This document shows positions 1-64,000 of a stretch of DNA of 64,000 bases, in pieces (position 1 is the stretch's first letter; each line of letters starts with the position of its first letter). Below the pieces are notes generated by a model. That model searched no databases. It was not told the origin of the DNA and worked only from the letters and a program-made list of their open reading frames with translations. Origin of the DNA: Mobula hypostoma. Lineage: Eukaryota. Position numbers and translations under genes: made by a program. The stretch lies in contig NC_086097.1 in the NCBI RefSeq assembly GCF_963921235.1, positions 25,298,001-25,362,000 on the forward strand, read 5' to 3'.

Positions 1-242
1 AATTGGAACCCACTTGGTGATCCCTGGTGCCATAAAGCATTTGTGCTAACTGCTACTCTACTGTGCCGCCATTGCTGCATTGCCACCCATTAATATATCT
101 TCCGCAACATCTAGACTAAACAAAGCTTAAAGATCTTCCATATACATACTGAACCACAATATATTTATAATTTACACAATTTTTTAACATAATCAAAATG
201 CAACACCTTTATAGATAATGCACATTAATCTGCATCTCAGAT

Positions 243-388
243 TAATGGATTTTTTCCCCATTTAGAAAATAGTATGCACATTTATTTCTACTACAAAAGT
301 GCATGACCATGCATTTTCCAAAATTGTATTTCATTTGCCACTTTCTTGCCCATTCTCCAAATCTGTCCAAGTCCTTCTGCATCCTAAC
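243..388 (-). mobile_element. Old CR1 LINE RT fragment (3' part; continues at 2291-3086)
   Basis: ORF RMQKDLDRFGEWARKWQMKYNFGKCMVMHF...YYFLNGEKI follows directly on the ...KFADDTKISGWPGSVEET fragment at 2291-2475. Confidence 0.85.
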
Positions 389-2290
389 TGGCAGAGAACA
401 TAAAAACTGACTGTAAAAGCTTTTATAGACATGTGAAAAGAACAAGATTGGTTAAGACAAATGTAGATCCCCTACAGACAGAAACAAGTGAATTGATTAT
501 GGGGAGCAAGGACATGGCAGACCAATTGAATAATTACTTTGGTTCTGTCTTCACTAAGGAGGACATAAATAATCTTCCAGAAATAGTAGGGGACAGAGGG
601 TCCAATGAGATGAAGGAACTGAGCGAAATACATGTTAGTAGGGAAGTGGTGTTAGGTAAATTGAAGGGATTAAAGGCAGATAAATCCCCAGGGCCAGATG
701 GTCTGCATCCCAGAGTGCTTAAGGAAGTAGCCCAAGAAATAGTGGATGCATTAGTGATAATTTTTCAAAACTCTTTAGATTCTGGACTAGTTCCTGAGGA
801 TTGGAGGGTGGCTAATGTAACCCCACTTTTTAAAAAAGGAGGGAGAGAGAAACCGGAGAATTATAGACCGGTTAGCCTAACATCGGTGGTGGGGAAAATG
901 CTAGAGTCAGTTATCAAAGATGCGATAACAGCACATTTGGAAAGCAGTGAAATCATTGGACAAAGTCAGCATGGATTTGTGAAAAGAAAATCATGTCTGA
1001 CGAATCTCATAGAATTTTTTGAGGATGTAACTGGTAGAGTGGATAGGGGAGAACCAGTGGATGTGGTATATTTGGATTTTCAAAAGGCTTTTGACAAGGT
1101 CCCTCACAGGAGATTAGTGTGCAAACTTAAAGCGCATGGTATTGGGGGTAAGGGATTGTTGTGGATAGAGAATTGGTTGGCGGACAGGAAGCAAAGAGTG
1201 GGAATAAACGGGACCTTTACAGAATGGCACGCAGTGACTAGTGGGGTACCGCAAGGCTCAGTGCTGGGACCCCAGTTGTTTACAATATATATTAATGACT
1301 TAGATGAGGGAATTAAATGCAGCATCTCCAAGTTTGCGGATGACACGAAGCTGGGCGGCAGTGTTAGCTGTGAGGAGGATGCTAAGAGGATGCAGGGTGA
1401 CTTGGATAGGTTTGGTGAATGGGCAAGTTCATGGCAGATGCAATGTAATGTGAATAAATGTGAGGTTATCCACTTTGGTGGCAAAAACAGGAAAACAGAT
1501 TATTAACGCAAACAACAGGAATTCTGCAGATGCTGGAAATTCAAAACAGATTATTATCTGAATTGTGGCCGATTAGGAAAAGGGGAGGTGCAACGAGACC
1601 TGGGTGTCATTATACACCAGTCATTGAAAGTGGGCATGCAGGTACAGCAGGCGGTGAAAAAGGCGAATGGTATGCTGGCATTCATAGCAAGAGGATTCCA
1701 GTACAGGAGTAGGGAGGTACTACTGCAGTTGTACAAGGCCTTGGTGAGACCACACCTGGAGTATTGTGTGCAGTTTTGGTCCCCTAATCTGAGGAAAGAC
1801 ATTCTTGCCATAGAGGGAGTACAAAGAAGATTCACCAGATTGATTCCTGGGATGGCAGGACTTTCATATGATGAAACACTGGATCAACTAGGCTTATACT
1901 CGTTGGAATTTAGAAGACTGAGGGGGGGATCTTATTGAAACGTATAAAATCCTAAGGGAATTGGACAGGCTAGATGCAGGAAGATTGTTCCCGATGTTGG
2001 AGAAGTCCAGAACGAGGAGTCCTTTGAGGACCGAGATTAGGAAAAACTCCTTCACACAGAGAGTGGTGAATCTGTGGAATTCTCTGCCAAAGAAAACAGT
2101 TGAGGCAAGATCATTGGCTATATTTAAGAGGGAGTTAGATATGGCCCTTGTTGCTAAAGGGATCAGGGGGTATGGAGGAAACGCTGGTACAGGGTTCTGA
2201 GTTGGATGATCAGCCATGATCATACTGAATGGCGGTGCAGGCTCGAAAGGCCGAATGGCCTACTCCTGCACCTATTTTCTATGTTTCTAT
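389..2290 (+). mobile_element. CR1 LINE, 5'-truncated ORF2 (RT) plus 3' UTR
   Basis: [37 protein letters not shown] and KFADDTK motifs; 3' (TTTCTATG)n tail at ~2275-2295; stop created by the 1506-1542 insertion and a frameshift in the G-run at ~1922. Confidence 0.95.
1506..1542 (-). mobile_element. 37-bp Penelope-type terminal fragment with 14-bp TSD
   Basis: AAAACAGATTATTA at 1492-1505 and 1543-1556; the insert matches the PLE terminus (CTGCAGATGCTGGAAAT) seen at 37581 and, inverted, at 49030-49060. Confidence 0.85.
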
Positions 2291-3086
2291 GTTTCCTCAA
2301 CACTACCTGGCCATCCACTAATCTTTGTATCATCTGCAAACTTGGCAACAATTTCATCTATTCCATCATCTAAATCATTTATATACAGCTTAAAAAGAAG
2401 TGGTCCCAACACAGACCCCTGCAGAACACCACTAGTCACTGGCAGCCAACCAGAAAAGGATCCATTTGTTCCCACTCGCTGCCTCCTACTAATCAGCCAA
2501 TGCTCTAATTATGTTAGTAACTTTCCTGTAATTCTATGAACTCTTAACTTGGTAAGCAGCCTCATGTGTGGCACCTTGTCAAAGGCCTTCTGAAAGTCCA
2601 AATATACAACATCCACTACATCCTCTTTATCTATCCTACTTGTAATCTCAAAGTATTCCAGCAAGTTCGTCAGAGAGGATTTTCCCTGAAGGAAACCATG
2701 CTGACTTTGTATTATCTTGTCCTGTGTCACCAAGTACTCCATCACCTCATCCTTAACAATTGACTTTAACATCTTCCCAACCACTGAGGTCAAACTAACT
2801 GGTCCATAATTTCTTTTCTGCTGCCTTCTTCGTTACTTAAAGAGTGGAGCAGCATTTGCAATTTTCCAGTCCTCTGGTACCATGCCAGAGTCCAATGATT
2901 TCTGAAAGATCATTTCTAATACCACAGCAATCTCTAGTGCTACCTCTTTCAGAATCCTAGGATGCAGTTCATCTGGTCCGGGTGACATATGTATTGTACT
3001 TTCAGGTTTCTCCGCTTTTTGAGCACCTTTTCTCTCGCACACACTTCTCTTTCTTCACACACTACACCATAAGGCATATTGCTAGT
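2291..3086 (-). mobile_element. Old CR1 LINE RT fragment
   Basis: [38 protein letters not shown] and KFADDTK in broken frames. Confidence 0.9.
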
Positions 3087-3307
3087 GTTCTATAACCATA
3101 TAACAATTACAGCACGGAAACAGGCCATCTCGGCCCTTCTAGTCCGTGCCGAACTCTTACTCTCACCTAGTCCCACCGACCTGCACTCAGCCCATAACCC
3201 TCCATTCCTTTCCTGTCTGTATAGCTGTCCAATTTAACTTTAAACGACAACATCGAACCTGCCTCAACCACTTCTGCTGGAAGCTCTTTCCACACAGCTA
3301 CCACTCT

Positions 3308-5955
3308 CTAAGTAAAGAAGTTCCCCCTCTTGTTACCCCTAAACTTTTGCCCTTTAACTCTCAACTCATGTCCTCTTGTTTGAATCTCCCCCACTCTCAA
3401 TGGAAAACGCCTATCCACGTCAACTCTATCTATCCCCCTCATAATTTTAAATAACTCTATCAAGTCCCCCTTCATCCTTCTACGTTCCAAAGAATAAAGA
3501 CCCAACTTGTTCAACCTTTCTCTGTAACTTAGTGATGAAACCCAGGTAACATTCTAGTAAATCTTCTCTGTACTCTCTCTATTTTGTTGGCATCTTTCCT
3601 ATAATTCGGTGACCAAAACTGTACACAATACTCCGAATTTGGCCTCACCAATGCCTTGTACAATTTCAACATTACCTCCCAACTCCTATACTCAGTGCTC
3701 TGATTTATAAAGGCCAGCATACCAAAAGCTTTCTTCATCACCCTATCCACATGAGATTCCACCTTCAGGGAACTATGCACCATTATCTCTGGATCCCTCT
3801 GTTCTACTGCATCCTTCAATGCCCTAACATTTACCATGTATGTCCTATTTTGATTAGTCCTACCAAAATGTAGCACCTCACATTTATCAGCATTAAACTC
3901 CACCTGCCGTCTTTCAGCCCACTCTTCTAACTGGCCTAAATCTCTCTGCAAGCTTTGAAAACCTACTTCATTATCCACAACTCCACCTATCTTAGTATCA
4001 TCTGCATACTTACTCATCCAATTTACCACTCCATCATCCAAATCATTAATGTATATGACAAACAACATTGGACCCAGTACAGATCCCTGAGGCACACCAC
4101 TAGTCACTGGCCTCCAATCTGAGAAACAGTTATCCACCACCACTCTCTGGCATCTCCCATCCGGCCACTGCTGAATCCATTTTACTACTTCAATATTAAT
4201 ACCTAATGATTGAAGCTTCCTAACTAACCTTCCGTGTGGAACCTTGTCAAAGGCCTTACTGAAGTCCATATAGACAACATCCACTACTTTACCCTCGTCA
4301 ACTTTCCTAGTAACCTCTTCAAAAAATTCAATAAGATTTGTCAAACATGACCTTCCACGCACAAATCCATGTTGACTGTTCCTAATCAGACTCTGTCTAT
4401 CCAGATAATTATATATACCATCTCTAAGAATACTTTCCATCAATTTACCCACCAATGACGTCAAACTCACAGGCCGATAATTGCTAGGTTTACTCTTAGA
4501 ACACTTTTTAAACAATGGAAAAACATCAGCAATACGCCAATCCTCCGGCACCATCCCCATTTCTAATGACATTTGAAATGTTTCTGTCAGAGCCCCTGCT
4601 ACTTCCACACTAACTTCCCTCAAGGTCCTAGGAAATATCCTGTCAGGACCCGGAGACTTATCCACCTTTATATTCCTTAAAAGCTCCAGTACTTCCTCTT
4701 TAATCATCATAGTTTCCATAACTTCCCTACCCATTTCCCTTAACTTACACAATTCAATATCCTTCTCCTTAGTGAATACCGAAGAAAAGAAATTGTTCAG
4801 AATCTCCCCCATCTCTTTTGGCTCCACACATAGCTGTCCACTCTGATTCTCTAAGGGATCAGATTTTATCCCTCACTATCTTTTTGCTATTAATATAACT
4901 GCGGAAACCCTTTGGATTTATTTTCACCTTACTTGCCAAAGCAACCTCATATCTTCTTTTAGTTTTTCTAATTTCTTTCTTAAGATTCTTTTTACATTCC
5001 GTATATTCCTCGAGCACCTCATTTACTCCATGCTGCCTATATTTATTGTAGTTATCTCTCTTTTTCCAAACCAAGTTTCCAATATAGCTCGAAAACCATG
5101 GCTCTCTCAAACCTTTAACCTTTCCTTTCAACCTAACAGGAACATAAAGATTCTGTACTCTCAAAATTTCACCTTTAAATTACCTCCATTTCTCTATTAC
5201 ATTCTTCCCATAAAACAAATGTCCCAATCCACTCCTAAATCCTTTCGCATCTCCTCAAAGTTAGCCTTTCTTCAATCAAAAATCTCAACCCTGGGTCCAG
5301 ACCTATTCTTCTCCATAATTATATTGAAACTAATAGCATTGTGATCACTGGACCCAAAGTGCTCCCCAACACAAACCTCCGTCACCTGACCTATCTCATT
5401 CCCTAACAGGAGATCCAACACTACCCCTTCTCTGGTTGGTACCTCTATGTATTGCTGCAAAAAATTATCCTGCACAAATTTTACAAACTCCAAACCATCC
5501 AGCCCTTTTACAGTTTGGGCTTCCCAGTCTATGTGTGGAAAATTAAAATCTCCCACAATCACAACCTTGTGCTTACTACAAACATCTGCTATCTCCTTAC
5601 ATATTTGCTCCTCCAATTCTCGCTCCCCATTTGGTGGTCTACAAACACCCCTATAAGTATTACTACACCTTTCCCATTCCTCAATTCCATCCAAATAGCC
5701 TCCCTAGACGAGCCCTCTAATCTATCCTGCCAGAGTACCGCTGTAATATTTTCTCTGACAAGCAATGCAACACCTCCCCCTCTTGTCCCTCCGATTCTAT
5801 CACACCTGAAGCAACGAAATCCAGGAATATTTAGTTGCCAATCGCACCCCTCCTGTAACCATGTTTCACTAATAGCTACCACATCATACTTCCAGGTATT
5901 AATCCATGCTTTAAGCTCATCCACCTTTCTTATAATGCTCCTAGCATTAAAATAA
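3308..5955 (-). pseudogene. CR1 ORF2p (APE endonuclease + reverse transcriptase), disrupted
   Basis: 432-aa RT ORF with [19 protein letters not shown] and YADD; upstream endonuclease split across frames. Confidence 0.9.
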
Positions 5956-6141
5956 ATGCATTTAAGAAACTTTCCACCTCTTACTCTCTGTTTATCACTA
6001 ATGGTGCAAACAACTTTCCTATTTTCTTTTTCTTCTTTCTTCCCTACATCTGTTCCTACACTCTGGTTCCCCTCCCCCCTTGTATCTAGTTTAAATCCAC
6101 TGGAGCCTCTCTACCTGCAAGAATATTTGTCCTGCTCCAGT

Positions 6142-6990
6142 TCAGATGTAGACCATCCCGCCAGAACAGTTCCCACCTTCCTTGGAAAAGTGCCCAATAT
6201 CTATAAATCTGAAGCCCTCCCTCCTGCACCATGTCTTCAGCCACGTGTTGATCTGTGCCATCTTACTATTTCTGAACCCGCTTGCATGTGGCACTGGTAG
6301 CAATCCTGAGATTGCTATCCTGGAGGTCCTGTCCTTTAACTTGGTGCCTAACTCCCTAAACTCACCTTTCAGGACATCCTCACTCTTCCTACCCACGTCA
6401 TTGGTCCCTACATGGACCACGACATCCGGCTGCTCACCCTCCGTCTTGAGAATACCGAGAACTCGATCCGAGATATCACGGACCTTGGCACCAGGGAGGC
6501 AACAGACCATCCGGGATTCTCGATCTCTTCCACAGAGCCTCTTATCTGTCCCCCTAACTATTGAATCCCCTATCACTACTGCTCTCCTCTTTTCCCTCCT
6601 TCCCTTCTGAGTTGAGGGTCCCATCTCGGTGCCAGAGAGGCAACCACTGCAACTTGTCCTTAGTAGGTCGTCACCATCAACAGTATCCAAAATGATGTAC
6701 TTATTATTGGTGGGAATGGCCACAGGGGTGCTCTGCTCATTCTGTCTATTCCCCTTCCCTCTCCGGACAGTCACCCAGCTACCTGTCTCCTGACTCTTAA
6801 GGGTGACTATCTCCCTGTAACTCCTCTCTATTTCTGTCTCTGCCTCCCGAATGATCCAAAGTTCATCCAGCTCCAGCTCCAGTTCCCTAACTCGGTTTGT
6901 CAGGAGCTGCAGCTGGATGCACCTTTCGCAGGTGTAGTTATCAGGGACAATCGTGCTCGCCCTGACTTCCCACATCCTGCAAACGGAGCA
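6142..6990 (-). pseudogene. CR1 ORF1p: Zn-finger/leucine zipper plus SGNH/GDSL esterase domain
   Basis: YTCERC-QLQLLTNRVRELELELDEL, then VIGDSIVRG, LPGAKV and VVHVGTND esterase blocks. Confidence 0.85.
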
Positions 6991-7156
6991 CTCAACTGCC
7001 CTAACTGCTGCCTACTCTTAAGGTAATTAGGTTTATTAAAGATTTATTTATATCCTCTTCAATCTTCTTCATTTCGAATGATCAAAAGGCAGAGATTCCT
7101 ATGGGTTGGCAAAGATGTTTTCTTTTTCAGAAATACTTCAAAAAGAGCCTGCAGCT

Positions 7157-7390
7157 AAAGTTCAAAGTAAATTTATTATCAAAGTACATATATATCACCA
7201 TATACAACCCAGAGGTTCATTTTCCTGCAGGCATACTCAGCAATCTATAGAATAGTAATTATAATAGATCAATGAAAGATAAACCATAGTGCAGCAGACA
7301 ACAAACTGTGCAAATGCAAATATAAATAAATAGCAATAAATAACAACGTGAAATAAAGAGTCTATTGGTTGTGGGAACATCACAATGGCT
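7157..7390 (-). mobile_element. Rex1/Babar-type LINE 3' UTR/tail
   Basis: AAGTTCAAAGTAAATTTATT... tail repeated at 8606, 15282, 34300, 40283, 41783, 50530 and (plus strand) 62900. Confidence 0.7.
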
Positions 7391-7396
7391 GGGCAA

Positions 7397-7865
7397 CCTC
7401 TCACTCAATGTCAGCAAGACAAAGAACTGACTGTAGACTTCAGGAGAGAGAAATCAGAGATCCGTGAGTTAGTACTAATCGGAGGATAGGAGATGTAGAG
7501 GGTTAGCAACTTTAAATTCCTATGTATTACTATTTCAGAGGACCTTTCTGGACCAAGCACATAAGTACAATTGCAAAGCAAACACAGCGGTGCTTCTACT
7601 TCCTTAGGAGTCTGTGGAGATTTGGCATTACATCTAAAACTTAGACAAACTTCTATAGTTGTGTAGTGGAGGGTGTATTGACTGGCTGCTTCACAGCCTG
7701 GTAAGGAAACACCAATGCCTTTAAATGCAAAATCCTACAAAAGGTAGTGGATTTAGCTCAGTACATCGCGGATAAAACCCTCCCAACTATTGAGCACATC
7801 TACATGTAACACTATCAAAGGAAAGCAGCATCCCTCATCAGAGATCACTACCACCCAGACCATGA
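7397..7865 (+). mobile_element. Rex1/Babar LINE RT C-terminal fragment
   Basis: Degenerate LSLNVSKTKEL..DFR, FKFL and TNFYSCVVE..LTGC motifs. Confidence 0.75.
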
Positions 7866-8094
7866 GTCATAGAGGGATGTTGAGCCAGGTTGGGATTTTT
7901 GATAAGAGTACTGGGGAATAGGGGGCGATCTTATAAAATGTGTATGTACAGGTGGACTTGGTTTATAATAGACTAAAAATTCAAGTGTTCATAAGACTGA
8001 TGGCATACAGAAAGAAACTGTTCTTGTACCTATTTGTCCTGGCATACAGTGATCTAAAGCGCCTACCAGAAGGAAGGAGTATATATAAGGAGAA

Positions 8095-8415
8095 TACACT
8101 CAGACTTTTTCTCAGGTTGGGGAATCAAGAACTGGAGGGCATAAGGTTAGGGTGAGAAGGGAAATATTCAATAGGGACCAGAGGGGTAGCTTTATCACCC
8201 AACGGGATGTCATTAAATGGAATAAGCTGTCAGAGCAAATGGTAGAGGAAGATGCATTAAGAATATTTAAAGTACACTTGGACAGGTCTATAAATATGAG
8301 AAGTATTGAGGGATATAGGCCAGGTCAAACAAATGGGACTAACTGAGATGGAAATCCAGGTTAGCATTGACCAGTTGCCATAGCACCTGTTTCCATGTTG
8401 AATGACTCTAAGATG
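8095..8415 (+). mobile_element. CR1 3' end fragment
   Basis: R.SFITQR..IKWNKL motif and CR1-type 3' UTR. Confidence 0.7.
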
Positions 8416-8834
8416 TGACTGCTATGGCTTGAGTTTGAACTCCACCTTGGTAGGGAGAGAATTTAAACTGAATCAACTAAATAAATCTGGAATAATATTA
8501 TGCTTCAGCTGTAGTAATCATAAAACTACTGTATTATCTTATAAATCCATCGTTCATCAATGCCCTCAAGAGAAGGAAAAGTGTCTTCCATACCTACCAG
8601 GGTCTAAAGTTCAAAGTAAATTTATTGTCAAGGTACATACATATACTATAATTTTTACTTTGAACTTTGAAGCAATAGTCACCCTTGGGAAAGAGATTCT
8701 CAACATCTATACCACCAGTCAGTATATTGTATGTTCCAATGAATCACCATTCCTTCCTTTAAACCTCTGTCACACTCTGTAAAAGAGAAGAAACTTCTTT
8801 TTCTGCACTGCAGTTCCCTGTGTGTCAGATTCCA

Positions 8835-8965
8835 AAAGTAATTTACAGTCAGTAAATTAACTCTGAAATGCAGTCAATACTGTACCACAGGAAACAAGGC
8901 AAGCAATTTACATGCTGAAAGCCCCCACAACCTGTAATGTGATGATAACCAAATCATCCATTTTA
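8835..8965 (-). mobile_element. Ancient Deu-domain SINE (SacSINE1/AmnSINE-like) remnant
   Basis: Resembles the Deu core as I recall it; similar remnants at 16735-16825, 17105-17185, 41660-41740 and 63340-63500. Confidence 0.5.
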
Positions 8966-9195
8966 ACAGGCAAACTCAAGAGACTGTTGATTTTGGAAGC
9001 AGGAGCAACAAACCATCCGCTGGAGGAACTCAATGAGTTGGAGAATGTTTTGGGCTGAAAGTCTACATCAGAATAAGCATCAACAGGGGAAATGGCCAGT
9101 AGAGAGAAAGGGGATGGGTAGGGAAGAGGTGAGGAAAGCTGTTGAAGTTGATTAGTGGACTGACAGGGAGTGAGGAATGATGAGTAGATGAATAA

Positions 9196-9373
9196 ACACA
9201 AGAGGTTCTGGAGATGCTGGAAATCCAGAGTAACATATACAAAATGCTGGAGGAAATCAGCGGTTCAGACAGCATCTATGGAGATAGAGGGTCTCGTCCA
9301 AATCACTGAACATTTATTCCTCTCTATAGGTTCTGCCTGACCTGCTGAGTTCCTTCAGCATTTTGTGTGTGTT
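9196..9373. mobile_element. Penelope-derived fold-back element (degenerate)
   Basis: AAATGCTGGAGGAA.TCAGC...GCTGAGTTCC.TCAGCATTTT inverted arms. Confidence 0.7.
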
Positions 9374-9822
9374 GGGCAAATGAAGTCAAGTGAAGGAGGA
9401 ACTGGGATCGACTTGTGACTCAAGCAAACAAAATCGCAAATCATAAAATGGTGCCATTTAGGGGCGACTCATTGCGAGCAGCTCCGAAGGGAAACATCAA
9501 ATATTCCCGTTCAAGACCACTATAGCTGAAATCCACATCACGGCTATGGGTAAGCAACATCATTTTAAGACATTTAAAAAATCTACCATGCCTATAAAAA
9601 AAGCATTCACCCCCTTGTAATTTTTCATGTTTTATTGCTTTACAACATTGAATCACAATGGATATAATTTGGCTTTTTTTGGACACTGATTAACAGAAAA
9701 AGACTCTTTTGTGTCAAAGTGAAAACCAATCTCTACAGAATGATCTAAATTAATTATAAATATAAAACACAAAAAAATTGATTGCATAATTACTCACCCC
9801 TTCAAGTCAGGATTTAGTAGAT

Positions 9823-9908
9823 GCAACACACAAAAATGCTGGAGGAACTCAGCTGGCCAGGCAGCATCTGGGGAAAAGAGTACAGTCAACGTTTCAGGCC
9901 GAAACCTT
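9823..9908 (-). mobile_element. Penelope pLTR fragment inserted in Tc1
   Basis: Minus strand reads GGCCTGAAACGTTGACTG...GATGCTGCCTGGCC. Confidence 0.75.
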
Positions 9909-10801
9909 CCTTTGGCAGCAGTTACAGCCTTGAGTCTATGTGGATAGGTCTCTATCAGCCTTACACATCTGGACACTGCAATGTTTCTCCATTCTTCTTA
10001 CAAAACTGCTGAAACTCTGCCAGATTGCATGGGGATCGTGAGTGAACAGCCCTTTTCAAGTCCAGCCACAAATTTTCAATTGGATTGAGGTCTGGACTCT
10101 GACTTGGCTACTCCAGGACATTAACTTTGTTGTTTTTAAGCCATTCCTGTGTAGCTTTGGCTTTATGCTTAGGGTCATTGGCTTGCTGGAAAGCAAATTT
10201 TCTCCAAGTTGTAGTTCTCTTGCAGTCTGCATCAAGTTTTCCTCCAGGATTTCCCTGCATAATTTTACCCTCTACCTTCACAAGCCTTCCAGGGCCTGCT
10301 GCAGTGAAGCATCCCCACAGCGTGATACAGCCAACACCATGCTTCACGGTACAGATGATGTATTTTTGATGATATGCGGTGTTTGGCTTACACCAAACAA
10401 AGGGTTTACTCTGATGGCTAAAAAGCTAAATTTTTGTTTCATCAGACCATGGAACGTTCTTCCAGCTGACCTCAGTCGCCCACATGCCTTCTTTCAAACT
10501 CTAGCCAAGATTTCATGCGAGTTTTTTTCAACAGCAGCTTTCTCTTTGCCACCCCCCCATAAAGCTGTGACTGGTGAAGCACGCGGGGAATATGCACAGT
10601 CTCTCCCATCTCAGTCACTGAAGCTTGTAACTCCTCCAGAGTTGTCATAGGTCCCTTGGTGGTCTCCCTCAATAGTCCCCTTCTTGCACGGTCACTCAGT
10701 TTTTGAGGACAGCCTTTTCTAGGCAGATTTACAGCTGTGTCATATAATTTCCATTTCTTGATGATTGACTTAACTGTACTCCAAGGGATATTCAGTGACT
10801 T

Positions 10802-11630
10802 AAGGGTCGGGGCAAAGTGATGACGGTGCGAAACGGCGAGTCCTTTGCTTGCATTTTCGGAAACAGCTCTATTTCTATCTTTGATATCTTTTTTTTAATT
10901 CTTTTCAACGTTTTTTTGAAGACCCTGACCTGGAGTTACACTCTGACTTCGGTTTTTTGCAGGAATGGGAGCCACTCTCAGGGCCTCACGGCCTCACCAG
11001 CTGCCATTTGATATCCCAAGGATGTGGGCTGGAAGACTAGCATGCATTCAGGTTGCCAGAATTTTGTGGCTCTGGAAACAGGCGATTCGAGGCTGGTGCC
11101 CCTGACTGAGGTGTCGAAGGAGAACACGGAACATTGGGAGCAGCCGTTAGCTGCCATGGGCTGTGTGTCCAGAGACCTGAGCTTTATGGGCGCAGAGCTC
11201 AGAAAATGTGACACAACAGACTTTAAACATCATAAATCAGCGAGTTGTTTGTTATATCTCTTCCCTCGCTGTGAAATGGGGACACTTCTTTTTCTCCTAG
11301 GGAGAGAGAGAGCCTGTGGTATGTCGAACTACCAAATGAATGAGTAGTCTTTGGGACACTGCAAGTCTGTGTTTTTATTGATGCTTTGCTGCGCGCTTGA
11401 GTGCTCAGTGGGGGCACCGATGCTTTTTTGCTGGTGGGGAGGGGGGAGGTGTCATTACCTTGCTGCTGCTTGTGCATGGGAGGGGGTAGCTCGGGGGGGG
11501 TGGCTTTGGGGTTCTAATATTTAACTGTCATTCATTCTTTGGGGCACCTCTCTGTTTTTGTGGATGTTTGCGAAGAAAAGGAATTTCAGGATGTATATTG
11601 TATACATTTTTCTGACATAAGATAAACCTG
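10802..11630 (+). mobile_element. Unclassified non-autonomous retroposon inserted in the Tc1 transposase
   Basis: Tc1 coding sequence is split at GTGACT|TGGAAAT; the insert is relatively CpG-rich, non-coding, with a LINE-like 3' tail (CATTTTTCTGACATAAGATAAAC). Confidence 0.65.
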
Positions 11631-12129
11631 TTGGAAATTTTCTTGTATCCATCTCTTGATTTGCGCTTTTCAATAACCTCTCTGCGGAGTTGCTTGGAGT
11701 GTTCTTTTGTCTTCATGGTGTAGTTTTTGACAGAATACTGACTCACCAACAGTTGGACCTTCCAGATACAGGTGTATTTTTACTACAATCAATTGAAACA
11801 CCTTGACTGCACACAGGTGATCTCCATTTAACTAATTATATAACTTCTAAAACCGATTGGCTGCACCGGAGGATATCTGGTGTGTCATATTCAAGGGGGT
11901 GAATACTTATACAATCAATTATTTCATGTTTTATAGTGTAATTAATTTAGATCACTTTGTAGAAGTCTGTTAACACGTTAACACTTTTTCTGTTGATCAG
12001 TATCAAAAACACCAAATTAAATCCACTGTGATTCAATGTTGTAAAACAGTAAAACATAAAAACTTCTGGGGGGGAGTGGGTGAATACTTTTTATAGGCAC
12101 TGTATCTATACTCAAAATCAATGGATGCC

Positions 12130-12805
12130 GGACTGCAGACTCAGGAAGCAAATGCGGTTACCCTTTAAGAGAAAGGAAGCGAGGAAAGCATGCTGAGCTT
12201 CAAGTAAGATCGAAATGCAGAGGTTTTGGACTCTCTCTCCCAACTATCCTGCTGGTGAATGGACAGTCTCTGGAAAATAAAAATGAAGACCTCAGGGAAA
12301 GATTGCTGTACCAGAGAGAGACACCAGGAATGTTGTGTACTTTGCTTCAGGGAAACATGGCTATTACCTGCTAGTTCACCATTCACAATAAGGACAAGTC
12401 AGCTCAGTCTTTTAAAGGCAGAGGAGATGGTGTATGCTTTATAATTAACTCAACATCATCCTTTATATCTGCCGAGGGACATTTCCACCATCATCCTGGT
12501 AGCAGTGTACATTCCACCTCAGGCCAACATATAGCAGGCACTAGAGGAGCTAAGCTCCATAATCTGCAGGCACAAAAGAGTGTACCCTGATGCCTTCCCT
12601 ATCATTCTGGGGGATTTGAACCAGGACAGCTTGAAGAAGTGTTTGAACAACTACCACCAACATATCACCTGTGGAACCAGAGGAGCCAACACGTTTGATC
12701 ACTGTTATACCACCATCAAGAACGCTTACTGTGCCATCCCACACCCAATGTTTAGAAAGTCCAACCACCTGGCTGTACTTCAACTCCTAGCATATAGGCA
12801 GAAAG
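12130..12805 (+). mobile_element. Rex1/Babar LINE 5' endonuclease fragment
   Basis: CCVLCFRETWL, AVYIPPQA, YPDAFPIILGDLNQ and TRGANTFDHCYT. Confidence 0.85.
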
Positions 12806-12967
12806 TAAACATTCTGATTCTGATTTAAAAGGGCAGGTGGGTGGGGAAGGGAGGGTGAAGTTGGAGACAGCAAGGAGGGTGGCTGATAAACCGGAACATA
12901 AAGAGTACCAGTGCTATAATATGATGTAAGGAAATTAATGGTGGGAACCATTAGGGGAGAGGTGCAA

Positions 12968-13432
12968 GACTACAGAGAGCATTCTAATTGGCCCCATCAC
13001 CATCTGGTATAGAGACTCCAATGCACAGGATCGGAAAAAGTTGCAAAGGATTGTAAGCTCAGCCAACTCAATCACAAGCACTTGCCTTCCCAACATTGAG
13101 GACATCTTCAAAAGCCAGACCTTGAGAATGCGGGATCCATCTTTGAAGGACATGCCTTCTTCTCATTACTCCCATCAGAGGGGAGATACAGGAGTCTTAA
13201 GATGCACATTCAGTGCTTTAGGAACAGCTTCTTTCCTCTGCTGTCCTAATTCTGAATGACCAATGAACCCATGAACGCTACCTTGTTATTTTAATATTTT
13301 GCTCACTTTTTACACTATTTAATTTTAAAATATTTATTATTGTATAATAATTTTTATGTATTGAATTGTACTGCTGCCACAAAACAAATTTAACAGCTTA
13401 TGTCAATGATAATAAAACCTAATTCTGATTCA
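12968..13432 (+). mobile_element. Rex1/Babar LINE 3' end
   Basis: QDRKKLQRIVSSANSIT..LPNIEDIF and LPSEGRYRSL; (ATTCTG)n tail. Confidence 0.8.
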
Positions 13433-13960
13433 GAGATGAAACCAGATGGGTGGGGAGGGGTTTGAGGGGAAAAGCCAGTGGATGAAGTTTATGGATGGAC
13501 CAGGAGGGGGAGGGGACAAAAATGGGTGATGCGGTGGTTGGAGAGCAGGAATGGGAAAGGGAAAAAATTGGGGAACCAGGGGATGCTCAGAAGGTAAAAA
13601 AAAAACAGGACAGGGGAGGGCTGGAGGGGAACGTCCTGAAGATGAGAGCTATCTGAAATTGGAAAACTCAGTGTTCAAACCATAAGGATGTACACTACCC
13701 AGGTGGAATATGAAGAATTTTTTTTCTAGTTTATGCTGCATTTCACACCAATGGTACAGTAGGTTGAGGATGGATAAGCTCGTGAAGAATTGAAATGCAT
13801 ACAGCTGGGAGAGCTCAGAATGGCTGTTACATACTGAGCACAAGTGCTCTGAAAATCAGTTGCCAAGTCTGCACTAAGTATCACTGATGTAGATGAGGCC
13901 GTATTGTGGGTAGTGGAGGAAATGCATATGAAGCTTTATCTCACTTGGAGAGCTTCCATC
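13433..13960 (-). mobile_element. Penelope-like element fragment (GIY-YIG C-terminus + pyrimidine-rich 3' region)
   Basis: FHLGSVHPYGLNTEFSNFR matches the PLE C-terminus at 37960. Confidence 0.7.
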
Positions 13961-14094
13961 CACAGAAGGATCACCATCCATTTTGACACTGTTGTTTAAG
14001 AATAAAGATTTTCCAGGTCTAATATTGATCAAGAATAGTTTGAAATGTCTTCCCCTTGGAATACACTACAAAACTCACTTAAAGGCAGCTTATT

Positions 14095-14545
14095 AATTAG
14101 AATCAGGATCCGGATTTTTATCACTGACATTTGTTGAGAAATCTGTTGTTTTGCGGCAGCAGTGCTATGCAATACATTAAATATACCATACAAGAAAGAT
14201 AAATAAAATAAGGAATGCAAAAAGACAACAAAATAATGAGATAGTGTTCATGGGCTCATGGACCATTCATAAATCTTAAATTGGAGGGGAAGAAGATGTT
14301 CCTAAAAGGTTGAGTGTGTGTCTTCAGACTCCTGTACCTCCTCCCTGATGGTAGTAATGAGTACAGGGCAAGTCCTGGGTGGTGGGGGTCCTTAAAGTCG
14401 GATGCTGCCTTCTTGAGACATCGTGTTTTGAAGATGTCGTCGATGGTTGAGGAGCTAGTGCCCTTGACGGAACTGGCTGAGTTTACAACACTCTTCAGGT
14501 TTTTCCCGACCCTGTGGATTTGCGCCTCCATGCACAATGCAATGC
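14095..14545 (-). mobile_element. Rex1/Babar LINE 3' end
   Basis: RCLKKAAS..KDPHHPG.ALYSLLPSGRRYRSLKTHT. Confidence 0.85.
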
Positions 14546-15123
14546 AATGATTCAAAATAGCTGCCTGATTGTGCTTTTAATTACTATGGTCAACCCAGCT
14601 CGATTAACAAAACAAAACGAAGGATTCTTTTCTCATTTATCCTGCTCTGATCAGTTATACCTGCACTTTCTGTATGTTGCTAATGGCTCTTTTATGAAAG
14701 GTTAGTAATTGAACATTTGTGTACAAGAAACATTATTCAGAGTTCAACAGAATACATGAGATTGAATTAGTTCTCCCAGGCAATAGTATAAAAGACAGAA
14801 CAATTTTATAGATATTATGTTTTTACGCTAATGTGCGCACAATTTCCTCCGATAAAGAAGGGCAAGAAATATGCCACAGCCTGGATTTTCAGACACCATA
14901 TTTTTTTGCATTCAATCTAGCTAACAACACTTTCACCAACCAGGCTGTTTCCAACAAAAGGAAATCTTTGCCTCTTTGCTTCCTCAGGATATTGTCATAA
15001 AGGTCTTATAATTAACCTTCAATTGCGGTAAATCACTTAATTGATTTGACACTGGGCTTCCACTGTTCCACACTGTTGGATGATAGAAAACATTGTTGCT
15101 AACAATGACAAGCGCCTACTATT

Positions 15124-15170
15124 TTACTTAAGTCGAGAAACCCTGGCAGCCAATTGGTACACATTGGATC
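15124..15170 (-). other. Candidate exon (unidentified gene or lncRNA)
   Basis: Acceptor ttctctcattcctgattttAG in unique sequence; reads SNVYQLAARVSRLK* or IQCVPIGCQGFST*. Confidence 0.3.
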
Positions 15171-15281
15171 CTAAAATCAGGAATGAGAGAACTGGAATTG
15201 AAAATAATCTATTTCTTTTAATGCCACTTTTAATAATGCTGTTTATATTGTAAATACATGCTGGTATCTATGTACTGTATT

Positions 15282-15770
15282 TCAAAAGTTCAAAATAAAG
15301 TTATCAGTGTACGTATATGTCACCACATACTACACTGAGATTCATTTTCTTGCAGGCATTCACAGTAGAACAGAGAAATAATAGAATAAATGAAAACTAC
15401 ACTCAAAGATGGAAAATAATAAATGTGCAAAGGAAGACAAACTGCAAATAAAAGATAAATAAATAAATTAATCTATGAACGTGAGTTGTAAGGTCTTTGA
15501 AAGTGAGTCTGCAGGTTGTAGAATTAGTTCAGTTTTGAGGTGAGTGAACTTATCCACACCAGTTCAGGATTCTGATGGCTTAAGGGTAATAATTGTTTCT
15601 GAACCTGGTCACGTGGGATCTAAGGCTCCTGTACCTCCTTCCTGATGGCACAATGAGAAGAGAACATGGCTTGGATTGTAGGGAGCCCTTGATGATAGTC
15701 GCTGCTTTCTTGTGGCAGGCTTCCTGTACATATGCTCAATGGTGGGGAGGACTTTCGTTGTGATGGACAA
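15282..15770 (-). mobile_element. Rex1/Babar LINE 3' end
   Basis: Same tail family as 7157, with LVPSGRRYRSL motif. Confidence 0.75.
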
Positions 15771-17185
15771 TTATGTACATTTTATTCCACATCCATACTT
15801 CTAATTTTATTTTTATATAATTCTTTATAATTGTAGAATGTTGTTTTAGTTCCATGTCACACCAACATACCAGAACAAATTCCTAATGTATTTATAACTT
15901 CTAAATGTGTATTAGAAGTTGATCCTCCTTCTCCTCCTTTCCAGTCAGTGATGCAGCATCATATTATTACATCACAACATTATTCCATGATTCACACTAT
16001 TTACAGTTTCAATGATAACATATTCATCTCTACCTGGAACGCACTCAACCCCTATAGTGACCACGGTCCTGGAATCGATCCCACCCCCACCCCCCGCCTT
16101 TGTACCTGTGGATACTACATGCTTCTTCTCCAGGGACACACAGGCATGTGCATAACCCTGGAAGAGGGGCAGGCAATCGGCTCGGGTAAAACCATTGAGT
16201 GCCTGCTGCCTAGACCTGTGAATGCTCACCTTGGTCAGGCCCAAGAACAAACAGGGTGGTTTCCATCAGCCATGATTGAGTGACAAGGCAGACTCAAAGG
16301 CTGAATGGCCTAATCCAGCTCCTATGTCTTCTAGTCTTATGATCTTTATAATTGTCACACGTACTGAGATATAGTGAAAAACATTTGTTTGCATGCCACC
16401 GAGACAGATCATTCCATATCTAAGTGCATCAAGGTAGTAAAAAGGAAAGAATAGATTGCTACAGTTGCGAGAGCGCAGTGCAAGTAGACAAATGAATTGC
16501 AAGGCCATCGTGAGGTAGACTGGGATATCAGAAGTTCATCTTGTTGCGCACGAGAAGTCTGTTAAAGAGCAGTGAGGTAGAAGAATGAGGTAAGATCGTA
16601 GAGTCATAGAGCATTAAAAAACTTAAACAGACCCTTCAGCCCATCTAGTCTGTGTTGGCTTGGTCTTCTGCCTACTCCCATCTACTTGCACCCAGACCAT
16701 TGTCCTTCATGCCTCTCTCATCCATGCAATAACTGATTTTGAGTAAAGGATGAATATTGGCCAGAGGTTCTAGAAAGACTTCCTTGATCTTCTTCAAAAT
16801 GTGTCAATGTATCCACCAGGAGGAACAAGAAACTATAGAGGTTGGAAATCTGGAGCAACACACAAAGGAACTGGAACTCAGGGAGTAAGGCAGCATCTGT
16901 GGAGGGAAAGGGAAAGCTAAAGTTTCGGATCGACCCTAAATATGAACAACCCTGGTCGTTGTGTATCTTCTGCATCCTTTTACACATGGAAGAAGGAAAA
17001 ATGGAGGACTATGTGGGAGGGAAGGGTTAAATTGAACTTGCAGAAGGTTAAAAGGTTAGCATAACATCAAGGGCTGAAGGGCCTGTACTGTGTTCTATGT
17101 TCTTCAAACTGACAGAGGACATTGTTTCAACATCTTATTTAGAAGGTGGCACCTCCGTCAATGCAACACTGCCTCGGTACTGAAT

Positions 17186-17497
17186 TTAAAGATTAAAGAT
17201 CTTGTACATCAAAACATCGAAACATACAATGAAATATGTCATTTGCATCAATGATTAACACTGTCTGAGGATTGCAGGGGACAGCACCTAGATATCGCCA
17301 TGCTTCGAGCACCAACATAGCTTGCCCACAATGTACTAACCCATATGTCTTTGGACTGTGGCAGGAGACTGGAGCAATCTGAGGGAATCCACGTGGTCAC
17401 GGTGAGAATGTACAAACTCCTAACAGACAGCAGTGGGAATTGGACCCCAAGCGCTGGCACTGAAAACTGTCATGCTAACCATTATGCTATTGTGTCA
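17186..17497 (-). mobile_element. tRNA-derived V-SINE
   Basis: A/B-box-like head, TGT.AGGAGTTTGTACATTCTC core and (ATCTTTA)n tail. Confidence 0.75.
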
Positions 17498-17624
17498 TTG
17501 GAGTGGGATTTGAATTGAAGCTCAGATACACAGACAAGGGTGCTGCACACTGAGCACCTGCAGATACTTCAGTATCTTAAACTCTGGGAACTTGGCCCGG
17601 CACAGAGGCAAATTCCAAATCATA

Positions 17625-18492
17625 AAACATAGAAGCCTACAGCATTATACAGGCCCTTCAGCCAATGATGTTGTGCCAACCTTTTTAACCTACTCTAAGA
17701 TCAGTATAACATTTCCTTCCTCTATTATGTTCCACTTCTTGATCTTCCATGTGAACCCCCCCCCCCATATATTTTTCTCCAATCACCTTAAAATTATGCT
17801 CCCTGGTATTGGCCATTTTGCCCTGGGAAAAGTCCCTGGCTATGCATTCAACCTATGCCTCATCATCTTGTATACCTCTATCATCCTCCTTTGCTCCAAA
17901 GAGAAAAGCCCTAGAGGGCTCAACATATCCTCATAAGACACACTCTCTAATCCAGCCAGTTTCCTGGTAAACCTCCTCTGCATCCTCTCTAAAGCCTTCA
18001 CATCCTTTCTATAACAAGGCAACCAGACACAATATTCCAAGTGAATTCTAACTAGGGTTTTACAGCTCTCCAACATTATTTCGAGACTCATTCCCCCAGC
18101 TATTGAAGACCAACACACCATACACTTGCACAGCAATTTTGAGGCATCTGTGGACATGGACTCCAAGATCCTTCTGTTCCTCTACACTGTTAAGAATCAT
18201 GTTACTGACCCTGTTTTCTGCCTTCAAATTCAACCTTCCAAAAGGAATCATTTCAAACTTCTCCAGGTTGAACTTCTTCTGCCATTTCTTAGCTCAGCTC
18301 TGCATCCTATCAGTGTTCCATCAACACCTACAAAACAGTTCTACAGTATTTACAAGTCCACTAACTTTCCTGTTATCTGCAGTCTTACTAATTTATCCTT
18401 CCACTTCCCAATCCAAGTCATCGATAAAAATCAGCAGGGGTCCCAGAATAGATCCGTGCAGAACACCACTTGTCATTGACCTCCAGGCAGAA
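17625..18492 (-). mobile_element. CR1 RT C-terminus + 3' UTR
   Basis: LVRIHLEYCV and YRKDVKALERMQRRFTR. Confidence 0.85.
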
Positions 18493-18950
18493 TCGGAATG
18501 GTGTGAGGTTTAGCAGTGATGGTCTGAAATGTTATCAATCTGAAAACGACTATTAAAATTGTCAACTGCTGTTCCTGACATGATATGAAATAATTACTTA
18601 CCTCAACCCTCAAGGAGGACTTTTCATTGAAATATGCCAGTCAAATGTTGAAGAGGGTTCTTAATCTGGGTAAATGCCAGCAATCCGCAACGAACAGAGC
18701 AAAGCACCATTCATTTGTTTTACTTCCTCTAATATCGTTCCATAACAGGGCTCTCAATCGTGATCAAAGCAACAATTCCATTTTGACAAATTGCACAGAT
18801 TTGCTTAATTATTCTCCACAATTGGTCTGCAGTTGTATGAAGACAAAGCCACGGAATGCTAATGAGAACATAAAATCCACCTATATTTCTGATGTTTCCA
18901 TACTTTTGATTGTCACAGAGAAACTCCAGTAACAAGGCTAGCAAATTGTA

Positions 18951-19605
18951 GACACAAGAGATCCAGAGAAACACACAGAAAATGACGGAGCAGCTCAGCA
19001 GGTCAGGCAGCATCTATGGAGAGGAATAAACAGGCAACATTTCAGGCCAAGACCCTTCATCAGGACTGGAAAGGAAGGGGGAAGATATCAGAATAACAAG
19101 ATGGGGGGACAAGAAGGAGTACAAGCTGGAAGATGATAGATGAAACCAGTTAGAGGGAAGGTGGGTGGATGGGAGAGGGGGGGAATGAAGAAAGAAGCTA
19201 GGAGGTTGTAGGTGAAAAAGGAAAAGGGCTGAAGAAGAATGAATCTGATAGGAGTGGAGAGTGGACCATGGGAGAAAGGGAAGAAGGAGGGGCACCAGAG
19301 GGAGGTGATAAGTCGGTGAGGAGAACAGAATAGGTAAGAGGGGAGCCAGTACAGGGAATGGAAAAAGAGAGATGGGGTAGAGGGGGAGATATTACCAGAA
19401 GTCACAGAAATCGATGTTCACACTGTAAGGTTGGAGAATACTCTGGCGGAAAAAGAGGTATTGCCCCTCCAACCTGAGAGTGTCTACATCGTGACGGTAA
19501 AGGCAGCCATGGAGCAACGTGTCAGAAAGAGAAAGGGAAGTGGAATTAAAATGGGTGGCCACTGTGAGATCCTGGCTTTTGGGGCAGAGTAAAAGTGCTC
19601 CACAT
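18951..19605 (-). mobile_element. Penelope-like element 3' fragment with hammerhead motif
   Basis: VATHFNS...LRLEGQYLFFRQSILQPYSVNIDF (GIY-YIG C-terminus), followed by pLTR with CTGATGA...GAAA. Confidence 0.85.
19031..19068 (-). ncRNA. Minimal hammerhead ribozyme (mutated stem III)
   Basis: CAGTC-CTGATGA-AGG-GTCTTGG-CCT-GAAA-TGTT-GCCTG. Confidence 0.6.
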
Positions 19606-19902
19606 TCAGGGTTAGCAGGTTCCAAATGTACAATTAAACTAATTTTTAGATCCAATGGTTGGCTGGGTTTAAAAAGTCCTCAGGTGTGATTTTTAAGCTT
19701 TGAGTGGTGAAATACAGCTTTTGATTCAAATTATTTTCCTCCCCCAGTAAAGTGCAGATTTTATAGATGTCAAGCTGCCCACAAATTAGTTAGAGGTTTC
19801 CAGAATCTGAGATTTCACACAATTCATTACCTCTGGAATTAACAAATGTTCAATTAGGGTGTATTTCAGCCCCTTTGAAATATTACTGATTATTGCAGCT
19901 AA

Positions 19903-20011
19903 CCCCTCAAAATGATAGAGGAACTCAATAGGCCAGGCAGCATCTGTGGAAAAGAGTACAGTTGACTGTGTGTTGCTTGGGTTTCCAGCATCTGCAGATT
20001 TTCTTTTGTTT
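19903..20011. mobile_element. Penelope-derived mini element with 14-bp TSD
   Basis: ATTATTGCAGCTAA at 19889-19902 and 20012-20025; contains two pLTR pieces in opposite orientation. Confidence 0.85.
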
Positions 20012-20304
20012 ATTATTGCAGCTAAACCACTTTTCCTGTCACAACTGTCTTTTTTTTTTAAATATACACACACCAATTTCAAACAAATATAAACACCCAT
20101 ACAAAGCAGTAATTTTGGATCCTCAGTTGATTCAGTTTGCAGTATAGTCTTCTAGTTATCCTTTTCAGCCATCTCGACAATCTACTAAATTTACAAATGG
20201 ATAGATTGACCTTAGAGTTGATTAACAGGTCGGCACAACATCATTGGTCCAATGTCCGGTATTATGCTGTGCTGTTCCATGTTCTAAATGTTTTAAAAGT
20301 GTAT

Positions 20305-20640
20305 AGACAGCACAGAAGCAAACTGGTTAGCGTAATGCTTCCCAGCACTACTGATTGTTATTGGGTTTCAATTCACTGCTCGTAAGGAGCTTGAACATTC
20401 TCCTTGTAACCGTGTGATTTCCTCGAGGTGATCCAGTTTCCTCCCACATTCCAAAGACATATGGGTTACAGTTAATAAGTAGTGGGCATGCTATTTTGGC
20501 ACCAGAAGCCTGGTAATACTTGGGGTCTGTTCCCAGCATAAACCTTGGACTGTGTTGTTCGCTAATGCAAACAACACATTTCACTGTGTGTTCCAATATT
20601 TCAATATACAGGTGACAAATAAAGCTATCTTTACCTTTAG
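20305..20640 (+). mobile_element. tRNA-derived V-SINE
   Basis: TGGTTAGC...GTTTCAATTC head, GTTTCCTCCCACATTCCAAAGAC core and GTGACAAATAAAGCT tail. Confidence 0.8.
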
Positions 20641-21044
20641 AGTGAATGTGCTGACTGAAGATTACCACGAATTGCAGCTCCCCAGCTGATAGTCGAAATT
20701 CCTAGCACTTTGGCACTGAGAAAACATGCAATACCCCACATGATGGAAATTGCAAATATTTTGGTTGTCTAGACTGGTATCTGGTCTGAAATAGCATCAG
20801 TGACATCGAGCACAGCTCAGCATTCCAGGAGCCTCTTGGCTGGAAGATATACAGTCAAGGCCAAAGAGATCCATACAAGGTTAATAATTTATGCGTAAGA
20901 CCTGCCTTTAAAAATCAACTCTTCATTTATGAAAAAAATTATACTTTAAATCTGCTTGAGAATGAGTATTGTAAAATAAAGGAAGATACTTCTATCATCT
21001 ATTTTTATTACATATATTGAGGTTCACAGAGAAAGGAGAGTTAG

Positions 21045-21497
21045 ACCATAAGACATAAGAACAGAATTAGGCCATTTAGCCCATTGAGTCTGCTCCATCA
21101 TTCTATCATGGCTGATTTATTATCCCTCTCAAACCCAATCCCCTGCCTTCTCCCCATAGTCTTTGATGCCCTGATTAATCAAGAACCTGTTTTAAATATA
21201 CCCCCATGACTTAGTCTCCACAGTAATAAATTCCACAGATTCAACACACGCTGGCTTAAGAAATTCCTCCTCATTTCTGTTCTAAAGGGACATCCTTGTA
21301 CTCTGAGGCTGTATCGCTGGTCCTAGACTCCCCCACTATTGGAAACATCCTCTCCACATCCTCCCTGTCTAGACCTTTCAATATTTGATAAATTTCAATA
21401 AGATACCCCTCTTATAAACTCCAACGAGTACAGACCTAGAGCCATCAAATGCTCCTCATATGTTAACCCTTTCATTCCTGGCATCATTCCTCTGGAC
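21045..21497 (-). mobile_element. CR1 3' fragment (continues 22707-22765), interrupted by hAT
   Basis: CR1 3' UTR with (TCTTATG)n tail and LGLYSLE motif. Confidence 0.8.
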
Positions 21498-22698
21498 CAG
21501 GGGTCCCCAACCGTTTAATATTGACAATATTCTTGCAGACTGGCCGACCAGGGTGGGGGAGGGGGTAGGGTTGCCAACGAACAAGAGTAGCAGTCAAATG
21601 CGTTGTTTACCCAAAAGACTACAATGACCATGAAGCCTTGCGCAGGCACCAATGCGCATACGCGTTGTGACCTGCTGATTCCACCCCCCCCCCCCCGCCC
21701 CAGCAAATCCTTTTTGACAATTCTATTTGTGGGGTTGGGTGTTAATCACTACCGGAATATAGGTGATAAATGGGTAATACACTCAATTTTGTTTCTAAAA
21801 GGGTTTATCTAACGAATTTAATATTAAACACACAGCGCATATTTTCCTCGCATGGATATAATGATAAGTCAATTATCAGGGGAGCTTGAAGTGTTGAATG
21901 AACTTCCAGTAGAAGTGGCAGAAGCAGGTTCGATATGATCATTTAAAGAAGTATTGGATAGGTACATGGACAGGAAAGGAATGGAAGGTTATGGGCTGAG
22001 TGCAGGTCGGCGGGACTAGGTGAGAGTAGCGTTCAGCACGGACTAGAAGGGCCGAGATGGCCTGTTTCCGTGCTGTAATTGTTATACAGTTATATAGGTC
22101 ACTTATAAGTCAATAGCATCATAACATTTTAAGTAATATTTGGATCTTAAACACACAGCACATATTTTCCCCGTATGAATATATAAAATCATTGCAACAC
22201 ACCAATATCGCTGAATCAGTGGGAGCCCTGGGCTTGTTTCCCTGCAACAACACCATCCTATCGAGGGGTGATGGGAGACATTGATACTCGAAGGGGGTTC
22301 CTGATGTCCAGTCTATTCCGCAGTTTAGTTTTCGTTGCATTCATTGCAGAAAACTCCGCTTCGCAGAAAATTGTTGGAAATGAAAGCAACGTTTTCAGTG
22401 CTTTCGTGGCTATCTCAGGATATTTAGCCTTGACTTTGATCCAAAATGCCGACAAAGATGTTATGCCAAACATACTTTTCAGGCCATTGTCATTTGCAAG
22501 CTCGAGGAGTTGATCGCCTTCCCGCCCTGACACGGATGACGCGCGGGTCATGACCTCGCATGCGTAATGGCTGATCAGTGGCCGTGACAGGGAATGAGGA
22601 AAGGTGCAGCTGACCAAATCATATCGCTTCCTCGCGGCCCGGTAGCGCATGCTCTGCGGCCCGGTATCGGTCCGCGGCCCGGTGGTTGGGGACCGCTG
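21498..22698 (-). mobile_element. hAT (Charlie-type) internally deleted transposon
   Basis: TIRs CAGGGGTCCCCAACC / GGTTGGGGACCGCTG; 8-bp TSD CTCTGGAC (21490-97, 22699-706); hATC dimerisation fragment FWIKVKAKYPEIATKALKTLLSFPTIFCEAEFSAMNATKTKLRNRL. Confidence 0.93.
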
Positions 22699-23233
22699 CT
22701 CTGGACCATCTCCAATGTGAGCGCATCCTTTCATAGATAAGGCACCCAAAACTGCCCCTTGTGTTATGCTAATCTGGAAAGCACTGGTAAATGGCAATGG
22801 AAACAGTTTTAATAATGGCTTCAAAAAGAGAGTTGGGTAAAAGCCTGAGGGATTCATGGGACAGGAAAATACTGCAGGGATGCAGTGGACTAGGAGAGTG
22901 GAATTCATGGGACAGTTTTTTCAAAGAGCTAGCACAATGACAATGGCATGAAAGGCATCTCCTGATTCTAGTATCTGTAGACACATCATGTTAAATCATG
23001 TGATATTTTCAGCATTTTGCTTCACACAGAGGACAATGAATAATGGGTATTTGGTTTATCAGTGTCATACACACCAAGATACAGTAAAGATTTGATTGCG
23101 TGCCATCCAGACTGATCACTCCATACAGAAGTAGATCAAGGCAGTACAAAAGGAAATGTAATAAAAATGCAAAATACAGTGAACAGTTACAGAGAAAGTA
23201 GGTTTACAAGTAGATGATGTAATATGCAATATT

Positions 23234-26153
23234 AATGTAAGGAAGGACAAGTCAGTGATTGGGTGCAAATGCAGACAGAGCAAAGAGTTAAGTTGTACCA
23301 CTGAGGCAAAATTAAAAAGGGCAAAGAATGCAGGACTGAAGGTGCTGTATTTAAATGCACGTAGCATTCGGAATAAGGTGGACGAACTTGTGGCGCAATT
23401 AGGGATTGGTCAGTATGGCACTGTGGGCATCACTGAGTCATGGCTGAAAGAAGGTCATAGTTGGGAGCTTAACATCAAAGGATATACCTTGTATAGAAAG
23501 GACAGGCATAGGTGGTGGTGTGTCTCTATAGGTGAGAGTTGGAATTATAGCTTTAGAAAGAGGTGACAGGGTCAGGGAATGTCGAATCTTTGTGGGTGGA
23601 GTTTTTAAAAAAACTGCAAGGGTTAAAAAAAATATTATGGGAATCATATATAGGCTGCCGTATGGTAGCCAAGATGTGGGGTTGAGATTGCAAAAGGACC
23701 TGGAAAGGGCAAGTAATAAGGATAATGTCAGAATTGTTATGGGGGACTTCAATATGAAAGGCAATTGGGAAAATCAGGTTGGTGTTGGATCCCAAGAGAG
23801 GGAATTTGTTGATTGCCTATGAGATGGCTTTTTAGAGCACTGCTGCTCGAGCCTGCTCAGGGAAAGGCTATCTTAGATTGGGTGCTGTGTAATAACCCAG
23901 ATTATATTAAGAAGCTTAATGTAAAGGAACCCTCAGGAGGCAGAGATCATAATATGATTGAATTCATGCTGCAATTTGAGAGGGAGAAGCATAAGTCACA
24001 TGCATCAGTATTGCAATGGAATAAAAGGAATTACAGAGGCCTGAAACAGGAGCTTGCCCAGGTGGATTGAAGAGGGATACTGGCAGCGATGACAGCAGAA
24101 GTTTCTGGGAATAGTTCACAAGGCGCAGGATAGATATGTCCCACAGAAGAAGTTGTTCTCAAATGGCAGGGCTAGGCAACTGTGGTTGACAAGGGAAGTT
24201 AAGGACTGCATAAAAGCCAAGGAAAGGGCATATAAGGTAACAAAAGTGAGTGGGAAGTTGGATGATTGGGAAATCATCCAACAAAATCCAAAAAAAGACA
24301 ATTTAAAAAGCTATAAGAAGGGAAAAGATTAAATACTAGGGCAACATAAGCCAATAACATAAGCAGGATGCTAACAGTTTTTTCAGTTATATAAGGAATA
24401 AAAGGGAGGCGAGAGTTGATATCAGACCACTGGAAAATGATGCTGGAGGTAGTAATGGGGGACAAGGAAATGGCAGATGAACTTAATAAGTATTTGGCTT
24501 TTAGTCCTTACCGTGGAGGACACTAGCTCTGTACCAGAGATCCGTGAGTGTCAGGGATCAGGAGTGAGTGCCATTACTACTACAAAGGAAACAGTGCTAG
24601 GTACACTCAAAGTTTTTAAGATGGATAAGTCACCTGGACCAGATGGACTACATCCCAGAGTCCTGAAAGAGGTTTCTGAAGAGATAACGGATGCATTGGT
24701 CATGATCTTTCAAGAATCACTTGATTCTGGCATGGTCCTGGAGGACTGGAAAATTGCAAATATCATTCCACACTTTAAGAAGGGAGAAAGGTAAATTATA
24801 GGCCAGTTAGCCTAACCTCAGTGGTTGGGAAAGTGTTAGAGTTAATGTTGAGGTTTCGGGAGACTAATGATAAAATAAAGTCAGCATAGTTTCTGTAAAG
24901 GGAAATCTTGCCGAACAAATCTGTTGGAATTCTTCGAAGTAACAAGCAGGGTGGACAAAGAAGAGGCAGTGGATATCATTTATTAGATTTTCAGAAGGCA
25001 TTTGATAAGGTGCCTCACACAAGTCTGCTTAACAAGATAAAATCCTATGGTGTTACTGGAAATATACTGGCATGGATAGAGAAATGGCTGACAAGCAGGA
25101 GGCAGCAAGTGGGAATACAGGGGGCCTTTTCTGATTGGCTGCCAGTGACAAGTGGTGTTCCTCAGGGGTCAGTATTGGGACCGCTACTTTTCACATTGTT
25201 TGTCAATGATTGAGATAGTGGATTTGATGGCTTTGTGGCAAAGTTTGCAGATGATACAAAGATAGGTGGATGGGGTAGGTAATGCTGAGGAAGCAATGCG
25301 ATTGCAGCAGGTCTTGGACAAATTGGCAGAAAGGGCAAAAAAAGGGAATACACTGTTGGAAAATATATGATAACGTATTTTAGTAAAAGGAACAATAGTG
25401 CAGACTATTATCTAAATGGGAAGAAAATTCAAACGTCAGAGGTGCAATGTGACTTAGGAGTCCTTGTGCAAGACTCCCAGATGGATCATTTACAGGTTGA
25501 GTCTGTGGTAAAGAAGACAAATGCAATGTTGGCATTTATTTCAAGGGAAGTAGAATATAAAAGCAAGGAGATAATACTGAGGCTCTATAAGATACTAGTC
25601 AGGCCGCACTTGGAGTATTGTCAACAGTTTTGGTCTCATATCTCAGAAAGGATGTGTTTTTTATTACAGAGAGTCTAGAGGAGGTTCACGAGGATGATTC
25701 TGGGAATGAAGGGGTTAACATATGAGGAGTATTAGGCAGCTTTGGGCCTGTACTCACTGGAATTTAGAAGTACACGTGGGGATCTCATTGAATCCTACCG
25801 AATGTTAAAAGGATGTGGAGTGGATGTTTTCTCTGGGGGGGGGGGGTATCCAGGACTAGAGAGCACATTCTCAAAATTGAGGCATGACCTTTTAGAACAG
25901 AAGTAAGGAAGAATTTTTTTTACCAAAAAGTGGTGAATCTGGCTAATGCTCTGCCGCAGATTGTGGTTGAGGCCAGGTCCATGGGTATACTTAAAGCGGA
26001 AGTTGATAGATTCCTGATTGGTCAGGGCATCAAGAGATATGGTGAGAGGGCAGGTGTATGGGGTCAAATGGGATCCGGGATCAGCCATGATGAAATGGAG
26101 GAATAGACTCGATGGGCTGAATGGTCTAACTCTGCTCCTATGTCTTATGGTCT
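23234..26153 (+). mobile_element. CR1 LINE, ORF2 (APE + RT) to 3' tail, decayed
   Basis: [41 protein letters not shown] and [21 protein letters not shown] tail. Confidence 0.93.
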
Positions 26154-26170
26154 AAAGTGCAGTGCAGGTG

Positions 26171-26858
26171 GAAAAATATTAGATTATTGGATTATGAGGA
26201 CACTCAGTCCTCATTTATTGTCATTTAGAAATGCACGCATTAAAAAATTATACAATGTTCCTCCAGAATGATATCACAAGAAAACACAGGACAAACCAAG
26301 ACTAAAACTGACAAAACCACATAATTATAACATACAACAGTGCCGAGCAGTACCATAATTTGATAAAGAGCAGACCATGGGCACAGTAAAAAAAAGTCTC
26401 AAAGACCCGATAGACTCATCATCTCACGCAGGCGGCAGAAGGGAGAAACTCTCCCTGCCATGAACCTCTAAGCGCCACCAACTTGCCAATGCATCACCAT
26501 TGGAAGCACCCGACCGCAGCAGACTCTGAGTCTGTCCGAAAACTTCGAGCCTCCAACCAGCCCCTCCCACACAGCCTCTCCGTGCACCATCCTCTGCCGA
26601 GCACTTCGACCCCGCCCCGGCCGCTGAGCAACAAGCAAAGCCGAGGACTCGGGGCCTTCTCCTCCGGAGATTCTGGACCACACAGTGGCAGCAGCAGCGA
26701 AGCAAGCATTTCAGAAGTTTCACCTGATGTTCCTCCATGCTCTCACGTCCGTCTCCATCAAATCAGGATTGTGCACGGCACCCTACTTGACAAATAACAG
26801 ACATCACCACCGGAGTGACCGCTACGAGCTACGTCACGCCACCATCTTCTCCTCCCAT
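26171..26858 (-). mobile_element. Unclassified CpG-rich non-autonomous retroposon
   Basis: 5' GAGAAGATGGTGGCG; 3' TGACAATAAA...(ATAATC)n tail; flanked by CAGGTG (26165-70, 26859-64). Confidence 0.65.
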
Positions 26859-27109
26859 CAGGTGCGAAGGCCATGACAAGGTAGATTGAGAGATCAAGAA
26901 TGAACATACAAGAGGTCCCTTCAAGAATCTGATAACAAAAGCTGCATTTGACCCTGGTGGCACATGTTTTCAAGCATTTCTATCTTCTTCCCAATCGGAG
27001 CAGAGAGAAAAGAGAATGACAGTGGAGAAAATGGTGTTTGAAAGGGGCTTACTTCAGGCCATGGGAAGTGCATGCAGGCACTGTTGTCAGATATAGTTTT
27101 CTTACACAG

Positions 27110-27450
27110 ACCTTTTAAACCATTCCGAAATTAATCTAATGCTTCCCTCCCACATAGCCCTCCTTCATCTATGTGCCTACCTAGGAGTCTCTTAAATGCC
27201 CCGTGTACCTGCCTTTAACACCACTCCTGCCAGCATGTTCAAAGCACCCATCAGTCTGTGAAAAGAACTTCTGACACACCTCCTATACTTTCTTCCAATC
27301 ACCTTAAAAATAAGCCCCCTTGTATTACCCATTTTCATCCTGAGAAAAAGTGAATGGCTATCCATTCTATCTATGTCAATTATCACCTTGTATAACTCTA
27401 TACCAAGTCACCTCTCATCCTTCTTCACTACAAAGAGAAAACCCCAATTG
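27110..27450 (-). mobile_element. CR1 3' end
   Basis: IDRMDSHSLF...NTRG..FKVIG..YR motif. Confidence 0.75.
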
Positions 27451-27572
27451 CACTATCTATCTATCTACCCGCCTATCTATATATCACTTATTTTGTTTCT
27501 TATTGTAACTTATAGCAATCGTTAATATCCTATACTGTACTGCTGCCATAAGACAACAAATTTCACAACATA

Positions 27573-27982
27573 TTGTACTGTGAAAAGGTCTTAGGCACCT
27601 TAGATATTTTATATGGTTTCAGATGGTATGGCCTCCCAAGAGCCCTCATCTCAACATCATTGAGGCTGTCTGGGATTACCTGGACAGACAGAAGCAAGTG
27701 AGACAGCCAAAGTCTGCAGAAGAACTGCATCAAGTTCTCCAAAATGCTTGGAAAAACCTACCAGCCATTTTTCTTATAAAACTACATGACAGTGTACCTA
27801 AAAGAATTGATGCAGTTTTAAAGGCAAAATGAGGTCACACCGAATATTGATTTTTTTTACTGTAACTGCTCTTTATAGTAATATTTTTGATATTTAGAAA
27901 CTTTTCATTTCATTATTTTTTAAAAGCATCTTCACTTCACTATGGATTTTTACATGTGCCTAAGACAGTTTGCACAGTACTG
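27573..27982 (+). mobile_element. Internally deleted Tc1 element
   Basis: TIRs GTACTGTG.AA..GTCTTAGGCAC; WPPKSPHLNIIEAVWDYL...PKRIDAVLKAK. Confidence 0.88.
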
Positions 27983-28525
27983 TGTCTGTGACAATAACCC
28001 TGATTCTTATTCTTGTGGTTAAAGAACCGACTATTGAGACTTGCACTCACTCCATGCTGTTGAACAGTGCATTCAGGTAACATGTCCTGAGTATTCAAAC
28101 TCAGTCATGGGTCAGTGTATAAATCATGTATTGAGTGCAGATTCATTTATAACCATACTACTGATTTGGCAGGCCCAGCTAAGCTTGTAACAAGTAAGCT
28201 ACTAATATTGATGTTGTGGGTGGGGCAATCAGTGAAGCAGGTTTACTGATGTTAAGGTTTGCCAGAGGAGACAGGTTGGTCCCAAGGTCAAGGCAACATC
28301 TGGTGCAAATGTTACCCATCATTTGTCTGGCTAAGCCTGAGCTGTGTCCAGGCTTTCTTCATGACTATTTCTCGAGTTTAAGATGTGTAATTGAAACTAA
28401 GTGCTTTCATTAGGCCAGGTGGGATTTTTGCTAACAATTTGAAATGGAAATTTCAAGGATCTGTACTCCAGGCCAAATTCTAGAGGGAATGTCATTGAAG
28501 AAGCCTCAAACAGGTCAAGAACTCT

Positions 28526-28620
28526 TCCTGATGAAGGGTCTTGGTCTGAAGTGGTGACACTTTATTACTTTCTGTTGATGCTGCCTATCTGCTGAGTTCC
28601 TCCAGCATTTTATGTGTGTT
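28526..28620 (+). mobile_element. Penelope pLTR fragment, degenerate hammerhead
   Basis: CCTGATGAAGGGTCTTGGTCTGAAG...GCTGAGTTCCTCCAGCATTTT. Confidence 0.7.
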
Positions 28621-28774
28621 ACTCTTCCCCAGGATGGACTTTCCCATGGACTTGAAATTAAATAGCTGGTTTTGATAAACACTTTCTTTTGCAGGCACAC
28701 TGATGGATTTGTGGTGACTCCCTCGACCTCTGTTTTGCCATATCTCTTTGGCACTTCAATCATTCAAATCTTAC

Positions 28775-28899
28775 TTGATGACAATGAGAACTTCACTGAC
28801 TTGGCTTGGAGGTATCGCAACATAATGCAAAATTCTACACAGCATAGATAACATTTGAATGTTTCTCATTAAGATAGGTTCCTGTATTCTAAAGATAAT
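28775..28899 (-). other. Candidate exon (125 nt; alternative 60-nt form ending at 28834)
   Basis: Acceptor ctgcttttttgttggcAG and donor CAA|gtaaga; open frame IIFRIQEPILMRNIQMLSMLCRILHYVAIPPSQVSEVLIVI. Confidence 0.3.
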
Positions 28900-29124
28900 C
28901 TGCCAACAAAAAAGCAGCAAGATGTGCTCATCTCTCTTTGAAGAAAGCATGCATCTTCAACAGCTGTCCTCTTCTCTTTAGAGCTACTGAATGTCAAAAG
29001 TTGTAAAAAGTCCTCTATGAAGTTAGGTAGGGACATGAAATGAAATTTTAGAGTGCTTTGGAAAAAATAATCCATTTACACTAGTTTTATAGTTCAGTTT
29101 TAAAAATATACAATATTCTGAATC

Positions 29125-29420
29125 CAACAACTAACACAATGGGGCATAACTTTAAGATGTTGGGAGGAGTGTATAGGGGATAGGTCAGAGCCAGTTTTTT
29201 TAAAATGGAGAGTGATGGGCGTGTGGAACACACTGTCGGGGGTGGTGGTAGAGGCAGATACATCAGGTACATATAAGAGACTCTTAGACAGGCACATGGA
29301 TGAAAGAAAAATGGAGGACTATGTGGGAGAGAAGGTTAGATTGATTTGGGAATAGATTAAAGTCTTGGCACACATCGTGGTCTGAAGGGTCTGCACTGTG
29401 CTGAACCGTTCTATGTTTAA
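29125..29420 (+). mobile_element. CR1 3' end
   Basis: GHNFKM..WNTL motif and 3' UTR. Confidence 0.7.
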
Positions 29421-30140
29421 CGAATTAAATGTTGAAAACCATTCTGTAATATTAGCTGCAGAATTTATAAAGCAAGCCACAGAATCCGTTTTAATCATAT
29501 TCCTTTAATCTGATTTGCCAATAATAACATGCCACAGATGTATTGGAAAATTAATTCTGCATTGCCTTATGCAGGTACCCTAGAACAGATCAGTGTTAAT
29601 TAACTAATACCGATATGCCGGATTCCAACCTTCATTTAAATCCAATGATGCAGGGTAACCTTATAATAATTAACTATTTAAGGCAATTGAAAGATTATTT
29701 GTTTAATAGCTGGATCCTTAACTTATTTTCCTAATATATCGTCCTAATGATTTTCATTCATACTCTTATTCAATATTACATGAAATAATGGACAACAGAA
29801 CTGCAAATAACCATGAATTAAATGACGGGAATGGTGCTAATAGGTCTGTAGATTTAATTATTTGCATAAATGATCACAGTATGAGTTTTCAAATTGAATA
29901 TGAAGTGATAAGGTCAGAGAATATATCAAAAAATGAGTAGCCAAAGATAGAAAATAAAGGTGCTGAGAACACAGGGAACTGGGAAAGAGTGAGCTGGGGG
30001 ATGGAGGAGAGGGAAAGCCACAGGCAGGGTAGGCATACATGAAGCAGAGTGGGATGGCATGGGAAGTAAAGGGCAGAGCACAGGTGTAAGTGAGAGTCTA
30101 TGGGCAAAGACAGGGATGGGAGAGAAGGGTGGAAGGGATA

Positions 30141-30475
30141 GGCCGCACAGTAGCATAGCAGTTAGCACAGTTGTTTGACAGTGCCAGCGATCACAGACTG
30201 ATGTTTGATTTCCATCACTGACTGTCGGGAATTTGAACATTTTCCCCATAAGCATGTTGGTTTCCTCTGGGTGGTCCAGTTTTCTCCCACGTTCCAAAAA
30301 CATGCAGGTTGGTGTTATTAAGTTGGAGGTGTACAATGTTGGCACCAGAAGCGTGGCAGCGTTTACGGGTTGCTCCTCGCACAATCCTTGCTGATTTGAT
30401 TTGATACAAATGATGCATTTTGCTGCATGTTTCGATATACAATGTACGTGACAAATAAAGTTAATCTTTAATTTT
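30141..30475 (+). mobile_element. tRNA-derived V-SINE
   Basis: GCACAGTAGCATAGCAGTTAGC head, V core and GTGACAAATAAAG tail. Confidence 0.8.
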
Positions 30476-31164
30476 AAACTGCTAAAGGGGAAGAGAAGGT
30501 TTAACAACAGGGGTGAATGGGGTCGGCTTGGGGGGGGTGTAGGTGAGAATAAGGACCAAACTGGAGGAGAGCACAAAGATATATAAGATGGATCCATAAA
30601 ATCATAAAGCAATACAGTAGGGAAACAGGCCCTTCAGCCCATCTCATCCATGCTAACCAAGATGTCAAATAAACTAATCCCATTTGCCTTCATGTAATCT
30701 ACATCTCTCTACTCCTATCCTGTTCATGTATTCCAAGTATCATTTAAATGTTATTATTGTGTCTACCTCAAACAATTTTTCTGGCACCTTACTGCATATA
30801 CAGACCACCCCCTGAGTAAAGAAGGTGCCCCTAGGTCCCTTTTGAATCTTTCCCCCTCATCTTAAAATCACGCGGCCACAGACAAAATGTATAAACTCCT
30901 CATAGACAGTGTTTGATTCCCATACCCCAGTAAAGACTGTGTGCACACACCCTACATAAGCCCCTTATAGGTGGGGCTTGGGAGGGGGGTGGAGAAGAAC
31001 AGGATAGAAGGATAAGCAAGATGGGGATTGATGATGGGGCCAGGGATTGAAGAGGACTGGCAGTGCATCATACATCTCGGAAGTGGAAACTTTGCTGATA
31101 ACATTTTGGACCAGATGAGCCGCTGTAGGAAAAAATACATACAAAACAATAAAAAGTTACATGA

Positions 31165-31560
31165 ACTCATTGAAACTGATCAAATATTGAAAGAGTAGAT
31201 GTGAAGAGGATATTTCCTATAGTGGGGAGTCTAGGACCGGAGGATACAGCCTCAGAATAGAAGGATGTCCCTTTAGAACAGAAATGAGGAGGAATTTCTT
31301 TAGCTACAGGGCAGTGAATCTGGGGAATTCATCGCCACAGATAACTGTGGAGGTCATGTCATTTAGACTAGGTCTTCATTTCTCGGAATCTAGGAGTATG
31401 AGGGTAATCCTAAAGCGGAGATATATTTAAAGCAGAAGCTGATAGGTTCTTGATTGGTAAGGATATCAAAGGTTATGGGGAGAAGGCGAAAGAATGGGAT
31501 TGAAAGGGATAATAAATCAATCGTGATGGAACTTAGTGGGCTGAATGTTCTAATTCTGTT
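31165..31560 (+). mobile_element. CR1 3' end
   Basis: PFRTEMRRNFFS.RAVNLG motif. Confidence 0.75.
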
Positions 31561-31914
31561 CAAATTTATAATGCTATTGAACTCAATATTTGCTGACATT
31601 TTATATTGACTCATTTTCTGGCAGAACAAAATTAAGTTCAGACTATGCACAGAAATGTGCAATTGTTAGCATTTTGCTCAGTCTGTGAAAGAAGTGCAAT
31701 AGGTGTAGATGGCTGGCAGAGAGCGTTATCCCATAAATGCCACTTCCACAGGAATCTCATGTTAAAAAATGCTCGCTTGGTAACGCCTGCTTACTGTCCC
31801 TTGGAGGTTACACATATGCTGTCGACTTCATTTCACTCAACCTATAAATGCGCCTGCCGTAGATGACTGAAACCTGACAGCTGGTCATTAATGAAATGCC
31901 AGGATGTAATTTAC

Positions 31915-32000
31915 CTCGCTCTCATGGCCCTAAAGCCATTGTTTTCCCTATTTTCCTTCCTGTCTGTCCAAGAGTGGTATCTTCCCATTGAATACAAAAA
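31915..32000 (-). other. Candidate exon (86 nt)
   Basis: ctcatctggcAG ... GAG|gtaaat; only one open frame, FLYSMGRYHSWTDRKENRENNGFRAMRA. Confidence 0.2.
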
Positions 32001-32051
32001 CTGCCAGATGAGGAGGTGTGCACTGATGATCTCACTCTTGCCAGTATATGG

Positions 32052-32360
32052 ATGGCACAGCAGCATTGCGATTAGTATATTACTATTACAGTGCCAGCTG
32101 TAAGACTGGAGTTCCATTCCTGCTGTTGTCTGTAAGGAGCTTGTACGTTCTCCCTGTGACGGTCTGAGTTTCCTCCCACATTCTGAAGATGTACGATTTA
32201 GGGTCAGTAAGCAGCATGCTGTGTTGGCACTGGAAGCATAACGACACTTGCTGGTTGCCCCCAGCACATCTCTGACTGTGCTTTGGTTGTTGGAGCAAGA
32301 CAGCACATTTCACCGTATGCTTAAAATTTTTGATGTACATGTGACAAATAAAGCTAACGC
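32052..32360 (+). mobile_element. tRNA-derived V-SINE
   Basis: Same head, core and tail as 30141. Confidence 0.8.
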
Positions 32361-32510
32361 TCCTTTATAAAGCTAATCTTTCCATTGGGTAGTGGAAACA
32401 AATTTAGGTTTCACAAGCTGTATGATGTGCCCCTTAATTTAAAAAAACATATTAAATGTTGGAATTCTGCGAGGTAAATGTTGAAATCTAAACACACAAC
32501 ATGTATCAGT

Positions 32511-32544
32511 GTCCTGACGAAGGGTCTCGGCCTGAAACGTCGAC
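32511..32544 (+). ncRNA. Minimal type I hammerhead ribozyme, intact core
   Basis: GTC-CTGACGA-AGG-GTCTCGG-CCT-GAAA-CGTC^GAC; stem I GUC/GAC, stem II AGG/CCU, palindromic ACGU stem III; predicted cleavage after C32541. Confidence 0.8.
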
Positions 32545-32606
32545 TGCGCCTCTTCCTATAGATGCTGCCTGGCCTGCTGCGTTCGCCAGCAACTTTGATG
32601 TATGTT
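32511..32606 (+). mobile_element. 96-bp Penelope-derived insertion with 12-bp TSD
   Basis: ACATGTATCAGT at 32499-32510 and 32607-32618. Confidence 0.9.
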
Positions 32607-33444
32607 ACATGTATCAGTTGATGCGCTGAATTTGTGAGATGACCAAAGGTGGAAAACTGAGATGGTTGAGTACACGGGGAAATGGGGAAAGGGTGGGTTC
32701 GGAATTGAAGAGAGGCAGAGCCATAGGCAGGGTGGGCATATAACAAGTAGGTTGGGCAGATATGGGAAGGATAGAGCAATTGAGACAAAGAGCTATCCAA
32801 CTGAGACCTCAGTGGTGGAGCTGGTGGAAGACGATGACACAGCACAGCAGCAGTAAAACCGGAGGAAGGCTGCAGCAGTAGCAGGTCCCCAGTCATCTTG
32901 CATTCTATGCCACTGGACCCTGACCCCAATCTGTCAAGGTCCATGTGGTGGCTGCCCGTGCATCATTCTCCTCACATTAAACAAAGAAATGTTCCATTAA
33001 GGAACTCGACCCTAACATCCCAAACTCCTTAGGAGAACATTCTACTCGGCTTAAGTGATCACACTACTAATCACTTGTATAATAGCTAAACTTTGTCTTA
33101 GAAAATAGATGATCCCACTTGCCAACAAAAAATGATTCGATGGCCAGAATGACGGCATCCAAATAAGATAAATAAAAGCAAATAAAGCTAACGCAGCAAC
33201 TTTCGCGTCCCAAATCAATTCATATTACCATTCACTTTCCAAACACAGCCATCCAATTTTTTTCCACTTCTCAGTTCTACAAATGGCAACAAGATAATTA
33301 TGCAGCTAATGAGCTCCGGTCATGTCAGTTGAGGGATAAATCTTGGTTAAACTGCAACAGTCAGTACATTTTCAAAATGATTCATCAGCATCAAAACACT
33401 TTGGGATGCCTGGAGTTGAGTAATATGCTAACCAAGTAGATGCT

Positions 33445-34090
33445 AGAACATCAAACATTACAGCAAAGTACATGTCCTTCAGCCCACGATGTTGTGCCAA
33501 CTCTTAAACCTACTCCAAGGTATATCTAACCCTTCCCTCTCACCCAGCCTTCCACTTTTCATTCATCCATGTGTCTATCTAAAAGCCTCTTAAATGTCCC
33601 TAATGTATTTGCCTCTATCACTACCCCTGGCAGACATACCACACACCTACCAATCTGTGTGTAAAACACCTACCTTTGACATTCCCCCCTATACTTTCCA
33701 CCAATCACCTTAAAATTATGCTCCCTCATATTAGCCATTTCCGCTTTGGGATAAAGTCTCTGCTGCTCAGTCTATCTATGTCTCTTATCATCTTGTACAC
33801 CTCTATCAAGTCAACTCTCATTCTACTTCACTTCATAAAGAAAAGCCCTAGCTTGCTGAAGCTACCTTCATAAGAAATGCTCTCCAAACTCTTCAGGCAG
33901 CATCTTAGTAAATCTCCTCTGCTCCCTCTCTGGAGCTTCCACATCCTTCCTGTAATGAGACGACCAGAAATGAACACAATAATCCAAGTGTGGTCTAATC
34001 AGGGTTTTATAGAGCTGCAACGTTAACTCACAGCTCTTGAACTCAACCACAGCCCCCCACCCCCCGGACTAATAAAAGCCAACATGACAA
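33445..34090 (-). mobile_element. CR1 3' fragment
   Basis: LQLYKTLIRPHLDYCVHFWS.HYRKD. Confidence 0.85.
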
Positions 34091-34521
34091 ACACCTACAT
34101 ATGTTCTTTACTGTGAGGAATGTTTGTCAGGCACTCATTCCATGAGCCACAGAGGATCTTTCACAGCCTAGAGACAGGCCTCCGTTCATTACCTCAGCCA
34201 AAAGATAGCAGTGACCTTCCAAAGAATAAAAGTGGCGGCCTCTTCCATGAAAGGGCCCTTAAACGAAGTATTCAAAGTCAAAGTACAATTTATTCAAAGT
34301 TCAAAAAGTTCAAAGTAAATTTATTATCGAATTACTTTACTATGAGGGATGTTTTTCAGGCTCTCAGTTCATGAACCACTGAGGGTCTTTCACCATATAC
34401 TACCTTGAGATTCATTTTCTTGCAGACATTCATAATAGAACAAAGAAGTACAGCAAGGTTATGAAAAGCTACACATAAAGACTGACAAGCAACCAACATT
34501 AATATTATCAGAGTACATATA

Positions 34522-35042
34522 CATTCAGTGGCTTCTTTATTGGGTATACCTGTACACCTGCTTGTTAATGCAAATATCTAATGAATCAATCATGTGACAA
34601 CAACTCAATGCATAAAAGCATGCAAACATGGTCAAGTGGTTCAGTTGTTGTTCAGACCAAGCATCAGAATAGGAAAGAAATGTGATCTAATTGACTTTGA
34701 CCACAGAATGATTATTGGTGCCAGACGAGGTGATTTGAGTACCTCAAAAACTGCTGACCTCCTGAGATTTTCGTGCATGACAGTCTCAAGAGTTTGCAGA
34801 AAATAGCGTAAAGAACAAAAAAAAAGTAAAAAGTGAAAATGCCTTGTTAATGAGAGAGAAGTCAGAGGAGAATGGTCATACTGGTTCAAGCTTACAGGAA
34901 GGCAACAGTAACTCAAATAACCATGTATTACATACATCAGTAGTGTGCAGAAGAGCATCTCTAAACACACATCAAATCATGAAGCGGATAGGCTACAGCA
35001 GCAGAGTTACACCCCTCTACCTAATAAAATGGCCACTTCAGG
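34522..35042 (+). mobile_element. Non-autonomous Tc1 derivative
   Basis: TA flanks; TIR CA.TCAGTGGC..TTTATT.GGTA; N-terminal HTH GKKCDLIDFDHRMIIGARRGDLSTSKTADLLRFS. Confidence 0.85.
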
Positions 35043-37249
35043 TACCTCACCATATACTACCTTAAGATTCATTTTCTTGCAGGTATTTACAGGAAATTAA
35101 GAAATACAACAGAATTTATGAAACACTGTACATAAACAAAAACTAACAAATAACCTATGTGTAAAAGAAGACAAATTGTGCAAAAAGAACTTACTGAAAA
35201 CATGAGTTGTAAAGGGTGCTTCAAAATGAGTCGGCTGCAGGATCAGTTTAGAGTTGTGGTGAGTGTAATTATCCACACTGGTTCAAGAGCCCAATGGTTG
35301 TAAGGTGGTTGTAGAATTCAGCCCTTTACAATATTTACATTATTTTAAGACCATAAGACATAGGAGCAGAATCAAGTTTGCTCTGTCATTCCATCGTGGC
35401 TGATTTATCATCCCTCTCAACCCCATTCTCCTGCCTTCTCCCCATAACCTTTGGCACCGTGACTAATCAAGAACCTATCAGTCTCTGCTTTATGTATAGC
35501 TAATGACTTGGCCTCCACAGCCATCTGTGGGTATGGCAGTTGTTAAAATGCTATAAAAATATTCTGATTTTTAAAGGAACAAATTGGATAGAAGCACTCA
35601 CACAGACACATTGATATTTATACAGAACAATCTCTTGGTCCAATTTCTGCAGCAGAATTAGCTGCCGACTGGTGCAAACCAAGGTGACAGAATCATTATG
35701 TGATGAGCAGCAGGTATTCAGAAAACTTTACAGAAGGCAAAAGAAATCAAATGAGCTCCCGGATGGCTCACTAAGTGCACACGCTGAGTGATGGCTGGCT
35801 CAGTAGGTGCAGCACTAAATCTTTGGTTTGTCTTGGGTTTGGAGTTTCTACCGAGCTAATCCCTTCAATGACTGAGAGCGAGCTCAGAAAGTGGAGAGCA
35901 AATGTAAATAGACAGTGGTCTACTTTTTAAAATTACGACCCAGTAACTGCACTAATGCATGCTTATGTCAATGTTGCGAGGTTAAGTGAATTAATCAGTG
36001 AATAAAACTTCCAACAGTCAATTGTCCACACAGCCAAACACATCAGAACTGGAAATGCACAACAAGGCAGTCACTGCTTTAGATCATTGTGCTTTGGCCA
36101 CACTTCGTTATTCAGGGCTAGATTTGGTTGACGTTCACTGGCCCCTAAAGTAATTCTCTCATTTTGTGATCTTATGTCAAGCTTCCAGCATTTCAAATAC
36201 AACACCTAACACTTGCCTGGATTAAATTTCATCTTGACAAACCTCTTCCAGACATTCTATTACCATTCAATCTGTATTTTCTCCAACCGTGGCCTTTTGT
36301 ATACCTCTTCTTCTCAGCTATCACTTTGCTGTGTCTTCAGTTGCATACACAAGTTCCTTCCAGGCCTCTCTTTTTAAGACCTACCTTAAAGCGCACCTTT
36401 CCTCCCCTATTTAACTCTACAATGTACTAACAATATTAAAATTCTAGATTGAAGATCGCTTATCGTCATTCTTCAGTGTACAAGTGTAAAGGAGAATGAA
36501 ATGATTGTACCATGGATCTGATACAACATTAAAAAAAACTCAATAAGAACACAGTAAAAGTTGTGGTCATTCTTATTTATATTACAAAACTGCATGGACT
36601 AGTAGAGATTGTAGAGGTTACCCCTGCACAAGTCATCACCTTCAAAAGGCAACTGAAAGAATACTGGGAGCAAATGGCAAAATGAAACGGAAATTAAATC
36701 CGCCATAAGAAGTCTCACTGCGAAAATATCCTGAAGTAAATAAAAGCACGCTATTATTATGATTAGAAGGTTAAGGCAATATCAAAATTAAATCTAAGCC
36801 TCGTCGTCACAAAACCATGCCACAGTCTTACAGAAATCTGCAGAATAATTGGGGCTTTTTACAGCTAAGTTCCTATTGTTGAATAAAAAAACCCTCAGCA
36901 AATCAATTGTGTAATCCACAGGGTAACTACTGAATTTCAAACTCAGCAATTTCAATCCCCTACAGAATGATTCATTCCATGTTCCCAAAAACCTCCCAGT
37001 ATTCTTGCAGCAATGTCATTCAGCCATAGCATGCTTTTGTTCAAGTTACCTCATTTTCTCAGCTTAACACATCTGAAGCATGATACAAAAGGATGTAGGA
37101 ACACAAGCAACTTCCGCCTGATATAGTTGACTTCACCAATGCCCTTCCTACTGTTATAAGGCCAGAAGCAGTAACATTCACTGATAATTGCAGAGTATTT
37201 GATTCCACTTGTAACTCCTCAGACAATGAAGCAATCCATAACCCAGAAG

Positions 37250-37580
37250 AAGTTGATAGGTTGAGTGAGCCTGGCCTTTTCTCTTTGAAGAGAGGGAGGG
37301 TGAGAGGTGGCCTGATAGAAGTGTACATAATGATAAGATTTATAGATGTGGCGGATAACTAGAGACTCCTTCCCGGGCCGAAAATGATTAATACAAGGGG
37401 ATGATGTCGGAGGTAAGCTTTTTACACAGAGTGTGGAAGGTGCATGGAACACACTGCCAGGGCAGTGGTAGAAACAGACACATTAGGAACATTTCAGAGA
37501 TTCTTAGCTAGGCATGTGGATGAAAGAAAAATGGAGGGCTATGTGGAAGGGAAGAGTTAGATCAGTCTTGGAGTAGACTA
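37250..37580 (+). mobile_element. CR1 3' end, host of a Penelope insertion
   Basis: FSLKRGRVRGGLIEVY and FFTQ motifs. Confidence 0.75.
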
Positions 37581-38600
37581 CGCAAACACAAAATACTCTG
37601 CAGATGCTGGGGTCAACGATGGAGGGACTCAGCAGGTCGGGCAGCATCAGTGGAAAAGATCGGTCGACGTTTCAGACCAGATCCCTTCGTCAGGACTGCA
37701 GAGGGAAGGGGCAGAGGCCCTATAAAGAAGGTCGGGGGAAGGTGGGAAGGAGAAGGCTGGTAGGTGCCAGGTAAAAAACCAGTAAGGGGAGAGATAAAGA
37801 AGTGGGGAAGGGGAAGCAGGGAGGTGATAGGCAGGAAAGGTAAAGAAGGAATAGGGGAAAACACAATGGGTAGTAGAAGGAGGCAGAAGCATGAGGGAGG
37901 TGATAGGCTAGGGGAGGGGGCAGAGTGACATAGGGATAGAGGAAGGGAGGGGGAGGGAATTACCAGAAGTTGGAGAATTCTATGTTCATACCAAGGGGCT
38001 GGAAACTACCTGGACGGTATATGAGGTGTTGCTCCTCCAACCTGAGTTTAGCCTCATCATGGCAGTAAAGGAGGCCATGTATGGGCATATCTGAATGGAA
38101 GTGGGAAGCAGAGTTGAAGTAGGTGGCTACTGGGAGATCCTGCCTGTTGTGGCGGACGGAGCGGAGGTGCTCAACGAAGCTGTCCCCCAATCTGCGTCGG
38201 GTTTCACCGATGTAGAGGAGGCTGCACCTGGAGCACCAGATGCAATAGATGACCCCAACAGACTCACAAGTGAAGTGCTGTTTGGGGCCCTGAATGGTGG
38301 CAAGAGAGGAAGTGTAGGGACAGGTGTAGCACTTGCGCTTACAGGGTTAAGTGCTGGGTGGGAGATCAGTGGGGAGGGACCGATCCCTGCGGAAAGCAGA
38401 GAGGGCTAGAGAGGGAAAGATGTGCTGTTGAAGGTGGCAGAAGTTGCAGAGGATAATGTGCTGGATCCGGAGGCTGGTGGGTTGGTAGGTGAGGACAAGG
38501 GGAACTCGGTCCCTGTTGGCAGGGCTCCCGAAACGTCGACCGATCTTTTCAATGGATGCTGCCTGACCTGCTGAGTTCCTCCAGCGTGTTGTGAGTGTTG
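37581..38600 (-). mobile_element. Penelope-like element (Neptune-like), 5'-truncated, with inverted partial pLTR
   Basis: HFTCESVGVIYCIWCSRCSLLYIGETRRRLGDSFVEH...LQPLGMNIEF-like GIY-YIG; pLTR at 37581-37700 and an inverted copy at 38527-38600; diverged TSD CTTGGA(G/C)T(A/G)GACTA. Confidence 0.92.
37661..37698 (-). ncRNA. Minimal hammerhead ribozyme, intact core
   Basis: CAGTC-CTGACGA-AGGGATCTGGTCT-GAAA-CGTC^GACCG. Confidence 0.75.
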
Positions 38601-38647
38601 CTTGGACTGGACTACAATGGGCCTGTACTATTCTATTGTATGTTCAT

Positions 38648-38783
38648 AAACACAGGAGAGTTTGCACATGCTAGAAATCTAAAGTAACACACACAAAATC
38701 TGGAGGAACTCAGCAGGTCAGGAAGCATCTATGGAGAGGAATAAACAGTCAATGTTTCAGGGCCGAGACCCTTCGCAGGACTG
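38648..38783 (-). mobile_element. Penelope pLTR fragment, degenerate hammerhead
   Basis: Minus strand reads CAGTCCTGCGAAGGGTCTCGGCCCTGAAACATTGACTG. Confidence 0.75.
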
Positions 38784-38974
38784 TTAAAATATTGGGAAGA
38801 AGCCAGAATGTGTCCAATGTTCTATGTCCTGGACACCAAGTGTGTAGTAACATTCATGTCACATGATAAATACATCCAACATAATGTTTAACTACCACCC
38901 TATCATAAAATATCCACTCCATCCATCACCAGTGTGTTATGTCTGAAATGCACGTCAATTAAATTATACCCTGT

Positions 38975-39630
38975 TCACAAGAACGCAAGAAAATAGGAAG
39001 AGGCCACCAAGCCCTTCAAACCTGTCCCATCATTCACTATGATCATGGCTGATCAATGTTGGTCTCAATTCCTCTGTCAGTTCCCCATTACCCTCAATTC
39101 ACCACTCTTTCAAATATTTATCCATCTACCCTTAAATATAGCTAATGAACTGGCCTCCATCACCCCCGGAACAAAGAATTCCAGAGATTGACCACCCTTT
39201 GTGAGAAGAAATTTCAACACACCTCAGTTTTAAATGAACAACCATTCAGGCTATGTTCCCCTGTTTATAACTCTCCAACTGGTAAAAATGTTCTAACATC
39301 TACCTTCAGTACCTGATGAAGGATCTTGGCCGGAAACATCGACTGTTTATTCCCATCCATAGATACTGCCTGACCCGCTGAGTTCCTCCAGCATTTTGTG
39401 GGTTGCTCTTTTACAGTATGCCTGAATAAGGTTACCCCTCATTAGTCTAAACTCCACTGAATACATATCCAAACTGTCTAGCCTCTCTTAGTAGGACAAA
39501 CTTCTCATCACAGGAGTTAGCCTGGTGAATCTACTTTGGACTGCCTCTAATGCCACTATATTTTTTCAAGTAAGGGAACCTAGACTGTACACAGTAGTCC
39601 AACACACTAACACACTGTACAACTGTAACA
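38975..39630 (-). mobile_element. CR1 3' fragment interrupted by a pLTR piece (39307-39410)
   Basis: CR1 3' UTR and QRRFTRL-like coding remnant. Confidence 0.75.
39307..39345 (+). ncRNA. Minimal hammerhead ribozyme variant
   Basis: CAGTAC-CTGATGA-AGGATCTTGGCCG-GAAA-CATC^GACTG. Confidence 0.6.
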
Positions 39631-39957
39631 AAACCTTGCTATTTTTAAAAACCAAAAATCTCCTTTCACATTAAAGACCTAAAGTCTGCTTTCACATTTT
39701 GAAACTTGTATTAATACATTCTGTATTAAGACTCTGCATTCAGACCGATGAGAACTGCTTTTGCAACTTATGAGCTTCCACTTAATATAACCTTTTGCTG
39801 GAGCTTAACTCATTTTTAAAGTTGATGGATACTTTTTTCAGTCCGAGGGTTGTGCGAGTGTGAGAGGAGCTGCCAGCAGGAGTTTTAGATGGGGGTTCGA
39901 TTGTAATTGGAGAGGTCTGGAGAGGTACATAGTTGCACAGGTGACACAGTAATGTAG

Positions 39958-40280
39958 GGATGGCACGGCAGCATGGCGGTTAGCGCAATGCTTTACAGTG
40001 CCTGCTGTAAGATTGGAGTTCAATTCCCTCCACTCTCAGTAAGGAGTTTGTCAGACTTTTCCTGTGACCGCATGGGTTTCCTTTTGGTGCTCTAATTTCA
40101 TCCCACATTCCGAGGATGTATGGTTAGGGTTAGAGAGTTGTGGGCATATTATGTTGACGCTGGACAAGTGGCGACACTTGCAGGTTACATAGCACATTAC
40201 TCACTGATTTAATTTGATGCAAATGACACAATTCACTGTATATTTTGATGTACTTGTACAAACAAAGCTAATCTTAACCT
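39958..40280 (+). mobile_element. tRNA-derived V-SINE
   Basis: GGCACGGCAGCATGGCGGTTAGCG...GAGTTCAATTCC head. Confidence 0.85.
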
Positions 40281-40282
40281 CA

Positions 40283-40670
40283 AAGATCAAAGTGAATTTT
40301 ATTATCAAAATGCATATATGTCACCACATACAACCCTGAGATTCTTTTCTTTTTCCTGCAGGCATACTCAGCAAATCATTTGAATAGTAGCAAGATTAAT
40401 GAAAGATCAGGTAGAGTATAGAAAACAACAAACTGTGCAAATGCAAAAATAAATAGCAATAAATACCAAGAGCACGAAAAAACAAAGATAAAGAGTATTT
40501 AAAGTGAGATCATGGGTTGTGGAAACATCTCAATAGACAAGTGCAATTATCTTCTTTTGCTCAAGAGCCTGATGGTTGAGGGGTAGTAACTGTTCTTGCA
40601 CCTGGTGGTGTGAGTCCTGAGGACTCTGTACCTTCTACCTGATGGCAGCAGTGAGAAGAGAATGACCTGG
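40283..40670 (-). mobile_element. Rex1/Babar 3' end
   Basis: LFSLLPSGRRYRVLRTHTTR.KNSYYP. Confidence 0.8.
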
Positions 40671-41389
40671 ATGTGAGGGGTATGGAGGATTATGATCCGG
40701 GTGCATGTAGATGGGACTGGGCTGAAGACCATAAGACATAGGAACAGAATTAGGCCACTCAGCCATTGAGTCTGCTGTATCATTCCATCATGGCCGATTT
40801 ACTATCCCTCTCAAACCCATTATCGTACCTTTTCCCCATAACCTTTGACCACCCCTCACCTGTTAAAGCAGGCTGGTACGAACTAGATTGGCCAAAGGGT
40901 CTGTTTCTGTGCTGTAATACTCTATGACTCTGTGAAAATCCCATTTGCTATCTTGACAACATGTAAGACCTGCTTGCTAACATTTTATGATTTCATCAGA
41001 CTACTCTATTCGATCTTCCTAAACCCGTAAGTTCGACCAGTTACAAGTGTGTATGAGAACACCATTACATCCAGATTTTACACCCAATTTGTGATTTCTA
41101 ATTTCCCTATTTGCCTTGTCAGAGGAGCCCAGAAAGATTGTACATGTTCAGCACTCCTTGTTACATGGGCTAGTTGCAGTCTTGATACAATCAGATCAAG
41201 AGTGTCTCAGTCTGAAAATCAATACTTTAAATTGGGATTTAATTTACACCCCGAGAGTGCCTCCTACAGAAATATTGTACTTACCTTTAAATCCAGAGAA
41301 CTTATTTGTAATAGAGCAAATTATATACAGAAGCTGAATTCTTCCTTAAATTCTTGAACAGGCTTATACAGCACTTGAGACAGAATTAT

Positions 41390-41622
41390 ATTTTTAGAGA
41401 TACAGCATGGTAACAGGCTCTACTAGCCAACAAGCCTGCGCCACCCAATTACACACGTGACCAGCTAACCTTCAAACCCATACACCTCCGGAACGTGTGA
41501 GGAAACCCGATCACCTGGAGGAAACCCATGCGGTCACAGGGAGAACACACATATTCCGTACAGACAGCAGAGGAATTGAGCCATTGTAACAGCTTTGTGC
41601 TAACCACGATGCTACTATGCCA
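41390..41622 (-). mobile_element. V-SINE variant with CR1-like tail
   Basis: V core plus GGGCTTGTTGGCTAGTAGAGCCTGTTACCATGCTGTATCTC-like tail. Confidence 0.7.
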
Positions 41623-41860
41623 ACCTACATTTCTATAGAAGTTTCCACAGTTCCAGAATATTCAAACATTTTATAGCTAATTATTTTGAACTGTTACAAT
41701 GCAGCCAAGATTTGGAGAGCGAGTTTCCCCAGAAGTGTGTATTGACCATAGAAGTCACAGAGTCATGCTGCTGGGAAATACTTCAAAGTTCAAAGTAAAT
41801 TTACTGTCAATGTAGATATATGTCACTGTATACAACCTTAAGATTCATTGTCATGCAGGC

Positions 41861-42922
41861 TTTCAGCATTCAACAATATAGTTCAATCCAGGCTCGACAG
41901 GAAGCTCAGAGACCTCGGCCTTGACCCTGTCTTGTGTAGCTGGATCCTGGACTTCCTGTCAGATCGCCAGCAGGTGGTAAGAGAGGGCACCCTCACCTCC
42001 AACCATCTACCTCTCTACACAGGAGCCCCTCAGGGCTGTGTACTAAGTCCCCTCCTTTATTCCCCGTGTACCCATGACTGTGCCAATCACAGCTCCAATC
42101 TGCTAATTAAATTTCCCAATGACACTACATTGATTGGCCTAATCTCAAGTAATAATGAGGTGGCGTACAGGGAAGAAGTCATTTCTCTGACACAGTGGTG
42201 TAAAGAAAACAACCTTTCCCCCAATGTTGCAAAAACAAAGGAGCTCGTTGTGGATTACAGGAGGAATGAAAACGGGCTAACTCCTATTGACGTCAATGGA
42301 TCTGGAGTGGAGAGGGTAAACAGCTTTAAGTTCCTTGGCATCCACATCACCGAGGACCTCACGTAGTCTGTACACACCAGCTGTGTGGTAAAAAAGGCAC
42401 AAAGACTGTTGAGGAAGTTTAGTATAGGCCCCCAAATCCTAAGAACTTTCTACAGGGGCACAATTGAGAGCATCCTGACCGGCTGCATCACTGCCTTGTA
42501 TGGGAGTTGTACCTTAATCGCAGGACTCTGCAGAGAGTGGTGCGGACAGCCCAGCGCATCTGTAGTTGTGAACTTTCCATGATTCAGGACATTTACAAAG
42601 ACAGGTGTGAAAAAAGGGCCCGAAGGATCATTGGGAACCAGAGTCACCCCAACCACAATCTATTCCAGCTGCTACCATCCGGGAAACAGTACCACAGCAT
42701 AAAAGCCAGGACCAACAGGCTCCTGGATAGCTTCTTCCACCGGGCCATGAGACTGATTAACTCATGCTGATTTGAGCGTATTTCTATGTTACATTGACTG
42801 TTCTATTTAATGTAAATTATTATAAATTACTATGATTTCACATTGCACATTTAGACGGATAAGTAACGTAAAGGTTTTTACTCCTCATGTACGTGAAGGA
42901 TGTAAGAAATAAGGTCAATTCA
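41861..42922 (+). mobile_element. Rex1/Babar LINE, 5'-truncated RT to 3' tail
   Basis: SAFNNI, WILDFL, TGAPQGCVLSPLLYS and QLLPSGKQY; (CAATT)n tail. Confidence 0.9.
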
Positions 42923-43066
42923 ATTCACAGTAAATACGAGGAACACAATAGAATCAATGAAAGACTGCACCCAACAGGACAGACAGAGAACCAAAGTGCA
43001 AAAGACAACAAACTGTGCAATGCAAATCGTAGGAAAAAATAAAGAAATAATAATAATAATAATAAT

Positions 43067-43830
43067 CATCAGAGTTGGAGACCTCTTCCCAGAAACAGAG
43101 GGGTTCCTTATAGCAATACAGGACCAAGTGGTTAACACAAAACTTTATCGAAATTACTTAATAAAAGACCAACAAATTCAAGATGACAAGTGCAGAAAAT
43201 GCCAAGAGAAACCAGAAAACAATCCAATACATTACAGGAATCTGCAGTAGTTTAACTCAAACTGATTACTTACACAGGCACAATCAAGTAGCAAACATCG
43301 TTCACCAAAATCTTACTTTAAAATACAAACTCATAAAAAACTGCATACCTTGCTGTAAAAACCTGCCTGATCCAGTATTAGAGTCAGAGTTCTACAAATT
43401 ATATTATGACTGATCTATTAATATAGATAGGAAAATCTATAATAACCATCTGTAAGAACAACTTGCAGTACCTAATAGATATTGCCATTCCAAACACACA
43501 TAACATACAGAAATCCGCAAGTGAAAAACACCAAAAATATGCTGAATTAAAAGAGGAAATTGAAAGACTATGGAACATGAACAGGTTATATTGAACATTG
43601 TCCCAATAATAATATCTACAACTGGTATCACCCCAAAGTCACTACACAATAGAATTAAACAATTAGGCCTACATGGCAATATTTATACTGTATAAATCTC
43701 CAGAAAGCCACAATACTAAACACCACTGGAATAGTTCGAAAGTTCCTAGCAATTGAGAAATGGGTGTGCTTAGCTATATCCGTACCTCAGGTTTTACCAG
43801 CCTGAGCTGAGAAAAATAGAAAATATAATA
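43067..43830 (+). mobile_element. R4/Dong-clade non-LTR retrotransposon 3' fragment (CCHC + restriction-like endonuclease)
   Basis: FPETEGFLIAIQDQVVNT, CRKCQEKPE.IQYITGIC, YLHRHNQVANIVH, LIDIAIP, KYAELKEE and LQKATILNT; adjoins (TAA)n. Confidence 0.88.
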
Positions 43831-44721
43831 GATAGACAGATAAACAAGCAAGCAAGCAATAAGGAGAGAACATGAGATGAAGAGTCCTTAAAAGTGAGCC
43901 CATAGGTTGTGGGAACAGTTCAGTGATGGGGTGAATTAAGTTATCACTTCTGGTTTAAGAGCCTGATGGTTGATTGGTAATAACTGTTCCTGAACCTGCT
44001 GGTGTGGGTCCTGAGGCTCCTGTACCTCTTTCCTGATGGCAGCAGTGATGTAACCATTCAATATATTCTCCACTACTCATCTACAGAAATTTGTACAGAA
44101 TCTACAGAAATTTCCTAAAGTAGAGGTACTGCCATGCTTTCTTCGTAATGGTATTTACGCACAAGACCAAGGCCACATCCTCTGAACTGATCACACTGAG
44201 GAATTTAAAGTTGATGACTCTCTCCATCTCTGATCCCCTAATGAAGACTGGCTCATTAACCTCTAGTTTCCTTCTCATGAAGTCAATAATCACCTCCTTG
44301 GTCTTGCTGACACTGAGTAAGAACTTGTTGTTGTGCCAACCACTCAGCCTGATTTTCGATCTCCCTCCTATACGGTAATTCATCACCACCTATAACTCAG
44401 CTAACAGTGGTGTCGTCAGCAAACATAAATGTGGAATTGGAGCTGTGCTAACCTCACAGTCATAAGTATAAAGTAAGTAAAGCAGGGGGTTAAGCACACA
44501 GCCTGCAGTGCACCTGTGCTGATAGAGTTTGTGGAGGAGATATTGTTACCAATCCCAGCTGTCTGGGGTCTGCAAGTGAGGAAATCAAGGATCTAGTTGC
44601 ACAAGGAGGTATTGAAGCCTAGGTGTTGAAGCTTATTGATTAATTTTGAGGGGATGATAGTATTGAATGCCAAGCTGTAGTCAATGAAGAGCATCTTGAT
44701 GTATGCTTCTTCACTGTCAGT

Positions 44722-44985
44722 TTTTTTCTTACTTATTGAGACACAGCGCGGAATAGGCCCTTCCAGGCACCCCATCCACCAACTTCAATTTAACCCTACC
44801 TTAATCACGAGACAATTGACAGTGACCAATTGGCCTATCAAATGAAATGTCTTTGGAACATGGGAGGAAACCCATGTGATCATGGAAAGAATGTCCAAAC
44901 TCCTTACAAACAGCAGCAGGTATTAAACCCTGCTGGATGGTACTGTAAAGCATTGTGCTAAGCACTACACTACCTTGCTGCCTCA
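44722..44985 (-). mobile_element. V-SINE variant inserted in Rex1 RT
   Basis: tRNA-like head GGCAGCAAGGTAGTGTAGTGCTTAGC and V core. Confidence 0.75.
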
Positions 44986-45485
44986 GGGTTGAGTGAAGAA
45001 CCAATGAAATGGCATCTGCAGTTGACCTATTACCTAGTAGGCAAATTGGAGTGGATCCAAGTCACTTCTCAGGCAGGAGTTGACACGTTTCATCAACTAG
45101 CTCTCAAAACACTTCATCACTGTGATGTAAGTGCTACTGGATGATAGTTATTGAGGCAAGTTACCATGTTCTTCTTAGGTACTGGTATAATTGAAACCTG
45201 CTTGAAACAGGTGAGTACCTCAGAGTGTCGATGCGGGAGGTTAAAGGTAACAGTGAACACTCCAGCCAGATGATCAGCACAGGTCTTTAGTCCTCAGCCA
45301 TCTACACTATCTGAGCTAGATGCTTTCTGTAGGTTCACCCTCCTGAGGGATGCTTTCACATCAGCCCCAGAAACTGAAATCACAGGGTCATGAGGAGTTC
45401 TGGACGCCTCCATGTTTTGACAGTCAAAGCGATCATAAAATAGTTTAAGTTCACCTGGTAGCAAAGTCTTGTTGTCACCTATGTT

Positions 45486-45648
45486 CAAGCAACACACATA
45501 AAAGTTGCTGGCGAATGCAGCAGGCCAGGCAGCATCTCTAGGAAGAGGTACAGTCGATGTTTCGGGCCGAGACCCTTTGTCAGGACTAACTGAAAGAAGA
45601 GCTAGTAAGAGATTATCGCAAGATCTTCCATCTGCAGATTTGTCAAGC
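45486..45648 (-). mobile_element. Penelope-derived insertion with 12-bp TSD and mutated hammerhead
   Basis: GTCACCT(A/G)TGTT at 45474-85 and 45649-60; AGTC-CTGACAA-AGGG-TCTCGG-CCC-GAAACATC-GACTG. Confidence 0.85.
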
Positions 45649-46659
45649 GTCACCTGTGTTGCTTGGTTTCACTTTGTAGGAGCTGATAGCATTCAAGCCC
45701 TGCCTCAGCTGTCGAGCATCCTTCAGTGATTCAAATGTGGTTCAGAATTGCCACTTTGCATATGAGATAGCTTTCCGGAGAACGTACCTGGATCTCTTAT
45801 ATTTAGCTTAGTTACCAGACCTGAACACCACTGATCTGGCACTCAGCAAAATCTGGATCTCTTGGTTCACCCAGGGCCTCTGGCTGGGATTTTGTGGAGA
45901 CATGTTCACTTACTACTGTTTATATAAACTCCATGACAACCATGGTGTATTCATTCAGATCCTCTGATGAGTCTGTGAACAAGGCCAGTCCACCAACTCG
46001 AAGCAATCCCATAGCCGCTCCTCTGGCTCCTGCAACCATCTCTACGATGTCTTTACTTCAGGGGTCTTGCCCTTTAGCCTCTCCCTGTATGCAGGTAGGA
46101 GGAGGACATGATCAGATTTCCCAAAACGCGGTCAAGGAATTGGCAGCACAGCAGTGGTCGTGTGTTGGGAACCCTGGTGCTGCAGGTGATATGCTGATGA
46201 TAATTGGGCAGAGACTTTTTCAAACAAGCCTGATTAAAGTCCCCAACAATGATCTGAAAGGTATTGGAGTAGGCTGTTTCTTGTTTGCTGATGACTCCAC
46301 TCAGTACCTCGAGTGCCTGCTTAACACTGGCCTTTTGTGGTATGTAAACTGTGGTCAGGATCATGAAGGAGAACTGTCTTGGAATATAGTACAGTATGCA
46401 CTTAATCAGTAGATGTTCCAGGTCAAGGGAACAAGAGGACAATGGGGTGGTCGCATCCAAGCACCACAAAGAATTTATCATGAAACACAAACCCTCACCT
46501 TTTGCCTTCACCGAATCAGCAGTCCAGTCCATCTAGTGTATCAAGAAGCCATCTGGTCGTACCAAAGTATCTGGCATGTCATAGGCAATCATTCATTTCC
46601 CTCCGAAACAGCAATTTTGCCCTTAGATCCTCAATCTTGTTCTCCAGAGACTGTACATT

Positions 46660-48478
46660 TAGAAACATAGAAAATAGGTGCAGGAGTAGGCCATTCGGCC
46701 CTTCGAGCCTGCACCGCCATTTATTATGATCATGGCTGATCATCCAACTAAGAACCCCGCCCCAGCCTTCCCTCCATACCCCCTGACCCCTGTAGCCACA
46801 AGGGCCATATCTAACTCCCTCTTAAACATAGCCAATGAACTGGCCTCAACAGTTTCCTGTGGCAGAGAATTCCACAGATTCACCACTCTCTGTGTGAAGA
46901 AGTTTTTCCTAATCTCGGTCCTAAAAGGCTTCCCCTCTATCCTCAAACTGTGACCCCTCGTTCTGGACTTCCCCAACATCGGGAACAATCTTCCTGCATC
47001 TTGCCTGTCCAATCCCTTTAGGATCTTATACGTTTCAATCAGATCCCCCCTCAATCTTCTAAATTCCAACGAGTACAAGCCCAGTTCATCCAGTCTTTCT
47101 TCATATGAAAGTCCTGCCATCCCAGGAATCAATCTGGTGAACCTTCTTTGTACTCCCTCTATGGCAAAGATGTCTTTCCTCAGATTAGGGGACCAAAACT
47201 GCACACAATACTCCAGGTGTGGTCTCACCAAGGCCTTGTACAACTGCAGTAGTACCTCCCTGCTCCTGTACTCGAATCCTCTCGCTATAAATGCCAGCAT
47301 ACCATTCGCCTTTTTCACCGCCTGCTGTACCTGCATGCCCACTTTCAATGACTGGTGTATAATGACACCCAGGTCTCATTGCACCTCCCCTTTTCCTAAT
47401 CGGCCACCATTCAGATAATAATCTGTTTTCCTATTTTTGCCACCAAAGTGGATAACTTCACATTTATCCACATTAAATTGCATCTGCCATGAGTTTGCCC
47501 ACTCACCCAACCTATCCAAGTCACCCTGCATCCTCTTAGCATCCTCCTCACTGCTAACACTGCACCCAGCTTCATGTCATCCGCAAACTTGGAGATGCTG
47601 CATTTAATTCCCTCATCCAAGTCATTAATATATATTGTAAACAACAGGGGTCCCAGCACTGAGCCTTGCGGTACCCCACTAGTCACCGCCTGCCAGTCTG
47701 AAAAGGTCCCGTTTATTCCCACTCTTTGCTTCCTGTCTGCTAACCAATTCTCCAACCACACCAATACCTTACCCCCAATACCGTGTGCTTTAAGTTTGCA
47801 CACTAATCTCCTGTGTGGGACCTTGTCAAAAGCCTTTTGAAAATCCAAATATACCACATCCACTGGTTCTTCCCTATCCACTCTACTAGTTACATCCTCA
47901 AAAAATTCTATGAGATTCGTCAGACATGATTTTCCTTTCACAAATCCATGCTGACTTTGTCTGATCATTTCACCGCTTTCCAAATGTGCTGTTATCACAT
48001 CCTTGATAACTGACTCCAGCAGTTTCCCCACCACCAACGTTAGGCTAACCGGTCTGTAATTCCCCGGTTTCTCTCTCCCTCCTTTTTTAAAAAGTGGGGT
48101 TACATTAGCCACCCTCCAATCCTGAGGAACTAGTCCAGAATCTAACAAGTTTTGAAAAATTATCACTAATGCATCCACTATTTCTTGGGCTACTTCCTTA
48201 AGCACTCTGGGATGCAGACCATCTGGCCCTGGGGATTTATCTGCCTTCAATCCCTTCAATTTACCTAACACCACTTCCCTACTAACATGTATTTCACTCA
48301 GTTCCTCCATCTCACTGGACCCTCTGTCCCTTACTATTTCTGGAAGATTATTTATGTCCTCCTTAGTGAAGACAGAACCAAAGTAATTATTCAATTGGTC
48401 TGCCATGTCCTTGCTCCCCATAATCAATTCACCTGTTTCTGTCTGCAGGGGACCTACATTTGTCTTTACCAGTCTTTT
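46660..48478 (-). mobile_element. Young CR1 LINE, 5'-truncated RT + 3' UTR
   Basis: 338-aa and 202-aa ORFs with one frameshift; nearly identical to 389-2290. Confidence 0.95.
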
Positions 48479-48857
48479 CCAGAAGTTTCATATCCCTGTG
48501 TTTTATTCTGGCTTGAAGTCCTCCCCTCCGCTCTCTCTTCCGGCTGTGGTGATGTGCCTTCACCTGCTTCAGGGTGCCGTACCTGTATTCCTGAGAATCA
48601 AGTCTACTGAGTCCTTCAGAAGACTGTGAAACTGTTAGTTTGTTAAGCCGGTTTAAAAGTACATTACTTAGAGGGAAAATACAGGCCGCAGATTGCAGCA
48701 ATAGTAGTTTAGAAGTATAATTAAAAGTTTTGTGTGCAGCCTGCAAAACATTTGTCACCAGCGCCATCTTGCTCCACCAAACAGCCATATACACCCGGAG
48801 CTGTTTTTGATTTTCCCCAATTGATATCTCGGTGCCATCAAATGTGGTAGGAATATT

Positions 48858-49060
48858 AAAGTTGCTGGTGAACGCAGCAGGCCAGGCAGCATCTCTAGGA
48901 AGAGGTACAGTCAATGTTTCGGGCCAAGACCCTTCGTCAGGACCTGACCCGAAACATCTACTGTACCGCTTCCTAGAGATGCTGCCTGGCCTGCTGCGTT
49001 CACCAGCAACTTTTATGTGTGTTGCTTGAAATTCCAGCATCTGCAGATTTCCTCGTGTTT
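48858..49060. mobile_element. Penelope-derived fold-back element with central hammerhead
   Basis: ~66-bp arms at 48858-48923 and 48948-49013; minus strand reads GTC-CTGACGA-AGGG-TCTTGG-CCC-GAAACATT-GACTG. Confidence 0.9.
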
Positions 49061-49079
49061 GATAGATATATTGGTCAGT

Positions 49080-49670
49080 TTCTGTAGATCCTGGAAATAC
49101 TGAACAACAGATGCAAAATACTGGAGGAATTCAGTAAGTCAGGTAGCATTTATGGAAATGAGTAAACAGTCAATGTTTTAGGGACCCTTCATCAGGACTG
49201 GAAAGGGAAAGGGAGAAGGCAGTGGGGCTGCAGGGAGTAGAAAGAGGGATAGATGGCAGAAGATAGCTAAGACTGGTTGAAGGGGGAAGGTGCATGGGTG
49301 GGGGAAAGGGGGGTGAAGTGAGAAGCTAGACGGTGATAAGTGGAAGAGGTAGAGAGCTGAACAAGAAAGAATATGATAGGAGAGGATAGTGGACCATGGG
49401 AGAAATAGAAAATGGAGAGGAATCAGAGGAAGCTGATGGACAGGTGAGGAGAAGAGAAGGGATGAGAAGGTGGGGAATGGAAAAAGTAGGGGATAAGACA
49501 AGAGAAATTACCTGAAGTTAGAGAAATTAATGTTCATGCCACCAGGTTGGAGGCTACCCAGATAGAATATGCAGTTTTGGTCCTTCAATCTGAGTAATGC
49601 CTGACCATGGTAAAGTTGAACTGAAATGGGGCGGACCAAGCAAAAGGATACTTGATGAAGCAGTCCCCCC
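49080..49670 (-). mobile_element. Penelope-like 3' fragment
   Basis: LGSLQPGGMNINFSNFR C-terminus at ~49510-49565; pLTR with truncated hammerhead at 49170-49200. Confidence 0.8.
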
Positions 49671-51169
49671 AGTCTTAGGATGTGATCTACACATTCATGC
49701 CAACCTGAATGAGCAATGTCCTCATTTAATAGAGAGGCTAATCATTGCATCATCTGACCTAATTTAATCCAGAGCCTATCAAAGCATCATCATTCACTTC
49801 TCCTGCTCCTCTTAAAATATACACACACACAAGGATGCTAACCATATTTTAACTGACAACAGAATTGATTTTTTAATCAAAAAAAAAACAACTGCAGACA
49901 TTAAAACTCTGAAGCCAAGGGCTGAAAACATTGCAGGTACTCAGAGAGTCAGCCAGAATCGTGGATGGAATTGACAGACTTGTGCACAAGCATTTCACAT
50001 ACACTGAGCAAACTGCTGAGTTTATCAAGAATTTTGTTCACTCTTTCTTGTGTTTGGTGATTGAGACAGATGGTGGAGGCATGTAAAAAGTCAATAATTG
50101 TCTGATTTTGTGATTCAGCTTTAATTATTTGCACAAGGTTAAACAACTGACAAAGCCAAAAATAGCAATTACAAGTACCACACTCACTTCAACACAGCCC
50201 ACAATGATTACTCTACATTTCCTTAAAATCTCAATTAGTAAAAACAACCAGATAATCAGTTTAAAGCAAACCACATTGTTCTGCTTAAGATGGAACAAAT
50301 TACATAGACTACAAGGTACCTCAGCATTGCACACTGTTCAGTAGAACAATCATGTCTAGTATTTCACAATATTCCCATCAGAATATTTAAATTTCCTTAT
50401 ACCTAGTGCCTATTTCCATCAAATAGGTCTCTCTCTTTCTCTCAATCCAACCGCTACAAAGGTCCCCCAGCTAATTCCCTTTGCTTGCTTCTGTGCGCAA
50501 TTGCTCTAATTTTACTTGCTCCATCCCAAAATTCAAAGTTCAAAGTCAACTTATTATCAAAATACATACTGTATATGTTACCATATACAACCCTGAGATT
50601 CATTTTCTTACAGGCATTTACAGGAAAATAAAAAATACAACAGAATTTCAGAATAAAACTATGCATAACCTATGACTCACAAGCAGCTAATGTTAAAAAG
50701 AAATATTGTATAAATAAAAAAAATACTGAAAGTAATACCGCATATTATAGCAGCAACACACACCTGTCCCTTCATAATAAATATAATTGGTAAACTCAAA
50801 TTTCTGGTCATATTATAAAGAGGATTTAGAGATGGAGGGGAAGGTGTGGAAAAGGCTGCCTAGGATGGTAAACACCAATGAAAAGTTACGTCTGTCAGAA
50901 CAGCTCCAGTAAGCTAGGGATCTCTTCCACTGGAAGAAGACTGAAGGTGATCTGATAGCGATTTAACATTATGAAAGGAATCGATAGCACAGATGTAGAG
51001 ATCTTTCCTTTTGTAGGGCAGACAAAAGCCATGAATAAATGATAAATTTATAAACAACTGTAATAACTTATTTGGTCAAATGCTCTGTTTCTTTGTTGTA
51101 AATACTTTCAGACACTTTGTCACCTCAATGTAAAAGTTCATATCTTAAATTAGATTATATTACATTAGA

Positions 51170-51420
51170 ATAGGTCAGATTAGATTAGCTTTATTTGTCA
51201 CATATACATTGAGAGATGCAGTAAAATGGATCATTTATGACAAACCAGATCAGTGAGGGTTGTGCTGGTGCCATCATAGCATACCCATAACATACTAACC
51301 CTAACCCAGATGCCTCTGGAATGTGAAGAAACCTGGAACACTCAGAGGAATCCCACATAGTCACAGACAGAACATACAAACTCCTTACAGGCAGTGGCAG
51401 GAAGCAAATCCCAATCTTAT
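51170..51420 (-). mobile_element. V-SINE
   Basis: V core and GTGACAAATAAAGCTAATCT tail. Confidence 0.75.
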
Positions 51421-51954
51421 GATAAATGTGAGGTACATTCGATCTGCTCATCAAAATTGACAATGACCTATGCCAACACACACAAAATGCTCAAGGAACA
51501 CAGCAGGTCAGTCAGAATTTATTGGGAGGAATAAAAAGCCAAAGTTTTGGACTAACGTAGACCTGTAGTATTTTTTTAAATTGGCAATATATTTGGGTAG
51601 GCTTCTCTTTGGGTGAATTGGTGCTGGGACAAATGGAACAATCTCAATGTCAATTACCTGACGCATCAGTCCATTGCAATATTGCTCATTCATACATGCC
51701 ATTAAGGGCTGTGTTCCACACTGGGTATAATCTGCCTGCATATATACCATATCTACACAACTGTACACTTAGCTTCTCAGCACTTTCAGAACCAATGGCT
51801 GGTTGTTAACTTTCTTCCCATATCTGCCTTTACTTTTAAACAATTAGCCCTGCTGTGACCATATAGTACGGAAAAAAAACTAAGAGAAGCACTGATACAA
51901 ACTTTGAGAGATTCTGCATCATAAAGAGAAAAATTCTGTGCATTAAAAAGAATA

Positions 51955-52210
51955 CTTGGAACAGAGATAAGGAGGAATTTCTTTAGCCAGAGGGTGGTGA
52001 ATCTGTAGAATTCATTGTCACAGATGGCTGTGGAGGCCAAGTCATTTGGTATATTTAAGGCAACAGCTGATAGGTTCCTGATTAGTAAAGGTATCAAAGG
52101 TTACAGCAAGAATGGGGTTGAGAGAGATAATAAATGAAACATGTTGAAATGGCAGTGCAAAGTCAATTGGCTGAATGGCCTAATTCTGCTCCTATGTCTT
52201 ATGGTCTTAT
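51955..52210 (+). mobile_element. CR1 3' end
   Basis: TEIRRNFFSQRVVNL motif and TGTCTTATGGTCTT tail. Confidence 0.85.
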
Positions 52211-53544
52211 TATTCTCTGTTGAACAAAGATTAAAAGTATTGAATATAGACCTGAAAAGGAACCATTTTCAGGATTGTTGGGGAAAGGATAAGAAGAATG
52301 ATGTATTTAACTTTTTAAAGAAAGTCAGGTCAAATGACCCCATGTACTTCATGTTTCTAGGGTTCCATGAAAACAAATTGTGCATCCAATTAAAAGCTGA
52401 TCATTATCTTATTGGTTAGCAACTGCAAAATGAGGGGTGCAAAATGAAAAAAAGTCAGACAGACTGTGAATTGCTCAATGTACCACAAACACTAAGCATT
52501 GTGAACCTTTATCTGATTGTACATACTCTGGGAATACATACAACAAATATAACACATGGCAATCACCTAAGTGATCAAATAAACTTTGGCAAAGATGATG
52601 AAACTAGTTTGCTGAAGTGAATTCAAACAAATACTAAAGGATTACAGTGCAGGGAACTCAGGGATCTTGGATTTACACAATTCTGCAGCACAAAATCTGC
52701 GGGATTTGTTGTGCGTGCTATCATTGCCTCTGAGTGGAAAAATCAATTTTGATCAAATCAGGCGCAATGGAAAGAATGTGCAGACGCTCTGAATACCAGA
52801 GATGGGTCCTGACTACTAATGATTCCCATTAGCACACATAATCATGTGATTCTGCAGTTAATTGCAGCCTTACTGAATCACAGCAAGGGCAATACTTTGT
52901 AAAAACACTTCAAGAGCACAGATTAGATTGGTAATTTTTCTGGATTTTGCTAATTTCATTTGAAGTAGAGTTTAGTGGCCATCCTAAGTCCTTCAGTCAT
53001 TGAAGTAATATTTTTATATTATGGCTTAAAAAACAATTTCAAGATGATGACACTATTTTTCTATGAAAGGTGTTGGGCACCACTGCAATTGTAAATATAT
53101 TAAGGATCACTCCATTTCAACTTTGTAGAAATTTATGGTGTCCTATTTAAAATGGTAAATGTTTTATTATTGCCACATGTACCGAAGTACAGTGAAAAGC
53201 TTGTCTTGCCTACCATCCATACAGATCATTACATTACAACAGTGCATTGAGACAGTACAAGGGAATGCGATAATAGAGTATGGAATAGAGTGTTACTTTA
53301 TACTTATAAATAAAATGTTTATGATGGGCTATGCAGTTAAGCATCTGATAGAGCCACAGCTTCACAGCGCCAATAACCCAGGTTCAATTCTGACCTCAGG
53401 TGCTGACTATGTGGAATTTGTATATTCTCCTTAGTGAGTTCAAGTGTTTCCTCTAAATGCTCCAGTTTCCTCCCACATCTCAAAGACAAGCCTTTTGGCA
53501 CTTTAGTTAGCCTCTTTAAATTGCCCTTGGTGTGAATGAGTGGT

Positions 53545-53670
53545 GAATAAACAGTCAATGTTTTGGGCTAAGATCTTTCTTCAGGACTGAGAAGGAAGGG
53601 GGAAGATGCCAGGATAAAAAGTTGGTGGGGGGAGGGGTAGGAGGATAGCTAGAAGATGATAGGTGAAGCC
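53545..53670 (-). mobile_element. Penelope pLTR fragment
   Basis: Degenerate CAGTCCTGA...AAACATTGACTG. Confidence 0.65.
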
Positions 53671-55844
53671 AAGTGAATGAAGGCAGGAGAATGGTGTTGA
53701 GAGGGAAGATAAATCAGCTCCGTTCAAATGGTGAAGCAGTCTAGATGGGCCAAATAAGCAAATTCTGCTCCTATGCCTTATGGACATCTCTCCTACACAT
53801 ATGTCCACTCATCTTAAATGGATGTCCTCTGCATTGGCCATCGCAGTCCTGGGAAAAAGGTGCTGGCTGTCTTGTCTACCCATGCCTTTCATAATCTTGT
53901 GCATATCTATTAAGTTGTCTCTCATCCTTCTTCACTCTAAAGAGAAAAGCCCCAGCTTGCTCAACCTTTTCTTATCAGGCATGCTCTCTAATCCAGGTAG
54001 CGTCCTGGTAAATCTCCTCTGCACCCTCTCTAAAGCTTCCATATCATACTTATATAGGATAAGTATCCTATATAATTAGGCGCCCAGAAATAAACACAGT
54101 AATGAGGGAACAGTGCATTGAGGTGTGATTTTTGGCTAAGGTACTAAACAGACCACTTGTCTGACTTCTCAGAATGATGAAGCACCACTTCGAAGAACAG
54201 CTGAGTTAGAACATAGAACATGGAACAGTAAAGGACAATACAGGCCACTTGGCCCATGATATTCTGCCGACCTGTTAACCTACTCCAAGATCAATCTAAC
54301 CCTTCCACCTTAGAGAGTCCTCACTTTTCTATCATCCATGTGCCTATCTAAGAGTCTCTTAATTCTTCCTATTATATATCTGCCTCTACCACCACCTATG
54401 GCAACACATTGCACACACACTCACTCTTTGTGTAAAAAAAAAATCATCTGGAAGCAAAGACCTGTATCTATAAATAAATCATCGGCATTTGCCCCAGAGT
54501 GATACATAAGGTAAAATTAATGATCCGATCATTAAGGATATACTAATTACTAAAAATTGCGAGTTCAGGGTTTACTACCACAATAACAGCTTTTCAAAAA
54601 GAACCTAATGGCTGTAGAGTGATTTGGGAACTTCTGAGGTTGCTGAACACACTGCCCCATACGTCAATTGTTTATTCCCCTCCACACTGTAGATATTGCC
54701 TGACCTGTCAAATTCTTCCAGCGTTTTGTATGCGTGGCTCATATACATGTAAGCCTTTTACCTTGCATTCATCAGTGTCTTCTGTAATTCTGACATTTAT
54801 TATTTTGTCTTAGGAACCAATGCCCCAAAAGTTAGATCTTAAGCATGCAGCAGAAATTGATTTGAACTGGTAAGGAGTTTTTAGATCTACATTTGGAGAT
54901 ATATGTCAATGAATCCAGCCTTAGCTTTGTAACTTGCATCTTTGTAACTTGTATGACATAGCATGGAAAGTAAGAAACCAATAGACTGTAAATAAATCAA
55001 CCAATAGACTGAGAATATGAGAGTCTAGGGCCTAACACTGAAGTTAAAGGCCTGTGTGTGACTGGGTGGAAGGGTGGGAAAGAGGCATGTTGTACCATTG
55101 TTCTCTTGTTTTGTTCTGTTATTATCGTTGTTGCTTGTGTTGATCTGTGTTTTGTGTTGTACTGTTGTTCTGCCAAGCATGGTGGGCATGCTATGTTTGC
55201 ACCAGAATATGTGGCAACACTTGTGAGCTGTCCCTAGCACATCCTTGGGTTGTTAACACAAATAACGCTTTTCACTGTATGTTTCAATATACATGTGATA
55301 AATAAATCTGGATCTGCATGGGGTGTGTCCTTTCGAGATCATATAAATTTTAAATGAAGCAAACAGAAATTATACAGAAACAGGCCTTAAAGTAACTTGG
55401 CTTGAGCGCTTGGCATCTGAACATTGCTGAGAATGTAGTAATATTATAAATTTTATCCCAAAAAATTATTCTCTAATTTACAGCTAAATGCTTTTCAGAG
55501 CTTTTTGATTTGAGGCATAAAGTATTAATCTCACATTATATAATCTGAGGGTCATTACTCTGAAACAAATGATGATCATTTCTTTGTAGATGAAGCAATT
55601 GTCTGCTGACATTTTTTTCCAGACACTACCTGCCAAGAGTGATTGCAGCTGATGTCTCAATCAGTTTTTGGTGAACTTTAACACTGCACATAGAGAGAAA
55701 GACAAATAAACCACTGAAACCTCGAGCACTCTTCATTGCACTTTAGCACATTAATTTCTTATGCAGTAGTCAAAGTACATATTCATCAATGGTTTCAAAA
55801 AGTCACCCTCTCTGAAAATGGAACATCCCTATAATTTGATTCAA

Positions 55845-56800
55845 CAGTAGTCATAGAGTCATAGAGCAATACAGAACAAAAACAGCTCCTTCGGGTCCAC
55901 CTAGTCCATGCTGAACTATTATTCTGCCTAGTCCTATAGCCCCTCCCCCAATCTTCCTCTCATCCATGTACTCAGCCAAATTACTCTGAAATGTTGAAAT
56001 GGAACCCGCATCCAACACTTCCGCCAGCAGCTTATTCCAAACTCTCACCACTCTCTAAGTGAAGTGGTACCCTGGGTGCCATGATAGAGTACCAGTTAGC
56101 ATGACGCTATTTCAGCTTGGTGTGTTCCGGAGTCTGGAATTCAATTCTGGTGCTGTTCTGTTAGGAGTCTCTATATGTCTTACCTGTAGAATGTGAGGGT
56201 TTCCCCTGGGTGCTCCAGTTTCTTTTAACAGTCCAAAAACATAGCTGGTAGGTTAATTGGTCATTGTAAATTGTCCCATGATTAAGTTAGGGTTAATCGG
56301 GGCTCTGTGCTTGCTGAGGCAGTGTGGCTCAAAGGGCTTTAATGGCCTATTCCATGCTGTATTGCTAAAGAAATAATATATAAAGTTCCCCTTCATGTTC
56401 CACTTAAACATTTCATATTTCACCCTTGACCCATGACCTCTGGTGTCATCCAGGCTCAGTGGAAAAAGTCAGCTTGCATTTATACTATCTACACCCATAA
56501 TAATTTTACAAGTCTCTATCAAATATCCCCTCATTCTCCTATGTTCTAGGGAATAAAGTCATAAGCTATTCAACTTTTTCCTATAACTCAGGTACTCAAG
56601 TCCTGGCAACGTTGTTACAAATTTTCTCTGAACTCTTTCAAGCTTATTGATAGCTTTCCTGTAGGGTAGGTGACCAGAACTGCATGCAATACAGTACTCC
56701 AAATTAGACCACCCCAATGCCTCATATATCTTCAACATAACATTGTAATTCTTCTACCCAATACTTTGATACTTAATACTTTGATTTATGAAGGCCTAAT
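55845..56800 (-). mobile_element. CR1 3' fragment interrupted by a V-SINE (~56072-56384, +)
   Basis: VRVWNKL motif; SINE head and V core inside. Confidence 0.75.
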
Positions 56801-56974
56801 TCTCAAGGCTAGGGCAAGTTATTGCCCTGTGACTTGCCTCATCAACATCTAATTATTTAGAGGCCTTCATGGTTTTTTGCTGGTAAAAGGCCAGCAATAT
56901 CATGAAGGATCCCACCACCCTGCTTATGGACTGCTTGTGCTACTCTCATCAGGGAAGAGGCTATGTCAGGACCT

Positions 56975-57700
56975 CAAAGCTAACCACTCCTCATTATGGC
57001 TCCTCCATGAAAAGAGTTAGAAGCACCGACTTTCTGGGAGTACCCATAGTGGATGATTTCACCTGGTCCCTCAACACCACCTCTTTAGTCAAGAAAGCAG
57101 AACGGCATCTCTACTTCCTGAGGAGACTGAGACTCCCACCCCCCTTCTAACTGATTTTTACAAGAGTATCATTGAGAGTTTCCTGACCAACTACATCACC
57201 ATCTGATACAGGAATTGCAAGGCATCTGACCACAAGTCCCTAAAAAGGATTGAAAGGACTGCTGAGAGGATCATCAGGGTCTCTCCTCCACCCATCAGAG
57301 ATATTTATCAAGAGTGCTGCTTATGTAGTGCCCTTAGCATTGTCAGTCATCCCTGTCATCCATCTAACAATCTCTTTGGCTTCCTACCATCAGGCAAAAA
57401 ATACTGTAGCATTAGGACAAGAACAGTTAGGATAGGAAACAGCTTCTTCCGCCAGGCCAAGAAACTACTGAACTCCCTGCCACCATCCATGTCCTCTCAT
57501 GTATGAAATGCCAGTAGCAGATACTGTTTACTTTTTAACTTGCATCGTAAGTACACCTTATTACTTGTTAATTTATTTGTGTATGTGTTAGGCATGTGAG
57601 TAATATGTATTGTGTTGTGCATCTTGGTCTGGAGGAACGTTGTTTAATTTGGGAGTATAAATGTGTACTGTTGAATGACAATAAACTGAATTTGAGCTTG
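56975..57700 (+). mobile_element. Rex1/Babar 3' fragment
   Basis: TWSLNTTSLVKKAERHLYFLRRLR. Confidence 0.8.
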
Positions 57701-58199
57701 ATAAACAGTTGCTTCCCCCAAGCCGTCAGGGTGATCATCACCTCCACCCATTAACCCACCCTATCAATTCCCATTCACATTAGCTACCTTTCTCCACAAC
57801 CACTCAGCACCCTTCATTTCCCCTCATACACTGCCACTCTGCGGTTACTTGTACACTGGATTTCGTAGGATTGCTTTTATGTTATATTTATTGTGTTCTT
57901 TACACCAGATCAAGAGTAACAATCATTTCATTCTCTTTTCCACTTGTGTACTGATAAACGACAATAAACACTCTTGAATCTTAATGTAGTTAAAATACAT
58001 TGTCTGGTATTCACAGAGAGTTAATTAGCGAGAAATGCGTTTTAAGGTGGTCTTAAATGGAAGGCCTCATGGGGGAAACTTATGTGTATAGCTGAAGACA
58101 CAGCTAATGAAGAGGTACACAAAAGGCCATGGTTAGAGAAAGTAAAGATTGAATGGTGGTAGAATGCCTGGAGGAGTTAGTCCAGATGTGGGAGGTCAA

Positions 58200-58555
58200 A
58201 TGTAAGAAAGTAATCAGGACTCTTAAGAATATTGATGCACCCACCAGTGAATCTTGGGGTGCAAGTCCACCACTCCCTGTAAGTGGCAACATATCAACAT
58301 AAGATGGCGAAGAATGCGTACAGCATTTTTGCCTTCCATCAGTCAGAATTCAGTTTAACTGTCAGAAGTCATGTTGCAGCTATATAAAGCTTTGGTTAGT
58401 TTCTGAATACTGTGTGCCGTTCTGGTATCTGCACTTCAGGAAGGATGTAGAGGCTTTGGAAGGGGTACAGAAGAGATTCATCAGGATGTTGCCTGGATTT
58501 GAGATTATTAGCAATAAGAAGAGGCTGGACAAACTTGGATTGCTTTCTTTGGAGG
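58200..58555 (+). mobile_element. CR1 RT C-terminal fragment
   Basis: QLYKALV and RKDVEALEGVQKRFIRMLPG. Confidence 0.8.
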
Positions 58556-58825
58556 AAGCCGTAGCACCCAGAGGAAACCCATGAGGTCACAGGGAGAGTG
58601 TACAAACTTGGGAATTGAACTCTGATCAGTGGTTGCTGGTGGTGTAAAGTATTGTGTTAACCACTACACTACCATGGTGCCAAGTAGCTAGAATTGAAAA
58701 GAATGACATCAGTTGGCAAACACAGCTGCACTTCACTTCTTTGTCTTCAGAACTGTGTGTGTGACTTCCACAACTCTACTTCTCACAGTCCAGTCTCTCA
58801 TAATCATTTACACACTTTAACAAAG

Positions 58826-59290
58826 GAACAACACACAAAATGCTGTAGGAACTCAGCAGGTCAGGCGGCATCAATGGAGGGAAAGAGCAGTCAATGTTTC
58901 AGGCTGAGAACCTTCATCAGGACTAGAAGGGAATGGGGCAGAAGCCAGGATAAGAAGGCTGGGGGGAGGGGAGGAACGACAAGCTGGCAGGGTCTTTGAT
59001 GAAGGGTATCAGCCTGAAACAATGACTTTTTAATCCTCTCCATAGATGTTGCCTGACCTGCTGAGCTCCTCTAGCATTTTGTGTGTTACAGGTGATAGGT
59101 GAAGCCAGGTGAGTGGGATAGGGGTGGGGGATGAAATGAGAAGCTGGGTGGTAAAGGGCTGAAGAAGTGAAATCTTACAGGAGAGGAGAGTGGACCATGG
59201 GAGAAAGGGAGTGACACCAAAAGGAGGTGTCAGGCAGGTGAGCAGAAGAGAAGGGGTAAGAAAGGAGCTAGAATGGGGAATTCAAAAAGG
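58826..59290 (-). mobile_element. Penelope pLTR fragment containing a second, oppositely oriented pLTR piece (~58991-59088)
   Basis: Minus-strand hammerhead at 58888-58925 (AGTC-CTGATGA-AGG-TTCTCAG-CCT-GAAACATT-GACT); degenerate plus-strand copy at 58992-59027. Confidence 0.8.
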
Positions 59291-59494
59291 AAACAGAAAG
59301 CTACAGCATTCTAACAACGCAGCATATGTGCAGACGACTGAACCTCGAGACACCAACTGGATCAAAACCAGCTTTAAGTTCCTTTGAGATTCACAATTAC
59401 CCAATTCACTGATTGCACCACGTGCTTGCTGAAATATTCCAAACTAGCTGATATTTAATACAAATGCTCTCCATAGTCTCCACATCAAACTCAC

Positions 59495-59584
59495 TTCACT
59501 ATTCTGATAGCAGCAGTGAGCGAGGAGTGCACACTGGCTGATGAATACAGTTGAGGGTGGTGTGTAAAAATCTGAGTTGTGCAC
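59495..59584 (-). other. Candidate exon (90 nt, symmetric)
   Basis: Acceptor tatgcttccAG and donor GAA|gtgagt; two open frames (VHNSDFYTPPSTVFISQCALLAHCCYQNSE or CTTQIFTHHPQLYSSASVHSSLTAAIRIV). Confidence 0.35.
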
Positions 59585-60414
59585 CTGGAAGCATATTTCT
59601 ACAATTGCTCTTACATGTGCAGTCAATGGCGTTCTATTTCCAAGCTTTAAAAGGTGTTTTACAAATCCTAAATACAGGAGGGACAGACAAATACAAGCAT
59701 GATAAAGATTTCACCACTCCTCATATCATTAATATCCATTGCTTAGAACAGCCTTAAAGTGTTCACCGGTGACTCAAATGAGCAGTTTTCAATTTTACAG
59801 TCAAAATGACAAGGGCTTTACATAGAAATCGACTAAAGATATGCTGAGGAGTGGGGCAGGCCACCCATAAGTGTCACCATACCTTGCAGTGCCAGGACAG
59901 CATGCCCACAATGCTTGGCAAAACAACACAGAACACAACAAACAACAGCAAAATAAGTCCCATTCCTCCCTCCCTTCCACCCACCTATGCACTAGGGCCT
60001 GTTTAATTTCTGCTGGAGACATCATTGGTGCATAAGAATTTATTGGTCTATCCCCAAGGTACAAAGTGCTAAGATCCCAAATAATTAAAAGACAAGAAAG
60101 TTGTAAAAGCCTGGGAGATAAACAACAACGGTATTAAATGCATAAAATTGATATGCCTACAGGGTCAACAATGTCTCAGCAGTGGCATCTGAATCAGAAC
60201 ATCATGGGTCTAAACTCACTCAGAACTTGATTGCATACAGCATCTTTTGGTTGGAGTATCAAACAGGTCATGCTACAGCTGTTAATGACATCAGTCTGGC
60301 CACACTTGAGGTACTGCATACAGTTCTAATCCACACAACACTGTGGTTGCATTAGAGAGCAGCAGAAGCTGTTGTTTTAATTCATTCATAGAACATGAAG
60401 GGCTGTGAAACTGA

Positions 60415-60725
60415 GAGAGATTAGCTTAATTTGTTACATGTTCAGCGATATCAAAACAAATAGTAAAATGCGTCATTTGCGTCAATGACCAACACAGAGG
60501 GAGGCAGCCTACAAGTGTTGCCATGCTTCTAGTACCAACGTAGCACGTCCGCAACTTACTAACCCTAACCCGTATGTCTTGTTGGAATGCAAAGGAAACT
60601 GGAGCACCCGGAGGAAACATGCAGTGATGGGAAGAATGTACAAACTACTTACAGACAACCCCTTATAGGTGGCAATTGAACCCCAATGTTACAGTTGGCA
60701 CTGTGAAGCATCATGCTAACCACGA
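60415..60725 (-). mobile_element. V-SINE
   Basis: GTTTCCTCCGGGTGCTCCAGTTTCC core. Confidence 0.8.
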
Positions 60726-61539
60726 AGCAAAAGGAGGAGAATTAACAGCACTGTTGGGAGACGGAGCCACATATGGACCAGCATCAGTAAGGACAGTGTA
60801 AAAGAACATTTGCGAATCTGATGGGTATCTTTTTAACAATGCAGTAGTTTCTTGGTTACTGATTAATTATTTGAATTTAAATTCTGTAGCTGCTATGGTA
60901 GGATTCAAGCTCCAGGTCAGTGGTGCAGATGGTCCTGAAGATCAGCTGTTGGGTCGGTAATTTAAGCATGGTGTTACTAACTCTACTTTGAGAATGTTGG
61001 CAAGCCTAGAGGATTTCAATCATGTGAAGTACAGACATTTCTGTGCTGGATGACTCTTCGACATTGTCAGGGTAGAGTTCTTCATGGTGAAGGAAGCTAA
61101 GAGGAGAACCGATCTGATTAAGATGCATAAAATTGTACACTAGAAAGGCCTATTTTATTTAGAGACTCATAATTAAAGTACATGGATTTGCAACAGGAGG
61201 AGAGGAGAAAGCTGAGGAATCAGTTTTACACCTAAACGATGGTGGAGGACCAGATATCACTGTCTGAAAGGTTGGGGTGGAGGAAGGTAAACCTATTCAC
61301 ATTTAAACATCACCCGAATCAGTCTGCCAAGAACTGGGGAGCAGAATTAGTCTATGTAGTTCATTTGACATATGATGGGCTGAATGGCCTCATTCTACAC
61401 CATAAATTCCTCTGATTCTGTAATCCAGGTTGATATTTGTCAGAGTGCTCATGGATTACTGTACTGCTGAACTTTCAGATTAAATAATTCTATTGTCTTT
61501 ACTGCTGGATCCATCACAAGCACATCCCCCCCACCACTG

Positions 61540-61810
61540 ATAGATTTAAAGATTAACTTTATTTTTCACGTGTAAATCAAAACATACAGTGAAATTTGTC
61601 GTTTTGCATCGAATCAGATCAGTGAGCATTGGGCTGGGATGCAAGTGTCAGCACCAAAATAGCATGTCCATAACTTACTAACTCTAACCAAATGTCTTTG
61701 GAATGTGGGAGGAAACCGGAGCTCCAGGAGGAAACCCATGTAGTCACGGGAAGAATGTACAAACTCCTTACAGGCAGCAGCAGGAATCACACTCCGATCT
61801 TACAGCCGAC
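61540..61810 (-). mobile_element. V-SINE
   Basis: V core and (ATCTTTA) tail. Confidence 0.8.
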
Positions 61811-62094
61811 CACAATATTATTGTGCTGCTCCAGCCTTGAGGCAGTGTCTACAGGAGATGCTGCCTCAGGAAGGTTGCATCAGTCACCAAGGGTCCCCAA
61901 CAATCGGGCCATGCACTCTTCTTGCTGCCACTATCAGGCAGAAGGTACAGAAGCCTGGAATCCCACACCACCAGGTTCATGAACAGCAACTTTCCTACAA
62001 CCCATCATGTTCTTGAAATGACCTGCATAACCCTAACTGTACCTCTGCAATGGAACACCATGCACAATGACCAAGCACTCTTGCACAGTGAGGA

Positions 62095-62335
62095 CTAGAC
62101 CATAATACCAAGGAGCAGAAGTCGGCCATTCAGCCCATCGAGTCTGCTCCGCCATTTTATCATGAACTGATCCATTCTCCCATTTAGTCCCACTCCCCTG
62201 CCTTCTCACCATAACCTTTGATGCCCTGGCTACTCAGATACCTATCAATCTCTGCCTTAAATACACCCAATGACTTGGCCTCCACTGCCGCCCGTGGCAA
62301 CAAATTCAAGATTCACCACTCACTGGCTAAAAAAC
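62095..62335 (-). mobile_element. CR1 3' end
   Basis: Same 3' UTR family as 51955. Confidence 0.8.
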
Positions 62336-63594
62336 TTGTCTTAGATTATATCCCAGGTCTTGCTTCTACAGTCTTTCTTTTATTGTATGGTATAAATTTA
62401 TGTTCTGTGTGTCGTTTCACTGTCTGTTTTGATGTACATGTGATAAATAAATCTAAAATCTGAAACTTGAAATCTGATCTGTACTTATGTGCCTGTGGTG
62501 ATGCTGCAAGTTTTTCACTACACCTGTACCTCACTGTAATTGCGCACATGACGATAAACTCAACTCAACTTGAGGAGCAACAAGGATGTTCTTGATTCCT
62601 GGCTGATATTTACTCTTCAGCCATCAGTACAGATATTTTCATTCACCTCAACACTGAGTTGATTCCACAACCTATGGACTCACTTTCAAGGATTCTACAA
62701 CTTATATCATTATTATTCAGTATTATTTATTTTCTTACTTATTTTTTTTGTATTTACATAGTTTGTCTTCTTCTGCACATTGGTTGTTTGTCAGTCTTTG
62801 TGTGTAGTTTTTCATTGATTCTATTGCATTTCTTTGTTCTACTGTGAATGCCTGCAGGAAAGTGCATCTCAAGGTAGTATATGGTGATACCTACATACTT
62901 TGATAATAAATTTACTTTGAACTTCTTAATCTTTCTCCATAAAACAGATTACCTGGCCTTTTATTTTTATTTCCACTGCTGCCACTCTGTCTAGTACCAT
63001 CTCATCATTCCTATAACGAGTGGGCAGGGTGGGGATAGGAACAATATGTTATACCAAACCGTGCATGTTAAAACTGTGCAGCTTTAACATAACTTCTAGT
63101 TAATTTCGACATCTCAGCTACTAAAGTATGTGATCAAGATTGTGGAGAGTGACTTGTGACCTATGCCCCTGTGATTCAGATAATAAGTGCCACACTAAGC
63201 CACAGCTGGCTCTGTAGATATACATATTTTATGTATTTAATACCTTTCTCAATGTGCCTCCCAAGTTTATACTATTTTATTGAAGCTTAATTTTTTGGGA
63301 ACCAAGCTTTTTTATTGCTTGAGGGGCAGCTGAATAAATTCCTGTGAATTGGTGATGTCTGCAAAAGAAATTAAATAATTCCTGTGGGCGACATTTCTTA
63401 TATCACCACAGTGACTACATTTCAAAACTACCTTATCATTAATGTAAATTCATTGTATGTCCTGGGAGTGTGGAAGATGATATGTGAATGTAAATACCTT
63501 ACAGAATTATTGTCCCACCTCAAATAAAGGACTGTAAAAAATGTAAAGGTTACAAAACAGTATAATACTGCTGTGATGAAAGGTCATTGACCTC

Positions 63595-64000
63595 TAACAT
63601 AAACATGGAACATAGAGCAGGCCCTACAGTCCAAGGTGATGTGCCAAACTTTTAACTGACTCCAAAATCAATCTAACACTTCCCTCTTACATAACTCTCA
63701 ATTTTTCTAACATCCATGTGCCTATCTAATAGTTTCTTAAATGCCTATACCATATCCACCTCTACCACCACCCCAGCAGTGTGATCCACACACCCACCAC
63801 TCTCTGTGTAAATAACCTACCTCTGACATCTATCCATACTTTCCTCCAATCACCTTAAAATTATGCCCCCTCATATTCGTCATTTCCACCCTGGGAAAAA
63901 GATTCTGCCTGTTTAGTCTATCTATGCCTTTCACCATGTTGTACATCTCTATCAAATCAACCCTCATCCTTCCTTGCTCCAAAGAGAAAAATCCTAGCTC
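63595..64000 (-). mobile_element. CR1 3' end (runs off the window)
   Basis: LGFFSLEQGRMRG.LIEMY and GHNFKVIGGKY. Confidence 0.85.

What the first reader, a model, noticed from the sequence alone, without database searches (positions are those of the whole stretch)
1492..59290. Dispersed hammerhead-ribozyme-bearing Penelope family with non-autonomous mini-elements (retrozyme-like system)
Seen: about 15 related inserts share one pLTR sequence. At least ten show a recognisable (CA)GTC-CTGAYGA-AGG(G)-loop-CCY-GAAACGTC-GAC(TG) motif (19031, 28526, 32511, 37661, 38750, 39307, 45551, 48908, 58888, 58992). Four are attached to GIY-YIG coding remnants (13650, 19392, 37960, 49510); the rest are 37-200 bp non-coding inserts with 12-15 bp TSDs. 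Established: CUGANGA...GAAA...UH is the hammerhead catalytic core, and Penelope-like elements carry minimal type I hammerheads whose palindromic stem III forms in dimers. Inference: an autonomous PLE has spread short self-cleaving RNA units at roughly one per 4-5 kb, which would place potential cleavage sites on both strands of any transcript crossing this region.
Basis: partly seen in the sequence, partly recalled or inferred. Interest (0 to 1): 0.8.

Follow-up and report, generated by a model that had tools for sequence, protein, structure and literature searches.

The report
Truncated Penelope retroelement copies with hammerheads
The scattered repeats are mostly broken-off tail ends of one hugely abundant Penelope-like jumping gene that carries a small hammerhead ribozyme motif just behind its protein-coding part, which is an arrangement already described in fishes and other animals.

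Summary
The repeat family is real. I map 16 inserts plus one decayed coding remnant, about one per 4 kb. All ten listed motif sites belong to the family.

It is a canonical endonuclease-bearing Penelope-like element (PLE): RT, a CX4CX2C linker, then GIY-YIG. The minimal type I hammerhead lies 192-304 nt after the stop codon, on the sense strand.

Genome-wide, the strict hammerhead pattern occurs 98,619 times and the segment after it 171,977 times. Reversed-pattern controls gave 0.

The short inserts are 5'-truncated or inverted-arm PLE ends, not a separate retrozyme-like lineage:
- Protein candidates fall from 180,436 (C-terminus) to 14,319 to 438 (N-terminus).
- The window has no tandem arrays.
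- Full-length copies show the published partial-tandem pLTR layout.

Only 6 of 12 window hammerheads keep an intact core, and 2 keep the ACGU palindrome, so host-transcript cleavage is unlikely.

Results against the ribozyme reading: no Rfam hammerhead match, no covariation (0 of 11 pairs), and folding energies no better than shuffles. The assignment rests on the published min-HHR descriptor.

Two extras: a 5'-end hot spot at the first bases of helix I, and rare 41-122 nt head-to-tail hammerhead arrays elsewhere in the genome.

Verdict: a known kind, at unusually large scale.

The parts
1506..1542 (-). 37-bp insert made only of the distal post-hammerhead segment (about +100 to +135). It is flanked by a 14-bp target-site duplication at 1492-1505 and 1543-1556, inside a LINE copy.
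   Evidence: The uninterrupted LINE paralogue at about 47266-47421 lacks the insert.
9186..9374 (.). Inverted pair of post-hammerhead fragments with no complete hammerhead: minus arm 9186-9288, plus arm 9333-9374.
9820..9918 (-). 5'-truncated copy that starts inside the hammerhead (about 0 to +9) and runs to +95. Core changed at U4 and G5.
13430..13900 (-). Decayed GIY-YIG coding remnant with stop codons, plus pyrimidine-rich 3'UTR. No recognisable hammerhead.
18964..19588 (-). 5'-truncated element: coding remnant 19364-19588, 3'UTR, hammerhead about 19030-19071 (core intact, AUGU instead of ACGU), then the post-hammerhead segment.
19907..20016 (.). Pair of post-hammerhead fragments: minus 19907-19966, plus 19962-20016. 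Target-site duplication at 19889-19905 / 20012-20028 (17 bp, 1 mismatch).
28526..28635 (+). Short copy that starts at about -2. Hammerhead core is broken (A15.1 to G, U16.1 to G).
32506..32614 (+). Short copy that starts at -3. Hammerhead core and ACGU palindrome are intact. 12-bp target-site duplication at 32499-32510 / 32607-32618.
37581..38518 (-). Largest copy in the window, 5'-truncated. ORF remnant with an open 128-aa GIY-YIG part (37963-38346), 3'UTR 37699-37962, hammerhead 37661-37698 (intact core and ACGU), post-hammerhead segment 37581-37660.
38527..38607 (+). Inverted arm (+17 to +97) joined head to head to the 5' end of the 37581-38518 copy. Imperfect 15-bp duplication at 37567-37581 / 38601-38615.
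38633..38784 (-). Short copy (-6 to +139). Hammerhead has lost A6.
39299..39408 (+). Short copy (-13 to +93). Core intact, palindrome lost (ACAU).
45484..45614 (-). Short copy (-31 to +99). Core change G8 to A.
48855..49060 (.). Head-to-head pair: minus arm 48855-48943 (-3 to +85, core intact, ACAU) and plus arm 48945-49060 (+14/+17 to +129).
49075..49610 (-). 5'-truncated element: coding remnant 49506-49610, 3'UTR, degenerate hammerhead about 49170-49213 (G12 to A), post-hammerhead segment to about 49075.
51474..51518 (-). 45-bp fragment of the post-hammerhead segment (+46 to +90).
58821..59087 (.). Head-to-head pair: minus arm 58821-58994 (-74 to +96, core intact, ACAU) and plus arm 58997-59087 (+1 to +89, C3 to U and U16.1 to A).

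Best explanation
The inserts are old copies of one very abundant, canonical endonuclease-bearing Penelope-like element (PLE) of this 3.48-Gb animal genome. Most are 5'-truncated or inverted-arm copies.

Unit layout. Coordinates count from C3 of CUGAYGA as 0.
- An ORF of roughly 1,070 aa, estimated from two copies: N-terminal domain, RT, a CX4CX2C linker, then GIY-YIG.
- The stop codon, followed by a pyrimidine-rich 3'UTR of about 190-300 nt.
- A minimal type I hammerhead. Helix I is CAGUC/GACUG. After CUGAYGA comes one extra A, then helix II (GGGU/GCCC) with a tetraloop. It ends GAAA-ACGU-C, with the predicted cut after +27.
- A post-hammerhead segment of about 60-105 nt, at which genomic copies end (+85 to +139).
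- In full-length copies this segment runs straight on to the ORF start codon at about +162. The 3'UTR, hammerhead and post-hammerhead segment therefore form the pseudo-LTR of a partial tandem.

Shown here: the anatomy, the link between motif and ORF, the copy numbers, the 5'-truncation gradient, the inverted arms, and the target-site duplications where they are still readable.

Inferred from published PLE work:
- Copies arise by target-primed reverse transcription that starts inside the post-hammerhead segment and usually stops early.
- cDNA extended from the second DNA end gives the inverted arm.
- The hammerhead acts, if at all, as a dimer through the ACGU palindrome to process longer-than-unit PLE RNA.

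The window copies are dead relics. They are not a functioning cleavage system for host transcripts.
For: PLE identity:
- A 634-aa frame from copy L019 gives RVT_1 (E 6.9e-6) followed by C-terminal GIY-YIG (E 0.0035).
- Copy L029 gives GIY-YIG at E 4.6e-4.
- The GIY-x10-YIG spacing and the CX4CX2C linker can be read directly from the translation.
- ESM Atlas neighbours score 0.98 and are animal clusters carrying HTH_animal, DUF8422, RVT_1 and GIY-YIG.

Link of motif and ORF:
- In 12 of 16 distinct protein-ascertained elements the hammerhead lies 192-304 nt after the ORF end, on the sense strand.

pLTR and partial tandem:
- L073 reads ORF end, 3'UTR, hammerhead, post-hammerhead segment, ATG and ORF without a break. 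L072 starts at about -209.

Inverted arm plus sense copy within one target-site duplication:
- L022 has a 13-bp duplication.
- The same layout appears in L026 and L031, in the window at 37581-38607, and at junctions.

5' truncation:
- First-look protein candidates number 180,436 for the C-terminal 128 aa, 14,319 for a segment near the 5' end of the 707-aa L022 frame (just upstream of the RT), and 438 for the N-most 100 aa. These are lower bounds, not copy numbers.
- Of 30 copies found by the post-hammerhead motif, 11 reach beyond -200 and 19 are shorter.

Abundance:
- 98,619 strict hammerhead patterns and 171,977 post-hammerhead motifs, with reversed controls at 0.
- PLE sequence covers 4,890 of 50,000 bp in five arbitrarily chosen regions.

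Hammerhead features match the published min-HHR description (Cervera and De la Pena 2014, whole text read):
- All core bases are present.
- 10.1-11.1 is a G-C pair.
- Positions 15.1-16.1 are palindromic.
- Helix I has 4-5 bp.
- Single scattered motifs and opposite-strand pairs both occur.
- In 41 copies, 90% of cells pair in the proposed structure, against 13-41% when the partner is slid.
Against: - No Rfam hammerhead family matches: not at gathering score, not at E up to 10 on the window, and not on a 181-nt stretch around a young copy.
- No compensatory change in 0 of 11 pairs. Shuffles reach the observed measures in 495-500 of 500 trials. Structure is therefore not supported by covariation within this genome.
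- MFE folding of monomer or dimer is no more stable than shuffles: -11.4 against -12.6 +/- 2.8, and -11.8 against -10.2 +/- 2.5. The canonical hammerhead fold is not the MFE.
- Both Pfam hits fall below their gathering scores.
- The isolated window ORFs gave no Pfam hit.
- phmmer against PDB found nothing.
- Self-cleavage and expression were not tested here.
Confidence: 0.88

Rival explanations
1. The modules of about 100-140 bp (hammerhead plus post-hammerhead segment) are a self-propagating, non-autonomous lineage. They would be SINE-like or retrozyme-like, transcribed on their own and mobilised in trans by the PLE protein.
For: - 5' ends pile up at the first bases of helix I. This holds for 10 of 30 copies found by the post-hammerhead motif (-8 to +7).
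- It holds for 12-13 of the first 100 copies found by the hammerhead 5' part (-6 to -3, classified by hand).
- It holds for 7 of 19 arms in the window.
- Rare head-to-tail arrays of 41-122 nt hammerhead units exist elsewhere in the genome.
- A 2026 preprint argues that animal retrozymes derive from PLE pLTRs (abstract and Results read).
Against: - The window has no tandem arrays.
- Genome-wide there are only 101 head-to-tail pairs with a 50-110 nt gap, against 98,619 strict hammerhead motifs.
- Short copies match the same subfamily references as long ORF-bearing copies, for example L029 at 87-97%.
- Their 3' ends vary from +85 to +139, as in long copies.
- They lack the A/T-rich patch about 25-30 nt upstream that could serve as a promoter.
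- 80 of 100 hammerhead-bearing copies continue upstream into the 3'UTR.
Confidence: 0.1
2. The conserved block is kept mainly for a reason other than self-cleavage. Candidates are a core promoter or transcription start, an RT recognition or initiation signal, or a splice acceptor that abuts helix I. Under this view its hammerhead-like core is a passenger or a relic.
For: - A pyrimidine tract plus CAG directly precedes helix I in all subfamilies.
- In D. virilis Penelope an intron ends at the 5' end of helix I (Cervera 2014), and the promoter is internal (Schostak 2008, passages read).
- Hammerhead mutants did not affect insertion in vitro for an Anolis PLE, and no RNA-seq reads ended at the cut site (Frangieh 2024, passages read).
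- Naiad PLEs thrive without hammerheads (Craig 2021).
- There is no covariation here.
Against: - All invariant core bases, the extra base after A9 and the ACGU palindrome are kept together across subfamilies, while the sequence on either side differs. This is hard to explain by a promoter or splice site alone.
- Related PLE hammerheads cleave as dimers or with the protein present.
Confidence: 0.2
3. The motif matches are chance resemblances within an ordinary repeat.
For: Rfam finds no hammerhead. Folding energies are unremarkable.
Against: - There are 98,619 strict matches against 0 for the reversed pattern.
- Every core position is correct and the features of the published PLE min-HHR are present.
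- The position behind a PLE ORF is constant.
Confidence: 0.01

Closest known systems
Minimal hammerheads (min-HHR) in pLTRs of metazoan PLEs, including the fish Neptune, Poseidon and Xena elements (Cervera and De la Pena 2014, PMC4209133; whole text read)
   Same: - Open helix I of 4-5 bp.
- CUGANGA followed by one extra nucleotide before helix II.
- A G10.1-C11.1 pair.
- GAAA followed by a palindromic 15.1-16.1 stretch in place of a real helix III.
- Location in the repeat that flanks an RT/GIY-YIG ORF.
- Thousands of scattered single motifs read as truncated PLEs, and pairs on opposite strands 100-700 bp apart.
   Different: - Scale. There are about 98,600 strict motifs here, against about 4,000 (coelacanth) and 9,000 (Xenopus) reported there by a different descriptor.
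- The family here is very uniform and shows no compensatory changes, whereas the paper reports families rich in covariation.
- Cleavage of this family is untested.
Poseidon PLE of Anolis carolinensis, PAc (Frangieh et al. 2024, PMC11167929; passages read)
   Same: - pLTR-ORF-pLTR layout with a hammerhead motif in the pLTR.
- Copies end in a 'tail' that belongs to the start of the next unit, which fits reverse transcription that starts inside the RNA.
- Both DNA strands are extended, which would explain the inverted arms.
- AT-rich targets. The TSDs read here are AT-rich.
   Different: - In PAc the ORF starts inside the hammerhead, at stem II. Here the ATG lies about 162 nt after C3 and copies end before it.
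- The clade is probably different. The CX2-5CxxC linker is described for Neptune and Nematis (Craig 2021).
Non-LTR retrozymes of animals (Cervera and De la Pena 2020, PMC7229834, passages read; Li, Clavereau and Pollet 2026 preprint 10.64898/2026.07.22.740005, abstract and Results read)
   Same: - Non-coding hammerhead-bearing units, related to PLE pLTRs and presumably dependent on PLE enzymes.
- This genome does hold a few head-to-tail hammerhead arrays.
   Different: - Retrozymes are tandem repeats of about 150-450 bp with canonical type I hammerheads (loop-loop contacts), expressed as circular RNAs.
- The window's inserts are single or inverted and carry the minimal PLE-type motif.
- They grade continuously into ORF-bearing copies.
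Penelope of Drosophila virilis (Schostak et al. 2008, PMC2377424, passages read; Cervera 2014)
   Same: - The hammerhead lies in the pLTR downstream of the promoter region.
- A splice-acceptor-like sequence abuts the 5' end of helix I.
- Propagation needs a more-than-unit copy.
   Different: - In Penelope the transcription start lies about 120 nt upstream of the hammerhead, with a 75-nt intron between them.
- Here neither an intron nor a start site has been shown.

Membership tests
Canonical EN+ Penelope-like element | Reverse transcriptase domain in a single long ORF | tested here: met
   RVT_1 at E 6.9e-6 (26.4 bits, below the 29.6 cutoff) in L019 and 7.9e-6 in L030. Atlas neighbours at 0.98 carry RVT_1 and HTH_animal/DUF8422. 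No phylogeny against telomerase-like RTs was made.
Canonical EN+ Penelope-like element | C-terminal GIY-YIG endonuclease | tested here: met
   Pfam GIY-YIG at E 4.6e-4 to 3.5e-3 (18-21 bits, below the 22.6 cutoff), at the C-terminus. The GIY-x10-YIG spacing is read from the translation. The window ORF 37963-38346 alone gave no Pfam hit.
Canonical EN+ Penelope-like element | Partial tandem that forms pseudo-LTRs | tested here: met
   L073 reads upstream ORF end, 3'UTR, hammerhead, post-hammerhead segment, ATG and ORF. L072 has an upstream pLTR from about -209.
Canonical EN+ Penelope-like element | Heavy 5' truncation and an adjacent inverted 5'-truncated copy | tested here: met
   Candidate counts of 180,436, 14,319 and 438 from the 3' to the 5' end of the ORF. 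Inverted arms in L022, L026, L031 and window 38527-38607.
Canonical EN+ Penelope-like element | Short extension ('tail') at an insertion end | tested here: met
   3' ends fall in two groups, about +85 to +105 and about +122 to +139. The distal motif is found 7 times in the window against 0.31 expected.
Neptune clade of PLEs | CX2-5CxxC zinc-finger-like linker between RT and EN | tested here: met
   C-x4-C-x2-C lies just upstream of the GIY-YIG in L029, and the same block is present in L019. The feature definition comes from Craig 2021.
Neptune clade of PLEs | Phylogenetic placement of the RT with Neptune references | not tested
PLE-type minimal hammerhead (min-HHR) | Catalytic core CUGANGA ... 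GAAA ... UH in type I order | tested here: met
   In the window, 6 of 12 copies keep every core base.
PLE-type minimal hammerhead (min-HHR) | One nucleotide between A9 and 10.1; a G10.1-C11.1 pair; palindromic 15.1-16.1; helix I of 4-5 bp | tested here: met
   Alignment A1 shows the A after CUGAYGA invariant. 10.1-11.1 is G-C in 20 and G-U in 17 of 41 copies. ACGU is kept in 30 of 41. Helix I cells are 86% paired.
PLE-type minimal hammerhead (min-HHR) | Compensatory base changes in helices I and II | tested here: not met
   0 of 11 pairs have a change on both sides. Shuffles equal or exceed the observed values in 495-500 of 500 trials. The family is too uniform for this to count against the fold.
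PLE-type minimal hammerhead (min-HHR) | Self-cleavage at the predicted site, as a dimer | not testable with these tools
   No raw RNA reads were on offer. No bench test was possible.
Rfam hammerhead families (Hammerhead_1 and relatives) | Match to the covariance model | tested here: not met
   No hammerhead hit at gathering score or at E up to 10. This is expected if the models require a helix III hairpin, but that reason is recalled, not tested.
Animal non-LTR retrozymes | Head-to-tail tandem repeats of hammerhead-bearing units | tested here: not met
   TRF finds no such array in the window. Genome-wide there are only 101 head-to-tail pairs with a 50-110 nt gap.
Animal non-LTR retrozymes | Canonical type I hammerhead with loop 1-loop 2 contacts | tested here: not met
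   Helix I is open and short with no loop 1, which is the PLE-type minimal form. Definition from PMC7229834.
Animal non-LTR retrozymes | Expression as linear and circular RNAs of about 170-400 nt | not testable with these tools
   Only assembled contigs of uncertain RNA or DNA nature were available.

The most novel reading that the evidence does not exclude
The PLE RNA of this family may have a discrete 5' end at the first bases of hammerhead helix I (-6 to -3). An A/T-rich, TATA-like patch lies about 25-30 nt upstream, and an initiator-like CAGT sits at that spot. The ribozyme would then be the first ~37 nt of the transcript.

Under this reading, reverse transcription that starts in the 5'-proximal post-hammerhead segment and runs off this RNA end would produce the abundant 100-140 bp modules. 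Jumps from that end onto another template would produce the rare 41-122 nt head-to-tail hammerhead arrays. That would be a direct mechanistic route from an autonomous PLE to minimal retrozyme-like repeats.
Probability: 0.3. Interest if true: 0.5.

Novelty: new member of a known kind. Interest (0 to 1): 0.25.

Why it matters
This is mainly a clean annotation result. A repeat that covers several percent of the sampled sequence of a 3.5-Gb genome is a Penelope-like element, and its short scattered pieces are truncated copies, not a new ribozyme system.

The scale makes this genome a convenient natural data set for two open questions about PLEs: whether their hammerheads act in vivo, and how pLTRs, inverted arms and tails arise. 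There are about 10^5 intact-looking minimal hammerheads. That is an order of magnitude above the vertebrate counts given in the 2014 description, although the descriptors differ.

The 5'-end hot spot at helix I and the short head-to-tail arrays give concrete, testable predictions for RNA-end mapping.

Tried and rejected
- **Rfam scans.** The window at gathering score and at E up to 10, and a 181-nt young copy, gave no hammerhead family. They gave only weak chance hits, such as a mir-645-like hairpin at 22669-22707 (E 0.037, below gathering).
- **Covariation.** 41 copies showed none.
- **ViennaRNA folding.** MFE and cofold of two window copies were no better than shuffles, and the hammerhead fold was not the MFE.
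- **Pfam on isolated window ORFs.** No GIY-YIG hit. One search failed on stop codons and was corrected.
- **phmmer of the 707-aa ORF against PDB.** Nothing at E up to 1.
- **RNA evidence.** No RNA holder was listed. All 24 runs are Logan contigs of guessed kind. Laying four of them on L073:300-1800 gave no recurrent GT..AG joint across the 3'UTR and no table of molecule ends. This says nothing for or against expression, splicing or cleavage.
- **Intron hypothesis.** I considered a 5' splice site at the stop codon (GGTAAT). That site is present in one subfamily but absent in the commonest one. The 12 non-UTR contexts upstream of -3 share no common 'exon 1'. I left the question open rather than claim an intron.
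- **Larger random genome sample.** A 50-kb sample was used instead.
- **Earlier findings of the scan.** Nothing on this genome.

Full report
**Observation**

The window is G000:C1:25298001-25362000 of a 3.48-Gb assembly, with G+C about 0.42.

Self-BLAST from the copy at 32501-32620, and BLAST with natural reference copies fetched from the same genome, map one repeat family at 16 places plus one decayed coding remnant. The places are listed under 'parts'.

The strict pattern CTGAYGA-N3-30-GAAACGTC occurs only twice in the window (32514 plus strand, 37666 minus strand), against 0.02 expected.

Genome-wide:
- A pattern covering the core and helix II occurs 49,176 + 49,443 times, with 0 for the reversed control.
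- A 19-nt motif of the segment after the hammerhead occurs 86,025 + 85,952 times, control 0.

By my hand sum of the intervals, the family covers about 4.2 kb (6.5%) of the window. It covers 4,890 of 50,000 bp in five arbitrarily chosen 10-kb regions.

**What the element is**

The open 128-aa frame at 37963-38346 (minus strand) has 180,436 first-look candidates in the genome. The scored ones are about 90% identical, with open frames up to 707 aa.

Evidence on the longer copies:
- They give RVT_1 followed by a C-terminal GIY-YIG in Pfam. Both hits fall below the gathering scores: E 6.9e-6 and 3.5e-3 in L019, and GIY-YIG at 4.6e-4 in L029.
- The translation shows the GIY-x10-YIG spacing preceded by C-x4-C-x2-C. 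That linker is described for Neptune and Nematis PLEs (Craig 2021, passages).
- ESM Atlas neighbours at 0.98 are animal clusters with HTH_animal, DUF8422, RVT_1 and GIY-YIG.
- phmmer against PDB found nothing.
- The isolated window ORFs gave no Pfam hit.

**Anatomy**

I count from C3 of CUGAYGA as 0. In 12 of 16 distinct elements found through their protein, the hammerhead lies 192-304 nt after the ORF end, on the sense strand.

The motif reads as follows:
- CAGUC, the 5' strand of helix I (-5 to -1).
- CUGAYGA.
- One extra A.
- GGGU, a tetraloop, then GCCY (helix II).
- GAAA.
- ACGU.
- C, with the predicted cut after +27.
- GACUG, the 3' strand of helix I.

Genomic copies end at +85 to +139. 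A distal motif marks the longer ends. It occurs 7 times in the window against 0.31 expected.

In the two copies that reach furthest 5' (L072, L073), the order is upstream ORF end, 3'UTR, hammerhead, post-hammerhead segment, ATG at about +162, then the ORF. So the 3'UTR, hammerhead and following segment form the pseudo-LTR of a partial tandem, and the 'tail' of short copies is the start of the next unit. This is the published PLE layout (Craig 2021; Frangieh 2024).

**Short inserts: truncation, not a separate system**

- Candidate counts fall from 180,436 for the C-terminal 128 aa, to 14,319 for a segment near the 5' end of the 707-aa L022 frame (just upstream of the RT), to 438 for the N-most 100 aa. 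These are lower bounds, not copy numbers.
- Of 30 copies found through the post-hammerhead motif, 11 reach beyond -200, and 4 of those reach the sampling limit. The other 19 are shorter. Both groups match the same references.
- Many inserts are an inverted 3' arm joined to a sense copy inside one target-site duplication. Examples are L022 with a 13-bp duplication, L026 and L031, window 37581-38607, the window pairs at 48855-49060 and 58821-59087, and further junctions.
- TRF finds no tandem array of these units in the window.
- Target-site duplications above chance could be shown for 4 of 16 inserts. The rest are too old or have imprecise ends.

**Is it a hammerhead?**

For:
- Every core base is present.
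- The features listed by Cervera and De la Pena (2014, whole text) for PLE min-HHRs are all there: an extra base between 9 and 10.1, a G10.1-C11.1 pair, palindromic 15.1-16.1, and a short helix I.
- The block is kept across subfamilies whose flanks differ.
- 90% of cells pair in the proposed structure, against 13-41% when the partner is slid.

Against:
- Rfam finds no hammerhead at any threshold tried.
- There is no compensatory change in 0 of 11 pairs, and shuffles equal the observed scores.
- Folding energies equal those of shuffles.

The one-sided changes (C-G to U-G, G-C to G-U) sit at CpG sites, which I read as decay. That reading is an inference.

So the assignment rests on membership of a published, partly assayed class, not on independent structural evidence from this genome. 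Those assays found:
- Low cleavage as dimers.
- Protein-dependent cleavage in an Anolis PLE.

**Consequence for host transcripts**

In the window, 6 of 12 full-length motifs keep the core (19067-, 32514+, 37693-, 39312+, 48940-, 58920-). Only 2 keep ACGU. Intact copies on the same strand are at least 6.8 kb apart. Monomers of this class showed no detectable cleavage in vitro. The idea of cleavage sites on both strands of any crossing transcript is therefore unlikely, though untested.

**An extra observation: a 5'-end hot spot**

The 5' ends of copies cluster at the first bases of helix I.
- 10 of 30 copies found by the post-hammerhead motif start at -8 to +7. By comparison, 5 start in +8 to +47 and 4 in -9 to -100.
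- I classified by hand the first 100 copies found by the pattern. Of these, 80 continue upstream as 3'UTR, 7 start at -12 to -20, and 12-13 start at -6 to -3. Their upstream sequence is unrelated flank or an inverted arm.
- In the window, 7 of 19 arms start at -13 to +1.

Head-to-tail hammerhead pairs with a 50-110 nt gap are rare: 56 + 45, control 0. They include arrays with units of about 42, 53, 61, 62, 67, 88, 101, 104, 121 and 122 nt. In 16 of 26 loci where the junction is visible, the next unit begins at -2 to -6.

A pyrimidine tract plus CAG precedes helix I in all subfamilies, and an A/T-rich patch lies about 25-30 nt further upstream.

My preferred reading, at about 0.3, is a discrete RNA 5' end there, that is, a transcription start. 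Other readings remain open:
- A splice-acceptor-related end. D. virilis Penelope has an intron that ends at helix I, but its start site is about 120 nt upstream.
- A property of the reverse transcriptase.

No raw RNA reads were available to decide.

**Comparison and verdict**

- PLE pLTRs with minimal hammerheads, scattered single motifs as truncated copies, and opposite-strand pairs (PMC4209133).
- 5' truncation, inverted arms and tails (PMC8557442).
- Internal initiation of reverse transcription (PMC11167929).
- The derivation of animal retrozymes from PLE pLTRs (preprint 10.64898/2026.07.22.740005).

I could not check whether this particular family is already in Repbase or Dfam. I file it as a new member of a known kind. 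It is notable only for its copy number and for the sharp 5'-end hot spot, which I did not find described in the papers I read. Supplements of these papers were not opened and may bear on that point.

Noticed in passing
Genome-wide samples: L037-L066 and the listings. In the window: 28526, 32506, 38784, 39299, 48943, 58997.: The 5' ends of copies, and the junctions of inverted arms, pile up at the first bases of hammerhead helix I (about -8 to +7). The rate per base is about 8 times that of the 18 nt just upstream (-7 to -24). This suggests a discrete RNA 5' end.
   Followed up: partly
G000:C50:67866274-67866697; C5:27282328-27282561; C5:177667691; C22:156787346; C190:365088; C63:13592789-13593144; others: Rare head-to-tail arrays of hammerhead units only about 42-122 nt long. 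In the ~42-nt units the two strands of helix I are joined by a very short loop. These are the closest thing to retrozyme-like repeats in this genome.
   Followed up: partly
window 1492-1556 and L029:2590-5490: Two independent PLE insertions lie at the same AT-rich site of two copies of one LINE family. One is a 37-bp tail piece in the window. The other is a 2.7-kb copy in L029, in the opposite orientation. This hints at a preferred target.
   Followed up: partly
L029:192-5066 (+): A 1,625-aa open frame fuses a LINE (Exo_endo_phos plus RVT_1) in frame with the inserted PLE ORF. It is most likely an accident of insertion. The start of the PLE part carries a short internal duplication.
   Followed up: no
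L-series references, -40 to -1 before the hammerhead: An A/T-rich patch sits about 25-30 nt upstream of the CAGT that precedes helix I, in an otherwise C/T-rich 3'UTR. It reads TTTATAG in one subfamily and TTCAAAT or TTCAAAC in two others. It is a possible core promoter.
   Followed up: no
window 388-1935 (+), 2290-4872 (-), 41842-42767 (+), 46743-48487 (-), 10475-10894 (-): The rest of the window is dense with other mobile elements. There are LINE-type RT fragments (RVT_1 E 1e-13 to 1e-34) and a Tc1/mariner-type transposase HTH. No host exon was looked for.
   Followed up: no
window 48855-49610: Three PLE pieces lie back to back: a head-to-head pair, then a tail-to-tail neighbour at 49075. 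This suggests insertion of PLE copies into or next to older ones.
   Followed up: no
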